DNA of 64,000 nucleotides from NCBI RefSeq assembly GCF_031769215.1, contig NW_026781961.1:1612001-1676000 (forward strand), read 5' to 3'. This DNA comes from Ylistrum balloti. Taxonomy: Eukaryota. The translations under genes and the position numbers were made by a program. Within the stretch, counting starts at the first letter, position 1. Each line of letters opens with the position of its first letter. Below, in pieces: positions 1-64,000 of the stretch. Below the pieces are notes generated by a model that saw only the letters and a list, made by a program, of their open reading frames with translations, was not told where the DNA came from and ran no database searches.

Positions 1-161
1 TTTTCTTGCAGAAAATTGACTTTCTGAGGGAAGTATTTGACTATGTATGACTTTCCACATAGTTTGGACCATGTATAACAACAGGTGGCACCACTGGCTG
101 TCAGGGTACAAACAATGATGAAGCCAAGCCAAGTTGGAAACAGGGCCCCAGCTAACAGGTT
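1..161 (-). CDS. TMEM41A: TMEM41A coding exon 3 (runs off window edge): NLLAGALFPTWLGFIIVCTLTASGATCCYTWSKLCGKSYIVKYFPQKVNFLQE
   Basis: Manual translation of the reverse strand after the acceptor tttatcag. It matches the recalled human TMEM41A segment [48 protein letters not shown] (VTT/DedA domain). Phase 0 fits the previous exon. Confidence 0.93.
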
Positions 162-1026
162 CTGATAAACACAAATAAAATCATACAATAGCTGTATATG
201 TAACTGTATCTAATAATGTGAATCAAGAAATTTTTAGATAAAAAAGACCAGAATGGTGTATGTCCTCAAGAAAATAGTGAGCACACAATAGGAAGGAATC
301 AAATAAAGAATATACCCTGCCCTTACTGGAGCTCAGAATAATCAAATATCATGCAGACAGCTAGTCATTATGCAAAAGTGACCTGTATTAAGAACTTGTA
401 CAGTGAACATAGCTGCAAGTTCAAATTATGCTGTATTTTTTTAATACCAACACCCATCCAACTAAACCCATCCAAATGCAAGTTCAGATAACATGTTATC
501 TCTCCTCCAAAGTCAATTAGAACCCTTCCTCGCCCAAGTTAAAAAAAACTATGGTATTCTATCCTCAGTCAGTAAGAATGGATACTATCTATTTGTGTGC
601 CTAGGCTGACATCTATAGTAAATTATGCTTTGAGTAAAATTTTGTCAAAACAATTCTTCCCAGGTCTTACAAGAAAAACACAATCACAAACTTCTGTGAG
701 CTAAATATCAGATTGAATGCTAAGACAAAATATCAATTTATTTGGCTCATGAAATGAGCTAATTAAGATGGTGTCCATATTGTCTCTGTGCACCAAGTAA
801 AATGTCTATGCTCTAACATAAATGATACACCAAAGCATTAAAAATAACTGCACGATTAAGAAATGATAGTTTTGTCTTATTTATAAAGAGCATATACTAT
901 GAATTTTGTTACATTGATACAAAAAAAATCAATTGGGTTTATGTAAAACTGGTACTTGTATTAAAGATACAAAGATGTGGTCTTTAATACAGGTCTGACA
1001 GTATTCTTGTGCTTTATATTTTGTAC

Positions 1027-1183
1027 CATAAACACAGATCCGGGAATGGCAAAGGACTGTTTGTAGAGGTAGGCACTGCAGAACAGCACAAGGACATAGG
1101 GTAAGTGGTCAGTTTTATATTGCTGAAGAAGGACAGCTAGACTGGTCAACTCTTGAAGATTCCGTGGGAACTTCAGGTCCTCA
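1027..1183 (-). CDS. TMEM41A: TMEM41A coding exon 2: EDLKFPRNLQELTSLAVLLQQYKTDHLPYVLVLFCSAYLYKQSFAIPGSVFM
   Basis: 157 bp between a poly-T tract ending gtcatag and the donor ATG|gtac. The hallmark F-C-x-AYLYKQ-x-FAIPGS motif of TMEM41A is present. Confidence 0.93.
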
Positions 1184-1583
1184 CTATGACAAAAAAAAAA
1201 AAAAAAAAAATTACTTCAGTAGAATTATCTGAAACTCAGAGGGACTCTAGGTACCGAATCTGCTACAGGAACTGTTGTGTGACAAAAAGAAAAAAAATTA
1301 TACATCAAAAAGCTTTTAGTGTATACATATAAGTATACTCTGATCTTCCAGATGTTAAATTGGACTTCAATCATCCTTGAGGTGGGAAAGTTACAGGTGT
1401 ACATAACCTGACTTCAGATTGTTTGGTTGAGTAGTATTTGTAGTGGTTAAGTTTACAGCCAGAAATTCAAGGTTTAATTCCAAGCAGAGACATAGAAAAA
1501 TCATGACTAGCAAATTTATGCAGCTAATTTATTTTTAAAAATTCATAAATAATTTATTGTGCAATTCTAAGTTTTATATATAC

Positions 1584-1693
1584 CTAGTACAGTTTTTGTC
1601 TGTGTAGTCCATTTCAGGAAGATTTGTAGAGAGTACATATAAGTATGCCGTGGCAGTTAACACAATAACTGGGAGCCATAATATTGACGCCAT
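1584..1693 (-). CDS. TMEM41A: TMEM41A first coding exon: MASILWLPVIVLTATAYLYVLSTNLPEMDYTDKNCT
   Basis: ATG at 1693 and donor AG|gtatat. The phase-2 junction joins exon 2 in frame. The hydrophobic N-terminus with LYVLSTNLP resembles human LYLLSTRLP. An acceptor (ttttaacag) just upstream of 1779 suggests 1694..1779 is 5' UTR. Confidence 0.85.
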
Positions 1694-2199
1694 CTTTTCC
1701 TCTTTTTCTTTCGCTTTTAGAAACTTTAGAAGCGGTATATCTTTGTCAACTCCACCTGATGCTGAAAATGTAATTACATCTGTTAAAAATATGTAATATT
1801 TTAACTTTACACGACACAGGAAGTCCAAAAACGACTGTTTTTTGTTTGTTTTATTTTTTTGTTTTTTTTTGTGGGGGGAAGGAGGTTGAACGAACTTCAT
1901 GTGTTTCTCATTGAAAGAACTTCGTGTGTTTCTGTTTAATAATATCCTGCATTAAAGTAACTAAATACATGTAGTTATTCACAGACTGAGTTAAATCTCT
2001 CTTGAAAAGTCTTGTAAATTACACCAAAGATATGAGTTAAGAAGAATTTTATTCTCTCTAACAGTGTGTAATACAATGCTGGTAATGACATGATGCGTTA
2101 GAGTGATTGTTCTTCGTAATATACTTATTTTATTTACATAAAAAACACATATATTCCTACTAAACACTGATAAGAAGATAAACGAATTCCAACTTACTG

Positions 2200-2800
2200 C
2201 ATCGTCTGGTTTTGACTTCTCGTTGTCGTTTGCAAGCTTAATCCTTAAAGGGAAAGCCGCATTAACAAGAAGCACTTAAATGACTATGAAGACAAGTTAT
2301 AAATCGGATTCGTTTGAGTGCTTTATTTTAACGCGGTAATAGCAACGTCAGTTGTCCAATGATTTGAGATTGACTGATCTCTCACGAGGTTTGGTGGTCT
2401 AACGTTCAAACCAACGATTTTAAATAAATTGGACGCAGAAAATGATGTTATACATCTGGAACCAAAGACGCTGAATGATCCAGACGGTTCATGAAGTGGG
2501 ACTTCCGCGACTGAGTGGTGACTAGTGTGTTCATGCGAATTCTTATTTTTGTGTGTTCAGAAATCCTTGACGCAATAGTTTTGGACCTCTTCAGAATTGT
2601 ATCTCGCTAGCTACGCTACATCGATGAATTGCAATATGAATACATAAATGGATTGAAATGTGTTGATACTATGAGATTTTTTCAAATTCTTAAAATATCC
2701 ATGCATACGACCTCAAAATCGCTCACCTGAAATGACCTAGACGTGTATCAGTAATGTGATTGTATGCACACTTCCGTTTCTGATAACATCACTAAATCAC
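2200..2800. promoter_or_regulatory. Probable bidirectional promoter region for TMEM41A / MALSU1
   Basis: Locally CpG-enriched region between two divergent housekeeping genes. ETS-type ACTTCCG motifs at 2501 and 2770. A minus-strand donor (GCA|gtaagt) at 2198 implies a TMEM41A non-coding first exon here. TSSs cannot be located from sequence. Confidence 0.5.
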
Positions 2801-3982
2801 AGAGACGCTTTGGTTAGGCTATTAAAATGCCTCATAAGATAACCACACATATGTAACATGAAATCATTACTTGAACGAGAACTAAAAAAGCAAAATAAAT
2901 TCATGATACATATCTGGGTTAATGTGTGCACCTTTAATTTTCTAAATGCTTAGATTAAAGGTTTTATCATTTGACCTTTTCATGAATGAGCCTTATTTCG
3001 TAGTATCACACAAACTCTTAGGAAATAAGACTCTATGACGAGTGTTTGGCTATACTTTAAATTGGTTCAAGCGAGGACAAAAACCAGACTATCAGGCAGT
3101 TCTAAAGATCTGCACTTCACAGCAGTACTACTAAGGATCAGAACTATATATTCATGTGTCACTCTCACAAGACAGATGCAGAATGATAATGATATGGTTA
3201 GCGGAGAGGACGTAGGCGTTTGTATGGCAAGAAACTGAAGCATGCAATGCAAACTGTGGTCAGTGGTACTTGTTACAATACAGATATGCCAAGTCCAGGT
3301 CAATGTCAACATTTGTGTTACACAATATCTTTAGAACATCAGTACCATGGTCACCTGACAACACATACTGTATATTTACCTTCATGACTTATTACACCAT
3401 GTTACACTAGTAAACTTTTTATTTATTCATAATACAAACTTTTCAAATTAAGTTATTTTTTTCATCAGTCTGCAACTCACTACTAAATTCAAGTCAGAAA
3501 TGAGTCACGCAGGTCAGAAGTTCATGTGATACAGCTTGACAAAATGACCACTCAGAAATACATAATAGTGTGCAACCAATATCAAGATGATACTGTCAAA
3601 ATGTTGAGAGTGTCAACACCCTCTATAAAACATCATATTTCTTGATTTTTGCACCTTTTGTCGATGAGTATCATTAAGTTTAAGCAACTTTTTAAATGAT
3701 TAGTTATGATTGATAATATGAAGAAACTAAAAAACTCTAAAAAATAACTGACTAAAAACATGACTGTAACTCATGTACCTATTTCTATGTACATGTTTTG
3801 ATTGTTAATATTGAACATGTATTGATCATTGATATTGAACATGTATTGATCGTTAATATTGATTAGTCAAAAAATACATTAAGCTTACCCAGTGTTCATT
3901 TACTTACAGAATTTGCATCTCCATGAATGAAGGCATGAAGCAGTGACAACAGTCAAAATCCAACAACCAAACTTAATTGAAA

Positions 3983-4760
3983 ATGGATAAATTACATTTT
4001 TTGGGATTGTCATGTACTAGTATGTACACATACACTTTAAGAAACATCAACTCCAATAATTGTTGCCGACTCCTAAAAATGAGGTCAGACAATCTACGGC
4101 AATTCAAAAGATACAAACACTTGTGTCAATTATCCAAGACATCTTCTGTAACTTCTGACTTGACTAAATGTTCAAATCTGATTCACAAACAGACATTTCA
4201 GAACTGGAATTCCCTGTCCATGGTTATATCTTCAAGTTGTCTCCCTTCTTCCAAATCAGCTGCTGATCATTATCGGAGAATTTCGACATTTTCACATCAT
4301 TTTAATGTCAATAAAGATGATGATATACTAAAGGATGATCTATATTTAAAAGACCTTCTAAAAGAGATCAGAGAAGATTTTACTTCATATACCAAATCAA
4401 ATAAACCCTTGCAATCTCCAGATAATGCTGAACAGGATAAAATAAAATCTTTAGAAGAAAATAATGACAAAATAACAGACGAAGAAAAAATTCAAGAAGA
4501 CATCAGTAGCAGTGAAAATGAATCCTCATCTTCAAGTGATAGCTCCGACTCAGATGGTAAGGTGGGGGATTTTGAGTCTGACAGCAATGCTAGCAATAAA
4601 CTTTCACAGGAAGGACATGTCCAAGCCAACCCAACAGCGCCTGATGGTTTAGACATAGGGGGCTTCATTAGTCTGGATGACTTTGAAGAAGTAGAGGAGT
4701 TTCCAGATACATTTGAACCGGAAGAAGTTCCGAAATGGAAATCACCAATTGACCTGAAAA
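3983..4760 (+). CDS. MALSU1: MALSU1 coding exon 1: long N-terminal region (basic presequence-like start, then D/E/S-rich low-complexity segment)
   Basis: ORF 3977..4858; acceptor ttacag at 3909; ATG at 3983. The donor AAA A|gtaaga at 4761 (phase 1) splices to 5652 to give SPIDLKRGVTGVYDIEEL. The exact start ATG is uncertain. Confidence 0.75.
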
Positions 4761-5651
4761 GTAAGATGTCTACAGTTTTAGATACTTCCATTGACACATA
4801 TGATAATGACTGCAATGTACTGCAGCCCAATTCAAGGCTCTGTGACGATCTGTCTTGACAAAAATGGCATGGAAATAAACCCTTCTGACTGTACAATTTC
4901 CTTATGCTAAGCTTTCCTGTTATAATATTCAGTCTATATTGTATAGTGAATATGTGTACTTACATGGTCTCAGGAGTAATAAAATCTTCTTGTGACAACA
5001 TTTACATGATTTCACCCTGAAGCAATGACTACAATATTTTCAATTATAAGTAAACTCATTTATCGGACAACAAGTCAATTCCAGGTTATATAAGCCCACC
5101 CACATTTCATACAGTTTCAGTAGGGTAGTTGACAACAACTGTGTTTGTAATACAAAAATGTTGGTTTATCTTCTGTCTATACCAAAAATCATTTTGTCAA
5201 TCCTATATTTTTATGAAGTTCAAATTTTGTTGATTTTTGAAAGAATACTACTGAGTTAATTTGCCCCCTTCTCCATTTCTGCAGAAACATTTAAATAATG
5301 TTAAAACAGTTAACTAGAAGTAGGTCACAGAAAACCTCTCCTTATGTTTAAATACTAAACTTTTACACTATAGAAGGGGTCTTAAAATTTTGAGGATGAA
5401 TACAGTCTTTGCTGAGTATTTCAATATCAAAATCGGTAGATATTACCTAAGAATTCTACCGATTTTGATTTTAATAATGGAGTGATTATGGGACATGAAT
5501 TCACACAACAAACCCTCGAATTCAATGAAAAAATTGATTCTCAAAAAAAGTATTGATTTTATAGTAATGATTTAGCCCTCCACTCTCCTGCATTCATATT
5601 GCAGCTATGATGAATGTGTTTTAAATACATTGTTGCTTTATTTATTAAAAG

Positions 5652-5830
5652 GAGGGGTAACAGGTGTCTATGATATTGAAGAGCTGGTGGTTTTACTGAA
5701 GGCTGACAATGCCAAAGATGTGTGTGTGATACGTATGCCAGATCACCTAAAGCTTGGTGATTACATTGTTATTGTGACTGCCTGGTCCTATCGCCATATG
5801 AAAGCCATCACTAAAAATGTGGTCACCACC
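5652..5830 (+). CDS. MALSU1: MALSU1 coding exon 2 (RsfS/Iojap domain): GVTGVYDIEELVVLLKADNAKDVCVIRMPDHLKLGDYIVIVTAWSYRHMKAITKNVVTT
   Basis: aag acceptor and gtaagt donor. Matches the recalled MALSU1/RsfS pattern (FDID..VSLLRQENARDICVI.VP......DYFVIVSG.S.RH). Confidence 0.93.
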
Positions 5831-5980
5831 GTAAGTAGTAGCTATGTCTTAATTAATAAACATGATATTATGATGTTTGGCTGACACTGTACATTTCCAT
5901 GATAAGCCTTACAAAGTTTGTAAAAAAGAAATGACATTGACTCATATTCAAGGTCACAGGGTTTACTTTTGTTGAAACAC

Positions 5981-6160
5981 ATTCTTCTTATGAACCAAAA
6001 GACCTAAAATTGTAATTTCTTCTCATGAACCAAAAGACCTAGAATTGTAATTTCTTCTTATGAACCAAAAGACCTAGAATTGTAATTTCTTCTTATGAAT
6101 CAAAAGACCTAGAATTGTAATTTCTTCTTATGAACCAAAAGACCTAGAATTGTAATTTCT
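5981..6160. repeat. 35-bp tandem repeat, ~5 copies (tgaaccaaaagacctagaattgtaatttcttctta), MALSU1 intron 2
   Basis: Units start at 5991, 6026, 6061, 6096 and 6131. Confidence 0.95.
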
Positions 6161-6542
6161 AACTGGTAAGTTACTGGAATGAGGTCTGATGATGATTTTG
6201 GAAAAGAAATTATATACAAGGTCACAGATCAGAGAGGTCCATTTTTGTTTTAGTAAAAACTTCTTATTAACCATAAGGCCTAAAATTACAATATCTGGTT
6301 GTTAACTTACTGTGATGAGGCCTGAAATATTTTCAATGAACTTAGTCCATATTCAAGAATGACATAAGTGTTTCAAAAGGAAATCTTTCTATATCAGTAA
6401 TATATAGATAATTATTCAACCTTTAGAGTTACAAGTGTACTTCTGTTCTTGGTTTAAATGAATGTCAAGCTATCGTGAAAAGCATTTGAAGCCAGTGAGT
6501 GATACAGGCCAATTAGGCTTCAATCAATTTTATGTATTTCAG

Positions 6543-6624
6543 TTTAAGTTAAAGATGAATGTGTCGGATAAATACCCATTGGTTTCTGGAGAAGATGAAG
6601 GAGAATGGGTTGCCTTTGATCTAG
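6543..6624 (+). CDS. MALSU1: MALSU1 coding exon 3: FKLKMNVSDKYPLVSGEDEGEWVAFDL
   Basis: tttcag acceptor and G|gtaaga donor; phases 0/1 are consistent. Carries the RsfS W-x-x-x-D-x-G motif. Confidence 0.92.
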
Positions 6625-7659
6625 GTAAGAATATTATCACTGGCAGAGTTACAAATTCATTTGTTATATGAATAATTACCAAACCTAGCAATGTTTTCTT
6701 CAAGATTAAGTGTAAAAGGATTATCTGGTGGAAAAGAATTCCAAAAAATAACAAGTATATAAAGTAATTCTTTGCTGTTAGTCTAACCACGATCTGTTTA
6801 TATTTATTTTTATGTAGTAATCAAAGGGACTTGGCAAACCCCATGGATTTAGAATTTGTGCCAAGTCCCTGTGGCCCATTCTACTGGTGTCTTCTCACTT
6901 AGCCAACATTTTGGTTTTTGGGGTATACAGGTAAGGTATTTTGTTGGCCAGGTGAGACTAGGTGGGAAAGGTAGAACAATAGGAGATAATTACAGGTAAG
7001 GCAATAGACTGCTTCATAAAACTCCCTACTTTCAAGAGAAAAATAACTGGATATTTAAGAATTACATGAAATTTTATATCGCATTAAATGCATTTACAGT
7101 ATTAACTTACTTATATACCATATATATGAGAAACATAGCTACTATCTTTAGATTATAGAAAAACATAGGAATATCAGAAAGTACACATATAGCTCCTACT
7201 TTTCAATTATAGAATCTTAGAAAAACATAGGAATATAAAAAATACACATATAGCTACTATTTTTCAACTATTTCAATTATTTATGTATATACACATATAT
7301 AGACAGATAAAGTAGCTAGATTTCAAATGTCCTTTTGAATAGGAGTATTATAATGTTCTGTGCATCCGCTATGTCATGAATTAAAATCACCTATTAGTAA
7401 TTCAATGGTAAAAGCTTATAATTTGTATAATTGATACACTATATACGTGAAGGAAATAGATATTCCCACACAAAAGGAAATGAATTAATTCAATTCGATA
7501 CTAGAATGCTTTTTTCACAGCAGAATTTTTCATAACTGATATTTCTTTTTTGGTGCAACACATTCAGTTTATTTCACTATTTTACTGTAAATGCAGTCGA
7601 TGGGAAGCAGCATCAGCATAACCAAGCACATCAATATGTCTATTTCTGTATTGGTCCTT

Positions 7660-8300
7660 CAGTTGACTAAGACGAGAGTCTATGTGGTTTACCTCTGGTC
7701 GAAAGTTGGATCATCTTTGCTTCATTTGTAGCCTGAATTTTCTTCAGAAGCTGAACAGCCGCAAAGATATTCGGATGTGCATGCTGACAGAGCTTGTTGA
7801 CCTTGCTGTGCCATCCCCCAACATGATTTGTCGTCCGTGGGCCATTGTTGTCATATTGGTTCCACAAAGCTACAATCTATCCCTCAACCCATTTTCTATA
7901 ACATAGTCCTTAAATCTTGTAGTTTAAGGGCTGATATCTTCAATGCTGTCTAGGGCAAATAACCACACATCCTCCACTTGACCATTGGGCACTAATGAAG
8001 CACAGCTGCATGTCTCACTAGAGTTTTTAGTTCGTCATCCTGGCGATAGCGTCCAGCCAGTCCACATCCTTGTACTTTCCTCCAGATACACTGTGTGTAA
8101 TGAAAAAAACACGCCTTCACAGTCGCTGTAGAAAACGCACTTTCCACGGCGTTCCTTGCTGCTACCTCAAAGTCCAACATAACTGTCTCTGGAGCGAAAA
8201 CAAAGTTACTCTGAGTCACAGAATCCCTGAGTAAAGTAACCTTCTCCTGTATATCTGTTTTGTCTTGTTGGGTAGAAGGGTAAATACCAAAGGAAACACA
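7660..8300 (-). mobile_element. Mutator/MULE transposase relic (frameshifted, partial) in MALSU1 intron 3
   Basis: Translated pieces FPLVFTLLPNKTKQIYRR, VMLDFEVAARNAVESAF...KACFFHYTQCIWRKVQGCGL and RTTNHVGGWHSKVNK...HPNIF are classic MULE DDE motifs. Stops and frameshifts lie between them. Confidence 0.9.
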
Positions 8301-8329
8301 GTTAAATCAACGTCCTGTCTGTAATTATT

Positions 8330-8550
8330 ACATTGTGCTGCTGATTGTGTATATAACTACCACCTGTGTATCACTTACCACCTGTTTATGTAACTACCAC
8401 CTGGCTATAATTATCACCTGTCTAGAACTATCATCTTATGCAAACCATCTGTTTGCAAATACTGTCTTTCTATCTCTACTACATGTCCATAATTATCATC
8501 TGTGTATGACTGCAACTTTTTAAGTACTATCTGTCTACCACCTGGCTACC
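8330..8550. repeat. Degenerate array of the 17-bp 'ctaccacctgt' satellite family
   Basis: Repeated accacctg/atcatctg cores at ~17-bp spacing; same family as 10860..11740. Confidence 0.7.
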
Positions 8551-9149
8551 TATATCCTGCTCTCCCCTCTGTCCTTGTTAATTCCCTGTTCCACCTCCCT
8601 TCAATACAGGATGTCTGTCTATCCATAGAAAAGAAATTTGTCCAGACAACACCTCCTTTACTTGTCAACCAATATCAGTGAAACTACACTGGGATGTTAT
8701 TAGGGACAATGTGTAGAGGTGCACACAGATTTTTTCCAGCAGAAATTTTGTTTGCCATTGCAACTTTATACAGGTTTTGCATAACGGCCCATAGCTCATT
8801 AGTCCTTCAATCAATTTTAATAAAGTAAGGTCAGATGGTGTCAATTGTCAAAGCCATTAAGCTAAATCATCAAGTGTTTTCAGAACTTTTACTATGGAAA
8901 CATGATGGAGGGCTCTGATTGGTCATGATTGAGATATTGTTCAACAGACAAGTTTAAAGATCTCGCTTCGTTACCCTGTGATAGGAGAGATCCATTCAAA
9001 TATCAGGTGCAGGATGTCAACAGTTTCCATTCAATATGTTTTAGAGCATAAAATATTGACATTGATATCAAATTTATACATAGATTAACCATTGTTGTAT
9101 AGAAAGATGTATTGAGAGGACCAGATGAAAGTCAAACAAGTAACAAGGA

Positions 9150-9440
9150 GACACTGACTGCAAAATGTATAATCTTGATGTCACATTAATTCGTCCATGA
9201 TATTGTGATGCTTAATAAATGTGTAAAGTTTGATAAGAATCCATCAAGGAATCAAATAGAGTGCTAACATTGATTTTCTGAAAATAGTAACATGACCTTG
9301 ACCTTTACCCATCAACTCTGAATCTCAAACTTGTTTAAAATATTTTGATGCTTAATAAGCATGTGAAGTTTGATGAGAATCCCTCAAGGAATGAAGCCTC
9401 TAGCTTTAGAGTGCTGAAAAACGGTAACAGAAGCAGAGAG
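9150..9440. repeat. Non-coding dispersed-repeat fragment with internal duplication (tgaccttgacctt-type element)
   Basis: Two copies of gatgcttaataa...aagtttgat.agaatcc.tcaaggaat flank catgaccttgaccttt, a motif I recall from abundant bivalve non-autonomous elements. Confidence 0.5.
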
Positions 9441-9619
9441 GGTATGGCAGGAGGATGGATGGAGAGAAAGGTATTAGTCCTCAACTTTCAGGGGTAGAGG
9501 ACGAATAACTATAAAACAAAACCAACTAGTCAGAGAATATAGAATGAGGATATACAAGTTTTACCTGATCATAGTGATGGCACTCAGAATTTTCAGTTCA
9601 AGATAATATTCTGTAGAAA

Positions 9620-10020
9620 TTGAGAGTACAGATCAACCTACTAGCCTCAGCTAATGGGAATTTCCATTTAGTCAAGCAGTAGAGAGTCAAGCTAGAGAAT
9701 GATGGGTCACTAGTTTGAATGCTGGCAGTGGCATCGTGTTTGTCACTACTCCTTAAGATTCCTATTAGAGATTTGGCGCCATTGACCACTCGAAGAATAG
9801 AAACTATAGGAGATTGAGATGCTTTCTTGGAGATATTGAACCTAGGTTGTTGTTGTCTTTGGGGACAAAGACTTTGTGAAGGAGGAGGTAGTGTAGGAAA
9901 TGGGAGTACAGATCTTCTTACTAGCATCAGCTGGTGGGAATTCCCCTTAGTTGAGTAGTTGAATGTCTGGCTATATATAGAGACTGAAGGGTCACCAGTT
10001 TGAAACCCAGAAGGGAAGGC
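9620..10020 (+). mobile_element. Two degenerate tRNA-derived SINE-like heads
   Basis: Duplicated segment gtacagatc...tactagc.tcagct...gggaatt.cc.ttag..gggtcac.agtttgaa at ~9625 and ~9905, with decayed A/B-box-like motifs. Confidence 0.35.
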
Positions 10021-10177
10021 TGTTTTTTACCTTCCTATTAAAATTCTGTATACTACTTTCAAAAGAATTGGAGCTAACTAATTAAAACAGAAAGGTATAA
10101 TGCTTTATGAAAATGGGAAGGATACAATGTTGCATTTATTCATGAACTTGCTACATAAAGGCGCTTTAGTCTACGGG

Positions 10178-10390
10178 TTTTAGCTCACCTGTCCCAAAAG
10201 GCCTAGTAAGCTTATGGTATACCACGGCTTTGTCTATCAATCATCCATCTGTCATCCATTATTTTTTACTAATCTTCTTCCCACAAGGATGTTTCTAATA
10301 TTCATGACTAGTAGCAATTTGTAGAAAAAATTGACAAAAGAACGACATGCTGCGGTATCACAATAGCTCACTTGGCCAGGTGAACTAAAA
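10178..10390. mobile_element. MITE-like element with 14-bp terminal inverted repeats
   Basis: Left ttttagctcacctg (10178-10191), right caggtgaactaaaa (10377-10390); 1 mismatch. Confidence 0.7.
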
Positions 10391-10859
10391 CCTATTGTAT
10401 TTTGACATATGATATTATGGTACTGCAACTGAATGGCAAGAAGTACTCGCCCATACAGCATCTTACATTCTTATAAAAACACCACTTATTTCTTTATTTC
10501 AAAACACAACACCACTTGTGTCTGTCGAGAATTTTTATAACAAGATTGTTGGAAATATTGAATTGTGAAATGAGTCTATTATGCTGAAACTTTATATATA
10601 AGAGTTTTGAAGAATGAAAATTGCAAAAGTTTTATTTTCTGAAACATCCCATGTCATTTGGTTGCCATGGTAGCAAAATAAGATCAAAGGGACCTTTTCC
10701 AGATTGATCCTAAACAGGGGAACCAATTTCAATTAAACTATCAGAAATATTATAAGCCATATATAGATCTGAATGCATACAGACTTTTTCTTTATTTTTT
10801 CATAGCAAAAGTTTTGGTTGCAGTGGTAACTTGGTCACTGTATCTGTCTGTAACTAAAA

Positions 10860-11740
10860 CCTGTCCCTATCGATCAAGTCTCTGTAATTATCACCTGTCT
10901 ACAGCTACCACCTGTCTATCAGTTGTCTATAATTAGCACCTCTCTTTATGGATCAAGTCTCTATAGATACCACCTGTCTATCACTTGTCTAACACTATCA
11001 TTTGACTTTAATAACCACCTGTCTCTAACTACCACCTATCAATAACTAGCATTTATCAATAATTACCACCTGTCTACAACTACAACCTGTCTATAATTAT
11101 CACCTGTCTATAATTACCACCTGTCTCTAACTACCACCTATCAATAACTAGCATTTATCTATAATTACCACCTGACTACATCTACAAACTGTCTATACCT
11201 ACCACCTGTCTTCAACTGCCACCTGTCTATAATTACCACTTGTCTATACCTACCACCTGTCTGTATCTACCAACTGTCTACAGCTACCATCTGTCTATAA
11301 TTACCACCTGTCTGTATCTACCACCTGTCTACAGCTACCATCTTTCTATAATTACCACTTGTCTATACCTAGCACCTGTCTGTATCTACCACCTGTCTAC
11401 AGCTACCATCTGTCTATAATTACCACCTGTCTGTATCTACCACCTATCTACAGCTACCATCTGTCTATAATTACCACCTGTCTATACCTAGCACCTGTCT
11501 GTATCTACCACCTGTCTACAGCTACCATCTGTCTATAATTACCACCTGTCTATACCTAGCACCTGTCTGTATCTACCACCTGTCTACAGCTACCATCTGT
11601 CTATAATTACCACCTGTCTATACCTAGCACCTGTCTGTATCTACCACCTGTCTACAGCTACCATCTGTCTATAATTACCACCTGTCTATACCTAGCACCT
11701 GTCTGTATCTACCACCTGTCTACAGCTACCACCTGTCTAA
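10860..11740. repeat. 17-bp-subunit satellite with a 68-bp (4x17) higher-order repeat
   Basis: Subunits ctgtctataattaccac / ctgtctatacctagcac / ctgtctgtatctaccac / ctgtctacagctaccat. Near-identical 68-mers start at 11461, 11529, 11597 and 11665. Confidence 0.95.
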
Positions 11741-11759
11741 AATTTCCTCCTGCTTTTTT

Positions 11760-11980
11760 GGGACTGCAATGGCTCAGTAGTTAAAGCAAATGACCATTTT
11801 ATCACTAGCCCTCTGCATCCGAGTCACAGATTGGAGAATCTCAGAGGGGAATCACCAGGTACCGGTCACAGGTTGTTGGTTTTCCTTCAGGAACCCAGGT
11901 TCTCCTCCACCAAACTAACCTGGCAAATCCTTAAATGGCCCCGGCTGTTTATTTGGTGTAAAGCAATAATACACTTAACC
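11760..11980 (+). mobile_element. tRNA-derived SINE (V/Meta-like central domain)
   Basis: Head gggactgcaatggctcagtagttaaagc (A-box-like). Body ggttttccttcaggaacccaggttctcctccacc resembles the ggttttctccgggtactccggtttcctcc core of V/Meta-type SINEs. Confidence 0.65.
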
Positions 11981-12094
11981 TGCCTTTTGCTGTATGTCTT
12001 TCTATCCATATGTCTACAGCACTCATCAGTAATGAGTATGTAAAATAAAAAGAGTTTGTTTGAAATGCTGATCAACATTTGTTTTCTTTTGTAG

Positions 12095-12273
12095 GTAACA
12101 TCCTACTGCACATATTTAGAGAAGAAGTACGCGAAAAGTATGACCTTGAAACTCTCTGGGCTGTGGGGCCTAAGTTTGACAGTAAATGTGAAGAAATCAG
12201 TAACACATATATACTAGAAGACACTGATATGAACTGGCTACAAGAATTTTACAAGGAGAAAGAAGAAGATTAA
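12095..12273 (+). CDS. MALSU1: MALSU1 last coding exon: GNILLHIFREEVREKYDLETLWAVGPKFDSKCEEISNTYILEDTDMNWLQEFYKEKEED*
   Basis: ttttgtag acceptor, phase 1. Has the RsfS H-x-F...R-x-x-Y-x-LE-x-LW motif. Stop TAA at 12271-12273. Total CDS 1218 nt = 405 aa. Confidence 0.93.
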
Positions 12274-13010
12274 GGAGAAGCTTTATATGGGTCCAGAAGT
12301 ACAATTAGGCAGTCTGCAAGTCGTTTTAAAAACATTATTTTCGATCAAACTGGGACTTAATTTTCACCTATGTTTTCGATTACATCTGATTACCATTGTT
12401 TGATAAACAATAACATTATTAGTCAGTGTTTTTGCTTTTTGTTACTAGTCATCAAAGCTTTCAAAGTCAAAGTAAAAAATGGTCACTGGCAGCCATCTTG
12501 AATCAGTGTTAACAATCCTAAAATGACAAAATCCAAAATGGCAGCTGATATCCATGTTGAAGAAGGCAAGTCCATACTGAAATTATTAATGATTTCTTAT
12601 TATAAACAGCAGTTTTGGAGAAATAACAACAAGAACTATTTTATTGAGTAAAAGCACATCAGATAAAAAAGACTGAAATGTAGAGGCAAATTAACTATTT
12701 AACTGAAATATTCTCTTTAACAGCTAATCATTGAAAGCACAAGTTGCAGTCAAAGGTATCATGTACGGACTACTGTATACAACAAAGGTGATCATTATTG
12801 CAAACCACGTATTTGTTCTTCATTCAACATCATGACATTTGACATTTATTTATTAATAAATCATTTATTAAAGACATTAATCACATGGTCAGTTCAAAAT
12901 TTTGAATAACAAACTGGTCTTGAATTTGTGCTGTGGGTTTTGTTGACCCTTTGAAATGTAATGTTTTAGTTATAGTACGGTTACAAATCACTAATGCCGC
13001 ATGCCGGCGT

Positions 13011-13310
13011 TGTAACTGCCAGTTCTCGCTCAAATTCGGCCGATAACAGCTCCGAAAACAATCTAGATTCTAGGGCGGGCGGTGGCGGTTAGAACGGTGG
13101 TAGGTAAAATCTGAGGAGTGCCGGTCGACACCTTGATGACGTCACACACCCGCGAATTTACGAAACTGCCTGGGCCGCCCGGAACCCGTCAGGCGGCCTT
13201 TTACTGGCAGTTATTTATGACCACTCGCACCGATTTGTAAAAAATCGTCCGGCGGGATGTCTCTTTAAGAATCCGCCGATGTCTAAAATTCGGCAGGCGG
13301 CAGTTTCACA
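13011..13310. mobile_element. GC-rich non-autonomous DNA-transposon-like element
   Basis: Abrupt CpG-rich island with imperfect TIRs tgtaactgcc / ggcagtttcaca and internal aactgcc/ggcagtt repeats. Confidence 0.45.
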
Positions 13311-14489
13311 TTCTGACAGTACTATTACTGATGTAATCAACTACATGTATTAAGCTGTTTTTCTTATTTTCATTATATACAATTTTTATAAAAGACACAA
13401 CTACGCCTTGTTCCTGTCAAAGTGTGATGCAGTAAATAAATAACAACAACATTAAAAATAAGTCAATGACTTCGCTTCAAAACGCTATCCTTCTTTCTGG
13501 CTTGAATGGATTGAAACCAAATATGGTCTGAAACATCATCGTGGAGGTTCATCAGATTTGGTAGACCGACCACCATATGCGAATTTTGCTGTTTGTCGAT
13601 TCATGCATTAGTTGTCAGATGACCGTTAAGGGTCATGACCCTCAGTTGTTTTAGTAATTGATTGCCTCTTTTACAAAATAGTTCCTATTGAACATCACAT
13701 TCTCGCCGGCTAAAAAACGGCTCTTTTCAGTGACTTCGTGGTCTTGGGTTCTTTCAAATTACAGGTTTAGCAATGCTTTTTTCCTGTTTTGAAATCTTCC
13801 AACACAGATGTCAAGGGAAGCTGGTGCTTGGCAAGTCAATTCTATTGAAGTTTGATAGAACTCGAAAACACTTCCTGAAATGCTTGTTAACAATCAGCTG
13901 AAGCTGCATGTTCATTGACGATAATGTCCCTGGAACAATTTTACGGGTTCCAGATTTGATGAAATTTTCAATATTTTAAGTACACATATGTGGCCAAAAA
14001 TATGTCGATATTTCAGAGGAACTGTAAGCTTTTCAAACTGTTTTCCAAAAACTTGAATTTGTTGAAAAAATAGTTTTCAAAGTTGATCTTCCATTTTATA
14101 TTCGAGTTCAAAACGTGCAACAGACTTTAATGAAGAGCATTTGACACCCAATTAAATTATTTATTATAGGGTTTTAAACATGTTTAGGGACAAGATGTGC
14201 ATCCTGGCTCACACAAATGACAAGGATAATAAAATAGGTCATAGTACATGCCATAGTTGACATTGGATTTTTTTAACATACATTCTTAGGAGTGTACTTT
14301 GGTACTACAAATAACACACAATAAAGATTGAATTGGGATGTGGGCAAAATTACATGTACCGTGAAACGGTCCTTTTGATGTAATAGGATCACCAGGCCAG
14401 TAAATCGGGGACGCACTAAAAAATCATACTTCCTGGTAAAATGTAAAAATTTAAAAACTCATCCAATCAGTCTATGTGAAATGCGATAT

Positions 14490-14644
14490 TTATGTCTTGG
14501 AAGGTTGTAAAAATTGATAGAGCTTATCAATATCCATTGCAACGATTAAAACAACTGGAATAGCCAGGATAACTGCTCCCAGTGATCCGATCGCTCGAGT
14601 GGAGGGGCGACTGTCCAAAGCGCATGTCTTCCTCCTGATTGTGG
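14490..14644 (-). CDS. Gene A exon 8 (last): STIRRKTCALDSRPSTRAIGSLGAVILAIPVVLIVAMDIDKLYQFLQPSKT* (juxtamembrane motif + TM + short tail)
   Basis: Strong acceptor ttattttattccag, phase 1, 155 bp. Clear homology to gene B exon 47590..47729. Not in the ORF track. Confidence 0.9.
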
Positions 14645-14849
14645 CTGGAATAAAATAAAATAAAAAAAACGATATTCATGTTGTCGACAATCCTATGAGC
14701 ACATATTTATTTTAATGTATGTATTTCACTGGTATGCTATGGGGGTGTTTTTTTCAAAAGAGATTTAATGGTCGTTGTTTCCTAGGAGGGAACAGGTCGG
14801 ATAAAATGAATTATTGAAAAAAATTTTGTTTGTGCGATATGAAGTTTGA

Positions 14850-15010
14850 CGTGTTTGATGCTCGTTAGTTTGCATGTTGGTTCCATTGTTGTGTACCTTG
14901 TTCTCATTGAGAACGACATTACTTACTAGGATTGTCGTTGATGAAACAGAAGACGCGTACTCCTCCGGAACACGTGGAAAAAACAAGATGTGTTTACGAA
15001 ACACTTTACT
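14850..15010 (+). mobile_element. 3' fragment of a Penelope-like retroelement family (copy in gene A last intron)
   Basis: gatgctcgttagtttgc...tgagaac.acattactt...gatgaaacagaagacgcgtactcctccggaacac is shared with the ~37490, ~41200 and ~47815 copies. Confidence 0.55.
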
Positions 15011-16039
15011 CCAGGTTGAAACAAAATTCCAGAGTAGGCCATTAAAACTGTACACTTATGAAGCAATTTTGTCATACAGTACAATAGTTACCGATTGCTG
15101 GTAAGTCTATTGGTCAAGTTTTTCAAATGTAGGTCAAGGCCACGTGCTTAAAGTTTAGAACTAACAAACGAACGACAGACAGCACTAAAGAATATTACCC
15201 CTATTTTTCAATCTGAGGACATAAAAATACCTAAGTTCACAAAACGTCATTTATTAAGTGACCAAAGGAACAGCTAGAGACGTGATAAGATATAATAACT
15301 TATGGTAACACGTCTTTATCAAATATCCTTATGTAATTTAACCTATAATATGAAGATTGTAACTTAACCATATATGTAAATTTATATACATTTTTTTCTT
15401 AATACCTGGTTTTAAATATGGAAACATGTTTACAAATTCTTCTGAAGCAGCCTTGTTGAAGTGGACACGTTTTCATGATATGTCTGTGTGTGAGTTATTG
15501 TTTAATCTATTTTCAAGTACATGTATAAATTATGTTTGTAGAGGTTACGATTTCTATCAGCACCGTGATTTGCCAAATCGATATTGGAAGAAAAACGATT
15601 TTGGTAACTTTCAAATTTGTTTTCCGTGCCTCATTGAACTACGGGAAATGTCTGCTTAACTTGTGTATATATTTTGTACAATTATTGTCAAGGGACCGTT
15701 CTGTATTAAAAATCCATATATGCTTCTTCTGTAAATGATCATTCATAAATGATATTGAGAATGACCTTGAACGAGTAATGAAAATGATTTTTTAGAAACT
15801 ATTTTCGCAATTTTAAACTTTACAAGTTTGCAACTCATATGTATTTAATTGTTAATGATGATAATGAGAACAAATATGCTTTCTTGGTAATTAAGTACAG
15901 AACAAATCTTAACCTGATTACGAACCATCTTCATCTGTCACAAAGAATGTGAAGATTTTTACCAAAGCGATTCTATGGTCAATGATTGTGAGCATAATGA
16001 CGCTTACAAGATTGTACAAAAGACACACAAGTGAATAAC

Positions 16040-16230
16040 ATCTTTTCCTAATTTAGAGTTGGATACAGTAGAGCCAAACAATGAATTTGACTGCATTATA
16101 CAGCTGTTTTGGCCTTCTAGGAATCGTCAGTGATGCTAGGTGCCTAACAGTTGAAGCCTAGGAGTCGGTTAAAGAAAATCCAAAGTGATCCAAAGAAAAG
16201 TCAAAATCTAGACAGGGAGGTGCAGCACTC
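16040..16230 (-). mobile_element. Dispersed repeat with a degenerate minimal type I hammerhead ribozyme motif (family HH-1, copy 1)
   Basis: Reverse strand reads gcatca-CTGACGA-ttcc-tagaa-ggcc-AAAA-cagctg-TA-taatgc (16093-16136). Flanks are homologous to 59720..59885 and 63540..63660. Confidence 0.65.
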
Positions 16231-16641
16231 TCATAATGAAATAAGTTCCGTAATTTTCATACGTCAGATAATTTTAGAATAACGTCATATACATGTGTAT
16301 TTTCTGAACAGTGCCAATATTCGAACGAATTTAAACGTGGCGAGCAAGTTACAGCAAAAATAGGAGACCACCAGCAGTGTCTGCCACCTGCTATCTTAAA
16401 GAATGTACAAAGCCACACAAACTAATATAGCACCTTTTCATAACTCGGAGTGAGATACAGTAGAGCCAAACAATATTTACGCTTTTAACGTTGAAGGACT
16501 GAAGAAAATTATTTCCCGTGTTGAAATATCAATGAATAGTTTAAACAATCTGGTCATAATGTTAATTGTTTTTGTATACATCTGCAAATGAACATTCACT
16601 ATATTATATAGAAGATTATATACATGAGCACATATACTTAC

Positions 16642-16770
16642 ATGAAAGTGTCATTTTGTTTAACAATAGTTCTGCTCTCAGCTGTCTGATGATGGCCTCT
16701 AATTGAGTGTTGGTCATATTGGTAATCGGATGCCATGTATTACAGCGACAGCAACGGGATACGACTTGAG
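16642..16770 (-). CDS. Gene A exon 7: QVVSRCCRCNTWHPITNMTNTQLEAIIRQLRAELLLNKMTLS
   Basis: cag acceptor and T|gtaagt donor; 129 bp, phase 1-1. Same length as, and homologous to, gene B 45613..45741. Confidence 0.9.
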
Positions 16771-17308
16771 CTGTCAAGTAAAAAAGTGAAAACTGCTCAG
16801 CAAGCAAATAACGTCATTCCAACATTTCATTCGCAAAGTTAGAATTTAAGTATAATGAACACAATTAACATCATTCTAAGGCTGTTGTTCTTTTTCAATA
16901 AATCAAAGTTTATATTCCAATTTTTCAAAAATCTGTGTATCTCATATCATTTAAATGCAATATGGCTCCATTATTTTGTGGTAGCTAATGGTGAAGTTTA
17001 TCATTATTCCATGTAATGTAACACACATCTATGTTAAAAGTAGGTTGTTTTATTTTCTCTACGTTTCATTTTTATTAGAAATGAAGACGTTACTCGTTAA
17101 TAAAAGCTATAAATACAAAAATCAAGAAAGGATACAATAGAGAACATGTACTTGTTACGAATGTATTGTAGTGACAAGGGTGACAACTCCGAAAACTGAA
17201 CATTGGTAAATATTTGACCAATTTCTTTCATCACTCATTGGAATGATAATGACATTTTCGAAAACGTACTGAATGTGTTCCAGATATCTGCGGCCCCTAA
17301 AATATATA

Positions 17309-18230
17309 CAGTTGATACTCGTTGTCTCGAAATCGCTTAAGTCTAAATTCCGTTTGAGTCGAAACAATTTTTAATTCCCGATTTTTCCCCTTCTATCCTT
17401 TCCTTCTTTGTAATTTGAGTTCGGATGAGTCGAAGCGATTTTTCAGTCCCTTTAATTGGAAAGCAAGGGAAATGTCATTCGTTGTCTCTAAATTAACTTT
17501 TGTTAAAACAACGGCATGTCTTCTGACAAAATCGGCCAATACATATACACAAAGTAGAAAGTCACCTGTGCGAAACACTTGTCTAATTACGGCGTATCGG
17601 TGATCCGTCGTACGCACAACATTTGGTCTCTTGCGATTAATTACCAGTTAGATTATCCAATTATAGTCTGGCTTCTAAATTAGTGTCACTGTCCTGTAGC
17701 TTACCTGTACGTTAAAATAGTAGCTCATTTACACGAAACATGAAAACATTTTGCTTGCCAGTGAAGTGTTGGCAGTATTTTTCATTGATAGAGTCTATGT
17801 CTGTGCGTGATTTGTTAAGTCTAGCGCTTGTACAATGGTACAATGAAAACTTTCTAGCGCCGTGTTTTTCATATGCTTATATATTCGTAATAACGTCATA
17901 ATGATATGATCTGTAGCTTTATACATTGTTTCTTGTAGTGTATCAATAGCAAATTTTAATTTCGTTTTATTGTCATTCCGTAATATATGATGAATATGTG
18001 TTTCAGTGTTCAGTAAGGGTTTTGTACACGTGTGCCATTTCCTGCCATTTCAAAAATCAGATTAAACTACACTGCTTGCGTGCTATCGTAGCCTTACCTC
18101 TCTCCGCTGTAATCAACGTAAGGAAACGGATATCGTCAACCTTATTTATACACTTTGTTTGAGTCGAAATTCGGATAAGTCGAAATATTTTTCACCCTCC
18201 GTTGAGTTTCGAGATAACGAGTTTTGACTG
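17309..18230. mobile_element. Tc1/mariner (pogo/Tigger-like) MITE, ~920 bp
   Basis: TIRs cagttgatactcgttgtctcgaa / ttcgagataacgagttttgactg flanked by TA on both sides (17307-8, 18231-2); no coding capacity. Confidence 0.8.
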
Positions 18231-18606
18231 TATATTAAAAACACACATACACAATAAAAAGATGTGTAGTTTTCCTTTCTCTCGAATTCAAACTTTTGTG
18301 TCAGGTCCTGGTGCAATGGAGTTAAAAAAGAATTAACTAAATTGCATCATGTATAGGTTCTTCTGAGGTTTGTAAATAATGTATGGCCATAAAGAGGTAA
18401 AACCGTGGAGTAATCTACTGATGCTCTGTCGTTTTCTTGTGAAAACGAATTTCTGATTAGTGAAGTTAAAATATATTTCAGTTAGATGTAAAATAATACC
18501 AGAACCGGCTCTTGTCAAAATATATTTTTAACGGGTAAATATTTGGGAATCTGAATATAAATGCTTGGCGACTTACGTCAGCGATGAGATGAGATGATAA
18601 ACTTAC

Positions 18607-19074
18607 TATAGTTGTTTTCCGTCGTTGTTGCATGGATTTCAGTTACTGGAGGTGTCTCAGCAACAGCAGTGGTAGTGCTAGTGGTCATAACGGTAGAAGA
18701 GGTGATAGTGGTGCTGCTCACGGTTGTAGCAGTAGTGACAGCGCCATCTGTGGGAGCAGTAGGGATGGTGGTAGTGACAGCGCCATCTGTGGGAGTAGTA
18801 CGGATGGTGGTAGTGACAGCGCCATCTGTGGGAGCAGTAGGGATGGTGGTAGTGAGAGCGCCATCTGTGGTAGCAGTAGGGATGGTGGTAGTGACAGCGC
18901 CATCGGTGGGAGTAGTAGGGATGGTGGTAGTGACAGTGCCATCTGTGGGAGTAGTAGGGATGGTGGTGGTGACGGCGCCATTTGCCGGAGTTGTGGTGGC
19001 ATCGGGACTGGTTGTGGCGATAACGTTGGTCGTAGTACCCAAGTCGATTGGATCTCCACAATTTAGCATCGTTC
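18607..19074 (-). CDS. Gene A exon 6: Thr-rich mucin-like stalk with 13-aa repeats (PTDGAVTTTIPTA)
   Basis: aag acceptor and A|gtaagt donor; 468 bp, phase 1-1; lies within ORF 18578..19198. Confidence 0.88.
18732..18985. repeat. Coding minisatellite, 39-bp unit, ~6.5 copies
   Basis: Unit gtagtgacagcgccatctgtgggagcagtagggatggtg starts at 18732, 18771, 18810 and so on. Confidence 0.95.
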
Positions 19075-19508
19075 CTTTAAAAAGACATGGTTTGTATTGA
19101 TAGTTATCAAATAATGTTTCAATAAGTGATAACCTACATTTCAAACAAACACCTAACACGGCATATAGAATGTCACAGAGAGGCTGCATTAGTTCCAAAT
19201 GAGTGTAGAACTGATTTTCATAATTTCAACGAAATGTAAGTAAGACATAATTAACAGAAGTTTCTATACCGAAGAAATGAATACAAATTTAAATAAGGAA
19301 TGGACGACTCAAAAAGTTTAAAGGGAAAATATGAAATTGATCTATGACTTTATCAAAAATTCAAGAATACATGAGTTATATTGAGATGAGATGAAATCGG
19401 AGAGAAGCCCAGATTTGAGTGACCTCGAAAGTAGTTCGAAATGAATTTTCAGAAATTCAACTATGTGTCCACCATCAGTAAATAGTTATATACATTCTGA
19501 CTCCTTAC

Positions 19509-19602
19509 CATTACTCTCTAAATTTGAGGTTATGCTACCAGTCTTAAAACTCTTACACAGGAAGGTAAACCACCTACAAGTCTTTATCTGATCGAAGACG
19601 AG
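19509..19602 (-). CDS. Gene A exon 5: LVFDQIKTCRWFTFLCKSFKTGSITSNLESN (end of PLAT-like domain 2)
   Basis: cgtttcag acceptor and G|gtaagg donor; 94 bp, phase 0-1. Homologous to gene B 43555..43649. Confidence 0.85.
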
Positions 19603-21230
19603 CTGAAACGAAAAGTTTACATGTTAGGAACCGAATAATGCAAATCAATATTTTCTTTTTTGAATTAATTTTCCTCTTGTTATGATATAAATTTATGTTA
19701 TCGTTTCTTAGATAGGAAAGGAATACTTGCATATTACGGAAACAATCAAACAAAAAAAATCACAAACTATTATAAGGCTAGTATCAGAGCCGTGCATATA
19801 CATTGGTCGAAATATCCTTGTCATGTATATAAATATATATATATATATAAACACAAACACAGAGCTGATTGAAATTATTCTATGTGCAAGTCCACCTAGG
19901 TGAATTACAAGCCGCAATGAATAGGTCTACTCAAGATTGATATTCCCTGTGTTCACCTCAGAAATAAATGGTTGTTATTTGACAAGAATTTATGTAGTTT
20001 ACTGACGAACCATCCACGTCTTCCTAGAATTCAATACCTTTTCCACTTGTTATGAACAGAAGATATTTCGTATATCTTTACCGTTTTGAATAACAACGAA
20101 TGAATTATACGCCTTCAAACTATAAAGCTTAGGACAGATGACAAAACAAAATTCGCATGTACAAAAATAACGTACAAATCTTCTAATGTACAGCGGTAAT
20201 TACTCATAAATGTACACAGAATTATGAGATATCACCCGATCTACAGTCGAACTTCGTTAATTCGACCTCGCAAAGCTTGAATATCACATTTAACTGGAAG
20301 CACTTTGTCAGTTGCGGTAAAATCATCTCTTTACCTTTGTAGTAATGGAAAACACAAATTCAGAAAGCTCGAAAAACTATAACAACTTGGTCACAGAAAA
20401 GTGAAATTTATTTTATTTGGATTGCGGGTGTCGTCGATAAAGAAGTTGAAGTTTACTCTTCCGGATAACATGGTACTATTATCCTTATATGTTTTAATTC
20501 TGTCTTTTGTTCAAAGTTTGTCTATTTTCATCGATTTTGAGTAACAAAGAACTTTACCATTGGCTGTAAATGAAGCTTCTTCAACGGCTAAAAAACTTTT
20601 GAAATTTTGACATCAAAGTAAGTTTACATCTAACTTTTCGCGAACACATTGTATCATATAATCGCAGTTAATTAAATACCGTGAATCACTTTTGATCGAT
20701 ATAATGATATATTTTAATGGTAAGGGCATCTGTGGTATGTTTTAGTTTATTGTCAGTCTCTATTCAGGATACAGTATTCAATATTCACATGATGTGATCT
20801 TTATGCTTTTATTTTATAATGGAGATTTGTATTTTTTTTTTTTTTTTCAATTTTCTTTCTTTCTCTCTTTTTATTCATATTCATTTATTTGTGTTAAATG
20901 TTTATGTTTCAAGTCTTTGTATAGGAAAAAAGAATGTTTTCTGTGTCATGTATCTTGAATTTTGTAGAAGTAAAACACAAGAGGAAGAAAGTTAGTTTAA
21001 ATTTGCTTGCATTTTTTGTTGGGAAACTATTCTGTATTATACTGTATTTCCGTGGCAAACAGATCCTTAACGTAAGGTATTCTTTGAGCAAAGTAAACAA
21101 ACCTGATGCAATATCCTAACCATGTTAGTGAAAATGGATAAGGGTACAAAAACATTTTATCAATATAAAAAAGATAGCAGCTTGTTAAATTATGGTATGC
21201 TTTATTTACACAAACTTTAATCAGATTTAC

Positions 21231-21457
21231 CTTTTCACAGTCCCATAAATCATTACTCAGGGTCTGAAGACTGCATGTGATGGGGTCTTTGATAGGTATT
21301 GTCAAATTTAATGTGACGATGCTATTTAAAGCGAAATGCGTTTTGAACTGTGCTGTTTGACTGACACCCGTACTTTCCCACAAAGTAAGGATACAGCGAA
21401 GGTCAGCTTTTCCATGAAGCCCATTTCCAGTTGTAAAGTGAACTGCCCACATATCCT
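21231..21457 (-). CDS. Gene A exon 4: PLAT/LH2-like domain 2 (DMWAVHFTTGNGLHGKADLRCILTLWESTG...DLWDCEK)
   Basis: gtttcag acceptor and AAG|gtaaat donor; 227 bp, phase 1-0. The W-x-V-x-x-x-TG ... W pattern is PLAT-like. Homologous to gene B 40822..41051. Confidence 0.85.
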
Positions 21458-22382
21458 CTGAAACACAACCAATACTATACAGGTTATTTATTTCAATAGT
21501 TAATTTTGTTGGTTTTACCAAAGCCATGAATGAAAATAGGATGTTTTGTTCACGCAACTGATTTTCGTTGAAATTATTGTTGGATATGGTATTTATCTAC
21601 TTTCCGCGAATTTATTTCTTCGCCTATTAAATACGTTATAAAGAATACTGTAAAAAATGTTTTGTCGAGTACGTCTATATTTCGCGGTTGTCTAAATTCG
21701 CATTTGTCAATCAATTTGTATCAATGTAAATTATATGTTCAAACACGAGTGTTAAGCGTCAGCGCTTTCGTTATTGATCTTTTAGACCTAAACTGATATA
21801 TAGCAACAACAACAAAAGAAGATGAAGACAGAATACGCTTTTAACATGACGTGAAATAAATTTGTAAAAAATCTATACATAAATCTTGATATTAAGACAT
21901 TTTTTACACATACATATAGATATATATTTGTATTTTTCTTAAATGTAGTACATGCTTGGTAAATTGTTGTAGTCGAGCGATGCAGTTATGCGTCAAATAG
22001 ATTATGATATTGAAAAAAAACAACTTATCATTCATCTATATTCAGGACCAAAACTCATTTGTTAACATTTAAAAAGATAATTATAGGTATACATTTGGAT
22101 TTTGAGCTAGCAATAGGAACATAGGGTGATGTAAAGATACAATATAAAACTGAATATTGTATCATATAAGGTTACCATGTCTATCAAGCTCAAATCGTGA
22201 ATCCAAGGTCGAAAGAATGAAAAATTCATGACTGGTTCGTTTTGTAGTAATTGTGTCAAAGACAATGATTGGGAATGTCCTAAATGTATCGCGCACTCAC
22301 CGGGATAATGGTTGTAGTCTTTTACTGTAGCCACGAAGAGTGATTTTATTTATTTATGAATGCGATGTATTCGAGAGCATAC

Positions 22383-22473
22383 CTAATGGAAATATCGTTG
22401 TGGTTTGTTGTCCTATGCCCAGCAAACAATTGCAGTCGAATGTAAAGGTATGTGATGCGCTTTCCATTGTAAG
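22383..22473 (-). CDS. Gene A exon 3: LTMESASHTFTFDCNCLLGIGQQTTTIFPL (end of PLAT-like domain 1)
   Basis: ttttacag acceptor and G|gtatgc donor; 91 bp, phase 0-1. Homologous to gene B 39814..39901 (TFTF-x-CNC). Confidence 0.88.
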
Positions 22474-23433
22474 CTGTAAAAGATCAAAGCCAAACAATAC
22501 AGTTAATTCCTTTATATATTTATCTATTTTAGCGATTCCGTCAATTCCATTCAGTCGGCGCGAACTAATGATGCGAAAGAACGGGAAGGTTAGCAGCCAC
22601 AACAGAAAGACACTCTTCAGAAGTCAATACGTCAATAAATATTGAATTGCCACTAAGTCGTTGTTGAAAATACACAAAAGTTGAGTTCGTTTCATTTCCA
22701 TTAGTTTGAATTTGAGAATGACTTAAATTTTTACCCTCCTGTTAATTTCCTTACTCTATGCGAATTTCAGACCACAAGTCCTCCGAGACATTAAAAACTA
22801 ATTAGCATTTATACGAAAGTATATCGTGTTGCTTCTAATAGCTAAATAACCGAACAAATTACACAGACTCAGTCCAATAGTTTTGAAACGACATTACAAG
22901 CTTTTCCGCAATAAATAATGCAGTATTTATCTTATACTCTGTAGGAACTAGTTATAATATTTCAAACGGAACTAACATGTTAATGTTACCTATTAGACGT
23001 GTTTGTCTAATACAATTTGTTTTTTGAATATGATAAGCACTTTTTAAGTTATATCATTTAAATAACCTTATTCATCATAGATGGTGTTGCTTTTGCGATT
23101 GCAGGTTTATCCAGAAAAAATCTCTATTAATAAAAATACAAAGCAAAATTCGTTTAAAGAAGAAAAACTAAGGGAACTGATTACAAAAAAGGAAAGAGAT
23201 AAGAATATTAAGTTTGTTTCCTGTTAACAGAGATGTAATATTTAACAAAACTGAATATTGATCTGGAAACAAATTTGTTCACCATAGATTTATACCACAG
23301 GAAAAAAAAACATTGTTCAAATATTTTAAGACCGATATGCTGAAATTGAAAAATAGTGATGCTTTATACACGATGAAGATTTAATTAAAAATTCCGTTTT
23401 ATGTTTTACTTTGACCGAGTAAGAAACCCATAC

Positions 23434-23690
23434 CTGAAGCAATGTCCAAGCTAATGCCGGCTCAGTTTCATTAGCCCATACATCAATTTGCACTGGCCTG
23501 GTAATGTCAGGGATACCAACATTTATCGCAGCGAGAGACTCTGTATGGAAGTATGTCCCTATTTCCATGGTAACAATGGGTGCAGGGCTGACACTGGTGG
23601 TATCGCGTTCATAAAACGTAACTGACAAGTCGATATTTGTGGAGAAAATGGTACTGCTATTGGTAGTGAGGGTAATGTTCCATTCATCAG
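23434..23690 (-). CDS. Gene A exon 2: PLAT-like domain 1 (DEWNITLTTNSSTIFSTNIDLSVTFYER...AWTLLQ)
   Basis: ttacag acceptor and CAG|gtatgg donor; 257 bp, identical in length to gene B exon 38287..38543 and clearly homologous to it. Confidence 0.88.
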
Positions 23691-25772
23691 CTGTAATTAC
23701 AAAGTTTAACACTTTTTCATATATATGCTTTGTTAATTTATAAACATCAATCCAACAAATACAGTAAATTTATTATACAATGAAAAAGCCAGCAAATTAG
23801 TTTGAGCTGTTATTTTAAGAAAATGGAAAATATGCTTAGTAGAGCAGAACCAATTCATTTATAAGTCCTCGATGGTAATTGTCTCCATACAATTGCTTTG
23901 TTGGAAAAAATGAAAACAAATAATGTACCAACGCGAAAAAGTAGATTAGTCAAAAAAGATATACAAGCAGTTCATTTAACTTAATCAATAAATAGGATAA
24001 ATAAATTAAATAATTCTCCATAATTGTTTCATATTAACAGAAAATGCTAACGCACAAATCGGAAAGTGTAAGTTTTATTCCTGTTTGCATAAACGCGAGT
24101 TTGTGGAAATAACCTGTGCTATGTGAAAGGGGGGCGGGTCATCAGGTTAACACTGGTCTGAAAAGTGTGGTTATCGTTTGTACGAATTTATACTGTAAGT
24201 CTATTTCATTTTTATCAGTATATTCGATACATAGGAACACACGTAGTTATTAAAGTTACAAATACAAAGAAAAAAACACACAAGCAAACGTATATATCAA
24301 CTCTACATGCAATTTGTAAATAATTCTGTATTGCAGCACAGCGATGATGTTTACGTTGGCCAATATGAGCCATGTCAAAATACATCTAAACAACTTGTAT
24401 TTATCACAGGTTTCTGTACATGGTGTTGTCTGCAACTACAAATGCGATTGGATTCTGTAATAATTCTTTTTGTCAAAGTCTGCGTTGCCCATATTTTCCA
24501 TCTCGGAGCATTACAAATCACATCAGGAAAATAACAACATGGCAATATGATCATTATTCAAACTAAAATTCTATAAACTGTGGCAAAATATTAAGAAAAG
24601 TAAGATTCACACGGACACTCCTAAAAGAGTACAATCAGAAAATCAAAATCACTACGTTTATCATACAGCTTGGAGGAAAGCTGTCAAAATTGGTTTCGTT
24701 GTAGGAAATGGTCGAGATAAGCTGCTGATGTAGAACAATCTGTCGTGTCTTTGATTTCCAACTCTGGTAGGTATGTACGATGGACGTGGTCGTGGTCAAT
24801 GAATGATGTTATATAAAGACGTCAATATATTCAAGAGTGAAATTAAATAACTTTGCAAAGACTTTGCGGCCTGTTTTGATAAGCTCTTCAATAAATACAG
24901 CCTCCTATGAAATAAAAAAAAACCAAGTCAGCCAACAGAGGGGGGCAGTTAGTTCCCATAGCTAAGTCAATAGTCTGTTGGAAGATCCTCCTACCAAACT
25001 AGAAGAATATGTTGTCATCTGGAAACTAGATCATTTTCATGATTTCGTCCTCCGTATATTTCTTCTTTGATTCGGAAGGTTTTTTTTTACGAAATGCGCT
25101 TCAATTTAGTTCAAAGCAATATATTCATAGCATTGTTCACCTTTCCTGGAGAAGGAAGTCTCATAACAAAAGAATGAACGCGCTCCTGTACAGGATGGTA
25201 AAATCAAATGGTGTTATTGAAGAAAAGTTTACTTTTGAAGACGTTGATGAAATTTGGTCAACAGCTGTTTGGAGTTCTTCAAAATTCTCATATTTTTAAT
25301 TCCACCTCTTGAGTAAAAAGTATCACAACAAGACTTACCCAGACTTGATAATACTTAGAATGGTGGTTAGTAGTTTTGACAAAGGCTAAGTTGAACAGCT
25401 GGATGAGCCAGCAACTGAACATTGTTTATAAGGATTCTTGTGAAGTTTGGGAACCAATATAAATAGAGGTAGTCCGTATACTTATCATTAACAGGCAATC
25501 TAAATTATTATAAATGACAAATAATAATTTGACCTGCACAGTGCAGTTGTTTCGTTCTTCTAGGACTCCTCAGAAATGTCTGTTTGAGGTTTTTGGTCTT
25601 GAATGTCCTCGTAAAATCCAGCGTATTGTGAACACGGATGTCAAGATGATAACAACAGTGACAATGTATATATATTTCTACATACCGAAATTAGAAAATA
25701 AAAAAATCAACATATTGGTGTATTTAACTCTTATACAAGAAAAACTTACCAATATTAAGGTTTAATACTTAC

Positions 25773-25815
25773 CTGCTGTAATATACACTAAAGCCAACAG
25801 TAATCCTAAACCCAT
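25773..25815 (-). CDS. Gene A exon 1: signal peptide MGLGLLLALVYITA
   Basis: ATG at 25815, hydrophobic run, G|gtaagt phase-1 donor; acceptor ttgttacag just upstream of 25827. Total gene A CDS 1464 nt = 487 aa without the optional micro-exon. Confidence 0.75.
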
Positions 25816-27049
25816 GTCTATTGGGTACTGTAACAAGCTAAAATATCTCCGGAGACACTAACTCGGAAATTTTCAACTGATTATCAAACTGTGTATGGTA
25901 TACTGTTGTTTCAATGTATTGATCATTCACTACCAATTTAGATGACAAAATCAATTGTAGAAAAGTATGCAAATTAGTTAATTCATTATTCATTAAAGAC
26001 AATGTAAAATGTATTGTCATACTTGAAGGGATTATAATTTCCCATGGTATATCAGAGTAACCGAGCTGTTACAGTAATACTATTAGAAGGAATAATGCCG
26101 TACTGGGCTTAATTCACTGATTGGATTTAGTTTAATGCAAACAGGGAATTTACGCTTATTACGCGAAGGTCGTTATATCGTGAAAATATGTACCGGGTGA
26201 ATACACGTATTTGTAGGAGGGAGCGAAACGTTCCTGTTAGCGGCCTTGTAATAGTGTGCTACCTAAGCCTACTTCATAGTGCTGTCAAACTGAATAATAC
26301 TGCCGAACTTATACACAGACATGCAAAGGATTTGTGATAAAAAATGTACTAATGTAGATATTCATTTCATTTACTCTTGATGAATAAATTTACAGGAAAA
26401 TTAATGATGTCATAACTGATGTCAAATCACAAAAGATCCTACAAACTTTCAACAAGCAGGGCATCTGAAGTATAATAAAACGACAACTGATATGAAAAAG
26501 ACCAGAAAAGGCATCTGAATTAAAATTGATATACTAGATAGTGAGCAAATCAAACAAAAAGATATACCGGAAACTGAAAGGAAATGAGTAAAAAAAGCAA
26601 ATGATATGAAATAGAACATGCATGCATTTATGTAGTTCATGTGCTTGTAAAGACAAGTATGAATTTAATTAAATGTGTTTTTATCTACATTTTAATGTAT
26701 GCATGCTGATTCGTGACGAATGCTTATCATAACTAATTGGTACTTCACTAGAGACCAATCACATTTGAACCAAGTACTGACAGGCACGGGGAAATTGATT
26801 AACAAGCAAAATTGTAATAATGTATATAGTCTGTATCCGTACATATTGCACTAGAAAGTATTGCGTCAATATTAACAAATATATCCACTTTATTAATACA
26901 AATAGGATCAACGACTGCAAAAACTACAATCTAATTCTATCAGATTTCATCTCTTTATTTCTGATGTTACCGACACAATGGTGTTCAAATGACACTGACA
27001 TGTACAGTATCAGTGGAAAACTTTATTTCATTAATCATTTTATACCACT

Positions 27050-28700
27050 ATACATTGACATCACAAACAGACATCGTTTGCACGTCGCAACTATTGGTGC
27101 CGCCATGCCTAATGTGTTTTCCAAAACCACGAGGAGCCCAAATAGTCGATAAGATGAACCAAATAATCGCTAAACTAGGCGATAAGCATCAATTAACTAA
27201 AAATTATCAACTATCACAAATTATCCAAATTTCAAAATGAACAATAATCTAAACACCAGTTAATCTCTATATTTTAACAGAACAAGTACAGAATGAACTT
27301 TATGAGTCTCCACCTCCACCGTACCACCTGCAGGACCAACAAAACCTACTAACTATACTCCCCAGCGCCAACCCGTGTACCAACACTCAACAACCCTACC
27401 ACACCAAGCCAGGAACGTCATTCTCCAACCCCTAACCTACCAGCCCAGTTGCCAATGTATATCAAAATCTGTCATATGCGACATATTTGATAGACTGTCC
27501 GAACTTGATTCACTGGACATGCAACTGGCAGGCTTTCTGCAATTGAATCTATGGTGGAAGTAAACAATTCTTGAACATGAAAGAGACATGGTTATAAACT
27601 ACATGAGGGTTAACTCGAGTAACAAACCAGGTCAATGAAGGACAATTTGATTTTTGGGGGTGTTGCCGAAACTGAGACGGCGAAAGATTCCGAACAAGTA
27701 GTCAAAGGCTTTATTTAGTCAGAGCTTGATATAGAAAATGGTATTGATTTCCATGTTGTACATCGGCCCAGGAAACATTCCAGCTTAGCTCTCTGGGAAA
27801 CGTCAGCTCAGTGTTAACGAACAGTTCCTGCCTCATTTTAATGAATGGCGTCGTGTCCAGTATCCTGCTTTCAAAGACATCATGGTGATATGGAAATGCG
27901 TTCCAAGGGGAATGCGACGGCTCAAGGTAACTAGAGTCATGCTTGGGGACCACAGTCTCGATGGAACAAGGACAACGCCACAGGAGGTCTACTCTTAAGT
28001 GGTGCTGATATTAATTTTGACTTAAACTTTTCATTTCTTAATGTTTGTGGTTTAAAGCTTAAGCTGTTATTTCCCGAATTTCATGATCATATTCAATCAT
28101 GTGATATTTTTGTGTGTGCTGAAGCAAAACACACGATGTTGATATTCTAAATGTACCTGATGGATATCTTTATCAGGTTAAAAATAGAAAAAATGTGTTT
28201 TAGAAAATCTTATGGAATTATAACAATCTATAAAACAGAACTAAAGTCAATTTTAACTTTTCATCAAACTTAATCTGAATATTTGCAGTGGTTAACTGTA
28301 TCAAAAACTGACTTTAAAATTGATAATGTGGTTATTTATATTCCTCTAGAGAATTCGAAATATTCCTCGCTTTAGACTTTTGCTGAAATTGAAAGTGAGA
28401 TGATAACCCATTAAAAAAATGTTTCAGAAGTTGCCCTTTTGGTCGATTTTAACGCAAACATCCAGAAGTACCCAGATTACATTTAGCCTGATGGTACTCT
28501 ATCCGAGATATTAAATGTTGATTCAGGTGACGAGTATCATTACCGTTACCAATGTTAGAACAAACTGTTAAAAGAAATACGTCATAAATACATTTCCATA
28601 TATTATCATAAACTTCCTGGTATAATGACGATTCACGGACAAATATTGCGGAAATGTCAAAAAGGAGGTACAGAAAACAAAGCAATAGATAGGATCTACG
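27050..28700 (+). mobile_element. Heavily decayed LINE: ORF1 remnant plus start of an APE endonuclease (ORF2), 3' truncated
   Basis: Fragmentary translations RSMKDNLIF.GV.E, VVKGFI.SELDIENGIDFHVVHR and RRVQYPAFK are ORF1-like. LNVCGLK.KLLFPEFHDHIQSCDIFVCAE, EYLQWLTVSK, VVIYIP.ENSKYS and VALLVDFNA are APE-like. Many stops and frameshifts. Confidence 0.75.
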
Positions 28701-28711
28701 TTATAAATATT

Positions 28712-28863
28712 TAAGGATTGAATCTTGCTTATGCCGATTTCATGGGATGATGAATTGAGTTGGTCTTGAGACAAATTTAATGAAGCAGTTCATGTTGAAT
28801 TTGTCTCAGGACCAACTCAATTCATCATCCCATGAAATCGACATAAGCAAGATTCCATCCTTA
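28712..28863. repeat. 152-bp fold-back: 69-bp inverted arms (65/69 complementary) with a 14-nt loop
   Basis: Left arm 28712-28780, right arm 28795-28863; four differences, two of which are G-U wobbles on the + strand. Begins and ends with TA. Confidence 0.95.
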
Positions 28864-29999
28864 TATTTCAATTCACGCTTCTGTTTTCTATAGAATGGGA
28901 ACTGAGGCAATTTATCTTCTACTTTCATTTTCATTTCTTGTCATCATATCGTTTGACGCCATACAAGCAAATAGTCCGTCATTTGAAGACAGATTATTAT
29001 GACAGGTTGAAATATATTTCAGCGTGGTTACTTAATAATCAATTAAACTTAAATAAGAACAAAATTTTAAATATTTTTCAACAACTTAAATGAAAATTTA
29101 AATAATACTGTGCAACATATACAGTATGCATTTTCCCCCGTGGAAGAACAACGTCTAGACGTGGTGCAACGGTTCGCAAACGAAGCGTTGTCGGCCATTT
29201 TTTTTCAGGCACCGAAGCGGAGAACAAGAAATATCAGGCTTCAAATTTTATACTTGTGGTATATTGGCAATCTAGTAGAAGTTGGGGAGTTTCTCTTCTT
29301 ACCTAATATTTGTATTCGTACGCACTGGCAATGTAAGTCTGGTCAAATTCATCGGTAAATGAAACAGATCTCATTTAGCAGTTTGATTGTCTGATTTGGG
29401 TAGAAATTGAAATATATAAGGCATCGCCCGATTTCCTGGGGACAAAATATGTTTTTTTTTTAGTTTTGCAAATCGCAGTGAAATATCGTTTAGAAAGGCA
29501 AGCAGGGTCTTTGCTGTTTCGTATGTTATTTCTATGAATTAATATGTATTTCCCGGATAAAAGTTAGATACATTTCTTCCTGCTCAATGATTTTCAATGA
29601 GAGGAAGTGTAGTCGAGAGAGTTGCAAATGAATCAGCTCTGTCCAGCCGGACTATTCCTGGCGGTGATAGACTGTCATTAGTATAGCACACTATGGCGGC
29701 GACATTGCATTTCCAAATTGAAGCAGAGAGAGGAAAAACACGAACGAATGACTTAAAACTAGCAAACCATAAGGTCTGAAAAGTCCAATAGTGTTTTTCT
29801 TTGAAGTTTTCATAGTAAGCTGCCGGCATGATGGATGGGTTTCTACGCTTTTATGAACACGTCCGTTATGTTTCTAAACTGACCAGAATCAATGAAAATA
29901 TACAAATATCAATAATAGCATAATGAATATGAATTTTGACATAAAATTATATTATAGCGACAGAAAATTTCTGTCTATAGGATGACCTGCAGTCTTCAG

Positions 30000-30400
30000 A
30001 GAATTACAGAAACAAAATTTTAACATACCCAGTCCTAAATTTAGAAATCTACCATATCAAGGATTTACAGAAACAAAGTTTTGACATACCATGTCCTAAA
30101 TTTAAAGTTCTACCATACCAGCGAATTACAGACACTACGACTTCTCAAAAAGTTATACTCATACATAGTGTAAGATAATTTTATGACTCCTATGTATAAC
30201 AGAGATAAGAACCTCTCCTTAAAGTTATATCACCCCAGTGTATAACAGAGGTTAGACCTTCACAATACCAGACAAAGACTTAGAGTTCTATCACCCCAGT
30301 GTATAACAGAGATTAGAACCTCTCTTTACCAGACAAAGACTTAGAGTTCTTTTACCCCCATGTATAATAGAGATTAGGACTTCACATTCCAAGACCAATA
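30000..30400. repeat. Imperfect ~60-bp tandem repeats (two related blocks)
   Basis: tttacagaaacaaa.tttt.acatacc..gtcctaaattta x2, then tgtataacagag.ttag...accagacaaagacttagagttct x2-3. Confidence 0.75.
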
Positions 30401-31271
30401 ATAAAAGATCTACCAAGATCGTATATTTCAGACAATTGGACTTCATATGACCTTGATTTGTACATGCCCTTGAACATGTGCTATATATTATTCATATACA
30501 CATATGTCCCATTCACATTAAAATCCAATCGTTTGTAATTATATTCCATTAGTAATAGATTTTTAACAGGCATTGCATGATAGCAACAAATAAGATTGCA
30601 TGACAGTATTGATACATTAAGTTGTCACATGAATAAATGATACTTCATAATACAAGAGAAGCCATGTAGATTGTTCATTTAACAGACATAACATTAAATA
30701 TTAAATGTCTCACTTGTTCCAAACAACTAACGTCACCTAAAAACTATGATCATGTATTATGGAGTCACTAACACACTTTGATAGTACCATTCCAATCGCA
30801 TATCATTACCTTGAAAAGGTACTATTAGCATTACGCTAAATACACCTTGCTGACAAGGAGACAAATATCAAAGACAGCCACCAAGAGTTGAACACAGAAA
30901 GGTTTGCTTATTTGATGGGATAATGGGGCATATGCCAGATGTTTTCGTAGTGCAATGTCACTGAAATATTAAACTGCCGAATTATTTATTTGCGTAGAAA
31001 ATTTATTTTCGTGAATTCGTGGTTAATATTCGTCCACGAATTTATGTGTCATTTAAATGACAAGAAGAAAGTTATATGGAGTATAAATTGAATTGTATGT
31101 ATTTCTTTAATAAGATCTATTTATGAAACCAATATTGCATGTTTGCACATTTATATTTGCATATAATATGCAAATTTTTGTAAATCAAAGAAATTTGAGC
31201 CAAACCAACCATATGGTTTCACTGTTTATCCAGCCACAGTGTTGTGAAACCTCGCACTGGTAAAGGGCTAA

Positions 31272-32994
31272 AACCCCTTTCACACGTTCACATATGAGAC
31301 GCCGGATCACCACGGATCGTCAATCCAGGGCAGTCCGTGGCAATCGTCATTACCGTGTACGGACCGTGAATGCATCCGGCGACATCCGGGACCATCCGGG
31401 TAAGTCAATCTGATCCGACGAAAAAAATTAAACATGCTCAATTTTTTCACCGGACCTACACGGATGAAAATCGTCCGTGTAGGCTCCGTGTATAACCGTG
31501 TTGCAACCGAGTGATCCGTGTAGGCACCAAAGTGTCCGTGTAACGTCCGGGGTCATCCGTGTACGTTTATGTTCTACGGAAGACTACGGATGTCTACGGA
31601 TTATACGCGGTTTGTACCCGGAAGCTACACGGTTTCTATAGGAATGTACACGGTTTACCTACGGTTATTATGAGCAGGGGAGCAATGCACGTCTTTGAAA
31701 ACCGTTATTCTCTCTTCACTCTTTCAACCACAGTGACATGTTTCTGTTAGGCATGGGTTTAATCATACATCATCCCCAACAACGAAATACGACATGGGTC
31801 GGTCATTGCTTGGTAGGGGTCCTGGTTCTGGTAGTCCAATGGTTCAATTTTCAAGAGCATCTTTCACTACTGTCTCACTAAAGACTCCAGCATCCGAACC
31901 TGCACCACTAGCTCCAATAGAGGAATTTATAATCAGCATCGACTAATGCCATGATGACGATGAAATGAAACCCTTTATAATTATAATAGAGTCAGGCAAC
32001 ATTTTATGGCATTTAAGTTCAATATGCTTGCCGTCAACGGCCCCTGCACAATGAGGGAAGTTCATTTTTTTTTTTTTTTTTTGTGAAATCCTTCTGGCGC
32101 TCCCTACCAATCTTCCGCAGCCGCAAACCAGAACTTCAGCCGAATTTTCCTCTATCATTGCTCCACAAACCTCAATGATGAGAATGGAGATGATATTATG
32201 GGCAACCCTAAAACCATATAACAGAGTCTGTAACTGTTACCTGTAGCTAAATAACGCAGAGTTAAAGCAAGCGTTAACCCAGGTGCTAGTGCCTTTCTCC
32301 AAAATGTATCTTGTTTTTTTATTTCTTGGCCCAACTCTAGCAAGCTTTTCTTGAAATGTGTCTTGGTCAATCCTTAGGAAATTCCTGTACCCGCTGACAT
32401 CTTCCGAGGTCAATTCAGCCATTATTTTTTCATATTGGCCGTAGAGCGGCCGTCTATGAAGCCAGGGCTTGATCCACATACGCCTCCCTGCTTGCTTCTT
32501 ATGCTGTTTCATCTTTTGCTGCAAATGAACAGCATTTGCAGCCAGTAAATTCAACTGCACTTCAAACAAGAGCAAATATCCAAATCAATATTTATAATTT
32601 TTCTCGCATTCCTGAAGAATGAAATTGATATTACACCGTATGACCTTTCTATATATTATTGCAAAAAGGGATGAACAATCTTGATGACCCGTGGCGTACG
32701 TGTATACATCGGGTATCTCCGTAAGACAATCTTGTAAAGACCGGCATCAGCCGCGATATTCCGTGCACACTATGATCACTCCGGCACCGTCCGGGAACTC
32801 TCCGGAGACGTCCGGATAGCTATCGTGATTATCCGTAGAGTGTCCGGCGTTATCCTTTTAAGCGCCATGTTCAAACCGTGTTGACACCGACATCAATATG
32901 CAACAGGACATTAAAACGCCGGATGGTCCCGGATGATAAAAGAATTTAATCCGTGATGATCCGGCGTCTCATCTATGAATGTCTGAAAGGGGCT
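31272..32994 (-). mobile_element. PIF/Harbinger DNA transposon, internally deleted, frameshifted transposase
   Basis: TIRs aacccctttcacacgttcacatatgagacgccggatca / tgatccggcgtctcatctatgaatgtctgaaaggggct, with TAA TSD at 31269-71 and 32995-97. Minus-strand pieces RMWIKPWL..R...GQY..IMAEL, LALTLRYLATGNSY and NFPHCAGAVDGKHI are HARBI1-like DDE motifs. Many ccgtg/cacgg subterminal repeats. Confidence 0.93.
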
Positions 32995-33728
32995 TAAAGC
33001 TAAGTAACAGCTGTTATGCATGAAGTAACTTTTTTTTCTTACTTTTGTAGTCTTCCCTACTGTCAGAATTATAAAACATTGAAGACGTATAGAGGGACAT
33101 TAGAAAGATCACAACTCTTCCTCGACAGTGAGGCTACAATCAAGGTGTCACTATGGATGCATCGGAAAGAAAATTAAAAAATGAAAATATATGATCAGAA
33201 AGTAAGTCAACTCTTGCCATCATGGCGACAGCAAGTACAAATACACACTATTACCAGATTTTGCACTTATTTTCCAAAATGCCCACGGATCCGATACTAG
33301 TCGAAAGGGAGTTTTGGGAATTGAAACAGTTCGGAATCGATCAGAATAGCTAGGTCTGTTTTGTTGATTTTAATTTATCATACAAAAGGAAATTCTGTGA
33401 CTAAAACATAACCGTATAAAGCTGCTAAATCACTTACTTGTCTCTATTACATCTAATGTTATATTTGTATTAAAAAATACTATTTATTAATTATTTTGTG
33501 CAATTTCGAAGACTGCAGTTGATAAACGATTAGTACCCAAACTTTGCTGTAAGTTGTATTCCATATTTTAATCCATTTGAATAGTGACACGGTTAGAAAT
33601 AAACATATGTTCTTGTCGTTTCTTTAAAATTAAAAATACATGATCTATTTAATTACGGACTAGTGCACGGTCTCAACAATTTTGCTTTTCCTCAGCTGCC
33701 TCCTAACTTTATAAATTTAGACCCTTTT

Positions 33729-33770
33729 CGTCACTGATGAGTCCTTGCTGGTTGAAACAGGTGTATGATA
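33729..33770 (+). ncRNA. Degenerate minimal type I hammerhead ribozyme motif (family HH-2)
   Basis: cgtca-CTGATGA-gtcc-ttgct-ggtt-GAAA-c-aggt-gTA-tgata. The catalytic boxes are intact, stem I is partly paired, and stem II is weakened (ggac to ggtt). Confidence 0.6.
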
Positions 33771-34099
33771 CATTTTTTTTGTTCAGATATAGGTATTTCA
33801 TTATACAGGAGCGCGTGGATCATTCTTCAAACGGTTTCAACTCAGGACGAGGAGCGATTAGGTCAAAAGAGGAGAGATCTTATAAATTAAATACAGAAAA
33901 TATTCATGAATATCCAGGTGAGCGATCGGGAGACTTTACGACCTCTTGTTGTTTTCATACACCATACGTATGTTCAAGCATCAGTACACGGTATGTTTAT
34001 CACACTCATATTCATTAATATTTGATTGTTCAAACCAGAACAAAAATTGTTGGTCGTATATCTAAATTTACACTGTTTGTATTACAGCCACCCACAGAG

Positions 34100-34172
34100 A
34101 TGTACCGCTATTTCTATATTCACCAAACGCTCCTTATGACAGTGCTTTTTGCAATAGGTCATGCCCAAAATG
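34100..34172 (+). CDS. Gene B exon 1: signal peptide MYRYFYIHQTLLMTVLFAIGHAQN
   Basis: Acceptor attacag at 34087, ATG at 34100, G|gtaagt phase-1 donor; hydrophobic core with G-H-A cleavage-like site. Confidence 0.78.
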
Positions 34173-37149
34173 GTAAGTACATTATTTTATTCGTGTTATA
34201 ATGCAAGTACATGTTAGATATATCATTTACGTTCAGCAACATTTGATAACGAAAGCATTCATTTTCGGACTCTTACATTGAACGAAATTAGATAGTAAAA
34301 CCCTGAAACCTTGAACTTAGTTAAACCTTAAACATATTTGTTTTGATTAATAACCCGGCAACCGAAATGGTATATGTTACAGAACTATTCCATGTGTAAA
34401 TTCTAACGTAATACAATAGTTACAATATTACAAAACGATTAGCAATTCTCCTTAAATCAATTAATACTTAGTTTGCACTTCTTCGTCTTGATTTCGACAT
34501 TTTGGCCATCTAGACCTTTATTAATTAGTTGTTTGTTTGTACATTTGTGTTAACAGGTGTCATTATACATTTGTGTGTATTTTGTAAATCTTTCAATGGC
34601 TTATATATCAACTTGGTATTTTTAGAAGACATGCCTAATTTTACTGTACCAAAGTATCATAATAAGTAACAGCGGTTACTTAATCATCATTGAGGCGAAT
34701 GTTACTGAAAGTACTTCTGTTGTCACATGTTAGTTATTTGCAGGAGACATGGGGTATCATTTGTAAATTGGTAAGAGTTTCAAATTGTTTTGTAAAAAAT
34801 ATGTTCTATGCTCATCAATTTCTGCTTGTGATCAACGCATGTTGAGAATATCTAAGAATCTTATATCCATGTGATGGGCTTGAAAACAATTTCAAATCAC
34901 ACATTTGAAACAAAAAAAAAAAACGTAAAAAAAAGAGTAGAAAAAATCTATTCCCCGGATTATTATGCCTCGCAATAACATTGTCTTACAGTAATGTTCA
35001 TTCTTTCATTTTGCTTGGTGTTGATTTTCTCTGAAACTGTTTGATATAATGAAGTGTAACATGTCGTGTAGATAAAGTTCACACTTGTCTGATCCATCGA
35101 ACTAAAATAATGGTATTGAAGAGTTCATTACAGTGGAGAAAATATCGATAAAAGCCGACAACACTTTCTTATGACAGTCGTCGTCGGTGGGGCAGAGGAC
35201 GCTTACTATGCTGGCGCGCCTGGTCTTGTTTTCCTTGTGCGTTTTCATGGGTTTCCATGTGGGTCTTGTTTTGTTCATGTTTTGCCCTGATTTTTTACTT
35301 TGATTATGCTGACATGTTGGTACTTTTTATAACAGCTTATTACAGCTATAAGAAAAGGCATGTTATGTCTTGAAAATTGAATATTTGTTTTTCCCTGGAT
35401 CTATAGTAAGCTACAGTTGTATGTATATGGTAAAAATGTAGTAAAAACGTCGATTTGTTACAACGTGAGACCATGAGCGATATCAAACAGATATATAAAT
35501 GTGATAGATAGGTTTGTAACCATACACGAACACAAGTTATGCTACTTGGAAGACTGCTATATAGCACAATGTTTTACCAGATATTCTATTGCTTCCAATG
35601 TAGGCAGTCTCAAGTCAAATTCGACATCCGTGTCCGACACATCGTTGGTGAGAATTGTTTGTTCATATTGTCTGTGAACTATAGCGTGGATAGACCTTTT
35701 CAAAAGTATTTAATGTCATCGATGTCGAGATCCAAAGTGACGTTTTTGTTTACACGAACGCGATGGAAACTGTAAAATGGTTTACTAAGTTTGTGTCTTA
35801 ATCGAATATCTACTCTCATCAAGTCAAAACTGGAGCCATCATTTTGCGCTTGAAAAAGTTCATTAAATATCTATCATGGTTTATTTTGGTTTATTTATGG
35901 CAAGTAAAAATTTGAAGGAAGAAACTTTGTTGTGTTAAAGCAGCTGAGTGCGTTGGCTGTTTTGTAGTGTGGACGTACGAATTCTGCCTGTTGTCACAAT
36001 GCTTAACGAAGCGAATAAAACATACTGACACGTGGATTAAGCAGAAACCAAAGTCAAATTAAATAAATCTGGTGCAAATTAATTTATCTACAACATTTCC
36101 TCTGACTTCCTAATTTTTTCTAGTGATAACTTTTGTCGCGTTTAGAGGCCATAAAATCGGAGAGAGAAAAAAATACGTTTTTTTTTATCTTAGAACGGGA
36201 ACAAACCAAAGCCTATCAGTGCTAAATGATTTCTGCTTGACATTAGCTTCTTTTAAGTATTGTAAAATAAATGAAGCGTGTCTCTAATATTTCATTAATC
36301 TAAAGAAAAAACACCCTTTCGTAAATGTACGATCTCTTTTACGTTAATATGGAAAAATGGGTGATTGAATAATGGCACATGATCAAATCATGAAAATTTA
36401 AATAATAAAAAATCAGACCTAACAGTACTTCAGTTTTACACAAACATCGTCGCCTAGCAACTTGCGTCAAAACAAGTAATTCTGTATCTCCTTTATATCT
36501 ACTGGACAAAGTATTCCGTCTCAGCCATGAAGATCGCCGCGCACCGTCTTATCAAAGGCAAATATCGTCGATAGCCATGGACATCGCATGATGCCAAGGA
36601 TGTTCAAATTTGAAGACGAAGTCGACAACCGCCCATATATACGTTTCAAATATGTTTCTAATGTGTATTACTCGGAAAGCTGAGGGATTGTCTCTTACGA
36701 ACGAGTCTTGGTACCATCTCTGCAGGTTTTATATTATTGTCGTCGTAATGACCGATTCCTGCATGTATTCCTTATTGAAAATAACATAGGTTAGGTTTCG
36801 ACAATGGGATTAGTAGGTCAGCAAATAATTTATCATTTTGTGGAATCCCTTTAATTATCAACAAATCAGACCTTCCAACAGGATTATACTGGATCAAACG
36901 CAACTGGAATTGTCGTGTTTGTTCTAGTCACGATTGAATATTCAATAATACTGAAACACATTTCTACACCTGGACTGATTGAGGGATTTTCATTATGTTT
37001 TAAAGGATAAACTTGAATTCCATACTAACAATCAATATTCACATTAATATTCGCGGGTTTTCTTTGGGGAAAAAGAATCAATAACAACACGATCTTTATG
37101 GGACATTTTTTATTGTTTCTCTCGTTACTGTACTGTTACTGTCAATGTA

Positions 37150-37740
37150 GATCAAAATTATCCCGATCGATAAACATGTATACAAACATTTGTCCCTGAA
37201 ATGAGAGCAGTTGTATCAATATTACTTAAGACTAACAACGAAACTTCATGCATGTTGAATTGATATTTATACTTTCGCTTAAGACAAAACATCGTAACAC
37301 CAAGTTGCACTTCATAAGTAATATTTTGAGCCAGCTGCTCTACGTAATTGCGCATGGTTTTCCTTTGTTCTCAAGCAACAAGAATTTACCAATCTTAGCA
37401 ATAAGATATCACGGTCGCCACAGTGACCTCATTAAGAAGTATTCTATTTCGTTATTTGATATGAAGCTAGACATGTTTTATGCACGTTAGTAAGCATTTT
37501 AGTTCTGTTGCTATATATCTTGTTTTCATTTGAGAACGTGACATTGCTTACTTGAATTGATCACGATTAATATGGCGGGTTTTGTCGATTAAGCAGAAGT
37601 TGCTAACTTTTCCTTAACACCTGTCCATGTAAATCTTTCTTTTGTTCATATTTTGCTTTAGTTTTATTGAATTTAAGTTTGGATGAATGATTATTTTAGC
37701 ATACTGGTATTTCCTTGTTTTATTAACCATTATTTACTTT
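37150..37740 (+). mobile_element. Penelope-like RT C-terminal fragment plus 3' region
   Basis: The translation RYHGRHSDLIKKYSISLFDMKLDMF matches the recalled KFYGRHHDLV.RY..SVSQM..DMF C-terminus of this RT class. It is followed by the shared tgagaacgtgacattgctt...aagcagaag segment. Confidence 0.6.
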
Positions 37741-38286
37741 TGTTTTTTCAATCACGACATGTTGCCAAACAGTTTATGAACATAATTGACGAAACATGGG
37801 CAAAATATAAATTAAAGTATTTATTTGAATATTCTTAAAATTGCAAAGAAAAATTAAGAAATGATAAGACCACCACTTAAGTAGTTAGGCGTTAAAGGCA
37901 TACTAATAAGCACATCCTAATTTATATTGCATAATGAATACGAATTCCTAACGAGATCATTGTGACAACCTGAAAATTCCTCCACAATTCTTATCATTCT
38001 ACATCTCTCGAAACCAATTGTTGTAAGCTTATATCTGAGTTGTCGGTATTTGGCATGTGACAATAAATAATAGATAAGTATATATTTAGAAAAACACTCT
38101 CCTGCAGAAATAACAAAAAATTTTAAAAAATGATGCTAATATATAGAAGGGGAAGGGCGCACCGTCCCAGCACAGCAAGTACATATGTTTTTTCTAAAGG
38201 AAAAGTTCCTTACATGAAACTTTAATAATTTCATATCAGAAACATTTACATTTATTATCATTATTATTTTGATATTATCATCGCAG

Positions 38287-38543
38287 TTGTTGATTGGGAA
38301 ATTACGGTCATGATATCCGACCATAGCATCTCCAACACCAATCTGAATCTGTCGATGACGTTTTACGAGCGTGGTAAATCAAGCACTAGTCCTTCGCCCA
38401 TTGTGACAATACCGATCAGAGCAAATTTCATTACCGCATCGCAATCTGTGGTCAATGTCAGTATGCCTTATATAACAAGGCCAACGAAAATAGACGTAAC
38501 CGTCGAAGGAATGGAATCCGGGTTTCGACTTAAATTGCTGAAG
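38287..38543 (+). CDS. Gene B exon 2: PLAT-like domain 1 (VDWEITVMISDHSISNTNLNLSMTFYERGKSSTSPSPIVTI...FRLKLLK)
   Basis: catcgcag acceptor and AAG|gtatat donor; 257 bp; paralogue of 23434..23690. Confidence 0.88.
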
Positions 38544-38861
38544 GTATATTGTATTTTGTACATGTTTTTGTGAAATGTCACATTTCTATTGGCACGTGAT
38601 GTATGTAGCAGTACATACATACAAGTCATTAACAGTGCTCTGAATATCTATGGGGATATGTCATTAAAAGAGTTCTAAAAAGGATCCAAATGAGATTGTC
38701 AATGATAAGATAGCACTTTACACAAATTAATCGAAATCAGATGCCAAGGGAGAGAGTTCATTTATCATTCATGACTCTTTGTTATCACAGATCTGGTTAT
38801 ACATATTTATACAATACTTCGATACTAAAGACTGTGTTCATTCGGGCAAGTACAATGTTTT

Positions 38862-38919
<58 letters not shown>
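38862..38919. repeat. (ATC)n microsatellite, ~19 units, intronic
   Basis: Direct read of the sequence. Confidence 0.97.
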
Positions 38920-39813
38920 CAATAAATAATCACAATAATTTTTCAACAGTGTCCCACTTATGATATATACACATATATATGTTTAATCAGCCTAAACCTG
39001 AATTAATCTGACTTACAAAATAACCTTGGCGATATATATGTATGCACCAATTTCCTACTAAAGCGACACCCGGATGTATTTTACTCATCGATGTGTTTTA
39101 CAAGATAAAAAAATTGATTTAAGTCAAATAGACATAAAAATCAACATTAGCTATCCTACTCACAATGTAAAAACAACAACTAAATAAATGTTCAGGTGCC
39201 TATAGATAATAGAAGTAATATAAAAGCAGTTAATGATACTAGGTAATGGTTTATTCAGTGAGGAATTCCTAAGGGTCATGACTAGAAGTACATTTGTAAT
39301 TGAAAACTAGGATAGGGGCTGTTTACTTTTACTGTTAGGTAAGTGCGTGCTTGTAAATTTGTAATGAAATAAACTATTTTTGTATCTTCGAAACAAAAGT
39401 TATGAAGTCTTAACCCCTAAATGAAAGTTCTTCTGGATATAGCAGTAGAAACCTTTTTATGTTTATATATATATAACTACATTTCAAACCATAACAATAT
39501 TTCCTTACACAAAATGACTGTTGCGAATTATGAATATCTTAATTATAATACCATGTCTTCTGTTTTAAACGTACTAGCTCATTGTTTTTATGATTGTTGT
39601 TCTCTTTATTTTATTCATTCTTATATTTGTTCACAGGTCTGTTTGTGGATGTTTATTATTTGTTTACTACGTAATGGCATTTCAGATGACAAAAATCAAC
39701 TATAACCCGAAACATTTTTGTATCTATCTGTAATGATAATCCCATCAAAGATTTAAACCCAGGGTATTATAAATCCAATGCTAACAGAACTTTTGTAATT
39801 TTATCTCTTACAG

Positions 39814-39901
39814 CTGACAATGAAGAGTTCATCCCAAACATTTACTTTCGAATGTAACTGTTCGGTGCGGACGGATATGAATACCACCATATTCCCAATA
39901 G
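39814..39901 (+). CDS. Gene B exon 3: LTMKSSSQTFTFECNCSVRTDMNTTIFPI
   Basis: ctcttacag acceptor and G|gtaaat donor; 88 bp, phase 0-1; paralogue of 22383..22473. Confidence 0.88.
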
Positions 39902-40039
39902 GTAAATTAATTACATTGTGATTGTGTTTATTATTTGGAACATAATATTTGGAAAAGGTGAGACTATAAAATTATTTATCTATTACCCTCTTAATCTGGT
40001 AAATTTTCATTTTGGTCGATAATTATCAGTTGAAATTCT

Positions 40040-40340
40040 TTACTGGTTGATAACTGGTCTTTAACTGGTTGATAACTGGTTTTTTACCGTTTGCTAACTT
40101 GCCTTTTACCGGTTTATAACTTGCCTTTTACCGTTTGCTATCTTGCCTTTTAGTGGTTGATAACTTGCCTTTAACCGGTTGATAAATTGTCTTTTACCGC
40201 TTGATAACTTGTCTTTCACCGGTTGATAACTTGCCTTTTACTGGTTAATAACTTGTATTTCACCGGTTGATAACTTGTCTGTCATCGGTTGATAACTTGC
40301 CTTTTACCGAATGCTAACTGGTCTTTAACCGGTTGCTAAC
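40040..40340. repeat. 22-bp minisatellite (ttaccggttgataacttgcctt), ~13 copies, gene B intron 3
   Basis: Direct read of the sequence; imperfect units. Confidence 0.92.
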
Positions 40341-40821
40341 GTCAGTAATCCTATATACGTTACCTATAATTGGTCTTCGTGTTTACTTTAAAATCATAAC
40401 TTTTCGAGGAGGATTTATTTCAGTTGATTGCGTTGGTACCTTTAATCCACGAATGCATACGTCCACGAACTGTTGAAATAGTATAAAAAAATTATTGAGA
40501 TATATAGATATATTCATCCACGCCATGAAGTTTTGATGAACATGTATAAAAAAAACAAGACACGAAAAACTATTATTTTAATGTTTGTACACTCGTGTTG
40601 TTTAAAACTATTTATTGATCATCATTATTTTTTGTTAAAATTACTTTGGATAAAGCAATGTTATCAATCGTATCTACATCTTTTATCGAAAATTTTAGTT
40701 AGTGGTTTTTCAGTACATTAAGTGTGAGAAAGTCAGCACTATCCAAACCATATATACAGACTTTGGCGAATCATTTCAAAGCAGTTTCCCCTACAATAAG
40801 ACATTGTTTGCCTTGTTTCAG

Positions 40822-41051
40822 AGGACAAGTGGGAGATAGAATCCGAAACTGGATCTGGAATATATTCTGGCTCCCATGGACATTTTGGCATCACGATTTG
40901 GGACAGCGCTGGTTTCAGCCATACAGCAGTTTGCCGTGGCCCCTTTCAAATTAGTCAACGAAAGATTATAAAAATTATATTACCTCTGGACGATCCTTAT
41001 AAGTACACGATGTGGCATGTTGAGAGAATTGATTTTTGGAACTGCACTAAG
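40822..41051 (+). CDS. Gene B exon 4: PLAT-like domain 2 (DKWEIESETGSGIYSGSHGHFGITIWDSAG...DFWNCTK)
   Basis: ttgtttcag acceptor and AAG|gtacgt donor; 230 bp, phase 1-0, open frame. Paralogue of 21231..21457. The ORF track lists a different frame here. Confidence 0.87.
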
Positions 41052-41059
41052 GTACGTAA

Positions 41060-41255
41060 AAAATGAAGATAATACCAACGTGGCAAAATATTCATAATTC
41101 AAACTGAAATTTGATAAAACTAAGGCAAAATATGAACAAAAGAAACATTTTAACGAAGACTCCTGAAAAAGTACAAGGATAATAAGACCATGTGTTCCGG
41201 AAGAGTGCGCGTCTTCTGCTTCATCGACGACACCTGCCATGTAAACCTTGGTCAA
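41060..41255 (-). mobile_element. Same Penelope-like 3' fragment, reverse orientation (gene B intron 4)
   Basis: Reverse strand reads gtcgtcgatgaagcagaagacgcgcactcttccggaacacatggtc. Confidence 0.55.
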
Positions 41256-43554
41256 TCCAAGTAAGTAATATCATGTTCTGAAATAAGAACAGGGTGCAAA
41301 ACAGGGTCCTGTGTCATGAACAAAGACGGTACAGTCTTTAAGTACGGTGTGCTAACCGAATGTGCCGCTAGAGCGGCGCACAATATTTAGTGGCAGCGGT
41401 AAGAATCAAACTTATGCCTCCGAAGATACGTGTCAAGGATTCTTCAATGTTGATATTTTGATGTTGATAATCTGCTGGAATGTTTAATGTGGTCCATTTA
41501 TCACAAATATTACTTGATGATATAAAGCTGAGAAGAAAAGGTGTGTATATTTTGGGACATACCTTTCTCTCGGATCTGTTGAAGTAATTTATTATATTAT
41601 TTATGCGTTAATGGGTATCATTGAGAAATACCAAATTCTCTCACTAGCCATTATGCCATAATCGTTGTTAGGAATGGGCTATATAGTTCATCTGTACACA
41701 TCAGCAATTTCACACAAAAAAAAATAATAATAATAATAAAAATAGAAAAAAAATCCAATTCGGAAAAACAGTTTTCTAGCAATATCAACAAAGGTAGTAT
41801 GTGTGCAACCACAGAAATGATGTCAAACATTCTTAAAGTCATATTAATGAAAAATAGACTTTGAGAAGCTGTTCTTACACGAAAATAATGATGTTTTATG
41901 TGAATACGACTTAATGTTATATACAGTTGATATTAGAGAGGAGTAATTTAGCATTACTTAAAGTCATGCATGATCTTTAAAAGGCAATTCATTATAATAG
42001 ACCAAAGGCAACAGTTTTGGAAGTATTCAAGTAAAAACATTAATGTTTTGCGCTTATCGAAACTGCAGACTTATTTTCAGGATAGGCTTATTTTTGAAGG
42101 ATGCCTGTTGTCGAGTTGTATGGAATTTTGTTAGTGAGTGGAATTATTTGTCAGGTTGGTCCCTAAAAGGAAACTGTAACACATTTCCATCAGCACCGAT
42201 GTCCCTGAACCCTGTCTTTGATAAATTCTATAAATTTTAATTCTGGATTATTTCGAAAGAATATCAAGTTCTTGTATATACATTACAACGTGACATGCAT
42301 TTTACGGTAAACTGCGGGGACCAGCAGTGTCTACCACCTACTATTTACGAAGATTCATATAGGTTAAATTAAAGACCAGATATCAAGGTGCGCCAACCAC
42401 CAACACCAATATGTACTGATCAGTTCAAAGAACACCAGTTCATTTTTTACTCAATTTTAGGACCAAAAATTGAAACATAATAATTGCTTTTTCAAATATC
42501 AATGCTTTAAGGTAGCTATCAACAGCATCAGTTTGCTTTTTTTAAAAAGATTTGACCATATCAGAGCAGAATTTACGCTTGCTTAACGCATGATTGTCAC
42601 CGTGTTCATGTTCTTCTGGAATTGAGCCATACGATATATATGTATACCATATTTTGAAATGTATATTAATCATTAATATATGCATTTCAAACGCTTTCAT
42701 GGGAACTTTTGCCTCTATTTTCTTGTCAATTACAACTTCAAATATTAGATTCCTGACTTTGTTTCAGTTGGTGTTCGTCCAGTTAACAATGATAATCATC
42801 TATGTATATAAACATTGAAAAGGACTGTTACTAATTTATGTGTCGATACCAATCTATGTAAACATTGGAAAAAGCTTGTTAAAATATTAATAAGCATTGC
42901 GTGAAGCACGCTAAGTAGCCTATAAGTAAAATGTACAGTTCAAATATCACTTCCATTTTATGGTAACTCGATCAATATCACTAACGCGTGTTTTGGTTCC
43001 ATTCAGTTGATTTATAAATGGATTTTACATAGCCGTCATAATGAAGAAATAATTTTGTCTTGGAGTATATTGATTTTTGTATAGTTATTCTACTGTATAG
43101 GTGTTATGAAAGCGTTGACTGGAATAGAGATTTTCGATCGACTGCTCTAAACTCATACAAAACGCCGATTTACAATAACAAAGAAGGATGTGTTCACTAA
43201 CCATGTCTTTACCATTATATCTCTCGTTCAGATTACCCGAATCCTCATTTCTTTTTCTTTATAATTAGTTAACGAAGAGATGTTGATGAAATCGATACAA
43301 ACTGTACAGATGTTTTGTCAAAAAACAAACAAACAAACAAGCAAACAAAGCAAATTGTCACTGCCTATTTTTTATTATTATTATTACGAGTACCGTATTG
43401 TATCAATTTAATTACGAAGACAGTATTGGAACAACGTAATTGAATTTTATTTAACAAATGATAATCCCACATGCATCGGAGGTTATCCATATCCCATGTG
43501 CCTGCAATAGTTTGACTCTCTCGGTATGTATTTGAACATGTAATTTTGTTTCAG

Positions 43555-43649
43555 ATGGTGTTCGTCCAAATGACATCGTGTCGGTCATTTAGCTTTGGTT
43601 GTGGGGGGGGTGAAGTTTAATACATTAAGCAGATATCGACAGAATACCG
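43555..43649 (+). CDS. Gene B exon 5: MVFVQMTSCRSFSFGCGG[+1 G]VKFNTLSRYRQNT; apparent frameshift in a G8 run
   Basis: ttttgtttcag acceptor and G|gtaagt donor. It is 95 bp versus 94 bp in gene A. As written it hits TAA at 43618-20; removing one G restores frame and phase. Confidence 0.8.
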
Positions 43650-44081
43650 GTAAGTAAGATCTAAAATGTACAAATATACATGTTGGTAGGTATTACAGAT
43701 GAGTAAGAAGGTCCATACATAATGGAGTTGGTGTGCATTATACCTTCATGACAGTAAACGATTGAAATATTTGTTGAAATTTGAATTCATTCTGTTTGAA
43801 GAGGGCTAGGTAATTGGCAGTTATATGTCTGTATTTAGGTACTTGGTTTAGTTCTGTTGAAATATACATGGAAGTTTTCTTTTTACTATTGTCTAGTTAC
43901 CAAAAGTCATGATTTTCTGACTATCTTGTTATTGAACACGTTATCTCACTTTTTGATATATGCCTATTTCGTTACTTAAAGATATAAAAGTAATTCGAAT
44001 TTAAATGCTTATCGACTTTCTCCTATTTCACGATTGTAATAAGGTAGTACATGATATCACATAACATTATGTATATCTCAG

Positions 44082-44297
44082 GTACAAAGGCAAGTTGTTT
44101 AGCTACCACTTCAACTACCACTACCACTACCACCACCACTACCACCACCATCACTGCCATCACTACCACTACCACCACCGCTGCCACCACCACTACTACT
44201 ACCATCGCGGAATCACCATCAGCTACTAAGGAAGATTCTAATACCCAGACAGAAACCACTGAAGCGCTGACAACCAACGTTTCGACAAACGTAACTG
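44082..44297 (+). CDS. Gene B exon 6: poly-Thr mucin-like stalk (TKASCLATTSTTTTTTTT...TETTEALTTNVSTNVT)
   Basis: ctcag acceptor and G|gtaaga donor; 216 bp, phase 1-1; ACC/ACT triplet-rich. Confidence 0.88.
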
Positions 44298-44389
44298 GTA
44301 AGAAATCTTAATTCGCGATGAAGACTGATTGAGTTGCAATATCTTTACTGACGTACGTTTGTTTGAGAACATCCTCACTTATCAACGCT

Positions 44390-44940
44390 AGGTTTAGAAT
44401 ATCCTCAGTGATGGATTCTTGAATTAGAATATCCTCATTGAACGATGCTTGGTTTAGAATATCCCTAATGAGGGATTCTGGATAAAAACATCCTCAGCGA
44501 GGGATGCTTGGTTTAGAATATCCCTAATGAGGGATTCTGGATAAAAATATCCTCAGCGAGGGATGCTTGGTTTAGAATATCTCTAATGAGGGATTTTGGA
44601 TAAAAATATCCTCAGCGAGGGATGCTTGGTTTAGAATATCCCTAATGAGGGATCCTGGATAAAAATATCCTCAGCGAGGGATGCTTGGTTTAGAATATCC
44701 CTAATAAGGGATTTTGGATAAAGATATCCCAGCGAGGGATGCTGGGTTTAGAATATTCCTACAATTGAGGGATTGTTGGATTAGAATAACCTCAGTTAGA
44801 GATGCTTGGTTTAGAATATTCTTAGTTAGGATTTTTTGGATTAGAATATCCCTAGTTGGTTTAGAATATCCCTAGTTAGGGATTATAGGATTAAAATATC
44901 CTCAGTGAGGGGTGCTTGGTGTAAAATAACCTTAGGAAGG
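44390..44940. repeat. 29/30-bp minisatellite forming a 59-bp dimeric higher-order unit, each subunit with a small palindrome
   Basis: agaatatccctaatgagggattctggataaaaatatcctcagcgagggatgcttggttt starts at 44456, 44515, 44574, 44633 and 44692; degenerate flanks. Confidence 0.93.
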
Positions 44941-45612
44941 GATTCTTGACCAAATAAGTCTTATTTGACGTTTGCTTAGTTCAATACAATTTCAAAACAA
45001 GATATTTGGATGATAATGTCATCATTGATTGAGGTTTGGTATGGAATTTCTTAGAAATAATAGAAGTGTTCAACATAACAAGTTTATGTTTTCTAAGATA
45101 ACAATTGCTCTGGAATACACACAATTGAACGTATTTTGCTGTAAACAGCCTATGTTATTTCTGTTATTTTATGTTCTGTTATGTTAATGCTGGATAACGA
45201 ATGTAGTTTTCAGTATATGCTTGGTTTACATTTAATAGATTTTTAAAGAGGAATGACGGAAACCCTTCCAAAACGTAAGAACCATCTTCGGAAAAACAAT
45301 GGTTTCGCTCTGCGGAGCACATCTCTGTACTCTGAAAGGATGTTTTAACAGCAAAATGATGCCTGTCTTTAAAGGTTCTACATGATAACAAAACCTTTAT
45401 GCATATGGTTATATATGTGTATTGGTTTGTTGTTTTTTTCGATTCCGTTACCATAAGTGTACTATTTGTACGGACCCTTCAATGTTTTTTTTTTTTTTTT
45501 TCTTTTTATGATCCAAAGTTGCAAGACATGTTTGTTGAAAAACTCCTTAATTTCAAAGATATTGAAATATTATGATTAGCTCCTTTTAGATTTGAGTCTT
45601 TCTTTATTTAAG

Positions 45613-45741
45613 CTGCAACCAGTTTGCCTTGCTGCCCATGCAACCTATGGAAGCCGATTGTCAACATGACAAAACTAGAACAACATGCCATTATCAAGAA
45701 GCTACAGACAGAACTAGCCGTTAACAAAACGACACTCACGT
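45613..45741 (+). CDS. Gene B exon 7: ATSLPCCPCNLWKPIVNMTKLEQHAIIKKLQTELAVNKTTLT
   Basis: tttaag acceptor and T|gtacgt donor; 129 bp, phase 1-1; paralogue of 16642..16770. Confidence 0.9.
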
Positions 45742-47589
45742 GTACGTACATCAGAGAATTCATTGACAATCAATTTCATATCTAATTACCAACCTCATCA
45801 CTTCCGGTGATCGTATATTCAGCAAGTTTTATAGATATTTCCTAAGTGTGTAACTAAATAATTGGCTTACAATTAGACGGACAAAATATTTTCTGAAGGT
45901 AACGTCTGATTTTCATTTCTCAGCACCTTATTAACCATATATGTTGCATCAATATTAAATGAGTTCTTTTTTGTGATTTTATCAGGGAATTGTTCAAACA
46001 ATAATCACTAAAAGATCTGATCCTGTCTACATGACACATGTAAAGTACACCTGTATTGAGTCCCTTGTGCAGATTTTGTATTCCGTGAGGAGATTCATTG
46101 CCTGACAGCTCTCTTTGCAAACGCTTCTGAAGAAAAGATCCTATTTTTAAGGATGTATGAAATTCATGTTTGATCGGACGTAGAGCTTAATTCAACATCA
46201 GATGAATTCAAACGTAATGTCATAGAAGTTTTTATGTAAATTATAAATTGTAGTTTTTGCCACGCGTTTTGTAGTGTTTTTGTGATTTTTTTAATCAAAT
46301 GGACAGCATCTGTTCCGTTGTAAGGCTACTTCTTTTGGGTATAACTGAATTTCTCAGCAGAATTCAATAAAATTTTGCACGAGTTATCACCACAAATAAC
46401 AAATTTGAATGACGTGAGTCCTGACTTGGTGGATCACTTTTTTTTAAATTTTACGACCCACATATAAATATGTCTGTTTTTTTTTTTTTTTTTTAATTTT
46501 TGAAAATACATGTTGAATGAAAATTACAAAACATTAAGCACAATGACCCCCTTTTTCTTATTTATTCAAACTTTACATTTTTAGGTGGTGTGGAAATTTA
46601 ATATAAGCATTTTGAGTTTATATTTTGGTTAACATTTCAGTATCAATTTATTATATTTAATGTAAAAAAATTTCCAGGTAAATATCCGTCACGAAAAAGT
46701 ACCGAGAATTTTTGTTATTTATGAAAACGTTAAGAAAATCAGCGAAAATGCTGTAACTCATATTCTAACACCAATTGGAGTGAAAAAAGGAGCTGCTGCG
46801 TCACGTTATTTCCTGTCATTTAACCTTAAAAACAATCATCACCAGAACAAGCGTGGAATTTTGTAAATTTTGGCGTCTAAGTTTGTAAATTTTCACCGTG
46901 TACTTCGTAAATATTTGGGCTCGTTTCGTGATAGGCAAAATAAAGATGATCCTACATCCAAGAAGGTATTCCTAAATGTAAAATAACTAAAATAATTTAA
47001 TTATATATTAAAGAATTATTTAATGACGTCAGACACATTTTAACGTCATCACGGAAAGACATATAGCATTAGAATATCGTCAAATTTGATAACGTATCAA
47101 TCTATTAAAATGTTGTTAAAACGAATGTTCGCAAAAGCATCCAAATCGCGTGATGTGTGATCTTACGTTTCCTTTTCATATTGTGCTCTTCACATTCCGC
47201 ACGAGGTTAGGTTTTCTAAAAGAAATCGAAAGTTAGTTTAAATTAAAAATTCTAAGACTTGTTTTGAACTGAAACTCATGAACGATCCTATAGTTAACTC
47301 GATATTTATCAATGATTAAAGAAAGGGGAATGACACAAGGTTCAGGATTAGATTGACGTTAATTTTGAAAATAATTCCAAAATCACAATGTTTCTAATAA
47401 ATTAAACAAAACGTTCCTATTGCATTAATTTGAATTTGATATCATAAACTGAAGGACGCTCCAGTCGACAAGGTTTAAAAGATGAGAGAGTAATAGGAAT
47501 CTTGGTGAAAATTAGAAATATCGTTATTCAGTATTTCATACATACGAAATTAGATCTAATCTAACATATGCTTTTTATTTTACCTTCAG

Positions 47590-47729
47590 CTTTTAAACGT
47601 AGGAAGATCAGTGTCGATGACAGTCGTCCCTCCTCGAAGGCGATCGGAATGGTAGGAATTATACTCCTTGCTATCCCGGCCCTTTTTCTTGTTGTCATTG
47701 ATTTGACTAGGTTCTGCCAAGTCGTGTAA
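47590..47729 (+). CDS. Gene B exon 8 (last): SFKRRKISVDDSRPSSKAIGMVGIILLAIPALFLVVIDLTRFCQVV*
   Basis: taccttcag acceptor, phase 1; TM helix; stop TAA at 47727-9; paralogue of 14490..14644. Confidence 0.9.
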
Positions 47730-47809
47730 TACTAGTAAACCAATCGGAAATTTTACTGTGATCTCAATGAGACTTATTCCATTGCTTTCTGTACTAGGAA
47801 GCTGGAGGT

Positions 47810-48060
47810 GTTTGATGCTCGTTAGTTTGCCTGTTGATTCAGTTGTTGTATAACTTGTTATCATTTGAGAATGTGACATTACTTCCTTGTATTGACTAAG
47901 GTTTAAATGAAGGGTGTCATCGATGAAGCAAAAGACAGTTACTCTTCCGGAACATTTGGTCTTATCCTCCTTGCACTTTTTCAAGTGTCGCCATGTAAAT
48001 ATTTCTTATGCTCATATTTTGCCCTGGTTTATTGACTTTAAGCTTGGATTATGATTATGT
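47810..48060 (+). mobile_element. Same Penelope-like 3' fragment, ~80 bp after the gene B stop (likely in the 3' UTR)
   Basis: gtttgatgctcgttagtttgcc...tgagaatgtgacattactt...gatgaagcaaaagacagttactcttccggaacatttggtc. Confidence 0.55.
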
Positions 48061-51000
48061 TCACATGCTGGCATTTTTTTTTTTTTTTTTTTTTTTTCAA
48101 TTTTACATCATGTGATATTTTTATTATCTTAATTGATTATAAGTGATTTAGTCTTTGAAACGGAAAAAAATCCTAATGAGCGACTGTTTGATTCTTTGAT
48201 TTGTGCCTGTTTCGTTATATTTTGAAATACGTCATATGTTTTTTTTTTTCAAATACAGTTCAGCAATTTTTTGACGTGAGTTGTAAGACTCTAAGCTTCA
48301 AACAAAGTATATTGAATACCGATTATTACCATATATACCTATATCACTCATGCAGAATATATTTTGATAATAACTTTGTGTATATGTAGTACTTGTTCTT
48401 GTATATAATATACATCATACTTTTTGTTATTCTATATTTTGTTGATAAAGGTTTTGAAGTTAAAAAAGAAACGAGATAAACATCCGGAAGTTTTGAGACA
48501 ATTTCAATTTCGGCGTTTTAAGTAAATAAATGTAATAAATAACTATGTTCATTAAAACGTTTGTTGCTATCCATCCTATTCATTGTCCGTTGTCTTTTAA
48601 TAATTTCTCCCACTTGACAACGACATCGTATATATAATACGGACATTCTAGTGAAATGACCTATTCAATAAAACTACTGCAAAGGAGATATTCACAAGGA
48701 AACTAATTTATGAAATTTGTTATCGTTATTTTTTAGCAATACTGGATGTATCTTTCCCAAATTTCATAAATAAATAATATTGGTCACTAGTTGTGCGTTT
48801 ATGATTTTAGAACAAAAGAAAAAAACACAAATGTCTGACAGGAAGCCATCATAGATTTGATAGATGAAGATTGGTATGACTGTTTATTCAAAAATTCTGA
48901 AATTTCATTAAGGACAAAAACAGAGAAAAGAAGGGAAAAGATCCAACCTTAAATTAATATCACTCTGGGATCTAAAGTTATCAAAGTACATCAAATTTAT
49001 GCAAAACATTCTTCCCTCTGTATATCCACGTATGCGTACTGTATTACTTGTACCGTGTATCTTACATACTTCTCTATATTGTATATCTCTGTATAACATT
49101 GTTTATAACGGTGTTCAGATACAAAATTAACTAAAGAGAAAAAATAACCATCCAGGACCTTCTACATATACATTACATATCAGAACAACAAAACCGACAG
49201 TTTTCTTATAACTTGTTTGGAAAGCCTTTTGCTAAAATATTTCTATTGCCATAAATTTTTACCAGGGTATATACTAGGGTTATCTCCCCTGCATCAAGAT
49301 AATGACTTTTGCATAGTGAGACATTTAAGAATGTCTGGTAATGTCAATATATGAATATGGAATTCGAACATGATTAATTTATTTTTGCACTTGTTTGTGC
49401 TGCAGATTTAGATTATAGAAATAAATCAATTATTGGCCACTCTTAATAGTCTTTATTCTGTGATATTTTGATATGTTAAACTCTACAAAACTGCCAATAT
49501 TTACCACGAGATCGACCCCACCCTTTATTGTAAGAAAACAGGTCAGCGTTCACTTCATTGATAGGTGTTCAACTGAGCAAATAATTCCTTCGTGGTTTAT
49601 AAACACTTCAGCCTCTCTTCACACATAGAATTTATCCGGCGTATCGGTCAACGGGCTTTTAAACTATAAATCCAGTACTGACGGCCTATAAAAATAATAC
49701 AAAAAGTACCACACACGGCATCGCCACTAGTAGTACAGAATGCATGTATTCATTTCTCTTTTGACCTGTTGAACAGGGGCAGCCCCTGACAGAAAAAAAG
49801 CTTTTCCAATATATGCCCCGGGCTTGAGATAAGCTGTATCCACAGTGTTTAGAATACAAGATTTTGAGTTCGGGATACCGAGATTTGATGTGCTCACACT
49901 TATTGTTTCACAAATATCAGAGGCGCCAATGATGAACAAGTGCCGTATATATAAGCAAAATATATTTACTTATGTATGTTATAGATGTATCTCATCGCCC
50001 CATCAACTATATTTTTTACCCCATCTGTGTTGTACATATGTATCCCAAGTATTCTTTACTGATTACTTACTAATTTAAATTAGAATTGTTGACCTTAAAT
50101 GGAAAACATGAAGATAACGCATATAATTAGACAGGTTAATCACATTGGTGGAACCCGGGTCGTCTTCGTTATTGGAGCATGCGTTCACATTCCATGACAG
50201 TTTATATCAAAAGGCAAGATTTTCCTAAAACACTTCAAATGTTAAGTTATTCTAAGTTGTCGGCATCATTCAATGTTCAAACAGTAGTATAGGTGTTTGA
50301 AGACCATTGAAGGAAATTGTTGTGATATAAGTTTTAAACTCATGAATAGCGATAATCACCCCCAGCACTTCGACCACTACAGCTAATTCCGAGTGTTAGT
50401 GTTACATGTGTATAATGAAGCTGTTAAATACGACGTCAGTCTATCAAGCAAAGGGAGGTAACACAACAATGACATGTCGTTAACACCTACAACAACATAT
50501 GTAACTTTGACACCACCTGGTGAGGTTAACACTATTATCGCTTGTGTTCATTGTAAGGGTCGGTTCACCAGCGAATTCTGATGAAAATTCGCGCACCATG
50601 TATCTATATTAAAACCCTGTGTGCCCATGTGAGAGTTCGGGATCAAGTTATAACTAATAATTTCAGGATCAGAACAAATGGAATTTAAATTGAGAAAAAA
50701 AAGACACCGTGTATTTCGGGAAAACAGATTTTTCCTCACAAATACAATGACAATATTACCGCAATCTTTTTATGCTTTTGTGCTGTACATATAACAGTAT
50801 AAAAATATATTTTTGGTTTACTATCTCTCTCATGTTGATCAGGTAATACTAAATCTTCTTGTCTCTTTTTACGAAATAAACTTTCATTTCCTTGAATATT
50901 GAATCCACTAATCGAAGATCATACTCTTTGAGACACAGTTTGAAGATGTTATACACAAGTGAAAACAATGAAACCAAATTGTTCCTTAAAAGCCTAGTCG

Positions 51001-51164
51001 GAGATGGCGGTGCTGGTTTTTCTGTATATAAAGTCTAGCGACACCTACTGGTGACAATAAGTTTAAAACATCCTCATTCTGTTTTAATAGATATACGATG
51101 CGGGTTAAGTAATGGGGGCTGACTGTCAGACTTAATTCATTCATTGATTTCTACCCGGCAAATG

Positions 51165-51202
51165 AGGGGGGGGGAGGAGTGTTGGTGTACAGAGGTGTCT
51201 GT

Positions 51203-51235
<33 letters not shown>

Positions 51236-51267
51236 GGAGAGGAGTGTTGGTGTATAGAGGTGTCTGT
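51165..51267. repeat. G31 homopolymer flanked by a 29-bp direct duplication
   Basis: gaggagtgttggtgta[c/t]agaggtgtctgt at 51174 and 51239; G run 51203-51233. Confidence 0.9.
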
Positions 51268-54200
51268 AACTCTGGAAGCCAAGTGAACTGAGTGTCCGCC
51301 TGTAGCCACTTTTGGCCAGGACACTTTACTACCAATTGATTTTTGGATAGCGCATGACAGGCTCCCAGCATGCTGTTCAGTGAGATAGTCCTCTTTAAGG
51401 GGCGATAATCCCCTCGCATTTACGTAGGTGTCATGTAGATTTTACTACTAAGGACTTAGCTTCCTGTGTCGTCTAAAATAACGTTCATGTTTTAAATGTT
51501 TCCATTAAATTTATTATAAAAATCCGAAAGTTTGTGTGAAGAAAAACTATTCATTCATCAAAATATCATTAGTATGTATACTAAATAGTTTACCAATTTT
51601 GTATTCATAACCATTACCTTTAAACAGCCGTAACTAATACGGTAATAATTTATCTAGGAGCTATAAACCAATTTTCGATTTTCAAACATAAGATTTAAAT
51701 AGGCATGAATGAAGAGTGTTGATATACCTAGAGAGATACTAGCATGTGTTTCGGAAATGTATGGTAAGTTTTACTGCATTGATAAACTTATTCTTACTGG
51801 TGGGTCATTCTTATTTGGAGGCTAAAAGTTTTAATATGAATATAATACCATCGAGATTTGATTAATTTAACAATACATGTTTGTCATTACCACTGAACAA
51901 CTTTAAATATCGTGTTATGTTTGATCTGGATGGAAACTAAGAGGTGACGAGACGTTACCTGGAGCCGTCCTTTCCCCTGGGCCATCATCAGTCATGCGCG
52001 GTGAGAGTAAACGTCATCCATGACTGGTTTCCTTGGTTGACATCACACCATGGACAGAGTTGCCCAGAGTGTGTAAGATGATGGGTGTGTGACGGCTTCT
52101 AGTACAGTAGCCTTAACTATTGGGATATATACTGACCAGACCGGTACACTGTGATACCAGTCAATTACTTCCATACACCTGGTAACGTACACACAGGTAA
52201 CACCGATTGGGATTTACTTACTGAAATTGTATCTTACTTTTTTGGATAAACATCATTTTCCATCGTCAGATATTACAGGTAAGAGAAATTATTATGCATT
52301 TTTTAAAAATATGTATATATCATAAAGTTTGCACACCAGGTGTTTCAGTCATACCTGGAGCGTCCAATCAAGATTTGTGGTGTGTAACCGTATGATATGG
52401 AATAACACGAACTCTCATACGTACATAATTAGGCCGGTAACAAACACGGAGACTGTTTACCTAACTTGCCTTGTACTACCGCTTAGGACGATATACTTCT
52501 CTTTCTTTGACAATGTTTAGTACTATATTTGGGACGGTAAAGCTGGCGGTTACTTGACACCCTCTTCTGTTCGTGCCCTATCTTACCATCTCTGACAGGT
52601 AACAGATGTATACACAGTTAACACATATCGAGTCTATTTTTCTATACATTAGTGCATACCGAATACGGAGATACAACCTTCCCTGTGTCAACTGTTTGAG
52701 AGTAACGAGACACTCCTCAACAAAATTTAAAGTATGAATTTACAAATGGTAACAAATCGTTGAAAGCAAGACAAACTTTCATCAATACTTAGTCACTATA
52801 ACTTCTTGTATAATTGAAAGTTGGTGACGATTAAGCGTAGGCAACGTTTTTGCTTTCGCCATTACAAATAGAGCACAGTTCAAACATTTCCACTGTATGA
52901 ACCTCTCTGCTTTGTATTTGAAATAGAGCTTAATGCTGCGTTCAACGTTTTGAAAATAACGCCATCCTTTTAAAGTCATTTACAGGTCACGGTACATATA
53001 TCTGTTACGAGTTTAGGTACGACAGGTGTTGAAAATTGTGTCAAAAGTATCACTTCAGAGAATAAAGATTATTTAGTGATGAACATAGACATGTAAATAA
53101 ACACCCTCAATGTCGGGAATTACTTGTAAATCACGATACACTTTGTAAGTAAATGTGTCACAGTTGTAAAGACATTTAGTGTTTCTGAAAAAAGCTAATC
53201 ACTGAAGGTTCGCAAGGTTGAAAAAGAGACAAATTATTTCTTATTACAATAATCATACAAATTAAGCTGCGAGAGCAATACCACTGATGTCCAAACAGCT
53301 GATTCATTGAACAAGTCACACTGGACAAGGAAGTCCATCATGTGTTGACACGGCCATTGTTGTACTGAATCATCACATCAAATAGATAGCATGACCAGGG
53401 GGCACGGTGACTTTGTCCACCTTTCTGTAACCAAATCAATCATGACCTGTTAGGTATTAGGAAGTTATAAAACTCTTCTATCGAAACGACAATAGAGTGC
53501 ATCACCGAACAAAAGGATAATAATTTACTAGTGAAACACCATTGGGATTACATATACTTTTTAATATGATATGTGGTATTTTTGAACAGTTGTTACTAAA
53601 CTACGGTAATTATGTATTTGTTTTGTAAAACCTTTTGTCAAATACATGTAGCCGTCATTGTCAGAGACGACCAGAGCAACAACAAAGGGCAACAACTCTT
53701 TAAATCGTGGCTTTAATGTTATCTTAGAAGGCGTCTGAATGGTAAGAAAGGGCACGCAAAACACTACACAACAACAAGCTACACGAGTAAATGAGATGTA
53801 TTTCAAACACCAAATGAAAGTCAGAGTAATCACAATGAAACGCAATGACATTGAGCAACGCTATAATCATTCAGGTACATGTGCTCATATTTTATGGAAA
53901 ATGATGGAACATTGAAACTGTAGTTTTCTAAGTGAAGGAAACCCTGACTAAATCAATTTAGGAAGCTGCATTTTTTTTCATAATAAGTGATGATTGGATC
54001 GTAAAAGCCAATTCGCAATGAGACTACCTACGTTTTGTCATATTATACTTCTTTTTTACAGCAGATATGATCGAACACTATGTGTTAGATAGACATTATT
54101 GGTGCAATGACCCTCTTACCCTTGCCAAAAACAACCTCCTAAGACGCATGCAATGACAAGCCGTCATGCCGTTGCGAAAATGTATATCAAATGCAATATT

Positions 54201-56379
54201 TTTAACAAGCACGAGCTGTTGTGTTTGTCATAAATAGAACATTTATTTAAAACAAATGATTTCATAAATATTAGTTGTAATATAATAGTTTTATACTACC
54301 AGTATTTTAATATTCCTGGTGCTGTTTATCAAAGTTTATGTCATAACCTTAGAAACCGTTTATAAACGGTACTGAAAAATGATTAAACAGCAGAAACAAT
54401 GTTTACACGTTGCTCAAACATTGTTTGGGCTAATTAGTGGTTAGTGAAAATGTCAAATATAAGATAAATAGAATTAGGAAAGGGTTTTACTATTGCACAG
54501 CAATTAGAATTGAAGAGATATGCCATTACATGTGTTTGAGAGCCAACTGTCGCTTTGAAAGTCCTTCTATATGGAGATACAGAAATTTGAACTGATTAAC
54601 TCCACCCAGCCTTGAGAACTGTTAACAAAAATACTATATTTTTCGTTTTATCAAAACCATGCCAATATTGTAATGCTCCTTAGATGCATGTAAAAGGTTT
54701 ATATAGCTGAAATCTGATTTGTCAATGAGAACTGTTTAGTCTGATACCGCAGTCCATTTTAATGTTAATTTATAAAAGCCTGACAAAACAAGATTTAGGT
54801 TCATTCCCCTTTTGGTTTCGATGTTTGACTTTTTGTACAACCTCTGAATATATTTCACAATATTACGAGCATGTTCATCTTAAATATTTTATCTTATAAG
54901 ATCGGCATTCATTTCGCTCCAGGCATATGTATATCATATGTATGTAATATGTATAACACGACCTATACCTGTAACCATCATACCTGTTTGAGCTAGATTT
55001 TACTTAAACTAAGCAGTCGACCTATTTATTGTATCTGTAAGGAATCTAGGTTCCTTTCATATTTCAATATTTTCGTTGTATCGACAAAAGTCATTTTAAA
55101 TGTTTATAAAGGTATGAATACCACAGTTAATCAGATTTTAGGGGATATCATGACGAGCTATCGAGAATGTTTTCATATTTAAATCAGTCTCTATTAGAAA
55201 GGTTAAACAGTCGAATTATTTCTTGTTGCAGTCCTCATCAACTTAACACAATGCTAACAATATCTCGCCATTAAAATGTTGGTATACAAGTAGATCGGTT
55301 TCATTCCCTGAAAGAAAAGCCGATTTTTTTCATATTCAAATTTGATTTAGGTGTATGTAAGACATGCTGTGTAAAACAAGAGATTTAGAAATATTTCTCC
55401 AAGTAAAGCTGAGGACACTCAAAGTTTCAATATGGGACGCAAACCATCGTCTGTTGGTTTCTACAAATAATGTGACGATAAAGTTTGACAATATGCCCAA
55501 ATCAAACGCCGGGACTTCGAAAGCAATAAGGGTGAATTTGTAGCATATTTACACTAATCTAACCCCGACAGCATTAACTTTAGTGAATGCAAAATTGAAT
55601 ACATAATCCTGGCTTCCAGCAGATATTGGTCAGAATGATCAATGAATGTGATAATACATATATTCTATCACCTGTAGGCGTGATACCTAATCCTTGATGG
55701 CCAGTACCGGCCAACCTAATCGTTTTATATTTTTACGAGTTTTCAATGATACAGTATTATTAAGTAAGCTTTGCTGTCACGTTAAATTAAGTGTAATAAG
55801 AATATTAACTTAGCATGGTAATATCCTAGTGAAAAGGAATAAATACAGAGCTTGTCAGTTCTTAAAATTGACCCATTCATAAATTTAATATAGACCTATA
55901 TTTCGTTTTGATCTTGACATATGATTGCATTGAGAAATATCTTCCTCTCACCAATATCGTACTATATCCGACAATTTTATCGCTGTTCGATGAAGATACA
56001 CATTATGTGTTTTATAACCTATTTAAGTAAACACTTCCAACCCAGTAAGATCTTGTATATTATAACATGCATACCTATAATTACCAGTTCTATATGACAG
56101 TGTAAATGTAATCTTAAATGTTGTGTAATAGGAAAAACATATTACACAATTTGCAAATTGGTTTTAGGATTCTATTTCAGAGTATTATGTAGAGAATACA
56201 GGTGTAATAAATTACTTGCTTTTATGTGTATTTACGGGTACTCCTATGATTGTATTTACGGGTACTCCTATAATTTATGGATGACCATTAAGGCAAGATT
56301 TCGTTGCCAATGTTATTAGCATGAAATAATTCTCATAAATGTGAGTGGTGTGTCCCTAATAGTGACAACAAATTTTTCA

Positions 56380-56651
56380 TTTATGTTTGCTTGTCTCTTA
56401 AGTTTATTTCTCCATAAACAGTAAGGGTCATTTTAGGTGGAGTGTGCATGTCGTTCCTTGTCGCTACCTCACTAAACAACATATGAGATGTCTGTGGCAT
56501 ATCATCCAGATTAATGAGGGTAAAGTGTCTTGCTCAAGGACACAATCACGTGCACGTCAACACCTACCGGTCTGTTTCTGAGAAATACAAATCGCTACGG
56601 GTACCATGCACCTGTGACCAATGTTCTAACCGACTGAAAAATTGCGGCCCC
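56380..56651 (-). mobile_element. tRNA-derived CORE-type SINE
   Basis: Reverse strand: head ggggccgcaatttttcagtcggttagaac, and the CORE-like ttgtgtccttgagcaagacactttaccc. Confidence 0.75.
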
Positions 56652-59600
56652 ATTTCCGTTCTGTACCCATAACAACAGAAATATTGGACATAACGTCAGA
56701 CCACATGGGGTTTCCTGCGGCACTCAAGTTCCTTTTCTAGGAAGACCGTTCCCTTGCTGCTTCTATTCATGTCAAATAAAGTTGTCGACAACATATGTAA
56801 GCGGAACTTGTTTTGCAGATCTTAGAGAATATCTTTGATAGATTATTACCCTTTGATTTCTGTAAGCTTCTCTTTCTTCCAACGGTCTGGGATATATAAT
56901 TGCTTTTAAGTTATGGCTTCTTTTCTTAAAAACATTTTCAAATTTACGACATCTTATGACCGAAGTTTTGCAACTAATTGTCACAACATTCATTCGTACG
57001 GACGGGCTACTGTTTACGCCTTAAGTGAATTTATTTGTTTGTCTAGAGAAGAAATTCTTTCTAAGATTATTAGGGTATAATAAAGTAGACGGTGTTGATA
57101 TGTAATAGTAGACTACAATCACACAGAATGATCAGCTATGTGCTTATATACACCTAGCTGGTACTTATATGGAAAGCGACCTTTATTAAGACCAGAGGTT
57201 AAACAACTACTCAAACTTGACCTTGATATTTTGCCAAAAAGGAAAAGGTATAAATTATTATTGTTTTGGAAAAAAATATTTCCTTTTCACAAGGGGAACA
57301 TTCATCAATGTGCTTTATATGGTACAGATGAAAACATCAAATATGGTATGAAATAGGCTAGATGATATATAAACAAATCATAAGAGACGAGCTTACCATA
57401 CCCTGACCACCATTAAACACCTCCAAGGCTTTTCTAAAGTTTTATGACCCGGCCAGATTTGTAATACGCTCCCATTGCCCTTCACTGGCCGCCTCTAGAT
57501 ATATTTAATCCGATTTATATCTATGTATACTTATAACGATATGCCTGATTACGATATCGGTATGAAGCTTTCGGACTTACAACCCATTGAGTAAATCCCA
57601 ATAGTATACCCCGTGGTGTGTAATAGGGAAATCAGTGATATGTCTAATACCTATATTGTATACATTGTACTGATACGTGATATATCATCTTAGTCCGGAA
57701 TCAGCAAATTATAGGTGGCATGTAAATATCTAAATTCTATTTACATGTTATCTACAACATTAGTATAGGCCAAATTCGTATTTGTGTCATATCTTACACT
57801 AGAGGATGTTCCTTGTAACCTGATATCTATGTTGAAATGAAAATCATGATACATGAGTAGCGCCGTAAATGTTGAATAAACTGTTCAGTGATTTGAAGAA
57901 AGCTGACACTGCTGTTGTATAAAAATAAGATTAAAGTTTTTAAAAAATTTACATGTCACCTTATATCTGTAAATAGCTGAGTAAAGCAGCTCAACTGGAA
58001 ATTGTTGACGAATATTGAATCAGCATTAGGTTAAATGATGGTTTTCGGTAGAATGAGCTTTCACTATCGAGGGTTCAATTGTCAAAATATATCTAGAGAA
58101 GTCATGAACCTGTTTGTAACAAACGATGGTGTACACGTGAATAGGCTAGTTTAAGATCAAGAAGCCTGCTGATACCTTACTAATACCTTTCTAATGTGCT
58201 TCTGCATTTAGGAAGCAAACGTAAGTTTGAATGCATAACTTAACACATAACATTATTTGATTTTGTGTACCAAATCTAATGCTAATCCTTTTACTACAAA
58301 ACTAGAAATAGTGAAAGCTGCATCTTTATAATGGTAAAAATCACAATCTTCTTTTAAAACTGTTTTCTTTTTGTTTTTGTTTTTTGTTTTGTTCAATACC
58401 AGCTCTGTTATATCATATAATATATAAGCATCAACCTTTATATATACTGTTAAATTTTCCAAAACGTGGCTTTGAATTCGATTAGGTTTATTTAGCAAGC
58501 ACAAATGTATTTTTAACTGCTAGCTTCAGATTACTTTGCAAAATTACAAGTCTTCCTAAAGAGAACTTCCTTTGGGCTAAGCGAGCGAGGGAAGTTTGTC
58601 TTATAGAACCTAGGCAGTCAACATGACAATGTGACCTGAACAAGTAAAACCTTATATGAGTGAAATCATAAAGATAAAGAACTGTATTGTTTAGACGTTA
58701 CCACAGATGTTTCTTTGTGATTACAAGCTTGTAAAATACATAGAAAATAAACATGAATTTCATTGGACCATAAAGAGCTGCGGAGAAAAGAAATTAAGAT
58801 AATTGTTGACACCTCCACATTACATGGTCGTGTTATTTTTATACCCGGTTTTCACTCGTTGATCTTTGTAACAAAACCATCGGAAAAGAAAACCTGAAAC
58901 ATCATCATATTCAATCATAAATATGTCACATCAACATTTGAAATGTATCTTTTTTTATATAAATTCATTCGCATCGAACTGAGAGTCCATATGTAGAAAA
59001 TTATTTTGAATTAAATAGCATATATTTCTCTATTACACGCATTTTTTGCCTATATATTGAAAAGACATGCTTGGGATATTAGGACGAGTCTACGCAAGTT
59101 TATAGATGCCTGAAATCAAGAAATGCAGAGTCTACCCGGCATACGTTGTATAACCGCAATCTGATTTTAGCTACAATGCTTCAGTGCTCGCTCTGTCAAG
59201 AGAGGTGTAGTCTGTAGACAAATACAATATTATGGGAAATTGTTATGTGATTTTCATCATCATTTCATACATAAATATCATATTTTCTTTTGCAACATGT
59301 CTATTTGTTCGATGGTCTTTATACTGTGATGTCCTTATATACGTCAATGTTTGGTAAGTTAGTGAAATAACGATCTCGCTCATCAGTAATAACTGTTATA
59401 TGCAAACAGCATAACAAGCGACATTTAGCACAGTTAAAATTTAGTACAGTGCTTTCAGCGCTAAAATGATATAAGTTTAACACTGATCTAAATAGGTAGT
59501 GTATTCTGGATTTTAATGCTCTTTTGAGTGCCCTGTGATTTTACAACAGTTTGTTCATCGGTGACATACAATTGTTCTTATTTCCCATCGTTTTGTTCAT

Positions 59601-59719
59601 TTATTGTTAACAGCTGAACCAATTTCAGTTAATATGTCTGTTTCGTACATTTATATGGGTTCATGGGCACTGTATTTTCATTTACTCAAATTTAGTGCTA
59701 CGTTTGATGTACGAGTTTC

Positions 59720-59885
59720 GATATGGGGCTAGTGTACCTCTAGATCTATATTTAGATTTTCCTTTCGATCACTTTGGATTCTTCTAAATCGCCCCCTAGG
59801 CCTAAAACTCAGCATCACTGACGAGTTCTTGACGGACAGAACAGCTGTATAATTTATGCAGTTAATTTATTGTTTGGCTCTTCGG
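59720..59885 (+). mobile_element. HH-1 hammerhead-bearing repeat, copy 2
   Basis: gcatca-CTGACGA-gttc-ttgac-ggac-AGAA-cagctg-TA (59812-59849). The flanks gatcactttggatt..., tcgccccctaggc and attgtttggctc are shared with the 16.1-kb copy. Confidence 0.7.
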
Positions 59886-61639
59886 GATATTACTCTAACA
59901 TTAAAATGCGTTATTCGTTTGTGTGTCTTTTCATCTATCATTACAATTTTACAATTTTACTATGGTTTTCATAACTATTACATTTGCCTCCTTAAACTGT
60001 TTGCTGACATATTTCTCTTGAGATCAATTGCTTTCTCATCGTTTTCAGCGTGATTTCCAATCAAGAGATGGTACGACAAGCAAACACGTAAACAAGGCCA
60101 TAGCTCCATACGATTAGGAACTCAATTCAGTACAACAACACCTTTAAACTGACGGATTCCCACATTGTTTTGTAATATGTGCCGACAAACCATCCCTGTT
60201 ATCCTTTACTGATCTACTGTTCATGCCTCGACGAAGGTCAATAGGTCTACAGAAACCAGTCTATTTTTCTAATTTATTTCCCGTATCGATGCCTACCCAT
60301 GTTTATCTTTAGGAGATTAAGATGCCTTTCTGGCCATTTTGTATTGTCCACTTGTGGCTTACAATGGTCTGTATTGATCAGTGGGAGGTCACGGTATGTT
60401 GCAAGGGTAACACTTTATGTGATCACAGCAACAAGCTAGAAATCTTTTTCTAGCATTACTCAGGCTATAGTCTATTTATCGACGGTCTTAATACATTCAG
60501 CGAAAATATACAAAGATATAGTGAACTTTAATGTATTATACATTTTCACCGAATGATACTTGACCAAGGTTTACATGTTGGGTGACGTCGAAGAAGCAAA
60601 CACCTGTTCTTATTCTTCGTGTTCGTTGTCAGTAATCTCCGAGTAAATGTTTCTTTTGTTCATATTTTGCCTTAGTGTCATTGAATTAAGTTTGGATTAA
60701 GGTTCACGTGTCGACGTTCTTTTTCAGATTTCTTATACAAGTTGTTTTGAATCAACATCACTGGTATCATTAATAGTAATGCGTTGAGATGCACACGGGG
60801 TATTCGACAGGTTGCGTTTAAATATATGCTAATGAATATTGACCCTATTTTTCATTCGAGTTTGGCATTAAAGTGAACGGATTTCTTAAATATTTGTGAT
60901 TAGTAACTCTGAATATGATAAACATTGTATTCACTTTGATAATCATGTATGAGCATGATACAGTATCTATTCTTTGATTTCTGTTGACGTAATACTCTCA
61001 ATCTTTAAAACATAATAGGAAAACCTCACTTCTTTATACTTAAAATATTTTTGTCATATACACATAAATCTAACAACTATTTTGGTATAAATGACTTCCT
61101 TGGTTTTGTCTGTCTGAAATTTTCACAAAATCAGTTTTAAAAAGCTTTGGATATTGCTTTTGTTGCACCAAAATTCAACTTTTGTATATATCCGCACACT
61201 TGCTTGAGTGGAAAACAACGAAATAATGACGCTACAAATAACCATTCAAGTTATATTCAAACACAAAACTGTTAGGAATCAAAATCCGTCCGATATATGT
61301 TATGTTCGGGCTTTCATAGACGCTTCTTTGATGGACGATATGGAGTCTCGCTCTCTCACGCTGAGTCCTTGCATATCACTGTACCTAATTATATGTTGTC
61401 GGACAGCCTTTTGATGTAGAGTATGACTCGGAACACCTGTAAAGTCACGCACTGTGTGTCCATTGTACTGGGCAGTGACAAACTGTCTCCTTACCACAAC
61501 ACCCTCATACGTCTGTGCTGTCAATTTAACCCAATGGCCATTGATGAAACTTGTCAATGGTTTGCCAATTTCCCTTTGGCTAGGAAGTAAACTTCCATTG
61601 CTAAAACTCGGTATAGCAGGCAGGTGCCTAGACTGTCTT

Positions 61640-61865
61640 CTTACCCATGTATTTGTATCACGGTAGGTGATCAAGATACAACTGCATCTTTTGAAACCTT
61701 GTGGTATGACGAATTCTTGCACGAAAATCCTGATAATGGGAACAGACCCTCGCATATCGAATCAGCTGTGACATGAAATATATACCATAGTTTTGGAATG
61801 CAGTTGTATTGCTATCCAGAAATGGAAATTCACAATAGAGAAAATTGGAATCACGAGTCGTCAAA
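61640..61865 (-). mobile_element. Penelope-like reverse transcriptase C-terminal fragment
   Basis: TRDSNFLYCEFPFLDSNTTAFQNYGIYFMSQLIRYARVCSHYQDF matches the recalled KRDDFNF.IVNFPFL.SNIP...AYGVYISQLIRYARAC..Y.DF; frameshifted. Confidence 0.75.
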
Positions 61866-63539
61866 CACCGTGGGCGAGTGCTACCGCGAGAACCAGTAAC
61901 GTGTCAAGCCATGTAATAAAACATGTGTTACTGTTAGTATATTTGTGATGACTGAACATCAACTTCACATGAACCATCATTTATATCAAATACGCGTTCG
62001 TCTGGAAATGTAAAGAAAAACATTCTTCATGAAATGTGAGAGCTTTCAGGTTTTGCAGCATTACCCTTCAATAAGCATCTAGAAACCGTATGATTTATGA
62101 AATACGAGTAATTATCATGTTTGATATCATTACATATTGAAATTACACTCTGTATGTTTCGCTGTATATTTTATGTACGAGTTTTATGTTCCTTTTTATC
62201 TCAACAATTTATATAAAATCCTTAGCCACGTATATTATTGTTCATAGAATATAAATATTTAAAACGATACTAAATTACAAAAACATTCTGCCTGAGGACA
62301 TGTCAGACTTGAAATTTAAACGAGTGGAATGTCTTTCCAAATATGCAGGATTGCCTAAGGGGCATACGTTCGGTCGAATCGGTTGGTGAAGGTGTTTTAG
62401 CAGACCTCATCTGGAAAATAATTATATGTGAGAGGTGAGATTTCACGACCATGACGTATCGTTAGGACACGTTTGTTTCTACGGAAGGTGAAATCCTCCT
62501 TTTACATCAAAGGCCCCCTTTGGCTTTATGTGGTTTTAACTAGTTTTGCTAGATCTCAAAGGTTACCAGCAATGACAAACTGTCTCCTTACCACAACAGC
62601 TTTCATCAATAAACAAATATCATAAACACTTTGTTTACTGTTTATAATCATACCAACATCTCTGCATGTGTTTTGTATCGTATATATCAAATATTGCTTA
62701 AAATAATTGGACGACCCTAAATAACAAAAACGAAGAAAATAACGACATGTCTTAATTCAAACGCAAATTAAATGAACCCACGGCACAATATTAAGAAAAA
62801 GTATGTTCATACAAAAGTCACTGTTAAAGCAGAAGGATATAACACCGGGTACTCCAGAAGATTAGGCTATCACAGCTTCAACGCGATATAAGTTATGTAA
62901 ATTTTGGTCACTAAAATTCAGTAATGTCACGTTCACTAAGAGCAAAGAAAACCAGACTTTGACTCCGATCATTTCAAAAGACGGACCAGCGATGAGACTG
63001 GACATCAACGTAGCTTTTATATGGATAACACACTAGCATGACGTTCCATAAACACGGTTATAACACGTGTTAATCAATTCTTATCGTTACTTGCTTTCAG
63101 CTGAAGGTCACGCGTAGACCTTCTTTATCTCTGTTAGTAGATAAAATATTCTCATCTTAAGTCGGGTAACGTTACGATACGAAACAGAAAGGAAGCTAAT
63201 TTTACTAAAGGGGAAACAGATAGATTAGAAACCGAGTCGACTCTTATGAATGCACTGGGAACTACAAACACAATTCTTATATTTCTTGATATTTTATATT
63301 GTGGCCCCAGTGTATGAAATATGAAAGCAGTGGTAAGCTCTGTAATCATTGCGATTCTAACGTGAATATCCAGCAACTAAGATGTTTTCTTAAATTGAGG
63401 CAATTTAATTATAATAAGCTGTCAAGGTCTACGATATCTACTTCTAAATTTGTAATGAAAGGTGTTATATATTCACTTGTGTGTCTGTTGTTCAATCTTC
63501 GAAATTGCAGGTGGTAGACACTTCTGGTTGAATTATTGG

Positions 63540-63660
63540 ACTAGTGCAGCTCCCTATTTAGAATGTCTTTTAATGCTTTCAATAAATTTGAGTTGATCAC
63601 AATCGCCCCCTAGGCTTTTAATTTTAGGCATCTAGTATGATGAAAAAGCTGTATGATGCA
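63540..63660 (+). mobile_element. HH-1 hammerhead-bearing repeat, copy 3 (core partly deleted)
   Basis: gtgcagctccct..., aatcgccccctaggc, then gcatc...GAAA-aagctg-TA-tgatgc with a perfect stem-I complement. Confidence 0.55.
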
Positions 63661-64000
63661 GGTACATTTGTGTTTTGAATAAAAGCTGCTATTCATTTGT
63701 GTGTCATTTGTACAAGCTTTAAAAAAGAACATTTACATCATTAAGTTATGGTAGTTAACCAAACTCCAATAAACAGACAAAACTGGTGTTGGAATTCTCC
63801 AGGGTATACAATCAAAGAAAGGATTGCATGGTTATGTAGACAAGGAATGCTTATCTCTGAAGTTCAACATGATGTGAATATCATGTTCACACGCATAGTG
63901 CCAGAAATATGTCCACACCGACTTTTGTCTTACTCCGAAACTTATGTGATAATATATGAGTTTCACTCGGTTTCTGACAACATATCGTTTCAACTGTCAC

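Follow-up and report, generated by a model that had tools for sequence, protein, structure and literature searches.

A small bivalve family of putative mucin-stalked membrane proteins with a tandem PLAT-type head

The PLAT/LH2 domain (PF01477) folds into a beta-sandwich with eight strands and some 110 residues. As the C-terminal domain of pancreatic lipase, lipoprotein lipase (LPL) and Clostridium alpha-toxin it acts extracellularly, on the surface of lipids or on partner proteins, and these versions are among the best structural matches of the first of the two domains described here (Z 9.5 for PLRP2 and LPL and 7.3 for alpha-toxin). In lipoxygenases, for which the scores are 10.2 (1lox), 9.1 (3o8y) and 8.8 (3dy5) with about 100 residues aligned at an rmsd of 2.7-3.1, the domain is N-terminal and cytosolic and serves in Ca2+-dependent membrane targeting of the enzyme. 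Besides these enzymes, polycystin-1/LOV-1 combines a PLAT domain (Z 5.3 for polycystin-1), placed in a cytoplasmic loop, with a Ser/Thr-rich mucin-like region. In LOXHD1, some 15 PLAT repeats follow one another in a cytosolic chain that lacks a signal peptide, a stalk and a transmembrane segment. A further parallel is provided by the type I membrane mucins, which possess a signal peptide, a Thr/Pro-rich tandem-repeat stalk, a single transmembrane helix and a short tail.

The two genes studied here, A and B, lie in a 64,000-nucleotide stretch of the Ylistrum balloti genome (the window) and share parts with each of these systems. Unlike the PF01477 proteins, their products escape the PF01477 model and have no catalytic domain, and in contrast to the lipases and alpha-toxin they are predicted to be type I membrane proteins with a mucin stalk and two N-terminal PLATs. 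Signal peptides, N-glycosylation sequons and conserved Cys pairs, together with the lack of an enzyme domain, set them apart from the lipoxygenases. Of polycystin-1 they lack the REJ, GPS, PKD-repeat and 11-TM channel parts (Pfam is blank); the gene A protein has just 487 residues and a single transmembrane helix, and its PLATs would be extracellular and N-terminal. The automatic NCBI name of the Mizuhopecten yessoensis homologue, “location of vulva defective 1-like,” most likely stems from similarity between low-complexity regions. With LOXHD1 they share tandem PLATs, and Atlas clusters of LOXHD1 fragments match our model (TM 0.72), but here there are two such domains, in an extracellular setting. 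As in the membrane mucins, the stalk is a single exon whose length differs between paralogues; unlike in those, no SEA domain was detected by Pfam and folded PLAT domains would occupy the distal end. We propose, at a probability of roughly 0.6, that A and B are old members of a small bivalve family of mucin-stalked type I membrane proteins with a PLAT-pair binding head, which is a new architecture on a known fold.

Gene models and family range

Exon-wise tblastn of the minus strand of 13-31.5 kb against 31.5-49 kb, with boundaries set on AG/GT sites, bore out the two 8-exon genes on opposite strands that an earlier note on this DNA had described, and reproduced exactly, in both genes, every exon length that it gave (Table 1). 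The note's identical intron phases (1,0,1,0,1,1,1) hold for gene A, which has GT-AG introns and no internal stop, but not for gene B as assembled (1,0,1,0,2,2,2), the exon layout being otherwise the same. The junctions of the signal peptide with exon 2, of exon 2 with exon 3 and of exon 3 with exon 4, as well as the start of exon 8, match RefSeq models of two scallops. Exon 1 of gene A is a prediction from a scan for an ATG, a hydrophobic stretch and a phase-1 donor, and has no paralogue backing, unlike exon 1 of gene B, whose ATG and donor are kept in paralogue D and which contains a second in-frame ATG at 34136. No RNA run containing this stretch was found, which leaves expression, most of the junctions and the first exon of gene A as predictions.

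Table 1. Positions of the two genes, their exons and neighbouring features in the window
Feature	Position	Strand	Length	Content
Gene A	25815..14490	-	1464 nt = 487 codons	8 exons
A exon 1	25773..25815	-	43 nt	ATG and short hydrophobic signal peptide; donor CAG/GTAAGT, phase 1
A exon 2	23434..23690	-	257 nt	bulk of PLAT-like domain 1; W-x-I, TFYER, ITRP-x-x-IDVW
A exon 3	22383..22473	-	91 nt	final strands of domain 1; LTMxSxS..FTFxCxC
A exon 4	21231..21457	-	227 nt	bulk of PLAT-like domain 2; W-x-V..TG..G, W-D-C
A exon 5	19509..19602	-	94 nt	end of domain 2; VFxQ..CRxFTFxC
A exon 6	18607..19074	-	468 nt	Thr/Pro-rich stalk, Thr 40%; phase 1-1
A exon 7	16642..16770	-	129 nt	CC-x-C cluster, N-glycosylation sequon, heptad-like helix; phase 1-1
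A exon 8	14490..14644	-	155 nt with stop	RRK..D-S-R-P-S..IG motif, transmembrane helix, tail
Spacer	25816..34099	.	8.3 kb	between start codons; no family exons (exon-wise tblastn)
Gene B	34100..47729	+		8 exons
B exon 1	34100..34172	+	73 nt	ATG and signal peptide; donor ATG/GTAAGT, phase 1
B exon 2	38287..38543	+	257 nt	bulk of domain 1
B exon 3	39814..39901	+	88 nt	end of domain 1
B exon 4	40822..41051	+	230 nt	bulk of domain 2
B exon 5	43555..43649	+	95 nt as assembled, 94 nt in four other DNA samples	end of domain 2
G8 homopolymer	43603..43610	+		breaks the gene B frame as assembled
B exon 6	44082..44297	+	216 nt	poly-Thr stalk; phase 1-1
B exon 7	45613..45741	+	129 nt	CC-x-C cluster and helix
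B exon 8	47590..47729	+	140 nt with stop	KRRK..DDSRPSSKAIG, transmembrane helix, tail of ~10 residues

Six exons of A and B match colinearly in tblastn, namely, exon 2 (E 8e-21), exon 3 (1e-10), exon 4 (4e-11), exon 5 (1e-3), exon 7 (2e-14) and exon 8 (4e-10). Outside the stalk the two are 41% identical, with a saturated dS of ~2.1, which supports the ancient duplication claimed in the earlier note. The omega of ~0.23 for this comparison, like that of 0.48 between B and D (dS 0.38), supports a reading of probable purifying selection. What had been taken for a pair is paralogous as stated, but the family around it numbers at least four loci in this Y. balloti genome, which share an 8-exon layout and of which paralogues C and D each lie alone on their own contig. 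The layout recurs, as clusters, in Argopecten irradians and M. yessoensis. A protein search of 1.84e9 representatives returned four matches at E <= 0.001, three of them true, all from scallops and all carrying automatic names that do not suit. Pfam had no match for the exons of A and B or for the scallop proteins, and we found no paper mentioning the scallop homologues; the blank Pfam result and the three true matches agree with the earlier view that no named family fits. Judging by these comparisons, the family would be a small, fast-evolving, bivalve one, so far seen only in this genome and in scallops.

Stalk, anchor and proposed mode of action

Each gene would encode a type I membrane glycoprotein, for which we infer both topology and glycosylation, starting with a short cleavable signal peptide that is followed by two tandem, mutually homologous PLAT/LH2-type beta-sandwiches. 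Features of an extracellular type include seven N-x-S/T sequons, conserved Cys pairs and the 40% Thr stalk. The stalk, encoded by one phase 1-1 exon, varies widely in length (155 residues in A and 71 in B) and contains 6.4 copies of a 39-nt (13-aa) repeat in A (18732-18981) and an ACC/ACT hexamer repeat in B (44103-44204). Being Thr/Pro-rich and presumably O-glycosylated, it would keep the PLAT pair off the cell surface; a mucin domain extends ~0.25 nm per residue, and its reach would thus be ~15-40 nm. Binding would be the task of the PLAT head. Judging from pancreatic lipase, lipoprotein lipase and clostridial alpha-toxin, whose PLAT domains are also extracellular, its target might be either a partner protein or the surface of a lipid or membrane. 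The receptor or adhesin role suggested in the earlier note is conjectural, as is participation in immunity, gamete contact or the mucus.

The anchor consists of a Cys cluster, a helix of about three heptads, a basic RRK..D-x-R-P-S..IG motif, one transmembrane helix and a tail of 10-15 residues; in gene A the transmembrane helix comprises ~19 hydrophobic residues (residues ~455-473) and the tail ~14. The Cys cluster and the helix would probably join the proteins into disulfide-linked oligomers. A search of this genome with the transmembrane-proximal part of the anchor gave at least 92 matches, and all six of the loci examined as examples have a stalk, Cys cluster, helix, RKKTSA.D.R.SA, transmembrane segment and tail; the strongly basic character of several tails is in line with a type I topology. 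This part, the membrane-side half of what was previously regarded as a conserved juxtamembrane module, is hence not specific to the family; by its sequence it is a generic cassette of this genome. The membrane-proximal portion of the cassette (Cys cluster, helix and RKKTSA.D.R.SA) corresponds to no Pfam family. As the cassette is found genome-wide, the family looks like a PLAT pair that was exon-shuffled onto a generic bivalve stalk-and-anchor cassette. Against this reading stands the unusual position of the basic cluster, on the presumed outer side of the transmembrane helix.

One possibility, unlikely but compatible with rather than opposed to the reading that we favor, is that these are mainly shed or secreted mucus proteins, cleaved at the membrane-near RRK/KRRK, and that the PLAT pair acts in the mucus. 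The basic cluster is positioned 12-15 residues ahead of the transmembrane helix in every family member, as it is in the generic cassette, the stalk is mucin-like, no signalling motif is recognizable in the very short cytoplasmic tail, and many membrane mucins are shed. However, RRK and RKK differ from the furin-type convertase consensus R-x-K/R-R, and Pfam showed neither a SEA nor a GPS autoproteolysis domain.

Reading frame and arrangement of the pair

Because exon 5 has 95 nt, the frame of gene B is broken in this assembly, with ten downstream stops in addition to the altered phases. If this break were real, one or both copies could be decaying pseudogenes and the pair a remnant, which we consider doubtful, less probable than shedding. 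At full depth, the contigs of four further DNA runs, from two studies, all skip a letter at 43603; the loss of a G from the G8 run restores the reading frame, which makes the break either an error of the assembly or a private allele. The frame is intact at this site in the scallop copies and in paralogue D, whose exon 5 has 94 nt. The closest paralogue, D, is itself broken in exon 4 near A-runs and has a stop nine codons past the B-type start, but the breaks of B and D both fall in homopolymer runs, a typical place for assembly errors, and a downstream ATG in D gives a 43-nt exon 1 as in gene A. Decay would also be in keeping with the fairly high omega of B and D, with the four of six exonic differences between B haplotypes that alter a residue and with the missing RNA run; against this, omega is below 1, and the other exons of gene B are all open, with intact GT-AG sites.

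The head-to-head layout pointed out in the earlier note is present, the start codons (25815 and 34100) being 8285 nt apart, but it bears no sign of function. A functional unit with a shared bidirectional control region, co-regulated and conserved across species, is quite improbable and already weakened as an explanation. It is true that A and B diverge from one spacer and that X2 (minus strand) and P0004 (plus strand) of A. irradians are likewise head-to-head, ~10 kb apart; the latter pair, however, is recent, because X2 duplicates X1 almost without change, in inverted orientation. The M. yessoensis copies are in tandem, the tree gives no orthology of A with X2 or of B with P0004, and C and D stand alone. 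The spacer is 8.3 kb long and contains 61-nt tandem repeats (30001-30386) and frame-shifted transposase-like ORF pieces (31943-32575, minus strand). Most likely, the layout is a by-product of local duplication and inversion.

Fold of the N-terminal domains

The fold of domain 1 was modelled with AF2 on a scallop homologue, using a 12-row alignment that included the Y. balloti exons, rather than on the window's own joined domain (pLDDT 76.4, pTM 0.71, 8 strands). Among 48,161 PDB representatives, the ten best matches of this model are all PLAT/LH2 domains: 15-LOX (Z 10.2), Rab6IP1, PLRP2 and LPL (9.5 each), 5-LOX and plant LOX (9.1 each), coral 8R-LOX (8.8/8.5), alpha-toxin (7.3) and polycystin-1 (5.3), the next, unrelated match scoring 4.5. 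The best 50 Foldseek matches are all lipoxygenases, lipases or Rab6IP1, and all nine rows of an ESM Atlas shape search are PF01477 clusters (TM 0.69-0.77). The independent ESMFold model of the Atlas itself also returns PLAT, and language-model features lead to PF01477 clusters (0.88 and 0.86, with 185 and 174 shared features). At the sequence level, the Pfam PLAT model had no match on any exon or scallop protein even at E <= 10, a profile search of PDB sequences gave none, and TFYER and ITRP-x-K-IDVW are, to our knowledge, not classical PLAT motifs. The models thus support a PLAT/LH2-type beta-sandwich for domain 1, in line with the PLAT-like fold suggested earlier.

The truncated model of domain 2, from exon 4 alone, matches GH2 sandwich, cytokine-receptor and transglutaminase domains (Z 6-6.7), and this, with the absent sequence-level PLAT signal and the shallow alignment behind domain 1, is what could be said for some other beta-sandwich (Ig/FN3-like, carbohydrate-binding module or C2), a reading that we regard as highly improbable given that a generic look is expected from a truncated domain and that the PDB comparison of the complete domain 1, both shape searches, the ESMFold model and the language-model features all lead to PLAT. 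The tandem arrangement claimed in the earlier note also finds support, as domain 2 is homologous to domain 1 by hhalign profile comparison (84.7%, E 6.7e-6, 64 colinear columns). Both domains consist of a long and a short exon with the same phase pattern, 1-0-1, and the short exons, 3 and 5, match weakly (23%).

Gene models and genomic setting

The window (C104:1612001-1676000) consists of AT-rich (~34% GC), intron-rich eukaryotic DNA. When stop-to-stop fragments from its minus strand between 13 and 31.5 kb were compared by tblastn with the region from 31.5 to 49 kb, they gave a colinear series of matches to the plus strand of the latter, with a threonine-rich open frame on each strand falling between the fourth and fifth pairs (see the table). 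The exon boundaries of the two genes involved, gene A on the minus strand and gene B on the plus strand, all lie on AG/GT as read in the flanks, and when an ATG leading into hydrophobic residues and then a phase-1 donor was sought, one good candidate for exon 1 appeared on each side. Gene A thus comprises exons of 43, 257, 91, 227, 94, 468, 129, and 155 nt (1464 nt, or 487 codons), with no internal stops, GT-AG introns throughout, and intron phases of 1,0,1,0,1,1,1; the exons of gene B measure 73, 257, 88, 230, 95, 216, 129, and 140 nt. Searches with A and B used single exons, and these were joined for the frame and feature counts, the dN/dS estimates, and the tree. The start codons are 8285 nt apart, which agrees with the opposite-strand pair with starts ~8.3 kb apart described in the earlier note. 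A search of sequencing runs with a stretch of the window returned five DNA-type runs and no RNA run, and the junctions of both genes are predictions; those between the signal-peptide exon and exon 2, between exons 2 and 3, and between exons 3 and 4, as well as the start of exon 8, fall at the same residues in the RefSeq models of two scallops, where the exon for the signal peptide likewise has a phase-1 end. Exon 1 of gene B (the ATG and its donor) can be aligned to DNA upstream of the paralogous gene D, and that of gene A is a prediction alone.

Coordinates of the features discussed (positions in the window unless a contig is named)
Feature	Location	Strand	Description
A/B match (tblastn)	23721-23428 vs 38256-38549	-/+	41% over 98 aa, E 8e-21
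A/B match (tblastn)	22506-22375 vs 39781-39909	-/+	59%, E 1e-10
A/B match (tblastn)	21464-21225 vs 40815-41057	-/+	30%, E 4e-11
A/B match (tblastn)	19608-19555 vs 43549-43602	-/+	56%, E 1e-3
A/B match (tblastn)	16795-16631 vs 45588-45752	-/+	45%, E 2e-14
A/B match (tblastn)	14663-14514 vs 47571-47720	-/+	44%, E 4e-10
Thr-rich open frame	18578-19198	-	
Thr-rich open frame	44051-44311	+	
Gene A, exon 1	25815-25773	-	donor CAG/GTAAGT
Gene B, exon 1	34100-34172	+	donor ATG/GTAAGT
G8 run	43603-43610		gene B exon 5
(ATC)19 microsatellite	38862-38919		gene B intron 2
22-nt repeat	40039-40340		gene B intron 3, 13.7 copies
59-nt tandem repeat	44387-44948		gene B intron 6, ~9.6 copies, 30-nt sub-unit
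Three adjacent open-frame pieces	31943-32575	-	spacer between A and B
Dispersed repeat	41050-41450		gene B intron 4
Related repeat pieces	20415-20500, 47900-47987, 14930-14980		gene A intron 4 and just beyond both last exons
17-nt tandem array	11014-11751		~730 nt
293-aa open frame	3977-4858	+	Asp/Glu/Ser-rich
Gene D, exon 4	C422:131879-132105		frame break beside A-runs in this assembly
Gene D, 5' region	C422:137825-137884		TAA at codon 9 in the frame of a B-type start codon
Minisatellite downstream of gene D	C422:126555-127108		~75-nt units

The earlier note credited the two genes with identical intron phases while giving 94/95 nt for exon 5; its phases stand for gene A, with gene B as assembled reading 1,0,1,0,2,2,2 and accumulating ten downstream stops on account of its 95-nt exon 5. 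The extra base lies within a run of eight G residues; at the same site gene D has a 94-nt exon, with the downstream residues SRYRQNT in frame. Logan contigs from four DNA runs belonging to two studies, aligned to positions 38250 to 44249, lack one letter at 43603 in every run at full depth. Taking the four runs together with the in-frame paralogue, we ascribe the break to a homopolymer slip in the assembly or to a private allele. Gene B is intact elsewhere. A 55-nt version of exon 5, using a donor (G/GTGAAG) inside the G run and thereby keeping phase 1, was dropped because the other samples carry seven G residues and SRYRQNT is conserved in frame with gene D. The Logan contigs look like a single haplotype ~1% divergent from the window, and four of the six differences listed within gene B exons alter a residue, none introducing a stop. 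Among the repeats of gene B introns, the (ATC)19 microsatellite, which reads as poly-His in one frame, is a point at which the Logan contigs break, and the 22-nt repeat is length polymorphic, 46 nt being skipped in all four of the other samples.

Six-frame searches of the whole assembly (648.5 Mb, 1372 contigs) with gene A exon 2 recovered four copies, namely, A, B, and two further loci, C (contig C282) and D (contig C422), each of the latter with exons 2, 3, 4, 5, 7, and 8 present in order on a single strand. The emphasis formerly placed on a pair hence gives way to a family of at least four loci of which A and B are two members. B and D are 67% identical overall and 93% identical in exon 3 (dS 0.38, omega 0.48). 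A, C, and the B/D lineage are roughly equidistant from each other, with 41 to 44% identity, a dS of 1.7 to 2.9, and an omega of ~0.2, which is only indicative because such dS values are saturated. On these figures, the ancient duplication and the constraint on both copies suggested earlier are reasonable, the former from the low identity and saturated dS, the latter from the dN/dS values. Apart from the two disruptions of gene D listed in the table, this gene has a usable downstream ATG that gives a 43-nt exon 1, like that of gene A.

The 8.3-kb spacer between A and B contains 61-nt tandem repeats and three open-frame pieces in different frames. By eye, these pieces recall a PIF/Harbinger (HARBI1-like) transposase over its N-terminal part and initial DDE stretch. 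Pfam provided no support for a transposase family in these pieces, and they are probably a decayed element. The earlier note had given weight to the head-to-head layout, which the other loci do not sustain. Genes C and D are partnerless on their contigs, and the family copies of Mizuhopecten yessoensis are in tandem. In Argopecten irradians one minus-strand copy, X2, does face the plus-strand gene for XP_069108765; this arrangement is recent because X2 duplicates its neighbor X1 almost exactly, in inverted orientation. A tree built from a concatenated alignment resolved solely B with D and the two A. irradians copies, with no pairing of A or B to particular scallop genes. We see the A/B locus, as far as these comparisons suggest, as a dynamic local cluster rather than a conserved divergent unit.

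The fold of the two amino-terminal domains

The PLAT/LH2 domain (PF01477) is a beta-sandwich of ~110 to 120 residues with two four-stranded sheets. No match to PF01477 at an E value of <= 10 was obtained with Pfam, either for the exon-by-exon translations of A and B or for four scallop proteins (P0001, P0002, P0004, and P0005); the automatic matches to PIN7 and RRF were below threshold in low-complexity sequence and were discarded. Domain 1, encoded by exons 2 and 3, was modeled on residues 18 to 127 of XP_069108765 (P0004), i.e., a scallop homologue rather than the window's own domain, with a 12-row alignment that includes translated exons 2 and 3 from all four loci, A to D. The model has eight strands, with a mean pLDDT of 76.4 and a pTM of 0.71. 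In a VIA-align search against 48,161 PDB representatives, all of the best ten matches are PLAT/LH2 domains: 15-lipoxygenase (residues 2 to 114; Z 10.2), Rab6IP1, pancreatic lipase-related protein 2, and lipoprotein lipase (Z 9.5 each), 5-lipoxygenase and Arabidopsis LOX1 (both Z 9.1), two entries of coral 8R-lipoxygenase (Z 8.8 and 8.5), clostridial alpha-toxin (Z 7.3), and polycystin-1 (Z 5.3), followed by an unrelated structure at Z 4.5. Likewise, the best 50 Foldseek matches are lipoxygenases, lipases, or Rab6IP1, all of which bear PLAT domains, and nine of nine rows from the ESM Atlas are PF01477 clusters (TM 0.69 to 0.77). The independent ESMFold model of XP_069108765 in that atlas and the language-model features also agree with PLAT. 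From top-ranking structure matches that are exclusively PLAT, combined with a blank Pfam result, we conclude that domain 1, as modeled, is a PLAT-type sandwich whose sequence has diverged beyond the reach of Pfam.

Domain 2, encoded by exons 4 and 5, is homologous to domain 1: an hhalign comparison of the exon-4 and exon-2 profiles gave a colinear match over 64 columns (84.7%, E 6.7e-6), and each domain is built from a long and a short exon with phases of 1-0-1. The short exons, 3 and 5, have an FTFxC strand in common, with a weak profile match, and motifs reminiscent of PLAT domains (W-x-I..TG..G and W-x-C) can be recognized by eye in exon 4. When the alignments of domains 1 and 2 were used as profiles against PDB sequences, noise alone was returned (E ~0.5 to 1). 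Gene A exon 4, which folded confidently on its own as a stand-in for domain 2 (pLDDT 78.5), matched only generic sandwiches, as a result of the domain being truncated, and the language-model search with it produced noise; it was set aside. Hence, of the two PLAT-like domains postulated earlier, the first is borne out by the fold model and its uniformly PLAT matches, and the second is probably a PLAT domain by homology.

PLAT domains are mostly known either from intracellular membrane targeting, as in lipoxygenases, polycystin-1, Rab6IP1, and LOXHD1, or from lipases and toxins that are secreted with the domain as an appendage. Domain 1 folds like these, judging from the scallop model, and would presumably act as they do, yet falls outside the sequence definition of PF01477. 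Members of the polycystin-1/LOV-1 family combine REJ and GPS domains with 11 transmembrane (TM) segments and carry the PLAT domain in the first cytoplasmic loop. In contrast, Pfam finds neither REJ nor GPS in the exon translations of A and B or in the scallop proteins, gene A encodes a single strongly hydrophobic segment, and a relationship to this family is thereby rejected. A LOXHD1-like protein is similarly dismissed because of the predicted signal peptide, the stalk, and the TM segment. The enzyme domain of the lipases and lipoxygenases is absent from the A and B proteins.

The stalk and the membrane anchor

The stalk is encoded by a single phase 1-1 exon (exon 6) in each gene. That of gene A is 155 residues long (40% Thr, 10% Pro) and includes a 13-residue unit (39 nt) repeated 6.4 times, whereas that of gene B is a 71-residue, mostly poly-Thr segment arising from an ACC/ACT hexamer repeat; the two cannot be aligned. 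Exons 7 and 8 encode the anchor, in which a CC-x-C cluster is followed by a sequon, a helix with 3-4-3-4 hydrophobic spacing (by eye), a basic RRK/KRRK motif, a D-S-R-P-S..IG..G stretch, and the TM segment. The last is a hydrophobic segment of ~19 residues succeeded by a conserved Asp and a tail of 10 to 15 residues; in gene A it corresponds to residues ~455 to 473 of 487, the top hydropathy window of the protein being C-terminal. A GPI anchor in place of the TM segment was considered and rejected because charged tails of 10 to 16 residues follow the hydrophobic segment and other genes with the same anchor have long basic tails.

The juxtamembrane module had been regarded as a conserved feature of the pair, and its TM-proximal part proved to be far more widespread. 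Gene A exon 8 has at least 92 matches in the genome, and all six of the loci that were read close a long Thr/Ser/Pro-rich open frame with the same cassette, i.e., the Cys cluster, the helix, RKKTSA.D.R.SA, and the TM segment, several of them continuing into a long basic tail, which supports a type I topology. A and B have its Cys cluster, its heptad-like helix with K-x-x-L-S at the end, and, beyond the helix, the basic R-K-K/R-R-K, D-x-R-x-S, x-x-G-x-x-G, the TM segment, and the D after it. Exon 7 alone is more family specific, with four strong and three weak matches. The cassette (Cys cluster, helix, basic motif, and TM segment) corresponds to no Pfam family, and no Pfam match to a SEA or GPS autoproteolytic module near the membrane was found in the A and B exons, the scallop proteins, or the cassette. 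A word search with residues 425 to 483 of P0005 against 5.8e9 public sequences, a database for which the module is too short, recovered the query itself alone. The TM-proximal part thus amounts, by its sequence, to a generic anchor that numerous surface mucin-like genes of this genome have in common. It is encoded by phase 1-1 exons in some cases and fused to the stalk exon in others, and this variable form, along with its reuse at least 92 times, points to a large surface-mucin family assembled via exon shuffling. The minisatellite downstream of gene D repeats, in one frame of each unit, a juxtamembrane piece (..DDNR..SKAIG..); as it is built from a fragment of the anchor exon, some of the matches may be repeat debris.

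Many type I membrane mucins, albeit not all, contain a SEA or another autoproteolytic module. The A and B proteins share with this class a hydrophobic exon 1, a Thr/Pro-rich repeat stalk, and a single C-terminal TM segment, and would share signal cleavage and glycosylation; they differ in their unusual folded head, the unnamed anchor cassette, and the lack of a SEA/GPS match.

Scallop relatives and proposed function

A profile of the four exon-2 translations (85 columns), searched against 1.84 billion representatives, gave four matches at an E value of <= 0.001, three scallop models and one spurious repeat protein. The former are XP_021350927 from M. yessoensis, automatically named "location of vulva defective 1-like," and XP_069107252 ("probable maltase-glucoamylase 2") and XP_069108765 ("uncharacterized") from A. 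irradians; one further M. yessoensis model came from a word search. All these names are automatic, and the domains they imply are not detected by Pfam in the scallop proteins; XP_069107252 (P0002) is a chimeric model with a fused methyltransferase (Methyltransf_7). Mapping of the window exons on the scallop loci revealed the same exon order as in A and B. On A. irradians CM084279.1, three full copies and one exon-2 fragment are packed within ~85 kb (~13.09 to 13.18 Mb), including X1 (plus strand) and X2 (minus strand), which are near-identical and tail-to-tail; RefSeq splits one gene into two (203 and 159 aa) and fuses another to a SAM-dependent carboxyl methyltransferase. In M. yessoensis (NEDP02002292.1) a tandem duplication of the exon 2-6 block within one gene model, made possible by exon 6 ending and exon 2 beginning in phase 1, yields a four-domain protein with the order PLAT-PLAT-stalk-PLAT-PLAT-stalk-TM. 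Nothing relevant emerged from literature searches on the scallop accessions, on scallop "location of vulva defective," and on bivalve extracellular PLAT domains. The family thus appears, as far as these searches see, to be restricted to this species and Pectinidae, and faster-evolving relatives elsewhere may escape an 85-column profile. Taking these findings together, the fold is known, the lineage-restricted architecture in which it occurs is undescribed, and the only public relatives are misannotated.

The structural scheme of the earlier note, a PLAT-like head on a mucin stalk with a TM segment, accordingly holds. We propose that the A and B proteins are stalked surface glycoproteins, with a putative secretion signal, likely N- and O-glycosylation, predicted extracellular disulfides, and a presumed single-pass type I topology that leaves them almost tail-less; to this architecture we assign a probability of about 0.8. 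In this arrangement the PLAT pair would be the head that binds, either to a lipid or membrane surface or to a protein partner, and the Cys cluster and helix could form oligomers beside the membrane. Parallels are offered by the extracellular PLAT domains of pancreatic and lipoprotein lipase, which bind colipase, lipoprotein, or GPIHBP1, and by the PLAT-like domain of alpha-toxin, which binds membranes with Ca2+. By analogy with these, binding to lipids or membranes in particular is a tentative reading, more doubtful than probable. As a signaling tail is absent, such proteins would act via adhesion, capture, or as coreceptors, and shedding of the ectodomain at the basic site could occur. Rapid sequence divergence, stalks that differ in length, and the turnover of local copies would all be in keeping with a role at some exposed interface, for instance in mucosal defense or gamete/larval contact. 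A far more speculative and improbable extension is that these are lineage-specific bivalve receptors sensing lipid or membrane surfaces (microbes, lipoprotein particles, or gametes), fast evolving due to that interface, and that the shared anchor, with its loci numbering at least 92, marks an unnamed bivalve membrane-mucin superfamily with a common mechanism of oligomerization or shedding.

Two enzyme-free PLAT domains tipping a glycosylated surface stalk would widen the known uses of the fold, and the family would provide a tractable candidate for how lipids or membranes are recognized on the mucosal surfaces of bivalves. The finding, whose functional side is inferred, has no bearing on any long-standing open question. 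The exon models are of practical use for annotation because Pfam misses the family and scallop RefSeq misnames or splits it, and the reuse of the anchor cassette may matter more for mollusc genomics than the PLAT pair.

Some further features of the window deserve mention. The dispersed repeat in gene B intron 4 is present in very high copy number, with many loose ends and a summed contig word depth of 1e4 to 1e5 versus ~30 elsewhere. The 17-nt tandem array (unit ACCACCTGTCTATAACT) also displays periods of 34, 51, 68, and 119 and accounts for a GC-skew dip of -0.29 at 10 to 12 kb. The 293-aa open frame has no relation to the A/B family.
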